From NCBI GenBank assembly GCA_030390025.1, contig CM059452.1, positions 9,548,001 to 9,612,000 on the forward strand: 64,000 nucleotides of DNA, given 5' to 3'. The notes beneath the pieces are model-generated. The model was not told the origin of the DNA. It searched no databases and saw only the letters and a program-made list of their open reading frames with translations. Position 1 is the stretch's first letter. Each line of letters begins with the position of its first letter. Position numbers and translations under genes: made by a program. The DNA is from Squalus acanthias. Taxonomy: Eukaryota. Below are positions 1 through 64,000 of this stretch, one piece after another.

Positions 1-274
1 GGGTATTTAAAGTAACCCAGGCGCCCGGTCTCATCAGCAGATAAACACCAAATCACATCAATCAGGGGCTCAATCCCTCAACAATATATTTTTCTGAAGA
101 AGCAGTTTAATTCTATGAACCCGTTTCAGCAGAATCAAATGAAGCATTGCAAAAAATCTCAATACAGAACCCCGCGAACACAAGTTTCAGGGAATGAATG
201 AATTGCTGAAATAAACAGAAATATAAAATAAAGACACAAATACAACAGTTATTGAAAGAGTGAATGGTTCTCAC

Positions 275-322
275 CTGCAATCACCGTCACCGTGGTGCCT
301 TGTCCCCAGTAGTCGAGGATAG
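275..322 (-). pseudogene. IgH JH segment lacking an RSS (LDYWGQGTTVTVIA, donor GTGAGA)
   Basis: WGQG motif and phase-1 donor. Positions 1-270 are homologous (reverse complement) to the JH-Cmu1 intron at about 44185-44460. The upstream side abuts the 67-bp satellite with no heptamer/nonamer. Confidence 0.88.
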
Positions 323-325
323 ATA

Positions 326-1135
326 GGTTAGATATCGAGTAAAGCTCCCTCTACACTGTCCCATCAAACACTCCCAGGGCAGTTACAGCACGGGTTGGAT
401 ACAGAGTGAAGCTCCCTCTACACTGTCCCATCAAACACTCCCAGTGCAGGTACAGCACGGATTAGATACAGAGTAAAGCTCCCTCTACACTGTCCCATCA
501 AACACTCCCAGTGCAGGTACAGCACGGGTTAGATACAGAGTAAAGCTCCCTCTACACTGTCCCATCAAACACTCCCAGGACAGGTACAGCACGGGTTAGA
601 TACAGAGTAAAGCTCCCTCTACACTCTCCCATCAAACACTCCCAGGGCAGGTACAGAACGGGTTAGATACAGAGTAAAGCTCCCTCTACACTGTCCCATC
701 AAACACTCCCAGGGAAGGTATAGCACGGGTTAGATACAGAGTAAAGCTCCCATACACTGTCCCATCAAACACTCCCAGGGCAGGTGCAGCACGGGTTAGA
801 TACAGAGTAAAGCTCCCATACACTGTCCCATCAAACACTCCCAGGGCAGGTACAGCACAGGTTAGATATCGAGTAAAGCTCCCTGTACACTGTCCCATCA
901 AACACTCCCAGGGCAGGTACAGCACGGGTTAGATACAGAGTAAAGGTCCCTATCCACTGCCCCATCAAATACTCCCAGGGCAGGTACAGCACATGTTAGA
1001 TACAGAGTAAAGCTCCCTCTTCACTATCCCATCGAACACTCCCAGGGAAGATACAGCACGGGTTAGATACAGAGTAAAGGTCCCTATCCACTGTCCCATC
1101 AAACACTCCCAGGGCAGGGACATCACGGGATAGAT
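326..1135. repeat. 67-bp minisatellite, about 12 copies
   Basis: Unit GGGTTAGATACAGAGTAAAGCTCCCTCTACACTGTCCCATCAAACACTCCCAGGGCAGGTACAGCAC; related copies at about 47670-47900 (inverted) and about 57630-57740. Confidence 0.95.
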
Positions 1136-2750
1136 ATCTGACACAGATGCACCAGGAAGCACAAACCCTGGGGATGATTCCCAGAGCCTGGGGCCTATCT
1201 GACACGGCATCTCTCCAGCTTTTAGACTGTATTTGAGGGAGAGGAGATGAGGGATCGCGCGGTGTCCACAGACACATTTGGAGCCTTCTGCGTCCAGTGG
1301 GCACAACTAGATAAAGTTTGTGATAAAATCAAATTCTAATGGAATATAATTTTAGTTTTGTTCAGGCCAAGTGTGCGAGTGGAGCCCTCCTCTCGGGTGG
1401 GCACTAGTGGAATATATTTTTGTTTTGGAATCGCCCCTTTAAAGGAGACCCGAGTTCAATTGGTCCACACAGAGCAAAGGAGCAAAGTAGGCCCAGCACT
1501 GGGGTAACCACTTCCAAGCCTTCTTCAATCTCAGCCACACCCATTCACCCTGGCCCTCTGTCTCCTGTTTCCCTGACGACATTTCTCCCTGCTCTGCTCC
1601 ATTCCCTCTGACATCATCTCCCTGAGCTCACTAAACATCACCATAGGGATCCGTTCTCCCTGTTCTTGCTCCATTCCCTCTCCAAGCATCTACCTGAACT
1701 CACTGAACATCACCTCAGGGATCCTTTCTCTCTGCTTTCCTCCGTTCCCTCTCATACCATCGACCTGAACTCACTGAACATCACCTCCGAGATCCGCAGT
1801 GACCTTCAGATCTTTGTTCCCTGTTTCCTTGAACTTTCGCTCCACGTCCTTCACCATCTCATCAGATTAGTTCGGTGACACCGTGCCACGTGAACATCTC
1901 CAGAGGTTTCTGGCCAGGCCCGAGTATCTTCTGGCATTTTCCTTCAAATGCGGTTCTGCTTCTCTTCGAAACTCCTTGAATTCAGGCGTGAGGTCTCCCA
2001 CAGTTGAATATGACATCGGGTTAAGAGAGAGAAGAATTAACAGACCGTCTGAAGGAAGATTGTGAATGTATGGAGTTGGTGCTTTAACTCCGTCTCTGCC
2101 AACATTTCTCACCCCTCCCCCTATCCGGGGCCGCCATCCCATCCAATATCACCCTCGTCTCACATCCCTGTTCCCAGGCTCTCACTGACTCCGGACTCGG
2201 TGATTCTCATGGAGTGCAGTGTCCCTTTAAGAGGCCCCGTGCTGCCCCCGCCCGTCCTCGGGTTCATAGGACTGAGTCAGGGGTCACAGGTGCCACAAAC
2301 TGGGGCTCTTTAGCGCTGAGCGGAGGCTGGAGACGCCCCGTGATCTCCTAACCCTGAATCAATGGGGGAAACCGCCAATAACGTTGCTGTGACATGCTGA
2401 GATATTATGGCGTCATCAACTGCAGGGCAAACCTGCGTTGGCCATGTTTGTGTGACATGGAGTCGGTAATGTTTGTGTGACGTATAACCGCTGCGCGATT
2501 GAAAAACAAATTTACATCAGTTTCCATCAAAATAAATGCTCGATCTTAATCGATTAAAGTGAAATTCTGGAATAAGAGAGAATAAAATGGTTGTCATTAA
2601 AAGGTTTTCTGAGGTGCAAATGTGCGGACAGTTCTCCCAGAGTGCAGCGCAGCCCGTGTCACAATGGGCCTTTTTCCCTGCCGCTGTGAATTGTGGGATC
2701 CTCAGCCCTCCATGGCCGAGTCATTAACTCAGTGAATCGAACCCAAACTC
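1136..2750. repeat. Low-copy duplicated module, copy 1 of 3
   Basis: Aligns by eye with about 18555-20165 and about 57790-59130. Confidence 0.8.
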
Positions 2751-3212
2751 CTTCAGTCGGGAGCTGGCCGGGTTGTTGGTCCGGACAGACTGCGGGTGTC
2801 CTGTTGAGCGGAGAGAGTCTCTGAGCAGATTACACACCAAATCCGGGAAATCCCAGGAGGTGGTGACCGCTCATCAACCCAAGCGTTGAAAGACGGATTG
2901 AACCAAAGAAAAGGAAAGATGAAACTTTGAAAACAGGCGGACAATAAATATAACCCCGAGGGTGAAATATCACTCGGCAAAACATAAATGTTTCAGTTGA
3001 GAAAAACAATTATTTACACAGAAGGAAGTGAAAATGTGGAATAAATGCATCAAATATTTTAACTGGGGAATTGGATAGGAGATTCGAAAGAAGGAAATAT
3101 TAAAGGGTGGGAGGAGCGATAAGAAGAGTGTAGACTTGATGGGATTAATCCGTTGTTTCTGTAGGGTAAAACGCGAAGATTCGTCCAGAATGCATCCAAG
3201 AAGAATATTTTT

Positions 3213-4390
3213 TCTCTCTCCGTGCTCTGTATCACTGTGTGTCTGTAATCCTCACCATGTTCAGGATTGTGAACTCTCTCCGTGCTCTCTCTCACTGTGT
3301 GTCTGTAATCCCCACCATGTTCAGGTTTGTGAACTCTCTCCGTGCTCTGTATCACTGTGTGTCTGTAATCCCCACCATGTTCAGGTTTGTGAACTCTCTC
3401 CGTGCTCTGTATCACTGTGTGTCTGTAATCCTCACCATGTTCAGGATTGTGAACTCTCTCCGTGCTCTGTATCACTGTGTGTCTGTAATCCCCACCATGT
3501 TCAGGTTTGTGAACTCTCTCCGTGCTCTCTCTCACTGTGTGTCTGTAATCCCCACCATGTTCAGGTTTGTGAACTCTCTCCGTGCTCTCTCTCACTGTGT
3601 GTCTGTAATCCCCACCATGTTCAGGTTTGTGAACTCTCTCCGTGCTCTGTATCACTGTGTGTCTGTAATCCCCACCATGTTCAGGTTTGTGAACTCTCTC
3701 CGTGCTCTGTATCACTGTGTGTCTGTAATCCCCACCATGTTCAGGTTTGTGAACTCTCTCCGGGCTCTGTATCACTGTGTGTCTGTAATCCCCACCATGT
3801 TCAGGTTTGTGAACTCTCTCCGTGCTCTGTATCACTGTGTGTCTGTAATCCCCACCATGTTCAGGTTTGTGAACTCTCTCCGTGCTCTGTATCACTGTGT
3901 GTCTGCAATCCACACCATGTTCAGGTTTGTGAACTCTCTCCGTGCTCTCTATCACTGTGTGTCTGTAATCCCCACCATGTTCAGGTTTGTGAACTCTCTC
4001 CGTGCTCTGTATCACTGTGTGTCTGTAATCCCCACCATGTTCGGGTTTGTGAACTCTCTCCGTGCTCTGTATCACTGTGTGTCTGTAATCCCCACCATGT
4101 TCAGGTTTTTGTACGGCTCTCTCCGTGCCCTGTATCACTGTGTGTCTGTAATCACCACCATGTTCGGGTTTGTGAACTCTCTCCGTGCTCTGTATCACTG
4201 TGTGTCTGTAATCCCCACCATGTTCAGGTTTTTGTACGGCTCTCTCCGTGCTCTGTATCACTGTGTGTCTGTAATCCCACCATGTTCAGGTTTTTGTACG
4301 GCTCTCTCCGTGCTCTGTATCACTGTGTGTCTGTAATCCCCACCATGTTCAGGTTTTTGTACGGCTCTCTCCGTGCTCTGTATCACTGTG
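3213..4390 (-). repeat. Tandem array of the supporting-Vdelta 23-RSS (60-63-bp units, 20 heptamers)
   Basis: Minus-strand unit CACAGTG-ATACAGAGCACGGAGAGAGCCGT-ACAAAAACC-TGAACATGGTGGGGATTACAGACA. Canonical 23-spacer copies have heptamers at 4384, 4321, 4259 and 4136. Fifteen copies have a 20-nt spacer plus TCACAAACC/TCACAATCC; one is truncated. Confidence 0.95.
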
Positions 4391-4696
4391 CTGTGCGCGG
4401 ACTCAGTGCACAGTAATACACAGCGGAGTCACTCAGTTGCAGTTTCGCGATGTTTAACCGGCTGATTTTCTGCGCACCATCGACAGAAGCAGAAATTCGG
4501 CCCCCGGCAGCGTTTTCTTTATTCCCCTCTCCTGAAGTGTGTCTCTGAAGCAGGTATTTCGGAGCCTGCCCTAAGGACTGACGGTACCAATGTACTGTGT
4601 ACTGACAGAACCCTGAATATTCGCAGCTTAAAGTAACGGTGTCACCGGCAGCAGAGGATTGTAGAGGCGGACCCTGGGACACCGAGAAACTGGAAA
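4391..4696 (-). CDS. Leaderless supporting TCR delta V exon of NAR-TCR
   Basis: Open V domain (VTLSC..WYRQ..DSAVYYCAL) with an extra CDR1 Cys (SGFCQY). Phase-1 acceptor is in frame with the NAR J donor. No leader exon seen; perfect 23-RSS at 4352-4390. Confidence 0.9.
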
Positions 4697-4779
4697 CTGC
4701 GGGATTAAAATGGGGAAATGTTATTTATTTGGCTGTTGGTTACCGGGGACACTTGTCAATCACAGGAATAGTTCTGTCT

Positions 4780-5130
4780 CGCGCGCTCATGCGGTTCTTC
4801 ATTTGAAGCCTGTTCCAACTTTATTCACTGTCATTGGCAAATGAACCGGCGTGGGGTTGGGGGGGGGGGGGCGGCGAGAGGGGCACTGAGGAGAAAATTA
4901 TCTACGGAATGAGCCGTTGTGATCTGGAATGCACTGCCTGAAAGGGTGGTGGGAGCAGATTCAATAGTAACTTTCAACAGGAAATTAGATCAATACTCGA
5001 AAAGGAAAATTTGTCAGGGCTATGGGGAAAGAGCGAGGCGAATGGGCCTAATTGAATATCGAATTCAAAGAGCCGCACAGGCAAGGTGGGCCGAATGTCC
5101 TCCTTCTCTGCTGTATGATTCTGTGATTTC
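4780..5130 (+). mobile_element. CR1-type LINE 3' fragment
   Basis: WNALPERVV..F..KLD motif and 3' UTR tail. Confidence 0.75.
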
Positions 5131-5729
5131 TATTGAATTTCTGTTTTTATTTTTCTTGGCGAAAGTCAAACCCGAAAAAAATAATAGTCCATTCTCCTCC
5201 TCACTGAGACAACCACATTCCAATGATGTTTGACCGGGAGTACCCCGGCTGTGTTATGTCACTGCGCACAGCAAGATCCAACAGAAAGCAGTGAGATTCA
5301 TCAGCACCGACTGAGCCAAACTGACACTGAAAATCTGTGCGTCAAAGGTCAATCTTTTACTGCAGTTTAACAGTTCACGGGAGCTCCTGTCTGCCTCTCG
5401 CTCTATTTGTCTCTTTTCTTCCATCAGTGGGGCCCGTTTTACCCCATTGCAATTTAATTTGAATTATTTACAGTTAGTTTAATTTTATTTCTACATCTGG
5501 GTCGCTCACTTTGTGCTGTTTGTGGTTTTTTGCCAGCCTGAGAACTTGTCACAAAGTCTCTCGGTTGTCGGTTGGGTTCCGTCTGTGCAATTTCCGCAGT
5601 GGTTTTACTGTTACTCACTGGAAACTGGCTCTTCCGGCTCTCTGACAACTTCAATTCCTTCAGCCCATTGGCTGATTTTCTCCCGTGTTCTCCGGGCGGA
5701 GTTTTCTCTGAGTTTTACATTATACTGAA

Positions 5730-6160
5730 TCTGCAGAACAGGAACAGGCCATTCGGCCCAACTGGTCTGTGCCGGTGTTTATACTCCACACGAGCCTCCT
5801 CCCACTCTAATTCCCACTTCCCACCCTGACCCCTGTGTCCCTCGATTCCTTTGTCCCTCCTGTATTTTTCAAGCCTCCTCTTAATTGCATCAACGCTATC
5901 TGCTCCAACCGCTCCGTGTGGCAGCGAGTTCCACATTCTGACGCCTCTCTGTGTGAATAAATTCTTCCCAATGTGTTTATTTGTTCTGTTAGTGACTATC
6001 TTATATTTGTGGCCCCTTGTTCTGGACTCACCCACAATGGAAACAGTTTCCCCACGTGCACCCTATCGAACCCCTTCATCATTTAATCACCTCCATCAGG
6101 TCTCCTCGTTTTCTCCTCTTTTCCAGAGAAAAGACCCCCCGCCTGTTCAATCTTTCCAGA
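5730..6160 (-). mobile_element. CR1-type LINE 3' fragment
   Basis: RTRGHKYKI..FTQRGVRMWNSLP. Confidence 0.8.
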
Positions 6161-6559
6161 AATGTGTGGATTGCTGCTGATGTCTTTTCTCAGGAGTGCA
6201 AGAAATCCAAAGCTGAGAAAAGGGCCGGAGCCCAATCGCAGCCCGTCCCTCCAGTAAATCTCACTGCCCCGGTGTCGGATTGTGCTTTGAACGGCCCAGA
6301 GACCGGTGTCTCCACACCCCCGCCCGGCCGGTGAAGTCCGATATTTCTCTCCCTTTCGGTGAATGATTTCTTGCTGGTTCTAAATGGGCTTCCCTCCAGT
6401 CTGTACTTGTTCCCTCGGGTGTTCCTGTTCTCCTTTATAGGAACATTAGAACCTCGCCCTCACTCGCTCACTGCCCAGTGTTGTTTCAGTTAACAGTAAC
6501 CAGGGATACAGATAAATTACTGCAATCCGATCTCTCAAACATGAACATTAAATATTACA

Positions 6560-6830
6560 CAGCATCACACAGAATGTAGAGCACAGAAACAGGCCATTGG
6601 GCCCAATCGGTCCATGCCGGTGTTACTGCTCCACACGAGCCTCCTCCCACCCCTACTCCATCTCACCCCATCAACAGATCCTTCTATTCCTTTCTCCCTC
6701 ACCTACTTATCTAGATTCCCCTTCAATGTATCGATGTTATTCGGCTCAACTGCTCCTTGTGGCAGCGAGTTCCACATTCTGACCACTCTCTGGGTAAAGA
6801 AGTTCCTCCTGAATTTCCCATTGGATTGAT
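6560..6830 (-). mobile_element. CR1-type LINE 3' fragment
   Basis: Same 3' end family as 5730-6160. Confidence 0.7.
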
Positions 6831-7070
6831 TAGAAAATATCTAACAATATAAATAATATAGAAACGTGTCTGTCGTTCGGAGCTTTAAATTTCGACTTGG
6901 ACGAGAACCGCGGAGGAAAAATGATTATTTATGTAAAGGCAATTGGAATAAATGTCAGATACAATACAACTAATTTAAGTCACTAAGTGTCCAATAATGA
7001 AATGTCATCTAGACCTACAGGCGGAACTCTTGTATCTGAAGCCCCGCCGTGTGGTGCTCATGAGTTTCTG

Positions 7071-7477
7071 CCGCTGCAAGTATCGGAAGGGTCGCTGCAG
7101 GTATCGGACAGGCCGCTGCAGGTATCGGACGGGCCGCTGCAGGTATCGGATGGGTCGCTGCAGGTATCGGACGGGCCGCGGCAAGCATCGGACGGGTCGC
7201 TGCAGGTATCGGACGGGCCGCTGCAGGTATCGGACGGGCCGCTGCAGGTATCGGACGGGTCGCTGCAGGTATCGGACGGGCCACTGCAAGCATCGGTCGG
7301 GTCGCTGCAGGTATCGGACGGGCCGCAGCAGGTATCGGACGGGCCGCTGCAGGTATCGGACTGGTCGCTGCAGGTATTGGACGGGCCGCTGCAAGCATCG
7401 GACAGGTTGCTGCAGGTATCGGACGGGCCGCTGCAGGTATCGGACGGGTCGCTGCAGGTGTCAGATGGGCCGCTGTA
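7071..7477. repeat. 21-bp GC-rich minisatellite in the NAR J to Vdelta intron
   Basis: Unit GGGCCGCTGCAGGTATCGGAC, about 19 copies. Confidence 0.95.
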
Positions 7478-7963
7478 GTGTTGTGTTCACTCTCCCGGTA
7501 TATCATTCACACTGCCTGGCTCGGACTGCAATCTCCTACCCAGGACGGAGCTCTGTGACTCCCTGCCATCCCTCAGTCACAGTTAACACCGAGAGCGGAA
7601 GCCGGAGTGTCGACAATCTGCGGTCATTTAAACCAACTGGGGGGATCAGAGTGAGAGAGATTTCGGTCACTTCATGGGATCCCGGAGGTCCCCGTTAAAC
7701 GAATGATGCTCCAGATGGGGTTAGACCCTGTAGAATGGCGGCTCCGTGGGGTTCTGACACCTTCTCTCTCCGGACTCAGACCCAGACCCGACCCCGGTTC
7801 ATATTCTGCTCCCCAATCGAAAACCGCAATGAACTCCACCCACCCGTGGAAAACCGCTCTGTTTTATTTCGAAGGGATGGAGGTGATACTGATCACAATA
7901 ATAAACTGACGGTAAACATTAACCGGGACAGTCTGTAACACGGCGGGGTTTGAAATCACTTAC

Positions 7964-8014
7964 CGGCTGTGACAGTCACCACCGTCCCGGATCCATCCAC
8001 ATGTTTATAATAAC
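7964..8014 (-). CDS. NAR-TCR J segment (YYKHVDGSGTVVTVTA)
   Basis: NAR-type DGSGT motif, donor GTAAGT, 23-RSS GGTTCTTGT-23-CACTGTG at 8015-8053. Confidence 0.92.
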
Positions 8015-8366
8015 CACAGTGACACCACTCTCAGTCACCCCGGTACAAGAACCGCCGACCCCTCAATCTGCCGGACACACATCACCAGACAGTCGGCGCT
8101 GCCCAATTATTCGAGGGATCAATAAATATTCCGTGTTCCACAGTCCCCGTCGGTTCAAACTGTTGTTTGTGAGACTCTGAGCTCTCAGTAAAATGGCCCA
8201 GGAACACAGGCCGGAGATGGGCGCTTCATAGAAACGGAGAAAATATCAAAGAAAGATAACTGGGAGCAGCAAATTACAATAAAATTAAACCAGATTACAG
8301 CGATAATAAGATCAAACCTACAATTCAGGTTCCGGGCCCGGGGAATTTATGTTTTAATTGTACACA

Positions 8367-8394
8367 GGTATTTGCTCAGGTCTCATCCACTGTG
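8367..8394 (-). other. 12-RSS downstream of NAR-TCR V(D)
   Basis: CACAGTG-GATGAGACCTGA-GCAAATACC. Confidence 0.88.
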
Positions 8395-8872
8395 AGGATG
8401 GCGCCTGTACCAGCTTTACAGTAATAGGTGGCGCTGTCTTCAACTCGCACATCCCGAATTTCCAACGAAAATGTATTTTCTGCCTTACTCTTCCTCACAA
8501 CAAATCGCCCTCCGCTCGAGATCCGCTCCCACTCTGTCCCGGTCTGGGTTCGTCTGAAGAAATGTCCATTATGGAAATTATAACCCCAAAAACCACCATA
8601 GAAAACACAGGTGATGGTAAGAGACTGACACTCCTCCCTGGTCACCGCTGGCGGGGTCTGTGCCACTGACTGACTGAAAGAGCCTGGAAATTAAACAGCG
8701 AGAGTTTAATGGGCCATCAGAGCCGAACCACACAACGGGGCTAAAACCCAGACAGTGTCTGTAATTCGGATGGACCGGGCAGCTTTATATTAAGTCCACA
8801 CAATGTCGGTTTGTTTGAGCGGTACTCACGGGGTAAACAGACACACAGGGTGAAAACAAGGAGGATTCCCAT
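8395..8872 (-). CDS. NAR-TCR V (VNAR-like), leader 8830-8872 plus V exon 8395-8683, probable germline-joined D
   Basis: Leader MGILLVFTLCVCLP; VNAR-like short FR2/CDR2 (ERISSGGRF), FR1 extra Cys (REECQSLTITC), VEDSATYYCKA followed by GTGAI and then a 12-RSS. Confidence 0.9.
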
Positions 8873-10175
8873 CGTTCTGCTGCCTGGAGCGGATGGTTTA
8901 TATGGCAGGGAACTCGAGACTGCAGCCCTGGACTGTTCTGGGAGACTGTACCTCAGAGCTGGATTGAAATACTTTAGGGGGTCGAGTTGATTAGCACAGG
9001 GCGGTGTCCCGGAGATCATTGATGGGCCTCACGGTTCGCGGATCTCTGGGTGTGTGTTGTGTGCATAAGTGACAGGTTTAAATAATGAACCTGCAGTTTT
9101 TTAGGCTCTTCATTGGGTCTTTGAGCCCGATGTGAAAGCCCCTCCCACATTAGTCTGATGTACAGGGTGGAGTTGTTCTGTCAGCAGAGGCTGCCGCTGT
9201 CCTTTGCCCCGCAGTAATGAGCTGGGAGGTCGGTTCATGTGTTTTATTGGGTGGTGTTTGTTGAGGGTGGAATGTGGGCCCAGGACACCGGCAGAATCCC
9301 CCGCTCTTATTCCAATAGTCACATTTTCCAGGAGCAGTGACAGAGAATGAAGCGACACTCGGAAGGGCAATGGACATTGGGGGAACTCTGTGCTTGGTGC
9401 TTGTTTTAAAGAGCACAATCACTACCTTGTGAAATCTGTTGATTGTGTATAAACAGTCTCTGACCCAGCAACATACTCTGATCAAATAAACCCTGTGTAC
9501 AGGCCGCGATCAAAGGATCCGGGAAACGGACAGTTGAGATCTGTAAAGGGCTGCACAATATTGCAGGCAGGCAGGGAAAGGGCGTCAAAGGACAAAAGCC
9601 GAGTTAAGGGCCACGGCGTGGGGTGCGTCGCACAATCATGGACGACAGCACGTCACAGGAACATTACGTGTTGAACAGAGCCTTGAACCATGACCTCAGC
9701 ACCGCCGGATAGGCTGCCGCAGGGTCCTAATATCCACCCTTTTCAAAATTTGGCCACTGTTTTGGCGCAAAACAACTGCCCAACTCACATTTGAAATACC
9801 TTTTGCGTGCCCACCGAATCACAGTTCAGCATGGAACTGATCCAAAAAGTTAACACCTTTTAGCCACCTTTTGCTCAGAGCATGGGACTTGCAATTATAT
9901 ATGGGGCAACGAAAATGGCCCACGCAGAACAATGATTACTTTGAGAACTGGATATTGAAGGTGTTTATGTTTAGTCTCGCAGTATATTCCATTAACTGCT
10001 TGTAGAGAACCATAATTAACATCAAAACGATGATATTGTGGGAGCTTTGCTGAAACACTACAATGCCGCAGTTACGCTGTAAGCATCAGTTGATGCAAAT
10101 AGCAATTGATAAAAAATCCTGCTTTTAGAATGGTAATGAGTGTGAAAAATGTCTTATCTTGTTATCTTGTGTATT

Positions 10176-10610
10176 GTGTGGCTCAGTGCTGGCACTCGCG
10201 CCAGTGAGTCAGAAGGTTGTGGGATCAAGTCTCGGCTGACACTCCAGTGCAGTACTGAGGGAGCGCTGCACTGTCGGAGCTGATGGCTTTTGGAGGAGAC
10301 GTTAAACCGAGGCACAGTCTGCTCTCTCAAGCGATAACTAAAAGATCCCGTGGCACGATTTCGAAGCAGAGCAGGAGAGTTCTCCCCGGTGTCTTAGCAA
10401 ATATTTATCCCTCAATCAACATCACTAAAACAGCATATCTGGTCATTATTACATTGCTGTTTGTGGGAGCTTGCATTGCGCAAATTGGTTGCCGCGTATC
10501 CGTGTCCGACATTACAATAGTGAAGCGTCAAATGTACTTCATTGGCTTAAAGAGCTGTGGGACGTCCCGAGGTCTTGAAAGGCGCTACATAAATGCAAGG
10601 CTTTCTTTCA
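10176..10610 (+). mobile_element. tRNA-derived SINE
   Basis: A/B-box-like head (GTGGCTCAGTG..GGGATCAAGTC) and GGCGCTACATAAATGCAAG tail. Confidence 0.7.
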
Positions 10611-11738
10611 TTATTTCTGGTGATTTGTGACCTACTTAGGGCCTGTAATGATTAATTTAGGGATCCATAATCTTCAGATTCTGGATTTGCAATTAGAGAG
10701 AATGGAGGCGGCGGCGCATCGGTGCTTTTCAGTAATTTACCGCTCATCTGCTTTAGGTTCCCGGGAGCAGAGCGCGGGAGCGGGTTCAAAGCCCCTAGGG
10801 TGTGGTGCAGGGCGGGTTCTCGTTAACAGGAGCTCAACACCAGCAGGGCGTAAAAAATTCCTTCCAACTTTCACTCATGTAAGAAAAGGAAGTGGCGCAG
10901 AAAAAACAAACACAACACGGGCGGTTTCGGTTTGTCTTTCGCTCCTTTAACATCGATCACCACCATCGGTGCACTTAATGTCTTCAGAAATCAGATCTCA
11001 GGGTGTCTTTCATTCACATTTTAATATTCTTTTCCCCATCTTCCACATCCGTCCACTCACTGGTCCTGCCCACTGGTTAGTATCAAAATTCAATCTTACG
11101 ATATGATGGATGTCGTTTTCTGATGATTATTGCCCGACGTTCCGACCCAGCCCATTGTGATAGTGGATTTCAAATATTAATCTTCAATTCATTCCAACAT
11201 TTGCACAACAATTAGAGAAACAGCATTTAACTCAAAGCCCCGGGATCTGATCCAAAAAAGGAATATTGAGATCTGACGCCCCCTGGTGGTTAATCTGAGA
11301 ACTGTTCGGATGTCGGTGGACAGGGTGTGAGAAATCCTGTCTTTATTCACTGCCCTGTCTGCAGTTCCTGTTTATGGGAAGCTGGGTTGGAGCGGTTCTG
11401 AATTAATGTACAGAGAAGCAGCAAAGGTTTTACATCGTTAAACTAAAGACTGGAAGAAGGAAGTTCACAGGATTATGGATGAAGAGTAGAGACAAGATAT
11501 GAGAAGGAACAGGCAGGCAAGGAAAGGGCAGCGAAAGGCAAAAGGGGAGGTAAGGCGCCACAGATGGATTTGCGAAGTTATTTTTTTTATTATAAATGGG
11601 AGTTGAAGTCACCGGCTAATATAATTGCGCCAATGGAAGTCACCTATTGTTGAGTGTTGTGTTTTGTTGCCCTATTAAGAAGGTCCCTGTGACTGTCACT
11701 GTGGAGGCTGAATTGTCGTTTCCGTTTATCTGTGTGAG

Positions 11739-11755
11739 AGCGCCCTCTAGTGACC
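11739..11755 (-). promoter_or_regulatory. CTCF-like motif 22 bp behind V RSS nonamer
   Basis: GGTCACTAGAGGGCGCT; a second motif ACCACCAGGGGGCGTC lies at 11275-11290 (-). Confidence 0.6.
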
Positions 11756-11817
11756 ACTAACTGGAACTCTCAGTGTGGGTTTTTGCACGGGATCCGCTGT
11801 ATCTCTGCAGCAGTGTG

Positions 11818-13178
11818 GGGCTCATGGCACAGAAATACACGGCGGAGATCAGGATTTTGCCGATCCTTAGCTCAGTAACCTTGGTAGTTTTATTAACGTA
11901 GAAGAGAATCGGTCAGTGAAGTCGGGGTTCCTGTTTACTATCCCTGCAATAATATAAACGACGTACTGTGTCACAGAGTTATAGAGTTATACAGCACAGA
12001 AAGAGATACTTCGGCCCATCGTGTCCGCGCCGGCCATCAAGCCCTATCTATTCTAATCCCATTTTCAAGCACTTGGTCCGTAGCCTTGTATGCTATGGCG
12101 TTTCAAGTGCTCAGCTAAATGTTTCTTGAATGTTGTGAGGGTTCCTGCCTCTACCACCCTTTCAGGCAGTGAGTTCCAGATTCCAACCACTCTCTGGGTG
12201 CAAAAGTTTTTCCTCAAATCCCCTCTAAACCTCCTGCCCCTTACATTGAAACTATGCCCCCTGGTTATTGACCCCTCTACTAAGGGGAAAAGTTCCTTTC
12301 TATCTACCCTATCTATGCCCCTCATAATTTGGTACACCTCAATCAGGTCCCCTCTCAGCCTTCTCTGCTCCAAGGAAAACAACCCCAGCCTGTCCAGTCT
12401 ATCTTCATAGCTGAAACACTCCAGCCCATGTAACATCCTGGTGAATCTCCTCTGCACCCTCTCCAATGCAATCACATCCTTACTATAGTGTGGCGACCAG
12501 AACTGCACACAGTATTCCAGCTGTGGCCTAACTAGCGTTTTGTACAGCTCCATCATAACCTCCCTGCTCTTATATTCTATGCCTCGGCTAATGAAGGCAA
12601 GTATCCCATATGCCTTTTTAACCACCTTATCTACCTGTCCTGCTGCCTTCAGGGATCTATGTACATACACACCAAGGTCCCTCTGATCCTCTGTCCTTCC
12701 TAGGATCCTCCCATTCATTGTGTATTCCCGTGCCTTGTTAGTCCTCCCAAAATGCATCACCTCACACCTTTCAGGGTTAAATTCCATTTGCCACTGTTCT
12801 GCCCATCTGACCAACCCGTCTATATCGTCCTGTAGCCTGAGGCTTCCCTCCTCCTGTGGTGGCTGGCCAAGGTACTGATTGTACCAGAACACTGTAGAGC
12901 TAGGATAGCTTGTTTTCAAGGTTCAGGTTAGTGTGACATTACTTTCCTCTTCAACCGTCATTTCAGGGACCGTCTGTTCCACTGTGTCTTGGTGGCTCCA
13001 TTCCAAAACAAAATAATAGTAATAGTGATTATCACCACCATCAACATCATCATCAGAAGCAGCATATTACCAATAATAACATCGGCGTTACAGCAGTCAA
13101 GGGGAGAATGGGTTTTCACTGGGAAGGAAATCCTTACTGAGTAGTGATATAAGGACGAGGAGTGAGACGTTTCCGCAT
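11818..13178 (-). pseudogene. TCR alpha/delta V pseudogene (paralog of 24409-24900), LINE-disrupted
   Basis: Leader ATG at 13178, mutated acceptor, Cys1 codon changed to TGA, LINE insertion in FR2, AVYFCAM end, RSS 11778-11817. Confidence 0.9.
11971..12853 (-). mobile_element. 5'-truncated CR1-type LINE inserted in V exon, CACAG target-site duplication
   Basis: Uninterrupted RT C-terminus ([36 protein letters not shown]); CTGTG at 11966-11970 and 12854-12858. Confidence 0.9.
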
Positions 13179-13378
13179 GATGCTCCCTGAGTCTGTAACG
13201 CTGCAGTCCGGGAAATTCTCCGTCGGAGCAGAAATACAGATTCCCGCCCCACTACACTGCTGATCCAACCAATGCCAAACAGGGAACAGCGGCAGCAATC
13301 TCTCCAATAACACATTGCAGGCAAGGCGGGTCAGAGCGAGAGCAGCAATCGGAAACTGTGGGCGGGGTTGCCGCGGGC

Positions 13379-13388
13379 AGTGATGTCA
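13379..13388. promoter_or_regulatory. TCR V promoter CRE-like decamer
   Basis: AGTGATGTCA about 200 bp upstream of the leader, next to a GC box and CCAAT. Confidence 0.5.
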
Positions 13389-13880
13389 CGCGGGATCCAC
13401 CTGTGAGGAACTGAATTCAATAATAATGTCCCCTTCGTAAATTATATAACTCTGCCTCTCTATAAGATATGAGCTATTTTCAAATTCGTTAAAAATTCGG
13501 GGCAAGCAGGCCAGCGATAGGAATCGCAGAATTATTATATTATTCAAAAGTTAACGATATCTTCATCAGTAAAGTGGGTTAAAACCAGGGGCTGAAACTG
13601 GCGGTGGGAAATAGAGCAAAACGGCAAACGAACCCAAGGTTCTGGAGGCGCACATCTCGTTTATACTTCACTAACTTCTGAAATTATAAAACTGTAATTG
13701 AATGTATAACATTAATAAGCATAAATATGATATCAAAAGCAATTTTACGTTAATTTATATTGAGAAAGTGTCAGTCAGTATTGTTGATATCAGGTAACGG
13801 GCGGTGAGAATCCGCGCTCAGTCAGCGTCACCTGGTGGCCGGGTTTAAAGAATCTCGTTTAAGCTGATCTCACAGAACAA

Positions 13881-13991
13881 GGTTAATCTACGAGGAGTCC
13901 CGAGGCCCTTCTCACTGTGGGCCTCAGTGCACAGTAGTACACGGCAGCTCACTCAGGTTGAAAAAAGCGATAATTATGGACGTTTCCGGAT
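13881..13991 (-). pseudogene. 3' remnant of a TCR V with 23-RSS, 5' part replaced by the IgM duplication
   Basis: AVYYCALRP followed by CACAGTG-23-AGATTAACC; CTCF-like GGCCACCAGGTGACGCT at 13824-13840. Confidence 0.85.
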
Positions 13992-14123
13992 TTTAGATCT
14001 CGGTGTCCCTGTTTCTCGTGTTGTCCATCCCTTCAGAATTGGGGCCAGTTTTATTTGCAGCATCGCACTCTCGGGGACCTGAAATGAGGCCACACACGAA
14101 AACGAACTGTAAACCCACTGCGC

Positions 14124-15342
14124 CAGCAGAGAGAGGGGAAAGGGCAATTGTTAACCCACTGTACATGCCACTCCCCCTACAGAGAGAGGGGAAAGAGCAA
14201 TTGTTAACCCACTGTACCCCCCACTTCCCCACCAGAGAGAGTGGAAAGGGCAATTGTTAACCCGCTGTACCCCCACTCCCCCACCAGAGAGAGGGGAAAG
14301 GGCAATTGTCAACCCACTGTACCCCCACTCCCCCACCAGAGAGAGGGGAAAGGGCAATTGTTAACCCACTGTACCTCCCACACCCTCACCAGAGAGAGGG
14401 GAAAGGGCAATTGTTAACCCACTGTACCCCCACTCCCCCACCAGAGAGAGGGGAAAGGGCAATTGTTAAGCCACTGTACCCCCACTCCCCCACCAGAGAG
14501 AGGGGAAAGGGCAATTGTTAACCCACTGTACACCCACTTCTCCACCAGAGAGAGGGGAAAGGGGAATTGTTAACCCACTGTACCCCCCACTCCCCCACCA
14601 GAGAGAGGGGAAAGGGCAATTGTTAACCCTCTGTACCCCCCACTCCCCCACCAGAGAGAGGGGAAAGGGGAATTGTTAACCCACTGTACCCCCCACTCCC
14701 CCACCAGAGAGAGGGGAAAGGGCAATTGTTAACCCACTGTACCCCCACTCCCTCACCAGAGAGAGGGGAAAGGGCAATTGTTAACCCACTGTACCTCCCA
14801 CTCCTCCACCAGAGAGAGTGGAAAGGGCAATTGTTAACCCACTCTACCCACACTCCCCCACCAGAGAGAGGGGAAAGGGCAATTGTTAACCCACTGTACC
14901 CACACTCCCCACCAGAGAGAGGGGAAAGGGCAATTGTTAACCCACTGTACCTCCCACTCCCCCACCAGAGAGAGGAGAAAGGGCAATTGTTAACCCACTG
15001 TACCCACACTCCCCACCAGAGAGAGGGGAAAGGGCAATTGTTAACACACTGTACCCACACTCCCCACCAGAGAGAGGGGAAAGGGCAATTGTTAACCCAC
15101 TGTACCTCCCACTCCCCCACCAGAGAGAGGGGAAAGGGCAATTGTTAACCCACTGTACCTCCCACTCCCCCACCAGAGAGAGGGGAAAGGGCAATTGTTA
15201 ACCGACTGTACCCCCACTCCCCCACCAGAGAGAGGGGCAAGGGCTATTGTTAACCCACTGTACCTCCCACTCCCCCACCAGAGAGGGGAAAGGGTAATTG
15301 TGAAGCCACTGTACCCCCACTCCCCCACCAGAGAGAGGGGAG
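14124..15342. repeat. About 52-bp minisatellite
   Basis: Unit CCACCAGAGAGAGGGGAAAGGGCAATTGTTAACCCACTGTACCCCCACTCCC. Confidence 0.95.
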
Positions 15343-17037
15343 GTGAACCAATCTCTATTGTATGAACTCAGTTGCCATCAGTAAAAAGTCAGCTTTAACT
15401 CACAGTCTAAAAACGTTAAAGTTGCCGGATGAGAATCATATTGTAAAATAAATATTTATTCAACAACTTATCTTTAACTAGTGTTTGGGGTAAATCTGTC
15501 CCTGTTATTCATAAACTAACAGATTGAATTTTAATAGTCCAAATTTGAACTGGTGTTTGAATCCTCTGCAGGTTTCTCACGGTTCTGTCCCTGATGGTTT
15601 GAGGCCCATCGGTTGACGTCACATTGCGTCTCACACAGAACACATTTACACAGAGCGGGGAAGAATGCGTGTAAAGTGAGTGTGTGTGTGTTTATGTGTC
15701 AGTGCGTTTGCAATTTTGTGTAAGTGTGTGTATTTTGTGTAAGTGCACACTTACACATAAACATACACACACTTACACATAAAGACACGAATTAACACAT
15801 TGACATAGATTATTACACATACCCAGAATATAATACACACCGTCATTGTCAGACCCAGTTATTGGTAATCTCTGAAACTTTGAACAGTACCGGAAATACA
15901 CACGCGCACACCCTTAAACAAAGCACACACAAACACATGCATTAACATACACACACTTACACACGCATAAACTCACACATGAACACAAACACACACACAT
16001 AGAAACACACACACTTACACAGAAACACTCACACGCTTACACCTGAACATACACAAACACTTCCACATAACCATAAACATAAACATAAACACACATATGG
16101 ACGCACATACACAAAAAACAAACACACAATTACAAATAAACACACACACTTATACAAAGACTTACACATAAACATACACAAACTGACAAAAATACACGCA
16201 CACTTACACATAATCACACACTTACTCATAAATACACATATATAGAATTATACAAACACACACACTTACACATCAACACACACATAATTACACTTGAACA
16301 CACACACACACACTTACACAGCAACACACACATTAACTCACAAACACAGACTAAAACAAAACAAGAGATTGTCATACACACATACGCAAACACGAATGCG
16401 CGAAAAAACCTCAGGCTATAGACGAATGTAGAATTAAAATGTACTTTTTGAACGAACACAGTTTCCAACGATTGTTCTGAATGAATAATTCCTGATACCA
16501 TAAAATCTCACATTTCTCTATTCTGGCCCTACACATACACTGAATCAATGTTCTTGTTGGAAACTGATACAAGTTAATTATGTTCAGAGTATTGCCATAA
16601 CAAATAAATAAACAAGATTATAAATCACATCTGATCTCTTACCCAGCCCCCTTGACAGTCTCCAAATAAGTAGCTATCTAAACCTATCGTTAAAATAATC
16701 GATATCAATCAGTAAACCTCCCTCGATATTTTATCATATTATTCCCGAATGATAGATTGTACGAAATTGATGCAAAATCAATCAGGGTGAGACATTGAAG
16801 AAAAAACTGTCGTTTTTTCCAACACGGACTATAGGAGGATCATAAATGAAGAGCGACTGTTGAGTTAGGAACAGAGATAGATTGCTGAGAGTGATTAACT
16901 TAACACAAGATATACATTGAAAATTCAATTAGAGAAAAAACTGATACCTTAAGGAAAAGAAGGGAATATATAATAATAATATGATATCTTGGATTAATAA
17001 ACGATCCGAATATATTTCCGCCTCTACATCCCCGTAG

Positions 17038-17314
17038 ATTCCTCAGACCACATCTTGATTGAAGACTATGAGGAAGAGAGCGGCAACATCTGGACAACCG
17101 CTTCCACATTCATCATCCTGTTCTTCCTGAGCATGTCCTACAGCGCTGCCGTCACTCTAGTGAAGGTGAGAAGATTCAATCCACTCACACTTCGATCAGA
17201 CTGAAGCGGTTTGACAAATCTCTAAAAGTTTCATTGATAAAAACCCTGAGATAAATGCCCCAAACCACTAAATCTCTGCTTCATTCTTTTATCCCTCTTT
17301 CACAGATCAAGTGA
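17038..17314 (+). pseudogene. IGHM: Orphan IgM TM1 (17038-17165) and TM2 (17306-17314) exons
   Basis: DSSDHILIEDYEEESGNIWTTASTFIILFFLSMSYSAAVTLVK / IK*, splice sites intact, no C exons upstream on this strand in the window. Confidence 0.9.
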
Positions 17315-18273
17315 ACGGTTGAATTTCGGTCGCCGTGGATTTTCCTCATCTGTTTATTAACATCTCTGTGTCATTAAAATAAAATATGTCCCCTTGGTGA
17401 TTCTCAGAGTCAAATGACTTCAGTTAATAGATCCGAATCTGTAGCTGAGAAAATCATAACCGGGATTTCCGTCTCTCTGTTTGAAATGTGTGAGATAATC
17501 GTGGGTATAATGTAAATGTATCTTAGAGTTTCACTGTTGTTTGAATATTTCATGTGTAAATAAGTCACTTTTCTGGTTCCTAATTGACAATTGTTCCCTT
17601 CCCTTTATGTTGAGCCCCTGTTTTCTCTCCCTGGTGTCTGTTACAGTTGTACAGATAACTGGCAGCTCAGACCGCCTGTGATCTGGTCTCAATGTGACGC
17701 TCTGTTGTTATATTCACTTTGTGTTAACTTTTTTAAAAACTTCGCTGTAAATTGTTCTCTGTGAAATTGTTAATAAATCTGGAATTACAAATGAACTAAC
17801 TTGGACTTTGCTGAATTCCTTTCTCCAAGGTTCCTCCACACCGCTCCATTTTCCCTATCACACTTTGTTTTATTTCCCTGACAGGTATTTTTCACCCGTC
17901 CTGTCTGGGTTGTGTTTGAACCCAAGTCCCTTCGGTTAACGAGCCACTGCGCCACCCAGTGTCGCATCAGAGTAACGACACCTTTACTACTGCCTTTTCA
18001 TGTCAAGACCCAGAGGCGGAATGACTGCATAGCGACCAGGCGCACCTTGAAGTCCATTCTCACATTATGGTCTGTCACAGTCACATGCCAGGTTCTATTA
18101 AAGAGCAGGGTTCTGCTCCATCACAGCCTAATACAGTACAGTACATGGCAGAGTAAAGCTCCCTCTACACTGTCCCTACATTACAACAGTGACTACAATT
18201 CAGAAAGTCCTTCATTGGTTGTGAAGCGCTTTGGGACGTCCGGTGGTCGTGAAAGGCGCTATATAAATGCAAG

Positions 18274-18495
18274 AAATAACAACAGAAAACGCTGGAAAAA
18301 CTCAGCAGGCGAGGCAGCATCCGTGGAGAGAGAAACAGAGTTAACGTTTCAGGTCGAAGACCTTTCTGATGAAAGGTCTTCGACCTGAAACGTTAACTCT
18401 GTTTCTCTCTCCACGGATGCTGCCTCGCCTGCTGAGTTTTTCCAGCGTTTTCTGTTGTTATTTCGGATTTCCAGCATCTGCAGTATTTTGCTATC
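18274..18495. mobile_element. Perfect 93-bp inverted repeat insertion with 14-bp flanking duplication, inside a SINE tail
   Basis: Arms 18274-18366 and 18371-18463, loop TGAT; ATATAAATGCAAGA at 18261-18274 and 18496-18509. Confidence 0.85.
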
Positions 18496-19039
18496 ATATA
18501 AATGCAAGACTTTCTTTCTTCTTTATTTCCCAACAAACACGCACAGGGCAGGTGTTAGATATCTGACACAGGCACACCAGCGAGCACAAACCCTGGGAAT
18601 AATTCCCGAAGACTGGGCCTATCTGACGCACAGACTCTATCGCCATCTGTTCTCTTTAAACACACTCAGACACCCAAGGCAGAGAGGAAAGAAGGAGAGG
18701 TTGTATTTGAGGGACAGGAGATGAGGGATCACGCGGTGTCCACAGGCAGTGGGCTCTGCTGGATACAGTTTGTGTGATAGACCAACAAAATCAAATTCTG
18801 ATGGAATATCATTCCAGTTTGGTTCAGGCCAAGTATGCGAGTGGAACCATTCTCTCGGGGGGTGGGGGGGGGGCACTATAGGATGTATTTTTGTTTTGGA
18901 TTCGCCCCTTTAAAGGAGACCCGAAGCCAAATGGTCCACACAGACCAAGGAGAAAATTGTGCGTGACTGGGGTAACCACTTCCAACCCTTTTCCAATCTG
19001 AGCAACACCCATTTACCCTGACCCTCGGTCTCCTGTTTC

Positions 19040-19700
19040 ATAAGCACATAAAAACATAAGAAATAGGAGCAGGAGTGGGCCATTTAGCCCTTCGAGCCTG
19101 CTCCGCCATTCAATGAGATCCTGGCTGATCTTCGACCTCAACTCCACTTTCCTGCACTATCCCCATATCCCTTGATGCCCTTAATATTCAACAATCTATC
19201 GATCTCGGTCTTGAATATACTCAATGACTGAGCCTCCACAGCCCCCTGGGGTAGAGAATTCCAAAGATTCACCACCCTCTGAGTGAAGAAATTTCTCCTC
19301 ATCTCAGTCCTAAATGGCCGACCCCTTATTCTGAGACTGTGACCCCTGGTTCTAGACTCCCCAGCCAGGGGAAACATCCTCCCTGCATCTACCCTGTCAA
19401 GCCCTGTAAGTATTTTGTATGTTGCAATGAGATCACCTCCCATTCTTCTAAACTCTAGGAAATATAGGCCTAGTCTACTCAATCTGTCCTCATAGGACAA
19501 TCCCCCCATCCCAGGAACCAGTCTGGTGAACCTTCGTTGCACTCCCTCTATGGCAAGTATATCCTTCCTTGGGTAAGGATACCAAAACTGTACACAATAC
19601 TCCAGGTGTGGTCTCACCAGAGCCCTATGTAATTGCAGTAAGACGTCTTTACTCTTATACTCAAATCCTCTTGTAATAAAGGCCAACATACCATTTTCCC
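19040..19700 (-). mobile_element. CR1-type LINE 3' fragment
   Basis: [19 protein letters not shown]. Confidence 0.88.
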
Positions 19701-20343
19701 TGACGACATTTATCCCTGCTCTCCTCCATTCCCTCTTGTACGATCTACCTGAACTCACTAAACATCACCCCAGAGTTCATTTCTCGCTGCTCTCCTCCAT
19801 TCCCTCTGATACCAACTCCCTGAACTCACTGAACATCACTCCAGGGATCCACTAGTGACCTTCAGACCTTCGCTCCCGGTTTCAGTGAAGTTTCGCTCCT
19901 CATCCTTCACCGTCTTATCGGATTCTTTCGGAGCCTCCCGGCCACCTGAACATCTCCACCTATTTCTGGTCAACCCCGAGTATCTTCTAGAATGTTCCTT
20001 CTACTAGGGCGCTGCTTTTCCACGAAACTCCCCGAGTTTAGGCGTGAGGTCTCTTGTGGTTGGATAGCACATCAGGTTAAGGGAGGGAAGAATTAGCGGC
20101 CCTTCTGTAGGGCTCGGAAGTAAGTTTGGGAATGGATGGAGTTGGTGTTTAAACTGTCTCTGCCGCAGTGAAATAAAAAGGAATTTCACCTTAATTTATA
20201 TTGAGAAATATAACTGCGGATTGACCACCGCCCTTTGCCTGAACTGGTCGTTTTCGGGACCGATTTGACTGTCACCCAATCTACCCAGGCTTTGCTCAGA
20301 GTGGAGATATTGTAGGAGAGCGGGGTCTTTCCCCCACACTGTG

Positions 20344-21971
20344 GCCCACGGCACAGTAATAGATTTCGGTATCTGCCAACTCTGCCTGGCCGATACCGAG
20401 TGCGCTCAGACTTTGATCCCGGTCGGTGTGGATCTTAAACCGGCCTTGGTGGCGCTCTCCTTTGAATCCACAATGGATGTATCCCGGGGCCTCGCCCTCC
20501 AGTCGGCTGTACCAACAGATGTTGTCAGTGTTGCTGAACCCGCACTGGATCCTGACGGGGTTTCCTTCCACTGCGAACTCTCGGGCAGGTTGAGAATTCT
20601 GGGATAAACTCGGAGCATATTTGGACGCAATTTAAGAATTACACAGAATTTACAGCACAAGGATCCCTAGTAAAACTGAAGTCAATGGGAATCTGGGGGA
20701 AAACGCTCCACTGGCTGGAGTCATACCTAGCACAAAGGAAGATGGTTGTGGTGGTTGAAGGTCAATCATTACAGCCCCAGGACATCGCTGTAAGTGTTCC
20801 TCAGGGCAGTGTCCTCGGCCCAACCATCTTCAGCTGCTTCATCAATGACCTCCCCTCCAACATAAGGTCAGAAATTGGGATGTATTCTGATGACTGCACA
20901 GTGTTCAGCGCCATTCGCAACTCTTCAGATAATGAAGCAGTCCATGCCCGCATGCAACAAGACCTGGACGACGTTTAGGCTTGGGCTGATAAGTGGCAGG
21001 TGACATTTGCGCCACAGAAGTGCCAGGCAATGACTACCTCCAACAAGCGAGAGTCTAACCAACGCCCCTTGACATTCAATGGCATTACCATCGCCGAATC
21101 CCCCCCCCCCCCCCATCAACATCCTGGGGCTCACCATTGACCAGAAACTTAACTGGACCAGCCACATAAATACTGTGGCAACAAAAGCAGGTTAGAGCCT
21201 AGGTATTCTGCGGTAAGTGTCTCACCTCCTGACTCCCCAAAGCCTTTCCAGCATCTACAAGGCACAAGTTAGGAGTGTGATGGAATACTCTCCACTTGCC
21301 TGGATAAGTGCAGCTCTAACAACACTCAAGAAGCTCGACACCATCCAAGTCAAAGCAGCCCGCTTGATTGGCACCCCATCCACCACCTTAAACATTCAGT
21401 CCCTCCACCACCAGCGTGCCGTGGCTGCAGTGTGTACCATCTGTAAGATGCACTGCAGCAACTCGCCAAGTCTTCTTCGGCAGCACCTCCCAAACCAGCG
21501 ACCTCTTTCACCTAGAAGGACAAGGGCAGCAGGTGCATGGGAACACCACCACCTCCAAGTTCCCTTCCAAGTCACACACCATCCTGACTTAGAAGTATAT
21601 CGCCGATCCTTCATCGTCGCTGGGTCAAAATCCTGGAACTCCGTCCCGAACAGCACTGTGGGAGTACCTTCACCACACGGACTGCAGCGGTTGAAGAAGG
21701 CGGCTCACCACCACCTTCGCTCAAGGGCTATTAGGGATGGGCAATAAATGCTGGACTTGCCAGCGACGCCCACATCCCATAAACGAATAAAAATAAAATA
21801 TAAAAGAAACAGGCCATTCGTCCCAACTGGTCTATACCTGTCTTTATGCTGAACACGAGCCTCCTCACAACCCCATTGACATTGAAACACAGCAGTTTAT
21901 GGAGCAGAATTATTAAAAACAGATGAGTAACACTCACAGGATAAGAGCAGGAAGAGGTGAATATCCCCCAT
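20344..21971 (-). pseudogene. TCR alpha/delta V, probable pseudogene (leader 21938-21971, V exon about 20344-20610)
   Basis: Open V domain (VRIQC..ICWYSR..DTEIYYCAVG) and 23-RSS 20305-20343. The nearest AG acceptor is out of phase and the intron carries a LINE. Confidence 0.72.
20660..21800 (+). mobile_element. Non-LTR retrotransposon RT 3' fragment (CR1/L2-group), nested in a short repeat
   Basis: VPQGSVLGPTIFSCFINDL, YSDDC; poly-A-like tail; sister copy at 60185-61255. Confidence 0.88.
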
Positions 21972-22509
21972 GGCTGATTTATACTCTTTACTCAAGGCTC
22001 CGTCTCACTCTGTATTGAAGCTGGCGGTGATTAGTGGAGGTTGAAACTTGCCCAGTCTCAATGAGACCGCGCTCTCTGCTTCTGTATAACTTCACAGCGA
22101 CCCCTGCAATAGTACAGGGGACAGGAGACATCGCGATAGAAGGCAACGGTTTCTCACGTCAGTTTCACTGTCAGTCATACGAGATCTGCTAGAGTTAATG
22201 TTAGTGACAGTCTCACATCTTCTGCTTCAGGTGAAACTCAATCGGTCATCAATATATCGATTACTTTGCCCAGCTGGCTCCCGTAATCAGAAGGATCACA
22301 TTGGACCTGTGACAGTTCTCTGAGCAAACTGTTCACTCAGTCCAATTCTTCTCCTCTTTCACTACACACGTGAATTTCTGTTTCAAATATTAGCCCATTT
22401 ACATTTTAAAAGTTATTATAAATTCGGCTTCCTCGTTGCTTTTGTTGGGAATTTCATGTCCCAACAATCCTCTGAGTCAAAAAAAGAACCTTCGTTCTCA
22501 TGGTAGGGA

Positions 22510-23045
22510 TCGTAGCACTGAGTACAGTAATACAGGGAGACACCAGCAGAGGGAGATAGATAAAGGTGTGACTGAATACAGTGCTACAGAGAGACACCAG
22601 CAGAGGGAGATAGATAAACGTTTGACTGAGTACAGTGATTAATACAGAGAGACACCAACAGAAGGAGTTAAATAAATGTGTAAAAGGGTATTGTGATACA
22701 GAGAGACACCAACAGAGGGAGATAGATAAATGTGTCACTGAGTACAGCGAGCAATAAGAGAGGGAGACAGATAAAGTTGTGACTGCGTACAGTCAGTGAT
22801 ACACAGAGACACCAACAGAAGGAGATAGATAAAGTTGTGAGAAACACTGAGAGTGGGCGGCCAGGTGTGAGCTCAGAGACAGTGTGAGCTGGTGTCAGTG
22901 AGAAACACTGAGTGTGAGCGGCCCGGTGTGAGCTCAGAGACAGTGTGAGCTGGTGTCAGTGAGAAACACTGAGTGTGGGCGGCCTGGTGTGAGCCCAGAG
23001 ACAGTATGAGCTGGTGTCAGTGAGACACTGAGTGTGGGTGGTCCG
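22510..23045. repeat. Two short degenerate tandem arrays (about 50 bp and 60 bp units)
   Basis: GAGACACCAGCAGAGGGAGATAGATAAA repeats, then AGAAACACTGAGTGTGAGCGG..CTGGTGTCAGTG x3. Confidence 0.8.
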
Positions 23046-23224
23046 GGGTTGGTAAACCCTGATACGCAGATTATTTCGTTAGTTCGACAAAAAGAAGCAT
23101 CTGAGTTGCACATGAAGCGGGAGTCAGTCTCCTTGTGAAATCTCCTTAATAAAATATCTTTGTCCTGGTTCTAACCCGAACGCTGTGTACAATTCTTTCA
23201 GCCTCCTTATCATCTGATCCGATA

Positions 23225-23558
23225 ATGCTCCGGATTTATAGAGATTCCCTGCTGATTTACACCCTGATCTGCACGGATGTGAGCGGTGAAGATGAGGTGA
23301 AGCAGCTCCCTCGGCGGGTGGTTGTTCCTGAAGAGAGAATCGTGTCCATCAACTGCTCCGCTACCGCTGCCTTTACCTTCCTGCGCTGGTACAGAGAGCA
23401 CCCGGATCAGACCCTCCAGCACCTGGTGATGGCCACAAGCGGGACCGATCAACACGGGAGGATCACTGCTTCAATCGGGGGAGGCAATAAATTCAGTGCC
23501 CTGACTGTGAGAGACGCGCGAGTGACAGACAGCGCCACCTATCTCTGCGCCGTGAGCC
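23225..23558 (+). CDS. TCR alpha/delta V with leader and V in one exon
   Basis: MLRIYRDSLLIYTLICTDVSG-EDEVKQ..INC..WYRE..DSATYLCAVS; RSS CACAGTG-23-ACAGAAACC at 23559-23597. Confidence 0.85.
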
Positions 23559-24408
23559 CACAGTGTAACAAACAGGCGGAGAGTCCGCACAGAAACCTGC
23601 CCCGAGGGGCAGCGCCGCTCTGCTGTGTTTGGAGTAACGGGATTGGGACGGGCCCGGTTATAATAATCGGAGGACAGAGGGAATGAGCACAGAACAATGA
23701 TGATATATTGAAGAGAATTATTTAAAGAAAGTGAGAAATGAAGAGAATTGGAAACATAGACAGAGGAAAAGAAAGAGAAAACCCCAAAGAAAGAATGAGA
23801 GAGAGAAAGAGAAAAAGCGGTGTAATAATGAGAGTGTAGAGGACAGCAAATTAGGAAAGGAGGAAAGAGAAATGAAAGAAGTTGAGAAATAACGAGTGAG
23901 AAACACAAAGCTAAAAGGTAAGAGAAAGCCATAAAGAAAGAGATTCAGAAATAAAGTAAAATGTATTTTCCTTTAAATTAATTCACATTTCCCTTCCCAC
24001 TATTTACAAAGCTGAATTGTCTGAAACAATACACATTGTCTCCCAATAACAGGCCTCTGGAAACTGCCCCATCGATAAACTCACACTTTACTCTGCCGAT
24101 TTTCCCGACAGTGTAAAATTCTCAGAGTCACCGGCAGAGGGCGCCGTGGTCACATGTTTCTCGCCGTCATCAACTGGAAATTATAGAGACAAATCTTGCG
24201 GTGACACTGCCCGCGGCAGCCCCGCCCACAGCTTCCGTTTGCTGCTCTCGCTCTGACCCGCCTTGCCTGCCCTGTGTTATTGGAGAGATTGCTGCCGCTG
24301 TTCCCTGTTTGGCATTGCTTGGATCAGCAGTGCAGTGGGGCGGTGGTCTGTATTTCTGCTTCGACAGAGGATTTCCCGGACTGCAGAGTTGCAGACGCAG
24401 GGAGCATC

Positions 24409-24900
24409 ATGTGGAACCGTCTCGCACCGCTCCTCATCATTATATCACTTCTCAGTAAGTATTTCCTTCACATTCTCCCCCTGACTGCTGTAACCCAGAT
24501 GTTATTGTTGCTAAAATGATGCTGATTATGTTGCTTAAGATGACATTAATGGTGATGATGATGGTGATGATGACAATTACTGTTATTTTATGTTAGAATG
24601 GAGCCACCAAGACGCAGTTGAACAGCCGGTCCCTGAGATGACGGTTGAAGAGGAAAGTAATGTCACATTAACCTGCACCTTGAAAACAAGCGCTACTAAC
24701 ACTTATGTGTTCTGGTACAGTCAGCGCCCCGGGCAGCCTCCACAGTACGTGCTTCGTCTTATCGGAAGAAATGTAAACCGGAACCCCGACATTACTGACC
24801 GATTCAATTCTACGTTTAATAAAACTACCAAGATTACCGAGCTAACGATCAGCAAAGCCCTGATCTCCGACACCGCCGTGTATTTCTGTGCCATGGAGCC
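24409..24900 (+). CDS. TCR alpha/delta V, intact (leader 24409-24454, V exon 24597-24900)
   Basis: MWNRLAPLLIIISLL / VTLTC..FWYSQ..DTAVYFCAME; RSS CACACTG-24-ACAAAAACC at 24901-24940. Confidence 0.9.
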
Positions 24901-24962
24901 CACACTGCTGCAGAGATATAGCGGATCCCGTACAAAAACCCACACTGAGAGTTCCAGTTAGT

Positions 24963-24979
24963 GCTCACCAGAGGGCGCT
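24963..24979 (+). promoter_or_regulatory. CTCF-like motif 22 bp behind RSS nonamer
   Basis: GCTCACCAGAGGGCGCT; further + motifs at 24129-24145, 26060-26076 and 29967-29983. Confidence 0.6.
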
Positions 24980-25229
24980 CTCACACCGATAAACAGAAGC
25001 GATAATTCAGCCTCCACAGTGAGAGTCACAGGGACCTTCTGAAAAGGGCGAAAAAACAGAACACTCCACAAGTCACGGATTTTTCTTCTGTCTTAACTCT
25101 TGAAGACAACGTCTGAGTGACAGAATCACAATAATTCAGATCTGAAAAAAACATGTTCAAACAGGAAAAGGACAGACCAGCGAGTGTTTAAAATTCAGAT
25201 TCAAACCATGTTGGAAATTAGAGAAAAGT

Positions 25230-25563
25230 TGAAATCCGCCATCATCATCACCATTTCACCAACAATAACACCTGGGTTACAGCAGTCACGGGGAAAATGG
25301 ATATTTACTGGGGAGGAAATACTTACTGAGAAGTGATATAATGATGAGGAGCGGTGCGAGACGGTTCCACATGATGCTCCCTGAGTCTGTAACTCTGCAG
25401 TCCGGGAAATCCTCTGTCGGAGCAGAAATACAGATCCCCGCCCCACTGCACTGCTGATCCAACCAATGCCAAACAGGGAACAGCGGCAGCAATCTCTCCA
25501 ATAACACAGGGCAGGCAAGGCGGGTCAGAGCGAGAGCAGCAAACGGAAGCTGTGGGCGGGGCT
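25230..25563 (-). pseudogene. Orphan promoter plus leader exon (25327-25372) of the MWNRLAP V family, no V exon
   Basis: Inverted near-copy of about 24220-24520; no V ORF follows. Confidence 0.85.
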
Positions 25564-26389
25564 GATGAAGAGGGAGTGAGAAGAAGGAAATAGTCGCCTG
25601 GTGCTCACTTTCTCTCGCAATGACCACTTTCTCTGAAGTGGAATGATGAAGGGGATGGGCACAGGAGCTATTTTAAGTAGCAGCGTGTCCCAGTGCCCGA
25701 CTTCAATGACCCCAAGAGGATTATCAGCATTAAAACCGAACCCGCAATATCCATTTAAACTGAACCTTGGAAGTAGAAGCTGGGGACACGGGGTCAATGT
25801 AAAAAAGCTCATTTTAGTGCTGGTACCCGGAAATTCTACACACACACAGAGTGATTAATGTGTGGAATATACTTCTGCATAGAGTGGCCGAGGGAAATAC
25901 CCTGGAATCGTTTAAGGAAAAGTTTGAGGCTGCAGTGAGGGGCGGGAGTTAGGAGCTCTCTGGATGGATGAGACAAGACAAGCCGAATGGCCTCTCTCAT
26001 TCTCAGTGATCTGGTGAACTGCAACACGGCGGGATTTGTACCTTGTAGTTACAGGTAGTCGCCACCAGAGGGCAGTGGGCGGATGTGTTCACTGTTGGTT
26101 TCAGTGTGAGGGCGAGTTACAGACGGACAACACCGTTCAGTTCCTTTATTTAATAAAGGGATTCAGAAATAAAGGCATTAATTTCAAATGGAAGCATTGC
26201 TTTATTTTTAATGTTATTGTGAATTATTAAAGTATTATTAATGACATGTTGTAAATATTTTAATGACCAGCTCACCGTGGTATCACTGAGCCTATCCGCT
26301 GCTCGCATCCTCCCATTCTGCTCAAACATGTCAGTCATTCCCCATTTCATTCATATAACAGGTGGCGTTTGTACAATTTACCGTATCGT

Positions 26390-26695
26390 TGTGTTCAAGT
26401 CCCTCAGGACCCGCTGGCCGTCTATATTCCCCTTTATATCGGCAGTGTGTAGATCTAATGGTCAGTGAGCAGCTCTTTAATCGGAGCCTCCGGCACTGAT
26501 ACCAGAACAACATTAACTATTTCCCTTTACTGCCCCCACCGCACAGATTGCACCTGTTAGTGAATTTAGATCCCACTGCATCTGAAAACAGAATGTGGGC
26601 CAAACAATGTGAGATTAATGTTTGTATCCGTTCAGGGACCTGCACTCATCAGTTAAAGACAGCAGCAAGTAGATCGCACCGAGGGAACGGGGCTG
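26390..26695 (-). pseudogene. Highly degenerate, internally deleted V-like remnant (partial paralog at about 28272-28404)
   Basis: Leader-like GAIYLLLSLT with a mutated donor, acceptor TTTCAG/DAVG, C..LFWYQ and SLTI motifs. Confidence 0.5.
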
Positions 26696-27647
26696 TGCTG
26701 ATTGTGTCCAGGAAGAGAAGCGAGAAAGGACAAATATACAACCCGTGACTCAGGGATGAGCGGGTGCAGCTTGTCACATGATCTCAGGAATTGTCTGATT
26801 GGTTGGAAAACCTTTTGGCACATTGCTGAGAGACGGAATGAATCCAATTCTAGAATAGTTTGCACCAAGTCTGTTTCTCATTCATCTCAAACAATTTACA
26901 ACTGAACATAGCATCAATAACATCCACAAGATATCAATCATTGTGTGCCCGTCTGTGTTTATTCTGGTATGTGTGTCTGTGTGTGTTTGAGTGTGTGTGT
27001 GTGTGTGTGTGTCTGTCTATGTGCGGGTGCCTGTGGTCATGTGCTTGTTTCCAATGCTCTGTGTGAGGCTTGTACCTGACACAGGAGTGCGCTACCTGGT
27101 CACTTGTTAAAGAGCTTGCATCTCAAGCAAAGCACAACTGAATATACGTCATTAACCTCCAAAGATATCAAACATTCTGTGTATTTTTGTTAATGTTTGT
27201 GTGTGTGTAATGTAATTCATATTCTTAAGATTGCAACTATTAATGGGACACAATGACTTCAGGAATTTCTTCACATTTCACCTTAGTTAGAGAGCGACAG
27301 AGATAGAATGAAAGGGAAAGACAGATGGAGAGAGAGAGAGAGAGAGGGAGAGAGAAACCGTGACTCAGATAGAGACACCGATTTAAATAGACATATATAT
27401 AGAGAGAGATAATGACACACAGAGGCAGGCAAGGAAAGAGTTTGAAGAGATCCTGCAGTAATTGGACACAAATAACACTCATTGGTGCAAAGCTGAAGAC
27501 AGTTCTGAGAGACCAGCCAATCATGTCCTGGGAAACGCCCCTCAGTTTCTCAATAAGTGAAGCCTGACCCTGATCTGGGTTTAATCTTTAATATCGCACA
27601 TGTTTAGAACATTCTGTTATTTTCTGTCGAACTCTGTAACAGACATC

Positions 27648-28088
27648 ATGTGCTCCCCGTGTTCTTTACTAATAATAATGGTCGTGCTGCCCAGTGAGTC
27701 TGTGTTTAAATGGCCAGTGTGTGTTCCATGGGTTGTATTCACTGCCAGGCTTTTCACACATTCTGCATTTTGTTACAGGTACGAGTGGAAAAGACGCAGT
27801 ATTTCAGGATCCGCGAGAATTAACGGCTCAGGAGGGACAGACCATTATGCTGAACTGTCGTTACTCGGCAAAGTACACTGGCTCAACTCTCTTCTGGTAC
27901 ATCCAGTATCCCGGGGAAGCTCCGAGATATTTACTGAAGCGATATAGCTCGGTGTCCGGAGAAAAGTCTCCAGATACCCCAGAACGGTTCTCTGCTGATT
28001 TGGACCAAGACAACAAAACGGTTCCTTTAAATGTCTCCGGAGCGCTCATCTCTGACTCTGCCGTGTATTTATGTGCGCTGAGCGCACC
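27648..28088 (+). CDS. TCR alpha/delta V, intact (leader 27648-27693, V exon 27779-28088)
   Basis: IMLNC..LFWYIQYPGEAPRYLL..DSAVYLCALS; RSS CACACTG-23-ACAAAAACT at 28089-28127. Confidence 0.92.
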
Positions 28089-28483
28089 CACACTGTTACA
28101 GGGGCGCAGTCAGTCCGTACAAAAACTAGCAAAGGACTCTCACCTCCTCTCAATGAATCAGATCTGTGACCTGGATTATGATCAGATAATAGAACGGAAA
28201 CCAAATTATAAAGACGAGTTTGGCCGAATGGCCTGTTTCTGTGCTGTACACAGTGTAATTCTATGTAATATCCCCATTTATATCGGCTGTGGATAGTTCA
28301 CATGGTCCGTGAGCAGGTGTTTTAACGGGACCCTCCGGCACTTATACTAAAGAACATAACCATTTCCCTTCACTGCTCCCAACGCACATACTGCCCCTGT
28401 TAAAGGGCGAGCATTGGGTTTAATCCCCGTCCAGTTCTCTGTTGTGAGGAGAACAATTTCACTCCGTTCCTCGCTCCCCGCTC

Positions 28484-28635
28484 TGACGTCAGGAGTTGGT
28501 GAACCAAGGAGCTGTGAGATGATTGGATGATTGGGAGAACACAGGAACTGTGAGCTGATTGGATGAATTGGAGAACAAAGGACCCCTGAGTTGATTGGAT
28601 GTCACCTGTTGACTCTGTCAGGAATGAACCAATCG
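28484..28635 (+). promoter_or_regulatory. V promoter with CRE and repeated CCAAT boxes
   Basis: TGACGTCA at 28484-28491 and several GATTGG/CCAATC upstream of the ATG at 28736. Confidence 0.5.
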
Positions 28636-28735
28636 GCAGAGAGACGGAAATTACTCAATATTTTCCCAACTCTTGACTAAAACAATTACATGCTCAACCC
28701 GTTCTGTTCAAATTCGCCATCAACTCCCTGCAAAC

Positions 28736-29259
28736 ATGTTGGGTGTGACTTTTTATTCAGTCGTCACAGCTGCAGCTCTATTAACCGGTAAGTTCACAAG
28801 TTACACAAACTTCCTCTTGCAGGTGTCACTAACACAGAGAATCTTTTAACTGTGTTTCTCTATACTTGCCATGTATTCCGTCACCTTTATTATATTAGTT
28901 ATAATTAAATGACAGTGAGAGCTTACAGTTCTGTGTTTCTAAATTTCTGCAGGTGTCAGTGGTGCGGACTCGGTCTCACAGGGGCCGGTTACAGCGATGC
29001 AGTTTGAAGGAGACTCGGTGACCATCAATTACAATTATTCGACCACTGCTACTTTCTAATTCTTACAACTGTACCGTCAGGACCGGGACAAAGGCCCCAC
29101 ATTCTTGATCTACATCCCGTCTGCTGGGGATGTTTCCAAAGCAGAGGGTGTGGGGGCTCGATTTTCTGCATCTCTCGACACGTCGAAAAGTGAAGGGAAT
29201 TTCACCATCGGCGGCCTGCGGCTGTCTGACAGCGCGGTGTATCACTGCGGGCTGAGAGA
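28736..29259 (+). pseudogene. TCR alpha/delta V pseudogene (leader 28736-28787, exon from 28953)
   Basis: Cys1 to Tyr, in-frame TAA, Trp to Leu; intact RSS CACAGTG-23-ACAAAAACA at 29260-29298. Confidence 0.9.
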
Positions 29260-30772
29260 CACAGTGACAGGAACCAGGGGGAGCCTCGTACAAAAACATT
29301 GCCAGAACATAACAAGGTCAGCGGGATAGCGGGCAGTGTGGAGAGAAACGAAGACTTTCTAAACTTGTGACCAGAAGGTGCTGATTTAAAATATACCCAA
29401 ATAAACAGCAAACCGAGAGCAACAGATAGGCATTGGGGAAACTTTCCTCTGGTGCCCCTGAACATAGTGAAAAGATGTGTTTAGAGAATTTATACCAGTT
29501 CATAAATTTTAGATATTGCGGCAGAAACACTGCCCAAACAATTGGACATTGTGTTCCAGCCGTTCAAGGAGCTGTACACACCAGGCAAACCCAGCGGCGG
29601 GTCAATAACACCGAGGGAACGCGCTGATTGTGCGCAGCAAATATGATCAGAAACTTTGTATTTACATAAAGCCTCATCCAGTGTGTTCAGATTCCCCAAA
29701 GCAATTCTGGTGTGTGGTCAAGTAACCATTGAGTTACATATTTAGACTGATTTGTACCTGAATAAACCACCTATCATGGTTATTTTGATTAATCTAAATT
29801 TTGAAACTTGTTTTATTCGTGTTACTAGCATCACCTTATCTATCAAGCGCCGTTTATTTCTTGGTTAAGCTCTAATTGCCAGAACACGGCGAAATTCACC
29901 TTTCTTCTTGTCATCTGGTATTTTCTTAAGAGTCTGTCCCGTTGCACCGCGTGCAATGTTTGGGCCAGCCACCAGGGGGCGGCAGGACTCCACCCTTCCG
30001 CTCAGTGAAGACCCCACCTTAGTTTCAGATGGAGTTTGTCAACTGGATATGAGGAACCATTTGGCTGCAGGAAATTATTGCAATGGAAAAGGGTACGATC
30101 TAAACCAAATTCCTGATTTGAAGATCTGAAACAGAGGAACCGTCAAGTCACCAAATTGGTACAATATTTGTTTAAAAAGCAAGATGGTGACACCGAGAAT
30201 TCTATATACTTTAATGAACGACCACTGACGGTGAAGGAAGGGGAGCGAATACAATGATCAGTGTGAGGTGATGTCAGTCACGTGTTGATTTGGTTCAGGA
30301 ACATTTTTTAATTCGTGTTTTTAATTCATGTGGACGTCGCTGGCAAGACCGGCATGTACATTCCATCTTCTACTTGCACTGATACAACTGACGGTCTTGC
30401 TGGGCCGCTTCATAAGGCAGCTAAGAGTCAACCACATTGGTGTGGGACTGGACTGGAGTCCCCATTTCAGGACAACGGGGGACCGGCAATAAAGACGGCC
30501 TCGCCAGCGACACCTGCAGCCCGAGAATGCATTAACATTTCACTTCTATTTATCCAATCAAACTGAGTCTCTCTCTCTCATATATCCAATCATCGCAAGG
30601 ACCGTTAACGGACGCTCCCAATTGGTTTAACCTGGAGCACGTGATTTGTCATTGAAGAATATTGCCGCGAGCTGCTCAGTGCAAAGACTGGATCAGCTTC
30701 CCAGCAAAGGAGAGAGTATTGGAAATCAGCTCGACCCGGAGAGGCCCACACTGGCTGGGATTGTCGGAGATC

Positions 30773-31237
30773 ATGCATTTCAAATTCACCCTTTTGACTA
30801 CCCTCACCTGTTTAACATTTGGTAAATCTTTAAAGATGTTATTGTACAAAGCTACGTTAAACAAAGTTTCATATTAAACCCACAATTAACCTCCAATCAA
30901 TATTTTCAGTCTTTCCACCAGATCTGAGTCAGGGCGATTCTCTGTCTCAGGATTGGTCGGCTGCAGTTCGGAAAATGAGACAGACTTTCAGAACGCAATG
31001 TAGCTATTCAACAACAGCAGGCTGGTACGACCTGTATTGTACCGAAAGTATCCTGATACACCCCCGGAGATGATCGTGTGGAGAAGTTAGAGAAACAGTT
31101 GGGGAAAGGCAAAAAATATTGGGAATCGCTTCACTTCTGAATTAAAGACATGCTCAGAAGTGTCTATTTTAACCGTCACTGATCTCCAGCTGAGTGACAC
31201 GGCGCTGTACATCTGTGGATTCGCCCCATCGCTCCGA
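30773..31237 (+). pseudogene. TCR alpha/delta V pseudogene (leader 30773-30821, exon from 30922)
   Basis: Frameshift at the conserved Trp; LQLSDTALYICG end; RSS CACAGAG-23-ACAAAAGCT at 31238-31276. Confidence 0.88.
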
Positions 31238-31354
31238 CACAGAGATATGACCTAGTTCTCCTCTCGTACAAAAGCTGCCTGCGGTCTGTTTTGGCGGAGG
31301 ATGAGTTTCAGTGCGGTCAGAGAGAGCTGCAGCATCGACTGCAATTCCTATGGG

Positions 31355-32415
31355 CTGAATCATTGAATCATACAGCACAGAAGGAGGTCATTCGGCCATG
31401 GTCCTGTGTCGGCTCTTTGAAAGAGCTATCCAATTAGTCCAGTTCCCCGATTTTTTACCCATAGCCCTACAGATTCTTGCTTTTCAAGTATATATCCAAT
31501 TCTCTTTTGAAAGTTATTATTGAATCTGCTTCCACCATCCTCCCAGGCAGTGCGTTACAGATCATAACGACTGAGTGCCTCAACAAATTTCTCCTCCTCT
31601 CCCTTCTGTTGTTTTTGCAAATTATCTTAAATCTGTGTCCTCCAGTTACCGACCCTCGTGTCAGTGGAAACAATTTCTCGCTATCTACTCTATCACAACT
31701 CCTCATAATTTTGAACACTTCTATTAAATGTCCTCTCAACTTTCTCTGCTCTATTGAGAACAAAACCAGTTTCTCTAGTCTCTCCACGTAACTGACGTCT
31801 TTCATCCCGACATGGCAAGAGAGCCCCAGGTGGGCAGAGGAAACGCTTCAAGGACACCCTGCATCCTACAGTTTTGGTCTCCTTACCTAAGGAAGGATAT
31901 ACTTGCCATAGAGAGAGTCCAACGATGGTTCACCAGCCTAATTTATGGGATGGGAGGATTGTCCTACGAGGAGAGATTGAGTAGACGAGGCCTATATTCT
32001 CTAGATTTTAGAAGAATGAGAGGTAATCTCATTGAAACATACAAAATTCTTACAGGGCTTGACAGGGTAGATGCAGAGAGGATGATTCCCCTGGCTGGGG
32101 AGTCCAGAACCAGGGGTCACAGTCACAGAATAAGGGGTCGGCCATTTAGGACAGAGATGAGGGGGAAATTTCTTCATTCAGAGGGTGGCGAATCTTTGGA
32201 ATTCTCCACCCCAGAGGGCTGTGAGGGCTCAGTCGTTGAGTATATTTAAGGTAGAGATCAATAGATTTTTGGATGTTAACGGAAACAAGGTTTATGGGGA
32301 TAGTGCAGGAAAGTGGAGTTGAGGTGGCGGATCAGTAATGGTCTTATTGAATGGCGGAGCTGGCTCGTGGGGCCGAATGGCCTACACCTGCTGCTATTTG
32401 TTGTGTTCTTATGTT
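31355..32415. mobile_element. Two CR1-type 3' fragments in opposite orientation (31355-31810 -, 31865-32415 +) with a short RTE-like piece between
   Basis: SYVERLEKL..ICNALP and QFWSPYLRKDI..RTRGHS; GKRAPGGQRKRFKDTL. Confidence 0.85.
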
Positions 32416-32469
32416 ACCTGAGATAAGGCCTATTATAATATAAACAAAGTAAAGGGCTGTAACAAATAA

Positions 32470-33220
32470 GGCAGGGCCCAGTGCAATAATTACTGATACA
32501 GCGACTAGTGTAATATAAACTGAGGCAGGGTCTCGTGTAATATAAACAGAGACAGGGTCTAGTGCAATAATAACTGAGACGGGGCCTAGTGTAATATAAA
32601 CAGAGACAGGGTCTGGTGTAATATAAACTGAAACAGGGCCTAGTGTAATATAAACAGAGACGAGGTCTAGTGCAGTAATAACTGAGACAGGGCCTAGTGT
32701 AATATAAACAGAGACAGGGCCTAGTGTAATATAAACAGAGACCGGGTCTAGTGTAATATAAACAGAGACAGGGTCCAGTGTAATATAAACTGAAACAGGG
32801 CCTAGTGTAATATAAACAGAGACGAGGTCTAGTGCAGTAATAACTGAGACAGGGCCTAGTGTAACATAAACAGAGACAGGGCCTAGTGTAATATAAACAG
32901 AGACAGGGTCTAGTGTAATATAAACAGAGACAGGGTCTAGTGTAATATAAGCAGAGACAGGGTCTAGTGTAATATAAACAGAAACAGGGCCTAGTGTAAT
33001 ATAAACAGAGACCGGGTCTAGTGTAATATAAACAGAGACAGGGTCTAGTGTAATATAAAAAGAGACAGGGTCTAGTGTAATATAAGCAGAGACAGGGTCT
33101 AGTGTAATATAAACAGAAACAGGGCCTAGTGTAATATAAACAGAGACCGGGTCTAGTGTAATATAAAGAGAGACATGGTCTACTGTAATATAAACAGAGA
33201 CAGGGTCTAGTGTAATAATA
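32470..33220. repeat. 27-bp minisatellite
   Basis: Unit GGGTCTAGTGTAATATAAACAGAGACA. Confidence 0.95.
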
Positions 33221-34224
33221 GTCAGATAATTACAAATTGATGAACCTCATGTCAGGTACAGGTACAGTTTCATTTTTACCATCACTTGCACCAATCATCA
33301 CACACTCGAGGTGTTTGTCAGGAGATTCTGTGTGATGCTGAGGTGATCACTGGGCAATAATGCACAGAGACTGGTGGGTAGCTGCTCATTATCCTCGGTG
33401 TGATTTAATTCCCTTTCCAACTGAATACTGCGGACAGTCATGCTTGACTTGGTAACGGACTGGTCAGTGACATCGCTTTCAAAACAAGAGCACTCAAGAG
33501 AATCGTTTATTAATAAATGTTAAAGATATTAAGCAATTTGCAATTCCATTTTGAATAAAAGAAAATGTTCAAAAATAATTGTGAAGATAATCATTTATCG
33601 TTGCAGAATGCACTTGCAAACATCAAAAATGATGTATTTTATACACACACACTCACACTCACACATATAGCAAACACTTTGTAAGCGCTCTTTTCAGTTG
33701 TTCCTCTTAAACAGATTGTAAATGATCCGGTGGCCATTAGGACCCTGCATCCGCCCATGCGGAGGTGCTGTAAGGTCATGGTTCCAGCTACTGTCACACA
33801 ATCAGTGGGTGACGTGAAAGCTAAATAGAGAATAATGCAGGAAAAAAATCATGAACATTAAAAAAATTGTGAGCAATTGGCACACTGCAACACAAGTATC
33901 AATTAGTCAACTTTAACAGAACGCAGCTTGCTACGAAGTAGTGCAAAGTTCAGTGCACTATTGCTGACCTTTAGTCCTGCCACTCAATCCCAGTTCATCT
34001 CTGGGAGATTGTTACAAGATTCACCCCATTTTAAACACAAATATTACCGACAAAATACCAGTTCAATTAGAAATTGCACGCTGCTCCTGATACTGATGAA
34101 TAACAGTACAGGTATGCTTCCAACCATAAATGTTTGCATCCTCCCGCCCACTCACACATATATCTTTATTTACATTAATACCTGTCTATCCATCCAGCAG
34201 AGATATGCTCTGGAACAATGATAG

Positions 34225-36480
34225 CTGAGAAAGGGCCTAGTGTAATATAAACAGAGACTGGGTGTGGTGTAATATAAACAGAGACAGGGTCTACTGTATT
34301 ATAAACAGAGATGGGGTCTAGTGTAATATAAACAGAGATAGTGTCTAGTGTAATATAAGCACAGACAGTGTATAGTGTATTATAAACAGAGACAGTGTCT
34401 AGTGAAATATAAACAGAGACAGCGTCTAGTGTAATATAAACATAGACAGTGTCTAGTGTAATATAAACAGAGACAGGGTCTAGTGTAATATAAACAGAGA
34501 CTGGGTGTAGTGTAATATAAACAGAGACAGGGTCTAGTGTATTATAAACAGAGATAGGGTCTAGTGTAATATAAACAGAGACAGTGTCTAGTGTAATATA
34601 AGCAGAGACAGTGTATAGTGTAGTATAAACAGAGACAGTGTCTAGTGTAATATAAACAGAGACAGCGTCTAGAGTAATATAAACAGAAACAAGGTCTACT
34701 GCAGTAATAACTGAGACAGGGCCTAGTGTAATATAAACAGAGACAGGATCTAGTGTAATATAAACAGAGGCAGGGTCTAATGTAATATAAACAGAGACAT
34801 GGTCTAGTGTAATATAAACAGAGACAGGGTCTAGTGTAATATAAATACAGACAGGGTCTAGTGTAATATAAACAGAGACAGGATCTAGTGTAAAATAAAC
34901 AGAGACAGGGTCTCGTGTAATATAAACTGAGACAGGGTCTAGTGTAATATAAACAGAGACAGGGTCTAGTGTAATATAAACAGAGGCAGGGTCGAGTGTA
35001 ATACAAACAGAGATAGGAACTAGTGTAATATAAATAGAGAAACGGTCTAGTGTAATATAAACAGAGACAGGGTCTAATGTAATATAAACATAGACAGGAT
35101 CTAGTGTAATATAAACTGAGACAGGTTCTAGTGTAATATAAACAGAGACGGGGTCTAGTGTAATATAAACGGTGACAAGGTCTAGTGCAGTAATAACTGA
35201 GACAGTGTCTAATGTAATAAAAACAGAGACAGGGTATAGCGTAATATAAACAGAGACAGGGTCTAGTGTAATATAAACAGAGACAGGGTCTAGTGTAATA
35301 TAAACAGAGACAGGGTCTAGTGTAATATAAACAGAGACAGGGTCTAGTGTAATATAAACAGAGACAGGGTCTAGTGTAATATAAACAGCGACAGGGTCTA
35401 GTGTAATATAAAAAGAGACAGCGTCTAGAGTAATATAAACAGAAACAAGGTCTACTGCAGTAATAACTGAGACAGGGCCTAGTGTAATATAAACAGAGAC
35501 AGGGTCTAGTGTAATATAAACAGAGACAGGGTCTAGTGTAACATCAACAGAGACAGGATCTAGTGTAATATAAACAGAGACAGGGTCTCGTGTAATATAA
35601 ACAGAGACAGGGTCTAGTATAATATAAACAGAGACAGGGTCTAGTGTAATATAAACAGAGACAGGAACTAGTGTAATATAAACAGAGAAACGGTCTAGTG
35701 TAATATAAACAGAGACAGGGTCTAGTGTAATATAAATAGAGACAGGGTCTAGTGTAATATAAATAGAGACAGGATCTAGTGTAATATAAACAGAGTTAGG
35801 GTCTCGTGTAATACAAACAGAGACAGAGTCTATTATAATATAAACAGAGACAGGGTCTAGTGTAATATAAACAGAGATTGGAACTAGTGTAATATAAACA
35901 GAGAAACGGTCTAGTGTAATATAAACAGAGACAGGGTGTAGTGTAATATAAATACAGACAGGATCTCGTGTAATATAAATAGAGACAGGATCTCGTGTAA
36001 TATAAACAGAGAAACGGTCTAGTGTAATATAAACAGAGACAGGATCTAGTGTAATATAAACATAGACAGGATCTAGTGTAATATAAACTGAGACAGGGCC
36101 TCGTGTAATATAAACAGAGGCATGGTCTAGTGCAGTAATAACTGAGACAGGGTCTAGTATAATATAAACACAGACAGGTTCTAGTGTAATATAAACAGAG
36201 ACAGGGTCTAGTGTAATATAAACAGAGACATGGTCTAGTGCAGTAATAACTGAGACAGGGCCTCGTGTAATATAAACACAGACAGGTTCTAGTGCAGTAA
36301 TAACTGAGACAGGGTCTAGTATAATATAAACACAGACAGGTTCTAGTGCAGTAATAAATGAGACAGCGTCTAGTGTAATATAAACACAGACAGATTCTGG
36401 TGCAGTAATAACTGAGACAGGGTCTAGTGTAATATAAATAGGGACAGCGTCTACTGCTGTAATAACTGAGGCAGGGCCTG
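34225..36480. repeat. 27-bp minisatellite, long array
   Basis: Same unit as 32470-33220. Confidence 0.95.
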
Positions 36481-36508
36481 TTTAGTGGAAGGCAAACAAT
36501 CGAGTTTT

Positions 36509-36526
36509 CGCTGCCACCTGGTGGCA
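36509..36526 (-). promoter_or_regulatory. Strong CTCF-like motif
   Basis: TGCCACCAGGTGGCAGCG; second same-orientation motif TCAGCAGGTGGCGAC at 37877-37891. Confidence 0.6.
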
Positions 36527-37164
36527 AAGCTTTACCATTGCTCCTATTAGGAAAATTAAGATGTCAGTTACTGTTTCTGATATTAATGTAGCAAGAAGCA
36601 CCTTGCATTGAAGTACCACCTCATCACATTCTATGGGAGTTCCCGAAGGATTTGAAGTGCAACTAATTGCAGGTGAATGTGGCCGATTCGCGCACAGAAA
36701 GATCAGCAAAAGAGCAAAGTGGCTCGATTCCTGTTACTGTATTTCCTTTGAACTTGCTTGAAGGGAGGAATGTTGACCCGGACACAGTCTGGGACCCTGG
36801 GAGCTTTAATGTCCACCTCAACAGACAAGATGCGGCGGGCGCGGAGAGATTATTCGTTCAGGAAAGTTAGTTCCTTTTCAGTGCTGCACCGATTCGACGC
36901 CTAGATAATGTGCTTAGGTTCTGAACTTGATGTGAAGTCTGCAATCGATTGATTCTGAAACCAGAATAAAGTCACTTTAGCCAAGCTGCTACTAAAATGC
37001 TTAATGGGTTTAGGTGACATTTGCGCAAAGAAAGTTCAGCAAAACTATTTTAAAATAATACCGGTTAACATTGTTGATATTCCGCGTCCATATACTAATA
37101 TCACAAATAGTAACTTCAACAATACAATTACAAATCTTTTGATTCGTGCAATTTAAATTCACTG

Positions 37165-37680
37165 AATCATGGGATCTTACGGCACAGAAGGAGGCCACTC
37201 GGCCCATCGTGCCTGTGCCTGTTCCAGCTCTTTGAATGAGCTATCCAATTACTTCCACTCTCCTGTTCTGTCTCCAAAGCCCTGTAAATGTTTCCTTTCA
37301 AGTATTTATCCAATTCCCTTTTGAAAGATACTGTTGAATCTGCTTCCGCCACCCTTTCAGGCAGTGCAATCCAGATCATAACAACTCGCTGCAAAAAAAT
37401 CTCCTCATATCCCCGCTGTTTTTTTGGCAATTATCTTAATTCTGTATCCTCTGGTTACCGACACTCCTGCCAGTGGAAACATATCTCACTGTCAGCTCTA
37501 TCAAAACCCTTCATGATTTTGAACACTTCTATTAAATTCCATTTAACCTTCTCTGCTCTAAGGAGAACAATCCCAGCTTCTCCAGTCTCTCCACATAACT
37601 GAAGTCCCTCATCCCTGGTACAATTCTAGTAAATCTCCTCTGCACCCTATCCAAGACTTGACATCCTTCCTAATGTGTGG
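37165..37680 (-). mobile_element. CR1-type LINE 3' fragment
   Basis: QRVVMIWIALPERVAEA..FKRELD. Confidence 0.82.
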
Positions 37681-39774
37681 ATTGAAATAAATTCAATCTT
37701 TATTTCTCCTTCAGATTATGTCTAAGGGTACATGCTCTCTTAAAATTGGACTGAGCAGTAATCTGAGTATTATCAATATTGATAGCAATGATATTACTTG
37801 TTCTGACAGCGCTGACAGTGACTTGTGGGCACAGCAACATCGGCCTCTGCACGATTCATGTTTCAATAAGATCACTGTCGCCACCTGCTGATGAACAACA
37901 TCTACTACAGGCCCCTGAGTTTATTAAACATGATTCATAATTCCGCATTTACCGAGTTACGTTCACCTAGAGGAGTTTCTCAGGCGAACCAGAAGAGGGG
38001 CAATGGATCAGGAGGAATTAAGGGCGGAATGGCTAAAATTACTGTTATAAATTCAACCTCACCTCTTCTTTGGCCAAAACTTATCGAGCGGTCAGTTTAA
38101 GGGTTCCACAGGTGACAGCCGGGGATTCCAGGAAATACTTCAGTGTTTTAACACCGCACACGCTGGTGTATTTAGGGCAAGAGCCGACACATAAACTGCA
38201 GGTGTTAGGTTGCGGGAGACTGTGACATGGTCCAATCTCACGGTGTAGTCCGAAGGAGAAGGATAACAATTCTTCCATCCACAATGTTTCCTCAATGTGT
38301 CATAAACAGACAGATAGACAGAGAGTTGTGTCGATCATTGTGTAACCAGAGCATATTGTAATTATTGACCACAAATTGATATAATCCAGAAAGTACCTGG
38401 AATCCCAAATCCCTTCACTCCTCCACCAGAGTGGGAGTCAAATATACTTTCTGGCAGAGAATTCCACATTCTCACCTCGCTCTGTGTAAATCATGTTTTC
38501 TAACCATAAAATGTATCTTTTGCCGCGTCATATTTACATAGAATATACAGCACAGAAACAGGCCATTCGGGCCAACTAGTCCATGCAAAAAAGACAATTT
38601 CTATCTTGTTTATTTCTGTATCCAATATTAATAAAGCAGTAGGAACACGGGAGGAGGCCATTCAGCCCCCCGAGACTGTTCCGCCATTCAGTCAGATCAT
38701 GGCTGATCTGTATCATAACTCCATCCACCCGCCTTGGTTCTTAACCCTTAATATCCTATCCTACAAACATCGACCCATCAATCTCTGGCAGTAATCAGAA
38801 ATGAATGCCACTGCCTGTTAACACTTTCCAATTCTTATTAATTCCCGAGATGTGGGCACCGCTGACAAGGCCGGGGTTGACTGCCCATCCCTTAGTTGCC
38901 CCTTGAGGAGGTGGTGTGGGGTCTTCTTCTTCAACCGCTGCATTTCTGCTCTTTCCAGCAGTTTCCCCATAACTGAGGGGCCTGCGAGGCCACTTCAAAG
39001 GACAGTTAAGAGTCAACCAGGTTGGTGTGGGACTAAAGTCGTATATAGGTCAGATCAGATGAGGACGGCAAGTTTCTTTCCCCAAAGGGACATTAGTGAA
39101 CCAGTTGGGGTTTTACCACAATCCCATAGTTTCACGATCAGTCTAACTGACACCAGATTATTTATTTCCAGCTTTTAAAAATCTGAATTTAAATGCCATG
39201 GTGGGATTTTAATTGATGAATTATTAGCCCAGGACTCGGGATTGCTAATCCAGTAACATTACCACTACACGACTGCATCCTTTTATGTTTTCTGCCTCGG
39301 CCATTCTATGTGGCAAAGTATTCCAATGCTCCAACAACCCCCTATACCGATATCTCCTGACCTCTCTCTCTCTTATTGACAATTGTAATTTGATGAAGTT
39401 TTGGTTGCAGACACTTCAAGCAGAGGCATCAGTCTTTCCATCTTCCCTCCAGTAAAGCTCTTTTAACAATTAAGAAAAACTCGATTCGATCCCTTAGCCT
39501 TTGAAAAACACGATGAAGGCCGACAGTATTGAGCAATATTATTTGTTTAGTAATATGACGGCCCGGGAAGTACCAATGGGTCCGGAAATCTCTCTCCGTC
39601 CATCTGTCGCTATTTCTGTTAGTTGGCACAGACACAGTTTGTTACTCCTGAGTGTGAGGTATTGAGCGGGAATGGGAACTGTGCACAAACCACATTAATA
39701 ATCCGTCGATTATGGGAGAGCGCCTCTTATACAAGGGATCAATCAACTCGAAGCCATTCGCGGAGAACCACATC

Positions 39775-40195
39775 ACCAATCTTCTTCATAGGTAGTCCCT
39801 CGGATGACTTGCTTCCACACTAAAAATGAGTTCTCAGGTGACTGATGAGTCCAATGCTGGACCTACAGTCTCTGTCACAGGTGGGGCAGACGGTGGTTGA
39901 AGGGGCGGGTGGGTGGGGTGCTTGGGTTGACGTGCGCTCCTTCCGCTGTTTGCGCTTGGCTTCCGCTTGCTCCCGGCGAAGAGAGTCGAGCTATTCGGCG
40001 CCTTCCCGGATGCTTCTCCTCCACTTTGTGCGGTCTTGGGCCAGGGATTCCCAGGTGTCGGTGGGGATATTGCACTTTTTCAAGGAGGTTTTGAGGGTCT
40101 CCTTGAAGCGTTTCCTCTGCCCACCTGGGGCTCTCTTGCCGTGTCGGGGCACCGAGTAGAGCCCTGTTTTGGGAGTCTCGTATCGGGCATGCGGA
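39775..40195 (-). mobile_element. RTE-clade LINE 3' fragment
   Basis: Encodes a GKRAPGGQRKRFKETLK-type motif. Confidence 0.72.
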
Positions 40196-41196
40196 CATCA
40201 CCAATAACACTGCAATATTAACAATTCATTTTAAAGCACTTTGATGCATTAAGAAACGGTTTGAAGCTATATATTTAGACCAGAAAATGACGTGGCTAAG
40301 TAATTTCCAAATATTCTCATAATGCCACCTTATTTCAGTCTTCATATCCCTATACCAGCTCTCCACGAACCTAAGCAAGGAGCACAAAAAGTGCAACCTT
40401 CTGAGAAATAAGAATCTGCTTTACCCCCATGTCATAGAGAACTGAACCTATAACCTTGTCCAAAATTGTCATTCAAATCACCAAATTCAACAACTTCACC
40501 GACTCAGCTCTGTCTGCATGATGTACCATGTCCACTCTAACCATATATCTCCATCACATTGACCCCATCAACCTGAGCACATCTCAGTGATGTATTGACC
40601 TTACCCGCCCAACTGGTGAACAATTCATTCAGTGTATGAATGGACTGAATGGAAAGGCTCTGGGGAGTGCGGTTAAAGGAGATAAGGGCATTTCAATTTG
40701 CGGCCACAATGTCCAAACCCACGGGACATATTTCGCTGTGGCAATGACTTACAATGACTGTGTGGCGCTAAAGAAAGTCACAGTTCATGCTCCTTTTATC
40801 CGTGTGTTCAGAATGGTGTGACTGCACCAGGCTCACAGAGGAGCAAGGATTTAGGTAGGGAAGAAAAATAATTATGTGCCCGTTGATCTGCTATGTTTCC
40901 GAATTGATTGAAGTAATTCGGGTGAGGATATATTGAGCGCTTTGTTGTACATGAAAGGACCACATGTTCCAAAGATTACACTTGTCCCTTCTCAACCCAG
41001 ACATGTGCTCGCTTTTTTCTCTGAGATGAAGATTCCCCATCACCACAGAAGGACCATCGGTACCGTGTGGATACCTTCAGGCTTCTCTTCATGATGTTCA
41101 GCTGGTTAGAAATGTACACTCTATGGAGTGAAATGATACAGAGAATCAGGAAGGACTGGAGGCGCCATACTGACACAAATGTAAAGGGGCTGCCTC

Positions 41197-41412
41197 NNNN
41201 NNNNNNNNNNNNNNNNNNNNNNNNNNNNNNNNNNNNNNNNNNNNNNNNNNNNNNNNNNNNNNNNNNNNNNNNNNNNNNNNNNNNNNNNNNNNNNNNNNNN
41301 NNNNNNNNNNNNNNNNNNNNNNNNNNNNNNNNNNNNNNNNNNNNNNNNNNNNNNNNNNNNNNNNNNNNNNNNNNNNNNNNNNNNNNNNNNNNNNNNNNNN
41401 NNNNNNNNNNNN
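41197..41412. other. Assembly gap (216 N)
   Basis: N run. Confidence 1.
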
Positions 41413-43010
41413 CTCTCTATCTCTCTACCTCTTTATCTATCTGTCTATCTCTCACCTCTTTATGTATGTATGTATGCATGTATCTATCTATCTATCTAAC
41501 TATTACAGGGTTGTGATGTGCTGGACTGACCCTCCAGCTGACTGCTGCTGCTGACAGGTTGTCTGAGACGCTGGATATATTTCCTATCCTGAGAGATGGG
41601 AACCTTACACACAGTTACAAAACTAAATGATTAAAATTGGCTCCAGTACTGTTGCTGGGCAGATTTGTTTATCAATAGGCCTCAATCACAATGTTAAGGG
41701 TTTGAAGTTGGCTTTCAGCCAAGCGGTCAGTAGTGAGGAAACAGATGCTTCCTGTAAATGACATTGGGTGTTCGAGCCTCCATGACGGCAGTCGGCTGGG
41801 CTGCTGCCAAATACTGTGTGGGGCAGATTGGCGTGAATGTGAATTGGGAAACAGGATGGGTTTTAACTATTTGAACGTTAAATTATTCAGCAGCGCTCTT
41901 ACAAGAAAGAAAGATTTTATATGGTATAACATCTAAAGAATGATTTTCGGTAAATTCCTTGCTCACAATATTATAAAATAGGATCAGAAAAATTATAGGA
42001 TCCATATGCTAATTAATTAAATATTCCTAATAAAGATAATTCTGGATAATTCAGTTGGTTTATTCAGCACTGCACGAAGTGCTGGAGAGAGATTTTAATG
42101 CCTCCACACCCACACTGTAATGAGATCAGTGGGAATCGCAAAGTAAATAAAACAATCGGTGGAATTGCCTCGATCCCGCTGCACTTCATTGAATATTCTC
42201 CGAGTTGTGAGCCTGATTGAAACTGAGGGCTCCCTTATTACCGATTAGCAGCCGCGCACTCTGCAGTTTAATTTGTGCTGATTTGAATTCCTAAACAAGC
42301 CCTCTCAGAGCCCGGCTACCAATGGGCAGAGAAATGCCCAGTTTGTGATCTGTTTCAGCGGGAGATTAAGCATTTATTCTTGTGATATTCTGCAACATAC
42401 CGCTATGTTCTGATATATTGTGTTCCTGATACCAGTGTATGTTGCACAGTCGGTCGCTATTAAAGTTTGCTGCAAGGATTTGGATGCCGGGGTTTGCTGA
42501 TCGCGTTATTGGTTCTGATTCACCAGCTTCTCTTTTTCAAAAGTTGGTCTGAAGCGGGCGGACCCCAAATTCTTATGTTTCTCTGTCCGCGCATTCCTTA
42601 TTTATCAGGCAAGCGGACTAATTTTACAGGTAATTTTCAAAGGACTGGGTCACAGACTCAGGGGCAGTTAGAGAAATGCAATCAGAGACATTTGTAAAAT
42701 GTGAGGGCTTTCTACTCATCACCGGCCCCAAATCGTGTAGCTATAGCCATCCACGTTGTGAATAGAATCACATTACCCATCTCCCGCATTCAGATACATA
42801 GATCTGAAGCGATTCATAATATAGCGGATACTTTATTGGTAAAGAGTGAAGGGATAGATAGCGGCAGATGGAGTAACACATACTGGCAGTCTCTTTAGAC
42901 CCTGATAATGTAATTTAATCTGAGAGATTCACATCCCTTGTGAAGGAGTGAGGAAATAAAGGGATTTCATTGACAGTCCAGATGTGAGTCCAGTTGGTGA
43001 TGTGGAGGTT

Positions 43011-43092
43011 GTGACGTGGATCGAGTAGCCGCCTCTATCAGGAAATCAATAGGCGGCGCCTGTAACCTCGCCCCCTTCTACCGGGTATTTAA
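43011..43092 (+). promoter_or_regulatory. VH promoter: CRE-like TGACGT and TATA-like TATTTAA, no octamer seen
   Basis: GTGACGTGG at 43011 and GGGTATTTAAC about 100 bp upstream of the ATG. Confidence 0.5.
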
Positions 43093-43184
43093 CTGCCGGT
43101 CACTGGGACCGCAATACAACAGTCCGGGAGCGGGTTTGCTCAGTGAGTTCTTCCCAGAACCAAGTCCCACACATTGCCAGGAGG

Positions 43185-43662
43185 ATGAGGTCGGCGATTT
43201 CTCTCATTCTGTTGCTGGCTTTCTTATCCCGTGAGTAGTTTTTATTGTCCAAGTCTCTCACTGTTACTGTCTCAGTGTAAGTCTCTCTCTGGAATATTAC
43301 AGAGTCAGGAATCATTTCACCAGGATTAATCCTCGGAGTTTTTGATTGTTTTTACAGGTGTCCAGTCGGATGACGTGTTGACTCAGCCAAAGGCAGAGAC
43401 CAGGAGTCCCGGAGGCTCCCTGAGACTGACCTGTAAAACCAGCGGGTTCAATCTTGGCAGCTATTACATGAACTGGATCCGGCAGGTTCCCGGGCAGGGG
43501 CTGGAGTTCGTGGCTCACTACTACACTTCATCGGACAAAGCCTACGCCCCAGGGATCCAGAGCCGATTTACTGCGTCCAAAGACACTTCAAACAGCATCT
43601 TCGCTTTGGACATGAAGAACCTGAGGACCGAAGACTCCGCCATCTATTACTGTGCAAGAGAC
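43185..43662 (+). CDS. IgM VH (leader 43185-43230, V exon 43358-43662)
   Basis: [59 protein letters not shown]; RSS CACAGCG-23-ACAAGAACA at 43663-43701. Confidence 0.96.
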
Positions 43663-44091
43663 CACAGCGAGAGGAACCAGGGCTGGACCCGTACAAGAAC
43701 AGAACGAGGGGACATTCAACAACTTCCATCATAATCTGACGGTCAGTAATTGTATTAAATGCGATCTGAACAGCATTGTTCAGAACCAGACCATACGCCG
43801 CTTCTTACTGAATTAACACACTGAAAATTCAATGGTAAAAAGCTAGCGCAGTAACCGATGTACTGAGGAGAGGTTTTGGCTGTGCTCATGTTTACTGTTC
43901 ACAGTGTCAGTAATGGCAGAGCTGGACTTAATGCTCGTCTCAATATGATTGATACCTGGAGGGAGTTGGTTGGGACTGTGTTCACTTTCTATTAAGTTGT
44001 GTAAACTGTTGGATAAATTCTAAACCAGATCAGAAGTGAATGTCTATTTGAAGTGAATGTTGAGAGGCGGCACTGCACAGGGAGTGAGTGC

Positions 44092-44119
44092 AGTATTTGT
44101 GTGGGTTCCTCTCACTGTG
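44092..44119 (+). other. 12-RSS upstream of pre-joined DJ
   Basis: AGTATTTGT-GTGGGTTCCTCT-CACTGTG. Confidence 0.9.
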
Positions 44120-44184
44120 GTACTACAGGGGTATACTCCACCTCGACTACTGGGGACAAGGCACCATGGTGACGGTGACTGCAG
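44120..44184 (+). CDS. Germline-joined D(D)JH (YYRGILHLDYWGQGTMVTVTA)
   Basis: D1-like GTACTACAGGGGT, then ATACT, fused in frame to JH with no internal RSS; donor GTAAGA. Confidence 0.9.
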
Positions 44185-47100
44185 GTAAGAAACATTCACT
44201 CTTTCAGGAACTGTTGTATTTGTGACTTTATTTTATATTTCTGTTTATTTCAGTAATTCATTCATTCACTGAAACTTGGGTTCGGTGGATTCTGTACTGA
44301 GATTGTTTGCAATGTTTCATTTGATTCTGCTACAAAGGGTGCATAGAATTAAACTGTTTCTTCAGAAAAATATATTGTTGAGGGATTGAGTCCCTGATTG
44401 ATGTGATTTGGTGTTTATCTTCTGATGGCACTGTGTGCCTGGGTTACTTTAAATACCTAACGATTGTTAAACTGTTTGGCGTTTCTACAATGTTTAATCT
44501 CGGTGACATCTAATGGTTGCAGGTTTTCTGATCAAATGTAAACATTTGCGTGACTAAATGTGTTTGAAATAAGATTGTAGGCAGAAAACAGAAAGCTTTA
44601 GCGGCCAAAAATAATTTTAAGATATTTTGACGTATTTCTATTTGTGATGTTTACATTATCATCTATTAATCTAATGTTCACCAACGGTCATATTAAATAC
44701 GTGAAATGTTACTGCAATTAATAACTAAATAATTAACAAATGTGTTGCCTGAATCAGATTTAAATTAATATAAATTAAATTAATTTAATATAGTAATATC
44801 ACCCAATATTACAACAATATGCGATATCAATAGTCTACTCCCAATTCTGCTGTCATTCTTTTATATTTATGTTTATTTCAATAATTAATTCGTTCAGTGA
44901 TAGATGGGTTCGCTGGATTCTGTATTGAGATTTTTTTGCAATGTTACATTTGATTCTGCTGAAAGGGTTTATAGAATGAAGCTGCTTCTCCACAAAACGT
45001 TCTGTTGCGATATTCAGCCCCTCAGTGATGTGATTTGCTGTTTATCTGCTGAGGAGAGTGTGTGCCTGGGTTACTTTGAATAAATAAAGTTTGTGAAACT
45101 TTGGAGTTTCTGCAATGTTTAATCTCGGTGACATCGAACTGCTGCAGGTTTTCTGATCTGTTTAAAACAGTTTGAAAGATGATTGTAGTCAGAAAACAAG
45201 CAGGTTTTATACTTCAAAAATCATTTCAAAAGAATTTAATGCATGTTTTTATTTAAGTGAGAATTCCAGATTCAACTATTAATCTTTGGTTTACGGCGCT
45301 CACATTTAATAGGTAAATTGTTACTGTAATTATGAATTATATAATTAACAATGTGCAGGTTGAAGGAGAGTTAAATTAATATAACTCAAACGATTAGAAT
45401 GCGGTAATATTGCCCAATATCACTAAATATGCTGTAGTATTAATATTAATGTATTAAACATTATTCGCCTTCCACAATTCTGCTGTGCACTGGTCACAAT
45501 TGACGTGAGCGGAAAATTTTAGAGGCTGGAGACAATTTCTGATTATGTCTGAAATTATTTTAATAACAGCAGACTGATTCCACCGCAGTGTTCAGTTTAA
45601 TGAGGGTTTGCAATTAATTGTTATTTCCCTGTTTCACACAGATGAATGACGGGTTGCATTTAATTATGCATTAAATGCGAGTTGTAAATAGCAGTTTGTA
45701 AATGTAATAAATCTGCCGGGTTATTAAATTCTTACTGTGCAGCGGAAAGCATGTTATTCCTTCAATATTATTTGTTGTTTGATAGCGAGACAATTATCAC
45801 TAAACTAATCTGAAACAGTTTGTAAGATCTCAGGCTGAGCGGTAGAAGTCGCTGGCAGTCAAAGAATTGTTCATATTATTCCATTTAAATTCAAGGAAGG
45901 TGCAGACTGCGTAAGGCTGGAGACACACATTGACATCAAGCAGATTAATTTAATTACAAAAGGTTAATATTAGTTTTGAATTTAATAACAACATCCTGTC
46001 TCCCACAGCTGTGCTGTATACGGGATAGAATTATAAACAGTGAGCAGATTACATCTGAGAGTTATGTTTAATTCTCATTAATGTTAAATTGATCAACAAA
46101 ATCTCTCCTCCATTTGCTCATTAAATTTCAGTGTCGCAGATGGTCTGATTGATTTGTTCTCCGCCAGTTTTACACTGATCATTCTGGACCTTATTTTCAA
46201 TAAATAGCGGAATATATTTAATAATTAATTTACGGGCATTGTGTGAATTACTGGAGTAAAATATAAAAAGATTGTCTGTGTTATTAAATAGCGGAGTCTC
46301 TGTTACTGACTGCAAACTGGCCGGTTGTCTTTTAATTCATAAAAATCGTTTCTATAGTTAAGATTGAGGACAATGCTTAACCTCGAGAGCCCTGCTTTAG
46401 TAAACACATGGTGTCACAGTCCATCGGTAGTTAGTGAGATGCGACCACGGCCAGACTTTGAACTAATTAAAATAGTCCACTCCTAAATCCATCATGTGAA
46501 ATCCACTCTGAAAATGATGGAGTTTATGTTGTATCAGAGAGTTCAGAAACATGCAGAGTTTACAAGTGTGTAGATAGAGAGCGAGAATATATTAGAAGTT
46601 CATGACTATTTTAACTTATTCAAATATGATTTGATTTAAGTAAAAATAATATATTTGTCTGAATGTCTGTATCTATTAATATGATTCTTAATATTTTAAT
46701 ATTGATAAGTACCATGTTAATGTAATGGAAACCTTATTAGTTCACAGGTTACCAGGCAAAAACAGGATTAAAATTAACATTAACTAACTTTATTATAATG
46801 CAGCATAACATCAGCTAACAACAATATTATCTTAGAGTTTAATATCAGTGCGAATTTATTAAACATAAATGACCTCCCACAATTGCGTTGTATACTGAAC
46901 AGAATTACAGTTACTGCAAAATCTCAAGAGTTGGGGAGAATTTTAAATTATGTCTAAAATTAATTTAGAAACAATACATGTCTTACTCAGCTGTGCTCAG
47001 CTCGAGAAGGTGTCGCCGCAGATTTTAATTAATAAACTTCGTATTTTGCCTCGATGATTTTCCAGGTTATATTTAATGATGAAATTATATTAACCCAGTG

Positions 47101-48282
47101 GGTAATCGGTTTTCAATGTAAATGTCTCCTGATTTGTTAAATTCTTGCTCTGTCACGGAGTCCCTGTTATATGCAGCAAATTACCCTGGAATGTGAATTA
47201 TTTCAGTAAACTTGTTTTCAGGGAAACTAAATCTTACTCGGTTTGTAAGATTGTAGACAGGGAGGGAGAAATGGTTGGAAGTCGAAGAGAGTTTTTCAAA
47301 TTAATATCAGAGTAATTTCAAAAAACGTGCAGACTTGAGGTGGTCGTAAATTGACAAGAGATCAATTAGAAATCAGCTTAATTGAAATTGACAGATTGAA
47401 CAGATCTATCTGCTGAGAGCACGATTGTTGCAACGTTTGTGTCTGTTCTGTTTCTGTGCGCCTGCTCACTGTGTGAGAATCAGGAATCCTCCTGACTGAT
47501 TGTAAACCTACTGATTTGTTCTCTTGTGTTTCATGGAATACAATTCGACTCATTTATTTCAGAAGCTCGTATCTGTGAGAAATGCGATCGTTTGACATTA
47601 AGTTTGAGGAGGCGCCTCAGTAACCCAGTTTGTGACATTCAGAAGGAGCATTACAGAAACACGTCTGGCAGACAGTAGAAGGAGCTTTAATCAGTTTCTA
47701 ACCCGTGCCGTACCTGCCCTGGGAGTGTTTGATGGGACAGTGTAGAAGGAGCTTTACTCTGTATCTAACCCGTTCTCTACTTGCCCTGGGAGTGTTTGAT
47801 GGGACAGTGTAGAGGGAGCTTTACTCTGTATCTAACCCGTGCTAGACCTGCCCTGGGAGTGTTTGATGGGACAGTTCAGAGCGAGCTTTACTCTGTAAAA
47901 GGATGTAGGGAGGAGCTCAGTGGACAGAATGTGAAAGAATCTAATGTGAAAGTGTTTGAGGAATGAGGGGTGTGTTCCATAACAGGGGATCAAGAGCTGG
48001 AGGAAGTCCACGATACAATATTCCGGCATTCATTCGGTATAAAGGGGCCTCATGGACAGAATGCCCCTTTCAGACTCCTGACTTTTCTTATGTACAAGAC
48101 TGGAGTTACATGAAGGCGTTTCACGTCGGGTCTCACAACTCACAGAAACTCAAATGCTGATCTAGGTTTTGATCGGCAAATGATGGAATTAGTTCATGCT
48201 GTAGTCACATTTCGAGTTGTTTGGTTATGTTATAAGCACGGATTACAGAGTCTAACTTGTTCAATTGGCCATTCTTTCCCAG

Positions 48283-48582
48283 CGACACAGTCTCCTCCCA
48301 CCCTCTACGCCCTGCTCTCCTCCTGTGAACAACCCAACACCGGCGGCCCCGTCACGTACGGCTGTTTGGCGATGGACTACTTCCCGGAAATCACTAGCCT
48401 TTCCTGGAGTAAAGATAAAGAGCCGATCACCACTGGGTTGAAGACCTACCCGTCAGTGTTAAACAAGAAGGGAACCTACACCCTGAGCAGCCAGTTAACC
48501 ATCACCGAGTCAGAGGTGGGGAGCAGCGCCATCTACTGCCAGGTTCGACGAAGTGATTCGGACTGGAGCGTCCAAATGCCAG
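48283..48582 (+). CDS. IGHM: IgM Cmu1 exon
   Basis: [44 protein letters not shown]; L-chain Cys present; phase-1 splice sites. Confidence 0.95.
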
Positions 48583-48599
48583 GTTAGTGTTGTGGGATA

Positions 48600-49460
48600 C
48601 AGGGGGAAACTGTGAAAAGCAGAGAAGTTATGTTCAACTTCTATACAACATTGCTGAGTCCAGACTTAGAGTACTGTGTACAGGTCTGGTCTCCATATCA
48701 CACTTAGAGTAATGTGCACAGGTCTGGTCTCCATATCACACTTAGAGCACTGTGTACAGGTCTGGTCTCCATATCACACTTAGAGCACTGTGTACAGGTC
48801 TGGTCTCCATATCACACTTAGAGCACTGTGTACAGGTCTGGTTTCCATATCACACTTAGAGTACTGTGTACAGGTCTGGTCTCCATATCACACTTCCAGT
48901 ACTGTGTACAGGTCTGGTTTCCATATCACACTTAGTGTACTGTGTACAGGTCTGGTTTCCATATTATAAGAATGATACAGAGGCGCTGGAGAAGTGGAAA
49001 AAAGATTTACAAGGACGATACCAGAACTGCAAAATTGTAACTGTCAAGAATGATTGAACGGGCTTGGGATCTTTTCTCGAGAAAGAGAAGGCTGAGGGGT
49101 GACCGAATAGAGGTCTTTAAAATTCTGAAGTGTTTTGAAAGGTTAGACGTCGAGAAAGTATTTTTGCTTGAGGAGGATCCCGATAGTCGGGGCCATAAAT
49201 ATAAGATAATCACTAATACATCCAATCGGGAATTCAGGAGAAACTTCGTTACCCAGAGAGTGGGTAGAATGTGGAACTCGCTGCCACATGGAGTAGTTGA
49301 GGTGAACAGCATAGATGCGTTTCAGGGGAATCTAGATAAGTACAGGAGGGAGAAAGGAATAGAAGGTTATGTTGATGGGGAGATGAAGTAGGGAGAGAGG
49401 AGGCTCATGTGGAGCATAAACACCGACCTGTTGGGCCGAATGGCCTGTTTCTGTGTTGTA
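48600..49460 (+). mobile_element. CR1-type fragment with internal 38-bp tandem repeat
   Basis: LEYCVQVW-coding unit repeated; RRLRGDRIEVFKI..MWNSLP. Confidence 0.82.
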
Positions 49461-49541
49461 GATTAAATGTAAAAAGCGCTTTACTGTTCTTAATTGTTTA
49501 GATTGCAACAAATAATCCCAATAAAATGTATTTTCTTGCAG

Positions 49542-49853
49542 ATCGTGTGGTTCATCATCCAACTGTGATCCTCACCCTGAGTTCCAGTGAAGAAATCAGC
49601 AGCAGCAGGTCTGCCATCGCCGTGTGTTCAATCATCGATTTCAGTCCAAAGTCGCTGACCGTGAATTGGCTGAAGAATGGGCAACTCATGGATTCGGGCT
49701 TCGTCACCTCTCCCGTCTTTAAAGTGAACGGGAACTTCTCGGCGACCAGTCGGCTGACATTCACCGCCGGGGAATGGTTCGCCGGATCGGTCTATACCTG
49801 CCAGGTCTCTCATCAAGGGGTCACCCAAAGCCGAAACATCACCAGATCTCCGG
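49542..49853 (+). CDS. IGHM: IgM Cmu2 exon
   Basis: [29 protein letters not shown]. Confidence 0.95.
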
Positions 49854-49911
49854 GTAAGAGACACAACCCCGAGCAGTTCCAGATCATTCTGAGCGCCGCA
49901 CTCAGTCAGGA

Positions 49912-51360
49912 GTCATAGTGTCATAACGGCACAGAAGGAGGCCATTCGGTCCATCGAGTCCATGATGGCTCTCTGCTGAGCAATCCAGTCAGTCCCATTC
50001 CCCCGCTCTGTCCCCGTAGCCCTGCAAGTTTATTTCCCTCAAGTGCCTATCCAGTCTCCCCTTGAAAACATTGAGTGTCTCCGCTTCCACCACTTCCGTT
50101 GGCAACGAATTCCAGGTTATCACCACTCGCTGCGTAAAAAAGTTTTCCTCACGTCCCCCCTGTATCTCTTGCCCAAAACCTTAAATCTGTGTCCTCTAGT
50201 CCTTGTACCATCAAATAGTGGGAAAAGCCTTTCCCCGTCTAGCCTATACAAACCCGTCATAATCTCATCCACTTCTATCAAATCACTCCTCAACCTCCTT
50301 TGCTCTAAGGAAAACAAATCCAGCTTCACCAAACTGTCCTTGTAGCTAAGATCCCACATCCCCGGAACCATTCTCGTAAATCTGCTCTGCACCCTCTCAA
50401 GGTCTTTCACATCCTTCCAAAAATGTGGTTACCAGAACTGGACGCAATACTCTAGTTGTGGCCTAACCAGTGCTTTATAAAGGTTCAGCATAACTTCTCT
50501 ACTTTTGTACTCAATACCTCTATTGTTTTATTGAACTTTTATTGGAATTATTAAAAAGCACACATCTATTTCAAATTTCCAATCATACAGTTCATGTTTC
50601 CTTCCGATGTCAGTGCTGACTCAGGGTTCCTCACGGTTCAGGATTCCATCACTTCGAAAAAGGGTTCCCTCAGCTGTGATGTCAGTCAGTGAGTGAGGTG
50701 TCCTTAGTCTCAGGTTTATCCTGAGTTGGCTGATCATATTCAGAGCGGCAGTAGGTGTCTAGGACCCTTTACTGGTAACTGTCTCGGGACCCACTGCTGG
50801 AAAGGACATCTGCCCTATTTAGAGAACTGCGTTCAATTCTGGACACCGCACATCAGGATGGATATACTGGCTTTAGAGGGTGAAACGCAAATTCACGCGA
50901 ATCATACCGGGGCTGAAAGGGATAAATTATGAGGACAGGTTGCATAGAATAGGCTTGTATTCCTTTGAGTATAGAAGATTAAGAGGAGATCCAATTGAGG
51001 TGTTTAAGTTGATAAATGGAATTGATAGGGGAGATAGAGAGAAACTATTTCCTCTGGTGCGGGAGTCCAGAACAAGGGGCATAACCTTAAAATTAGAACC
51101 GAGCCGTTCAGCGGTGATGTCAGGAAGCACTTCTTCACACAAAGGGCAGTGGAAATCTGGAACTCTCTTCCCCAAATGCTGTTGAGGCTGGGGGTCAATT
51201 GAAAATGTCAAAACTGAGATTGATAGATGTTTGTTAGGCAAGGGTATCAAGGGTTACAGAACCAAGGCGGGTAGATGGTGTTGAGGTGTAGATCAGCCGT
51301 GATCTCATTGAATGGCGGAACAGGCTGGATGGGCTGAATGGCCTGCTCCTGTTCCCATGT
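49912..51360. mobile_element. Two CR1-type fragments (49912-50520 -, 50820-51360 +)
   Basis: LERVQSRFTRMVPG.. and YEDRLHRIGLYS.. Confidence 0.82.
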
Positions 51361-52062
51361 TGTTATTACTGCCCTGCGGTCATATTTCCTTCTGACTCTC
51401 TCAGCAGACATGATAAATGTTCACTAATGACAGAAATGAACCAACTACTTCACATCGGCATTACACATTATTCTCCACCACAAAAGACCCCTTGGAACTC
51501 CATTCTCCCGACCTTTCACTTCTCCTCTGACGGGGGCTGCAACTGGTTCCTGGACATGTTCATCGCCCCCAAAATAGCAACAAGATACCAGAAAATTAAC
51601 TTTGTTTGCAGTTGCACCTAAAATCCTGGATATCATTTGACACTCGTTTTCAACCAGTGTAATTTTCGTGTACAGCTCTTGACCCTGGGCGTGGAACCAT
51701 TATAACGAGCGGGAATGCGTTCGGGCACAAGGATCTAGAGACGGCCGTAAAGGAGCAAGCGATTTCAGGAAGAGCACTATTCAGTGCGTAACACAATTGC
51801 GCCCGGATTTATTATTTTTTTACGCCAGGTATTTGCTTCACAGCCCATTACAGGAGGCTCTGGGAGCAAATACACAGGAAATGTTAAAGAGTCTCCCGGA
51901 ATCGTTGTCAATTCGTTGTCCTTCCAATAACGATGGTGTTTAAGCAACAACGAGAGGTTAATATCTCAAAGGTGATTTATTCTCACTGAGAGAGTGAAGG
52001 CTGAATACTGGTGTCCTGATTCTGAAGATGAAGCTTTGCTTGACTTTCATTTCTGTTCACAG

Positions 52063-52371
52063 ATGGTTCCTCATGCAACGATCCAGAAATCACTCTTCCG
52101 CAACCGTCACTAGAACAGGTCTTACTGGAGGCGACGGTGACCTTAACCTGCGTCGTGTCTAATGCTCCTTATGGAGTCAACGTGTCCTGGACCCGAGAAA
52201 AGGAGACTTTGAAATCAGAGATTGCCGTCCAACCCGGAGAGGCTCCCAACAGCGTGATCAGCAACTTAAACATCTCGACACAAGCCTGGCTGAGTGGGGA
52301 TGAGTTCTACTGCGTGGTGAGCCATCAGGATATGCCGACTCCTATAAGAGATTCCATCCACAAGGAAAAAG
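52063..52371 (+). CDS. IGHM: IgM Cmu3 exon
   Basis: [40 protein letters not shown]. Confidence 0.95.
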
Positions 52372-52887
52372 GTGAGCGGTGAGATTGGAGCAATAAGTGA
52401 GACTCTGTGACTATTTCCGGTGCTTGTGCACGGCCCAATTCGTTCTATTAAGTGTTTTAATGGACTGCTCTGATAATTCAATGGGTAATTCCACTAACTA
52501 AACCCTCTGGGACCCGAGATGATGCATTTAAGGGAAGCTGGATAAGTAATGAGGGAAAAAGGAATAGAAGGATATGTTATTAGGGTTAGATGAAGTAAGG
52601 TGGGAGGAGTCTCGTGTGGAGCATAAACAGCGGCATTGACCAGTTGGGCCGAATGGTCTGTTTCTGTGATGTGAATTCTATATAATTTTCCAGTCCAACT
52701 CTTCAAGCTCCCAGAGAGAAGGATTGTATCCCCCTCTGCTCCGGGCTGGAAAACCGGACAGGACACAGAGGGGGAAAGGGAATCCTTTAAAATTCAGCGC
52801 AAAGCACATTTCTCTCACATCTAACCGCCGGTTTCATTGTCTCTGGAATTCTCCAGTTTATTGACCTTTATTGTAATTGTTCTGCAG

Positions 52888-53279
52888 CTAAACATCCGCG
52901 GGAACCGTCCGTGTCTGTCCTCCTGCCCCCGGCAGAAGAAGTCTCCGCTCAGAGGTTCGTCAGCCTCACCTGCTTAGTGAGAGGTTTCTCCCCCCGAGAG
53001 ATCTTCGTCAAGTGGACCGTCAATGACAAGCCGGTGAATTCCGGCAACTACAAGAACACCGAGGTGATGGCGGAGAACGGCAGCAGTTCCTTCTTCATGT
53101 ACAGCCTGTTATCCATTGCAGCGGAGGAGTGGGCCAGCGGCGCTTCTTACTCCTGTGTGGTGGGACATGAAGCGATCCCCTTGAAGATCATCAACAGAAC
53201 GGTTAATAAATCCAGCGGTAAACCCAGTTTTGTCAACATTTCCCTTGTTCTGATGGACACCGTCAATTCTTGTCAATGA
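52888..53279 (+). CDS. IGHM: IgM Cmu4 exon plus secretory tailpiece (internal TM donor after 53217)
   Basis: [47 protein letters not shown]. Confidence 0.97.
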
Positions 53280-53307
53280 GAATCTCTCGATTGCATTTCA
53301 GTTCTTG

Positions 53308-53323
53308 AATAAAAACCAATAAA
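53308..53323 (+). terminator. Secretory-form polyadenylation signals
   Basis: AATAAA at 53308 and 53318. Confidence 0.8.
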
Positions 53324-53704
53324 GGCCTTTTCTTCCAATCGTCAGTTACACACACCGCCGCTCAATTAATTTTGTTTCCCATTTTTGCAAAGGGGAGGGC
53401 TGTTTATCTGAAGCAGGATATTTGCCGGTCTCGGGCCCAAGGCTTGTACAGCCAGCACTCCCAGCTCAGATACACCACGGGTTAGAGACAGACTGAAGCT
53501 CTTTCATGACAGGATTCCTCAAAGTCACTTCAGCAACTTTCCTCCCGCTGGGGGGAATCTAAAAGTTCCCATTTCCGACAAACAAACGCAGCACATTTAG
53601 ATCTCGGTGTCGCTGTTTCCCGTGCTGTCCATCTCTTCAGAATTGGGGGCCAGTTTTATTTTGCAGCATCGCACCCTCTGGGATCTGAAATAAGGCCACA
53701 CACG

Positions 53705-54805
53705 AACTGTACCCCCACTCCCCCACCAGAGAGAGGGGAAAGGGCAATTGTTAACCGACAGTACCCCGCAATTGTTAACCGACTGTACCCCCCACTCCCC
53801 ACCAGAGAGAGGGGAAAGGGCAATTGTTAACCCAATGTACCCCCACTCCCCACCAGAGAGAGGGGAAAGGGCAATTGTTAACCCACTGTACCCCCACTCC
53901 CCACCAGAGAGAGGGGAAAGGGCAATTGTTAACCCACTGTACCCCCCACTCCCCCACCAGAGAGAGGGGAAAGGGCAATTGTTAACCCACTGTACCCCCA
54001 CTCCCCCACCAGAGAGAGGGGAAAGGGCAATTGTTAACCACTGTACCTCCCACTCCCCCACCAGAGAGAGGGGAAAGGGCAATTGTTAACCCACTGTACC
54101 CCCACTCCCCCACCAGAGAGAGGGGAAAGGGCAATTGTTAACCCACTGTACCCCCACTCCCCCACCAGAGAGAGGGGAAAGGGCAATTGTTAACCCACTG
54201 TACCCCCACTCCCCCACCAGAGAGAGGGGAAAGGGCAATTGTTAACCCACTGTACCCCCACTCCCCCACCAGAGAGAGGGGAAAGGGCAATTGTTAACCC
54301 ACTGTACCCTCACTCCCCCACCAGAGAGAGGGGAAAGGGCAATTGTTAACCCACTGTACCCCCACTCCCCACCAGAGAGAGGGGAAAGGGCAATTGTTAA
54401 CCCACTGTACCTCCCACTCCCCCACCAGAGAGAGGGGAACGGGCAATTGTTAACCCACTGTACCTCCCACTCCCCCACCAGAGAGAGGGGAAAGGGCAAT
54501 TGTTAACCCACAGTACCTCCACCCCCCGCCAGAGAGAGGGGAAAGGGTTATTGTTAACCCACTGTACCTCCACCCCCCACCAGAGAGAGGGGAAAGGGCA
54601 ATTGTTAACCCCCTGTACTCCTACTCCCCCACCAGAGAGAGGGGAAAAGGGCAATAGTTAACCCACTGTATCCCCACACCCCCACCAGAGAGAGGGGAAA
54701 GGGCAATTGTTAACCCACTGTACCTCCCACTCCCCCACCAGAGAGAGGGGAAAGGGCAATTGTTAACCCACTGTACCTCCCACTCCCCCACCAGAGAGAG
54801 GGGAG
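53705..54805. repeat. About 52-bp minisatellite in the Cmu4-TM1 intron
   Basis: Same unit as 14124-15342. Confidence 0.95.
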
Positions 54806-56508
54806 GTGAACCAATCTCTATTATATGAACTTAGTTGACATCAGTAAAAAGTCAGCTTTAACTCACAGTCTAAAAACGTTAAAGTTGCCGGATGAGAATC
54901 ATATTGTAAAATAAATATTTATTCAACAACTTATCTTTAACTAGTCTTTGGGGTAAATCTGTCCCTGTTATTCATAAACGAACAGATTTAATTCTAATAG
55001 TCCAAATCTGAACTGGTGATTGAATCCTCTGCGGGTTTCTCACGGTTCTGTCGCTGATGGTTTGAGGCCCATCGGTTGACGTCACATTGCGTCTCACACA
55101 GAACACATTTACACAGAGCGGGGAAGAATGCGTGTAAAGTGAGTGTGTGTGTTTATGTGTCAGTGCGTTTGCGATTTTGTGTAAGTGTGTGTGTTTTGTG
55201 TAAGTGCACACTTACACATAAACACACACAGACTTACACATAAACACACACATTAACACACTGACACAGAATATTAAACATACCCAGAATATAATACACA
55301 CCGTCATTGTCAGACCCAGTTATTGGTAATCTCTGAAACTTTGAACAGTACCGGAAATACACACGCGCACACCCTTAAACAAAGCACACACAAACAGATG
55401 CATTAACATACACACACTTACACACCCATAAACTCACACATGAACACAAACACACACAATTACACAGAAACACTCACACGCTTACACCTGAACATACACA
55501 AACACTTACACATAACCATAAACATAAACATAAACACACACATGGACGCACATACACAAAAAACAAACACACAATTAAACATAAACACACTTACAAATAA
55601 ACTGACACACAAACACACACACACAATTACAAATAAACACACACACTTATACAAAGACTTACACATAAACATACACAAACTGACAAAAATACACGCACAC
55701 TTACACATAATCACACACTTACACATAAATACACATATATAGAATTACACAAACACGCAAACTTACACATCAACACACACACAATTACACAGCAACACAA
55801 ACATTAACACACAAACACAGACTAAAACAAAACAAGAGATTGTCATACACACATACGCAAACACGAATGCGCGAAAAAACCTCAGGCTATAGACGAATGT
55901 AGAATTAAAATGTACTTTTTGAACGAACACAGTTTCCAACGATTGTTCTGAATGAATAATTCCTGATACCATAACATCTCACATTTCTCTATTCTGGCCC
56001 TACACATACACTGAATCAATGTTCTTGTTGGAAACTGATACAAGTTAATTATGTTCGGAGCATTGCCATAACAAAAAAATAAACAAGATTATAACACACA
56101 TCTGATATCTTACCCAGCCCCCTTGACAGTCTCCAAATAAGTAGCTATCTAAACCTATCGTTAAAATAATCGATATCAATCAGTAAACCTCCCTCGATAT
56201 TTCATCATATTATTCCCGAATCATCGATTGTACGAAATTGATGCAAAATCAATTAGCGTGTGACATTGAAGAAAAAACTGTCGTTTTTTCCAACACGGAC
56301 TATAGGAGGATCATAAAGGAAGAGCGACTGTGGAGTTAGGAACAGAGATAGATTGCTGAGAGAGATTAACTTAACACAAGATATACATTGAAAATTCAAT
56401 TAGAGAACAAACTAATACCTTAAGGAAAAGAAGGGAATATATAATAATAATATGATATCTTGGATTAATAAACGATCTGAATATATTTCCGCCTCTACAT
56501 CCCCGTAG

Positions 56509-56786
56509 ATTCCTCAGACCACATCTTGATTGAAGACTATGAGGAAGAGAGCGGCAACATCTGGACAACCGCTTCCACATTCATCATCCTGTTCTTCCTG
56601 AGCATGTCCTACAGCGCTGCAGTCACTCTAGTGAAGGTGAGAAGATTCAATCCACTCACACTTCGATCTGACTGAAGCGGTTTGACAAATCTCTAAAAGT
56701 TTCATTGATAAAAAACCCTGAGATAAATGCCCCAAACCACTAAATCTCTGCTTCATTCTTTTATCCCTCTTTTACAGATCAAGTGA
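56509..56786 (+). CDS. IGHM: IgM TM1 (56509-56636) and TM2 (56778-56786)
   Basis: WTTASTFIILFFLSMSYSAAVTLVK / IK*; CART-like TM, splice phases compatible with the Cmu4 donor. Confidence 0.95.
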
Positions 56787-59621
56787 ACGGTTGAATTTCG
56801 GACGCCGTGGATTTTCCTCATCTGTTTATTAACATCTCTGTGTCCTGAAAATAAAATATATCCTCTTGGTGATTCTCAGAGTCAAATGTCTTCAGTTAAT
56901 AGATCCGAATCTGTAGCTGAGAAAATCATAACCGGGATTTCCGTCTCTCTGTTTGAAATGTGTGAGATCATCGTGGCTATAATGTAAATGTATCTTAGAG
57001 TTTCACCGTTGTTTGAATATTTCATGTGTAAATAAGTCACTTTTCTCGTTCCTAATTGACAATTGTTCCCTTCCCTTTATGTTGAGCCCCTGTTTTCTCT
57101 CCCTGGTGTCTGTTACAGTTGTACAGATAACTGGCAGCTCAGACCGCCTGTGATCTGGTCTCAATGTGACGCTCTGTTGTTATATTCACTTTGTGTTAAC
57201 TTTTTAAAAACTTCTCTGTAAATTGTTCTCTGTGAAATTGTTAATAAATCTGGAATGACAAATTGACTAATTTGGACTTTGCTGAATTCCTTTCTCCAAG
57301 GCTCCTCCACACCGCTCCATTTTCCCTATCACACTTTGTTTTATTTCCCTGACAGGTATTTTTCACCCGTCCTGTCTGGGTTGTGTTTGAACCCAAGTCC
57401 CTTCGGTTAAGGAGCCACTGCGCCACCCAGTGCCCTATCAGAGTAAAGACACCTTTACCCCCGCCTTTTTATGTCAAGACCCAGAGGCGGAATGACTGCA
57501 TAGCGACCAACAGCGACCAGGCGCACCTTGCAGTCTCCTCTAATATTATGTTCTGTAAAAGTCACATGCCAGGTTCTAATAAAGAGCAGGGCTCTGCTCC
57601 ATCACAGTGTGATACATTACAGTACATGGCAGAGTAAATCTCCCTCTGCACTGTCCCATCAAACACTCCAGGGCAGGTACAGCACGGGTTAGATACAGAG
57701 TAATGCTCCCGCTACACTGTCCCATCAAACACTCCCACGGCAGCTGCACACTTGTTATATAAGCACACAGACACCCAGGGCAGAGAGGAAAGAAGGAGAG
57801 ATTGTATTTGAGGGAGAGGGGATGAGGGATCACGCGGTGTCCTCAGGTATATTTGGTCACCGCTGGACACAGGTTGTGTGACAGTCGGACAAAATCAAAT
57901 TCTGATGGAATATCGTTCCAGTTTTGTTCAGACCAAGTGAGCGAGTGTAGCCCTCCTCTCGGGGAGGGCGCTATAGAATGTATTTTGTTGTTTTGGATTA
58001 GCCCTTTTAATGGAGTCCCGCGTCCAAATGGTCCACACAGACCATGAAAGAGTCGGCCCAGCACTGCGGTAACCACTTCTAACCTTCTCCAATCTGAGCC
58101 ACGCCCATTTATCCTGACCATCTGTCTCCTGTATCCCTGACGACCTTTCTCCCTGCTCTGCTCCATTCCCTCTTGTACCATCTCCATGAACTCAGTGAAC
58201 ATCACTACTGTGTACCGCCAGTGACCTTCAGATCTCTGATCCCTGTTTCTCTGCAGTTTTGATCCACGTCCTTAACCGGATCCTCGGGCTCTTTCGATGC
58301 CTCCCCGCCCCGGGAACATCTCCAGAGGTTTCTGGCCAGACCCGAGTATCTTCCGGCATTCTCCTTTTGATGCAGTGCTGCTTTCCCTCTGAGCTCCTGG
58401 AGTCCAGGCGCGACGTCTCCTCTGGTTGAATATATGATCAGGTTGAGGAACGGAAGAATTAGGCGGCCCTTCTGAAGGGCTGAGAAGGAACATTGCAAAT
58501 GGATGGAGTTGCTGTTTAAACTATGTCTCTGCCCCAATCTCTCTCCCTCCCCTCAAAGCGAGAAATACCTTCAGCCACCATCGCTGTGTCTCCCGGCTCT
58601 GTATCCTGTCCCCAGGCTCCGAGAATATCGGGTGGTGCAGGGCCCATTGAAGACTTTCCGAGCTGAACCCCCGGGGTCACAGCTCTGGGTCAGGGGTCAC
58701 AGGCTGCACACACGGGGAATCTTTAGCGCTGAGCGGAGCCTGGAGACTTCCCGTGACCTCTGACCCTCAATGAACGTGAAAAACAGCCAATTGCGGTGCT
58801 GTTACATGCGAAAAGCATTGTTGCGTCATCCAGTGCAGGTCAAACCCGTGACGGCCATGTTTGTGTGACGTGCGGTGTGACGTGTGACTTCAATTCCCAC
58901 AAAAGAAACGGTCTCCCTTTCTTAATAAAAAGGAGAAAATATGCGACAGAGATAAAGATACAGACAGCGATAATTGAAGCGGTTGGCGAGTTGCGCATGT
59001 GCGAACAGTGCTCCCAGGGAGCAGCACGGCCCGTGGTCGACATTGGGCCTATTCTGGCCCGCTGTGCATTGTGGGAATCTCTGTCCTTCATGGCTGCTTA
59101 AATCACTGACAGGGTGTGAGCCAACTGAACCTCTGAATGGCAATTTATTACAGCCTCCCTCGGGGAAACTGCCACACAGTCAGAGTTCTCCTTACAGGCC
59201 AATAGCACTTGGTCAGATTTATTGCAGGTTAACTAACGCACGGAAGTTCAATGAGGCAGCCAGTGACCGGAACAGCAAGAATAGCGAAAGAGTTCAGAAA
59301 TCTCTCTATTTTCTCCACAGATCTCCCGAAACATTCAACTAATTTTCTCTTTCATGTCCTCTCCCATTCGGTTGTGGGTTTCCAACACCTCTGTTTTCAA
59401 GATTGGAAAGTGGCATCTAAATATAGTGAAACTAAAATAGAGTAATGGGTCGGAGGATTTCCCGAGCACCTCAATACATTAAGTACTTGGTTTTGAAGGA
59501 ATACACGAGATGAAATAACACACACAGGCAGAATATGGGAACCAGATCCTGTCCCATTAACGGAGCGGCCAGCAGGAGGTTCCTGGCGCTGTCAGCAACC
59601 TCTTTCTCGGAGCTGATCTTA

Positions 59622-60047
59622 ACATTATTCACTGACCTGTCTGCAGTTCCTGTTTATGGGAAGCTGGGTTAGAGCGGTTCTGAATTAATATGCCGTGCAG
59701 CAGTAAAGGTTTTATATCGTTAAACTAAAGACTGGAAGAAGAAAGTCCATGCGATTAGTAAAGTGTGGAGACAAGGGATGAGAAGAGACAGGCAGGCACG
59801 GAAATTGCATCGAAAGACAAAAGGTGAGTTGTGGCACCACAGACATGATTGCTGAAGTTCATTTTTAGTATAAATGCGAGTTGAAATCACAAACGAACAT
59901 AATTCGGCCAGGGGACCTCACCTGTTCTTGTTGAGTGCTGAGTTTTTAAAATATTTTTAAGGAGATCCGTGTGACTCTCACTGTGGAGGCTGAATTATTG
60001 CTTCTGGTTATCGGTGTGAGAGCGCCCTCTCAGTGTGCGTTTTGGTA
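59622..60047 (-). other. Orphan 3' flank of the MWNRLAP V family (V itself absent)
   Basis: Homologous to 11342-11786 and ends at a degenerate nonamer. Confidence 0.75.
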
Positions 60048-60184
60048 CACTAGGGACGTTGAATAGTTACAATTAATGCTCATTGAGGTTCCTTCCAGAT
60101 ATTGGGCTTCTATTGGCCACTGCTTGAAGGAGTCTCCAGAACTCAGTTCTGCAGAAAACATTCCTGGTTTCCCATGGAAACAGA

Positions 60185-61255
60185 ATGAAAGTGAGAGTGA
60201 CTGCCCTTGATATCAAGGCAGCATTTGACCGAGTGTGGCATCAAGGAGCCCTAGTAAAAGGGAAGTCAATGGGAATCAGGGGGAAAACTCTCCACTGGCT
60301 AGAGTCATACCTAGCACAAAGGAAGATGGTTGTGGTGGTTGAAGGTCAATCATCACAGCCCCAGGACATCGCTGCAGGAGTTCCTCAGGGCAGTGTCCTC
60401 GGCCTAACCATCTCCAGCTGCTTCATCAATGACCTTCCCTCCAACATAAGGTCAGAAATGGGGATGTTCGCTGATGACTGCACAGTGCTCAGTGCCATTC
60501 GCAACTCCTCAGATAATGAAGCAGTCCATGCCCGCATGCAGCAAGACCAGGCAATGATTATCTCCAACAAGCGAGAGTCTAACCACCGCCCCATGACATT
60601 CAACGGCATTACCATCGCCGAATCCCCCACCATCAGTATCCTGGTGGGGGGGTCACCATTGACCATAAACTTAACTGGACCAGCCACATAAATACTGTGA
60701 CAACAAGAGCAGGTCAGAGGCTGGGTATCCTGCGGCGAGTGTCTCACCTCCTGACTCCCCAAAGCCTTTCCTCCATCTACAAGGCACAAGTCAGGAGTGT
60801 AATGGAATACTCTCCACTTGCCTGGATGTGTGCAGCTCCAACAACACTCAAGAAGCTCGACACCATCCAAGACAAAGCAGCCCGCTTGATTGGCATCCTA
60901 TCCACCACCTTAGACATTCACTCCCTCCACCACCGGCGTACCGTGGCTGCAGTCTGTACCATTTACAAGAGGCACTGCAGCAACTCGCCAAGGCTTCTTT
61001 GGCAGCACCTCCCAAACCCGCGACCTCTTCCACCTAGAAGGACAAGGGCAGCAGGCGCATGGGAACACCACCACCTCCAAGTTCCCCTTCAAGTCACACA
61101 CCATCCTGACTTGAAGGTATATCGCCGATCCTTCATCGTCGCTGGGTCAAAATCCTGGAACTTCCTCCCAAACAGCTCTGTTCAAGGCGGCGGCTCACCA
61201 TTACCTTCTCAAGGGCAATTAGGGACGCCCACATCCAATGAACGAATAAAAAAAT
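60185..61255 (+). mobile_element. Non-LTR retrotransposon RT 3' fragment
   Basis: LDIKAAFDRVWH..GVPQGSVLG..FADDC. Confidence 0.9.
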
Positions 61256-62099
61256 ACGGATGACAGACAGATAGACGGACGGACGGTCAGAACGAACTGA
61301 TAACATGTTTTTATTTCTTTACGATATTAATTTTCTATTCCTCGGTTTATACACAGGGAGACGAAGAGACAGGAAGAGAAAACAACAGATTAATGACTAG
61401 ACATTAATATATAGACAGGTGGATATAGAGATACAGAAAGACAGAGAGACAGACAGTCTGATAAATAACTGTGCAGGCAGAGACATCAATGAATGGAAGA
61501 CAGTTGTGTAAATAGTGGAATGGACAGACAGACACAGATGTATAAATAAATAAACCAGCCAAATAACAACGTTGGAAGGGCCCAAATAACGAAAAAGCCC
61601 AAACTCCACCATGGCCGCAGTCTCCCCACACTGGGAGCCCGCACTTCACCCGGTGCCTCCTCTCAGTTGCAGCTTTCGGACTGAAGGGGAGAATTTGAAA
61701 TGTTCTGTCGGCACACGGAGTCTCGTCATTTCCTGAATCAAACCAAGAGCCTGGTTTCAACGAGCTGCCGGTGATCATCATCACTGCCCGCGGCCCCGGC
61801 ACACAGGCTCCCGGACATCTGATCATCCGATCCCGGGAATGGGTACGGATTCGGTCTGACTGTTACCGGAACAGAACCTAAGCAGAAATAAACCCTTCGA
61901 TTGAAGGTTATTCTTCAAAAGGATTCCCAGTTTAACTGTGTTTTGAAACCGATGCTCACGGTTAATGAGGAATCAATTTTAAGGTGTTCTTGCTGATAAA
62001 AAATAATCCATTTTATAGCAATGAAAATCTGACACGATATTGTCGCAATGTCACTACCTCAGAGTAATCCGTTAACGTCAGTTTACACTCGAACTATTT

Positions 62100-64000
62100 G
62101 CCTGTGTCTATGACTGTGTTTATGTGTCTGTGTGTCTGTGTGTTTCTCTGTCTGTGTGTCTATGTGTGTGTTTATCTGTCTGTGTGTCTATGTGTGTGTT
62201 TATCTGTCTGTGTGTCTATAACTGTGTTTATCTCTCTGTGTGTCTGTGTGTTTATGTGTCTGTGTGTCTATGTGTGTGTTTATCTGTCTGTGTGTCTATG
62301 TGTGTGTTTATGTGTCTGTGTGTCTCTGTTTGTGTTTATCTGTCTGTGTGTCTCTGTGTGTGTTTATGTGTCTGTGTGTCTATGTGTGTGTTTATCTGTC
62401 TGTGTGTCTATGTGTGTGTTTATCTGTCTGTGTGTCTATGTGTGTGTTTATCTGTCTGTGTGTCTATGTGTGTGTTTATCTGTCTGTGTGTCTATGTGTG
62501 TGTTTATGTGTCTGTGTGTCTCTGTGTGTGTTTATCTGTCTGTGTGTCTATGTGTGTGTTTATCTGTCTGTGTGTCTATGTGTGTGTTTATCTGTCTGTG
62601 TGTCTATGTGTGTGTTTATCTGTCTGTGTGTCTATGTGTGTGTTTATCTGTCTGTGTGTCTATGAGTGTGTTTATCTGTCTGTGTGTCTATGTGTGTGTT
62701 TATCTGTCTGTGTGTCTATGTGTGTGTTTATGTGTCTGTGTGTCTATGTGTGTGTTTATCTGTCTGTGTGTCTATGTGTGTGTTTATCTGTCTGTGTGTC
62801 TATGTGTGTGTTTATCTGTCTGTGTGTCTATGTGTGTGTTTATCTGTCTGTGTGTCTATGTGTGTGTTTATCTGTCTGTGTGTCTATGTGTGTGTTTATC
62901 TGTCTGTGTGTCTATGTGTGTGTTTATCTGTCTGTGTGTCTATGTGTGTGTTTATCTGTCTGTGTGTCTATGTGTGTGTTTATCTGTCTGTGTGTCTATG
63001 TGTGTGTTTATGTGTCTGTGTGTCTATGTGTGTGTTTATCTCTCTGTGTGTCTATGTGTGTGTTTATCTGTCTGTGTGTCTATGACTGTGTTTATCTGTC
63101 TGTGTGTCTATGTGTGTGTTTATCTGTCTGTGTGTCTCTGTGTGTGTTTATGTGTCTGTGTGTCTATGTGTGTGTTTATCTCTCTGTGTGTCTATGTGTG
63201 TGTTTATCTGTCTGTGTGTCTATGACTGTGTTTATCTGTCTGTGTGTCTATGTGTGTGTTTATGTCTCTGTGTGTCTATGTGTGTGTTTATCTGTCTGTG
63301 TGTCTATGACTGTGTTTATCTGTCTGTGTGTCTATGTGTGTGTTTATCTGTCTGTGTGGCTATGTGTGTGTTTATCTGTCTGTGTGTCTATGTGTGTGTT
63401 TATCTGTCTGTGTGTCTATGTGTGTGTTTATCTGTCTGTGTGTCTATGACTGTGTTTATCTATCTGTGTGTCTATGACTGTGTTTATCTGTCTGTGTGTC
63501 TATGTGTGTGTTTATCTGTCTGTGTGTCTATGTATGTGTTTATCTCTCTGTGTGTCTATGTATGTGTTTATCTCTCTGTGTGTCTATGTGTGTGTTTATC
63601 TGTCTGTGTGTCTATGTGTGTGTTTATCTGTCTGTGTGTCTATGTGTGTGTTTATCTGTCTGTGTGTCTATGTGTGTGTTTATCTGTCTGTGTGTCTATG
63701 TGTGTGTTTATCTGTCTGTGTGACTATGTGTGTGTTTGTCTGTCTGTGTGTCTATGTGTGTGTTTATCTGTCTGTGTGTCTATGTGTGTGTTTGTCTGTC
63801 TGTGTGTCTATGTGTGTGTTTATCTGTCTGTGTGTCTATGTGTGTGTTTATCTGTCTGTGTGTCTATGTGTGTGTTTATCTGTCTGTGTGTCTATGTGTG
63901 TGTTTATCTGTCTGTGTGTCTATGTGTGTTTTTATCTGTCTGTGTGTCTATGTGTGTGTTTATCTGTCTGTGTGTCTATGTGTGTTTATCTGTCTGTGTG
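62100..64000. repeat. 28-bp TG-rich satellite running off the window
   Basis: Unit TGTCTGTGTGTCTATGTGTGTGTTTATC. Confidence 0.97.

What the first reader, a model, noticed from the sequence alone, without database searches (positions are those of the whole stretch)
1..60047. IgH clusters interleaved with TCR alpha/delta V genes and NAR-TCR, with 12/23-compatible cross-family partners
Seen: IgH parts (JH at 275, TM at 17038, a full IgM cluster at 43-57 kb) alternate with TCR V genes, and TCR V-family flank sequence recurs beyond the IgM cluster (59.6-60.0 kb). Three intact + strand TCR Vs with 23-type RSS lie 16-21 kb upstream of, and co-oriented with, the 12-RSS DJ-Cmu. Established: sharks use IgH V on TCRdelta. 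Inference: the reciprocal product, TCR V-DJH-Cmu, is a legal one-step deletion here, and the VH could also join Ddelta.
Basis: partly seen in the sequence, partly recalled or inferred. Interest (0 to 1): 0.75.

Follow-up and report, generated by a model that had tools for sequence, protein, structure and literature searches.

The report
Shark antibody genes amid T-cell genes
In this shark, antibody heavy-chain gene clusters really do sit among T-cell receptor gene segments with compatible joining signals, an arrangement already described in other sharks, but every inherited join checked used the antibody's own segment, so the proposed hybrid receptor is likely at most a rare by-product.

Summary
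The window lies in a 4.4-Mb array on G000:C29 with 27 close IgM Cmu3 copies, 21 NAR-TCR V and over 100 TCR alpha/delta-type V matches, on both strands. A gap-free paralogue is colinear across the N stretch, so there is no mis-join. The 12-RSS 'DJ' is a germline-joined D1-D2-J (V-DDJ), repeated with the same junction in a second locus. Three intact TCR Vs lie 16-21 kb upstream, co-oriented and 12/23-compatible. The interleaving is published for great white shark and others (PMC12227049, text and Table S1). The proposed TCR V-DJH-Cmu product is legal but unsupported. Of 37 VH-bearing clusters, 22 carry a germline V-side join (16 junction strings), and all used the cluster's own VH; 7 of them have a co-oriented TCR V within 30 kb. 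Corrections: the JH at 275 has lost its RSS and VH, the TM at 17038 is an orphan duplicate, and 59.6-60.0 kb is flank only. No earlier scan note on this was found. Verdict: new member of a known kind, with a cheap, testable residual hypothesis.

The parts
273..316 (-). JH remnant without RSS, head of a V-less IgM cluster whose Cmu and TM exons lie left of the window (1-nt insertion in Cmu3)
326..1136 (.). 67-bp tandem repeat standing where the RSS, D and VH of that cluster would be
3214..4390 (-). 60-63-bp minisatellite of RSS-derived units behind the supporting V-delta: 20 heptamer units, 4 complete 23-RSS
4389..4700 (-). NAR-TCR supporting V-delta, open frame, 23-RSS
7964..8053 (-). NAR-TCR J with 23-RSS and splice donor
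8367..8872 (-). NAR-TCR leader and V, joined to D in the germline (VD-J), ending in a 12-RSS
11778..13178 (-). TCR V pseudogene of the 24.6-kb family, with a stop and a LINE insertion
13886..13950 (-). 3' fragment of a TCR V next to the duplicated IgM segment
14211..18176 (+). Orphan duplicate of the IgM 3' end with TM1 (17039-17166) and TM2, no CH exons
20311..20604 (-). TCR-type V, open frame, with a repeat insertion where the leader would be
23225..23597 (+). Intact TCR alpha/delta-type V, leader and V in one reading frame, 23-RSS at 23559
24409..24940 (+). Intact TCR alpha/delta-type V, split leader, RSS at 24901 (24-nt spacer)
27648..28127 (+). Intact TCR alpha/delta-type V, split leader, 23-RSS at 28089
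28954..29298 (+). TCR V pseudogene (first Cys lost, stop) with 23-RSS
30911..31276 (+). TCR V pseudogene (no continuous frame) with weak 23-RSS
41197..41412 (.). N stretch; flanks colinear with a gap-free paralogue
43185..43701 (+). IgM leader, VH (43360-43662, open) and 23-RSS
44092..44184 (+). 12-RSS (44092-44119) and germline-joined D1-D2-JH, open in the J frame
48283..53279 (+). Cmu1-Cmu4 with secretory tail
56509..56787 (+). IgM TM1 and TM2 exons
59625..60035 (-). 3' flank of the 24.6-kb TCR V family, no V coding sequence

Best explanation
This is a piece of a shark antigen-receptor complex in which IgM clusters, TCR alpha/delta-type V genes and NAR-TCR units are interleaved, likely through repeated block duplication, and the IgM cluster's pre-joined D-D-J is most likely completed by its own VH 456 bases upstream rather than by the TCR V genes 16-21 kb away. 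Shown: the parts, their RSS types, the recurrence of the same TCR V-to-IgM module in other copies, and that every germline V-side join examined stayed inside its cluster. Inferred: germ-cell RAG activity joined D1-D2-J once and the block was then duplicated. In B cells one RAG deletion (VH 23-RSS x D1 12-RSS) would finish the gene. In thymocytes the TCR Vs would join D-delta or J-alpha over long range. A TCR V-DDJ-Cmu join is legal and may arise as a rare thymocyte by-product, but is predicted not to be a regular receptor chain.
For: Array: 27 Cmu3 matches at >=93% on C29 5.97-10.27 Mb (of 150 listed); 21 near-full NAR V matches on C29 (of 56); 73 matches at >=70% on C29 for one TCR V family, 35 on + and 38 on - (of 150 listed). 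The same TCR V families occur on scaffold C911, which carries Cmu exons at 0.1-5 kb, D-delta, J-delta, C-delta at 583 kb and a second TCR constant TM match at 784 kb behind J-alpha-type segments. Module: 12 of 29 clusters tested have a co-oriented V of the 24.6-kb family within 30 kb upstream of JH. Germline DDJ: GTACTACAGGGG is a D1 start, TATACT a D2 core, then J; the junction is identical in L001, and L002 has a different DDJ. Census: 22 of 37 VH clusters are V-side joined, 16 distinct 24-nt junction strings, all VH of two IgM families; 7 of the 18 joined clusters tested have the co-oriented TCR V within 30 kb. All 16 D1 3'-RSS and 20 D2 3'-RSS exact matches lie in IgM clusters with a VH; the one unlisted D1 has an ordinary free VH. 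Contigs of four runs (RNA is the tool's guess) bridge JH-Cmu1 at GT..AG and join VH to JH with varied junctions (family level at 85% likeness, not this locus). Literature: PMC12227049 (TCR V exons between IgH clusters; Table S1), PMC2435157 (rearrangement only within a minilocus), PMC2193156 (germ-cell joining).
Against: The census is small. About 13-16 independent events give a rule-of-three upper bound near 20% per event (inference). It samples germ cells, not thymocytes, and fixed alleles are filtered by selection. In nurse shark thymocytes most IgH clusters are partly rearranged, V-DDJ included (PMC2435157, passages), at the stage when TCR Vs are open, so a chance to form the join exists. 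Cross-family joins in the other direction are common in sharks (PMC12227049). The nurse shark PCR cited used VH and JH primers and could not have seen a TCR V-JH join. C29 and C911 are separate scaffolds; their order and distance were not established.
Confidence: 0.82

Rival explanations
1. One reading: TCR Vs regularly join the pre-joined DDJ, and TCR V-DDJ-Cmu is expressed as a receptor or secreted chain, the mirror image of IgH V on TCR delta.
For: One legal deletion suffices: three intact co-oriented Vs, a free 12-RSS, an open DDJ frame and intact Cmu exons. All three V-DDJ clusters found have such a V within 30 kb. In the other two the own VH is damaged: an internal deletion in L001 and a changed heptamer in L002. 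Hybrid TCR chains from interlocus joins reach the surface in human T cells (PMC2191748, abstract).
Against: 0 of 22 germline V-side joins use a TCR V. Nurse shark thymus has very little Ig mRNA (PMC2435157, section 15). No report of this direction turned up in searches or 56, but three key papers could not be read.
Confidence: 0.07
2. The interleaving is kept because it feeds IgM VH genes to TCR delta: the clusters inside the V array act as extra V donors for D-delta.
For: VH 23-RSS fits the D-delta 5' 12-RSS. IgM and IgW V on TCR delta are reported as common (PMC12227049 introduction; PMC5931798 passage). An IgM cluster sits on the same scaffold and strand as C-delta.
Against: A separate block of at least 9 VH-like Vs with better RSS lies 38-156 kb from D-delta and forms its own clade. 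22 of 37 IgM VH are already joined in the germline and cannot donate. Half of the window's TCR Vs and both outlying IgH parts are broken, as expected from duplication churn.
Confidence: 0.25
3. The juxtaposition of TCR Vs and the IgM cluster is an assembly mis-join at the N stretch.
For: 216 N lie between them, and the region is rich in near-identical duplicates.
Against: A paralogue with no N is colinear over about 30 kb across the same point. The module recurs in 12 of 29 clusters. Great white shark shows the same interleaving.
Confidence: 0.02

Closest known systems
Elasmobranch antigen-receptor complex (AgRC), Flajnik et al., Sci Adv 2025, PMC12227049 (read: parts 1-2 of 8, section 15, passages, part 1 of 2 of Table S1)
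   Same: IgH miniclusters linked to TCR alpha/delta, with TCR-type V exons and NAR-TCR between them. The great white sheet lists IgM, NARTCR and TCRa/dV alternating, 'NARTCR V(gj)', 'IgM (missing V)' and 'NARTCRdV (part of above IgM?)'.
   Different: That work used gene models. In the parts read it gives no RSS-level anatomy, no census of germline joins and no discussion of TCR V on Cmu. Linkage to PSMB5, IgW and UrIg2 was not tested here.
Germline-joined shark IgH clusters (VD-J, VD-DJ, VDJ): PMC5192425 and PMC2193156 (passages read)
   Same: A mixture of open, partly joined and fully joined clusters, with trimmed D and added nucleotides.
   Different: The window's form leaves V free and joins D1-D2-J (V-DDJ). 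The passages read list VD-J, VD-DJ and VDJ; V-DDJ appears only as a somatic thymocyte intermediate (PMC2435157, passages). Searches found no germline V-DDJ, but the library lacks most of the older shark literature.
Shark IgH V to TCR delta trans-rearrangement and TAILV (Criscitiello 2010, Deiss 2019, Ott 2021: not held, known here only as cited in PMC12227049 and PMC5931798)
   Same: Uses the same 23-RSS V with 12-RSS D compatibility across families.
   Different: Direction is Ig V onto TCR D-J-C. The window's proposal is the reverse and has no product shown.
NAR-TCR (doubly rearranging TCR delta; described in passages of PMC6795676 and PMC5931798)
   Same: NAR-type V with its own D and J, followed by a supporting V-delta; 84% to basking and horn shark models.
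   Different: Here V-D is pre-joined, and the supporting V is followed by an RSS-derived minisatellite and a V-less IgM remnant.
Human interlocus V(D)J trans-rearrangements (PMC2191748, abstract and reference list only; IgH-TCR alpha inv(14) fusions seen as titles)
   Same: 12/23-legal joins between loci occur at low frequency and can be expressed.
   Different: They need a chromosome-scale inversion, whereas a 16-21 kb deletion would do here.

Membership tests
Elasmobranch AgRC (IgH-TCR alpha/delta complex) | TCR alpha/delta-type V exons between IgH miniclusters | tested here: met
   The Vs are V-set and fall outside the VH clade (98/97 support). Several of the longest PDB matches of the 24.6-kb V are TCR alpha chains, though antibody constructs score as high. 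Both families tested also lie upstream of D-delta on C911.
Elasmobranch AgRC (IgH-TCR alpha/delta complex) | IgM physically linked to TCR delta and alpha constant genes | tested here: inconclusive
   Met on C911 (Cmu, TCR Vs, D-delta, C-delta, second TCR TM). The window's scaffold C29 is not joined to C911 in this assembly.
Elasmobranch AgRC (IgH-TCR alpha/delta complex) | Linkage to IgW, IgNAR, UrIg2 and PSMB5 | not tested
   Only weak NAR-like V matches (40-51%) at C29 16.7-18.0 Mb were seen.
Shark IgM minicluster | V(23)-(12)D1(22)-(12)D2(12)-(23)J then Cmu1-4, secretory tail, TM | tested here: met
   Full signal set in open paralogues such as L003-L005. The window has the same V-D spacer, J and C exons with D1-D2-J fused.
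Germline-joined IgH cluster | Inner RSS gone, trimmed segments, junction inherited | tested here: met
   Identical junction in L001, on the opposite strand about 220 kb away, 95% alike over the 861-bp query.
NAR-TCR | NAR-type V with own D/J and RSS, upstream of a supporting V-delta with 23-RSS | tested here: met
   both domains pair with basking shark model domains at 100/99 and 97/94.
NAR-TCR | Three-domain transcript on C-delta | not tested
TCR V-DJH-Cmu trans-rearrangement | 12/23-compatible, co-oriented partners | tested here: met
TCR V-DJH-Cmu trans-rearrangement | A TCR V actually joined to IgH D or J in the germline | tested here: not met
   0 of 22 V-side joins in 37 VH clusters; 4 more joined clusters on other scaffolds are also VH; no orphan D1 or D2.
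TCR V-DJH-Cmu trans-rearrangement | Junction in lymphocyte DNA or cDNA | not testable with these tools
   Only assembled contigs were on offer, which drop rare variants.

The most novel reading that the evidence does not exclude
Shark thymocytes or B cells delete 16-21 kb to put a TCR alpha/delta V on the pre-joined DDJ, and express an IgM heavy chain with a T-cell receptor V domain. The three V-DDJ clusters, two of which have a damaged own VH, would be the loci biased towards it. This would make V-domain exchange between antibodies and TCR run in both directions. A silent DNA-level join at low frequency is much more likely (about 0.4, a judgement) but far less interesting.
Probability: 0.07. 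Interest if true: 0.7.

Novelty: new member of a known kind. Interest (0 to 1): 0.3.

Why it matters
The arrangement is known, so the value is in the detail. It shows that shark IgM clusters sit inside the TCR alpha/delta V array with fully compatible signals a few kb apart, yet inherited joins stay inside the cluster. That sharpens an open question which PMC12227049 raises for TCR alpha: what keeps these families apart? It points to distance and lineage-specific chromatin rather than RSS type. The V-DDJ clusters are the best place to look for a TCR V on IgM, since one join finishes the gene and one primer pair tests it.

Tried and rejected
Expression: no RNA holder listed among 21 runs. Four runs guessed to be RNA were laid on 43000-48660 only, which does not include the TCR Vs. 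None of the 24 loose ends shown lay at the 5' edge of JH (563 not shown), and none of the 9 VH-JH junction strings shown carried this locus's DDJ (134 rows not shown). Contigs drop rare variants, so this is no evidence either way. Protein searches for longer proteins with these TCR Vs (51 and 3 hits) gave no TCR V plus Cmu model, but few shark hits came back, so this is weak. Idea that NAR-TCR plus the V-less IgM is a working NAR-Cmu unit: the pairing recurs in 5 copies, but all 5 share the same RSS-less JH, the window's copy has a Cmu3 frameshift, and 3 gave no close Cmu3 match; rejected as a duplicated remnant, splicing untested. Idea that the DDJ is a somatic rearrangement caught in the assembly: rejected by the second locus with the same junction. 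The unlisted D1 at C29:5,802,620 was checked as a possible TCR V-D1 join and is an ordinary open cluster. Alpha versus delta use of each V could not be assigned; the tree is weak at that depth (two intended reference rows failed to parse and were left out). Criscitiello 2010, Ott 2021 and Deiss 2019 were not held; they may state whether TCR V on IgH C was sought. The supplementary PDF and part 2 of Table S1 of PMC12227049 were not read. RSS consensus motifs and the meaning of the supporting-V CDR1 cysteine are recalled, not from a call.
Full report
Observation. The strict RSS count is 10, against 0-1 in each of 20 shuffles. From left to right: a - strand JH remnant, a NAR-TCR unit (supporting V-delta, J, V), damaged TCR Vs, an orphan IgM TM duplicate, three intact + strand TCR-type Vs, two pseudogene Vs, the N stretch, and a complete IgM cluster. 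The homologues are shark proteins at up to 84%. The three intact Vs have RSS at 23559, 24901 and 28089, i.e. 20.6, 19.2 and 16.0 kb from the 12-RSS at 44092-44119. The middle one has a 24-nt spacer, as do the family copies seen.

The two outlying IgH parts are remnants. The JH at 275 abuts a 67-bp tandem repeat and has no RSS, D or VH. Its Cmu exons lie left of the window, and Cmu3 carries a 1-nt insertion. The TM at 17038 belongs to a 4-kb duplicate of the cluster's 3' end that sits against a truncated TCR V. The 59.6-60.0 kb match is flank only.

Linkage. The window is G000:C29:9,548,001-9,612,000. A paralogue at 9,354-9,414 kb has no N and is colinear on both sides of the N stretch at 95-98%, with 293 bp in place of the 216 N. 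The one other N run met in the fetched stretches scanned for N was 500 long. A co-oriented V of the 24.6-kb family lies within 30 kb upstream of JH in 12 of 29 clusters tested (8 of the 37 were left out of that call). The juxtaposition is therefore real and belongs to a repeatedly duplicated module (inference from the recurrence).

Context. C29 5.97-10.32 Mb holds 27 close Cmu3 matches, 21 near-full NAR V matches and 73 matches of one TCR V family on both strands; a second family adds 44 near-full matches genome-wide (of 150 listed). These are lower bounds. The TCR constant genes lie on a separate scaffold, C911: Cmu exons at its start, TCR Vs of the same families, at least 9 VH-like Vs with clean 23-RSS, one D-delta with 12/23 flanks at 557.9 kb, five J-delta with 12-RSS, C-delta at 583 kb, J segments with 12-RSS at 775-777 kb and a second TCR TM match at 784 kb.

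The DJ. Open clusters read V(23)-(12)D1(22)-(12)D2(12)-(23)J. The window's segment is the start of D1, a D2 core, a few added bases and J, in frame without a stop. The same junction stands in L001, so it is inherited; L002 is an independent V-DDJ whose VH heptamer is changed. One RAG deletion would finish the gene (established V(D)J logic).

Test of the inference. Germ-cell joining (PMC2193156, passages) leaves a record of which partners were used. Of 37 clusters with a VH, 22 are joined on the V side, with 16 distinct junction strings (about 13-16 events, my estimate), and all use a VH of one of two IgM families. Seven of the 18 joined clusters tested have the co-oriented TCR V within 30 kb. 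Four more joined clusters on other scaffolds are VH too. Exact-pattern scans found 16 D1 and 20 D2 3' signals; all lie in IgM clusters, and the single unlisted D1 has a free VH. Five further JH are V-less remnants behind NAR-TCR units. No TCR V-IgH join was found. The bound is loose (near 20% per event by the rule of three) and germ cells are not thymocytes. Contigs of four runs bridge JH to Cmu1 at GT..AG and join VH to JH with varied junctions, at family level; they cannot test a rare chimera.

Mechanism. Most likely the cluster is completed in B cells by its own VH at 456 bp, and the TCR Vs serve D-delta or J-alpha in T cells (inferred). Nurse shark data fit: rearrangement only within a minilocus, extensive partial IgH rearrangement in thymocytes, very little Ig mRNA there (PMC2435157; abstract, passages, section 15). 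Those same data leave room for a rare TCR V-DDJ join in thymocyte DNA, which VH-primed PCR would miss. VH to D-delta is legal and of a published kind, but the VH-like block on C911 is the nearer source.

Known or new. PMC12227049 reports the IgH-TCR alpha/delta linkage in four elasmobranchs and states that TCR-type V exons lie between IgH clusters. Its Table S1 shows IgM, NARTCR and TCRa/dV alternating in great white shark, with germline-joined NARTCR and V-less IgM noted. Searches found no report of TCR V on shark Cmu and none of germline V-DDJ, but three key papers were not held. No earlier scan note bears on this.

Verdict. Observation confirmed; interpretation partly supported (legal, not shown, and disfavoured by the germline record). 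New member of a known kind, interest 0.3. Expressed TCR V-IgM chain: probability 0.07, interest 0.7 if true.

Noticed in passing
window 3214-4390; L041, L044-L047, L050-L054, L056, L057: The supporting V-delta's RSS is amplified as a 60-63-bp minisatellite. 13 of 13 copies examined carry 2-25 heptamer units within 1.5 kb, with 0-4 complete 23-RSS. A read-through protein from another source (P0056) appears to run into the same repeat. Extra signals could act as decoys; untested.
   Followed up: partly
window 8367-8872; L041-L057: NAR-TCR V(D)J is often joined in the germline: of 23 NAR Vs examined, 12 are open, 5 VD-J and 6 fully VDJ. 'NARTCR V(gj)' is noted in Table S1 of PMC12227049.
   Followed up: partly
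window 1-8900; L044+L076, L046+L075, L057+L078, L073+L050: Five copies of NAR-TCR unit, then RSS-less JH, then Cmu on one strand, 7-12 kb from NAR V to JH. It resembles the proposed origin of IgNAR (NAR V moved onto an IgH C), but looks decayed; NAR VDJ-to-Cmu splicing was not tested.
   Followed up: partly
window 23225-23557: A TCR V family whose signal peptide and V lie in one reading frame with no leader intron; 44 near-full matches of 150 listed. Antigen-receptor genes normally have a split leader; an upstream exon was not excluded.
   Followed up: partly
G000:C911 401-520 kb (L033, L034, L084-L086): At least 9 VH-like V genes with clean 23-RSS, 38-156 kb upstream of D-delta, forming their own clade beside IgM VH. 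Likely the TAILV/IgH-V block; membership not tested.
   Followed up: partly
L001-L020, L061-L080: One genome shows almost every partial IgH join: V-D-DJ, V-DD-J, VD-D-J, V-DDJ, VD-DJ, VDD-J and VDDJ. This mirrors the unordered somatic joining reported for nurse shark.
   Followed up: yes
P0015, P0027, P0031, P0035, P0036, P0048: Mustelus asterias gene models show at least two distinct TCR delta-like constant sequences on several contigs; haplotigs or true duplicates not resolved.
   Followed up: no
window 32498-36453 and 62103-64000: Long 27-bp and 28-bp minisatellites that give repetitive open frames; not coding evidence.
   Followed up: no
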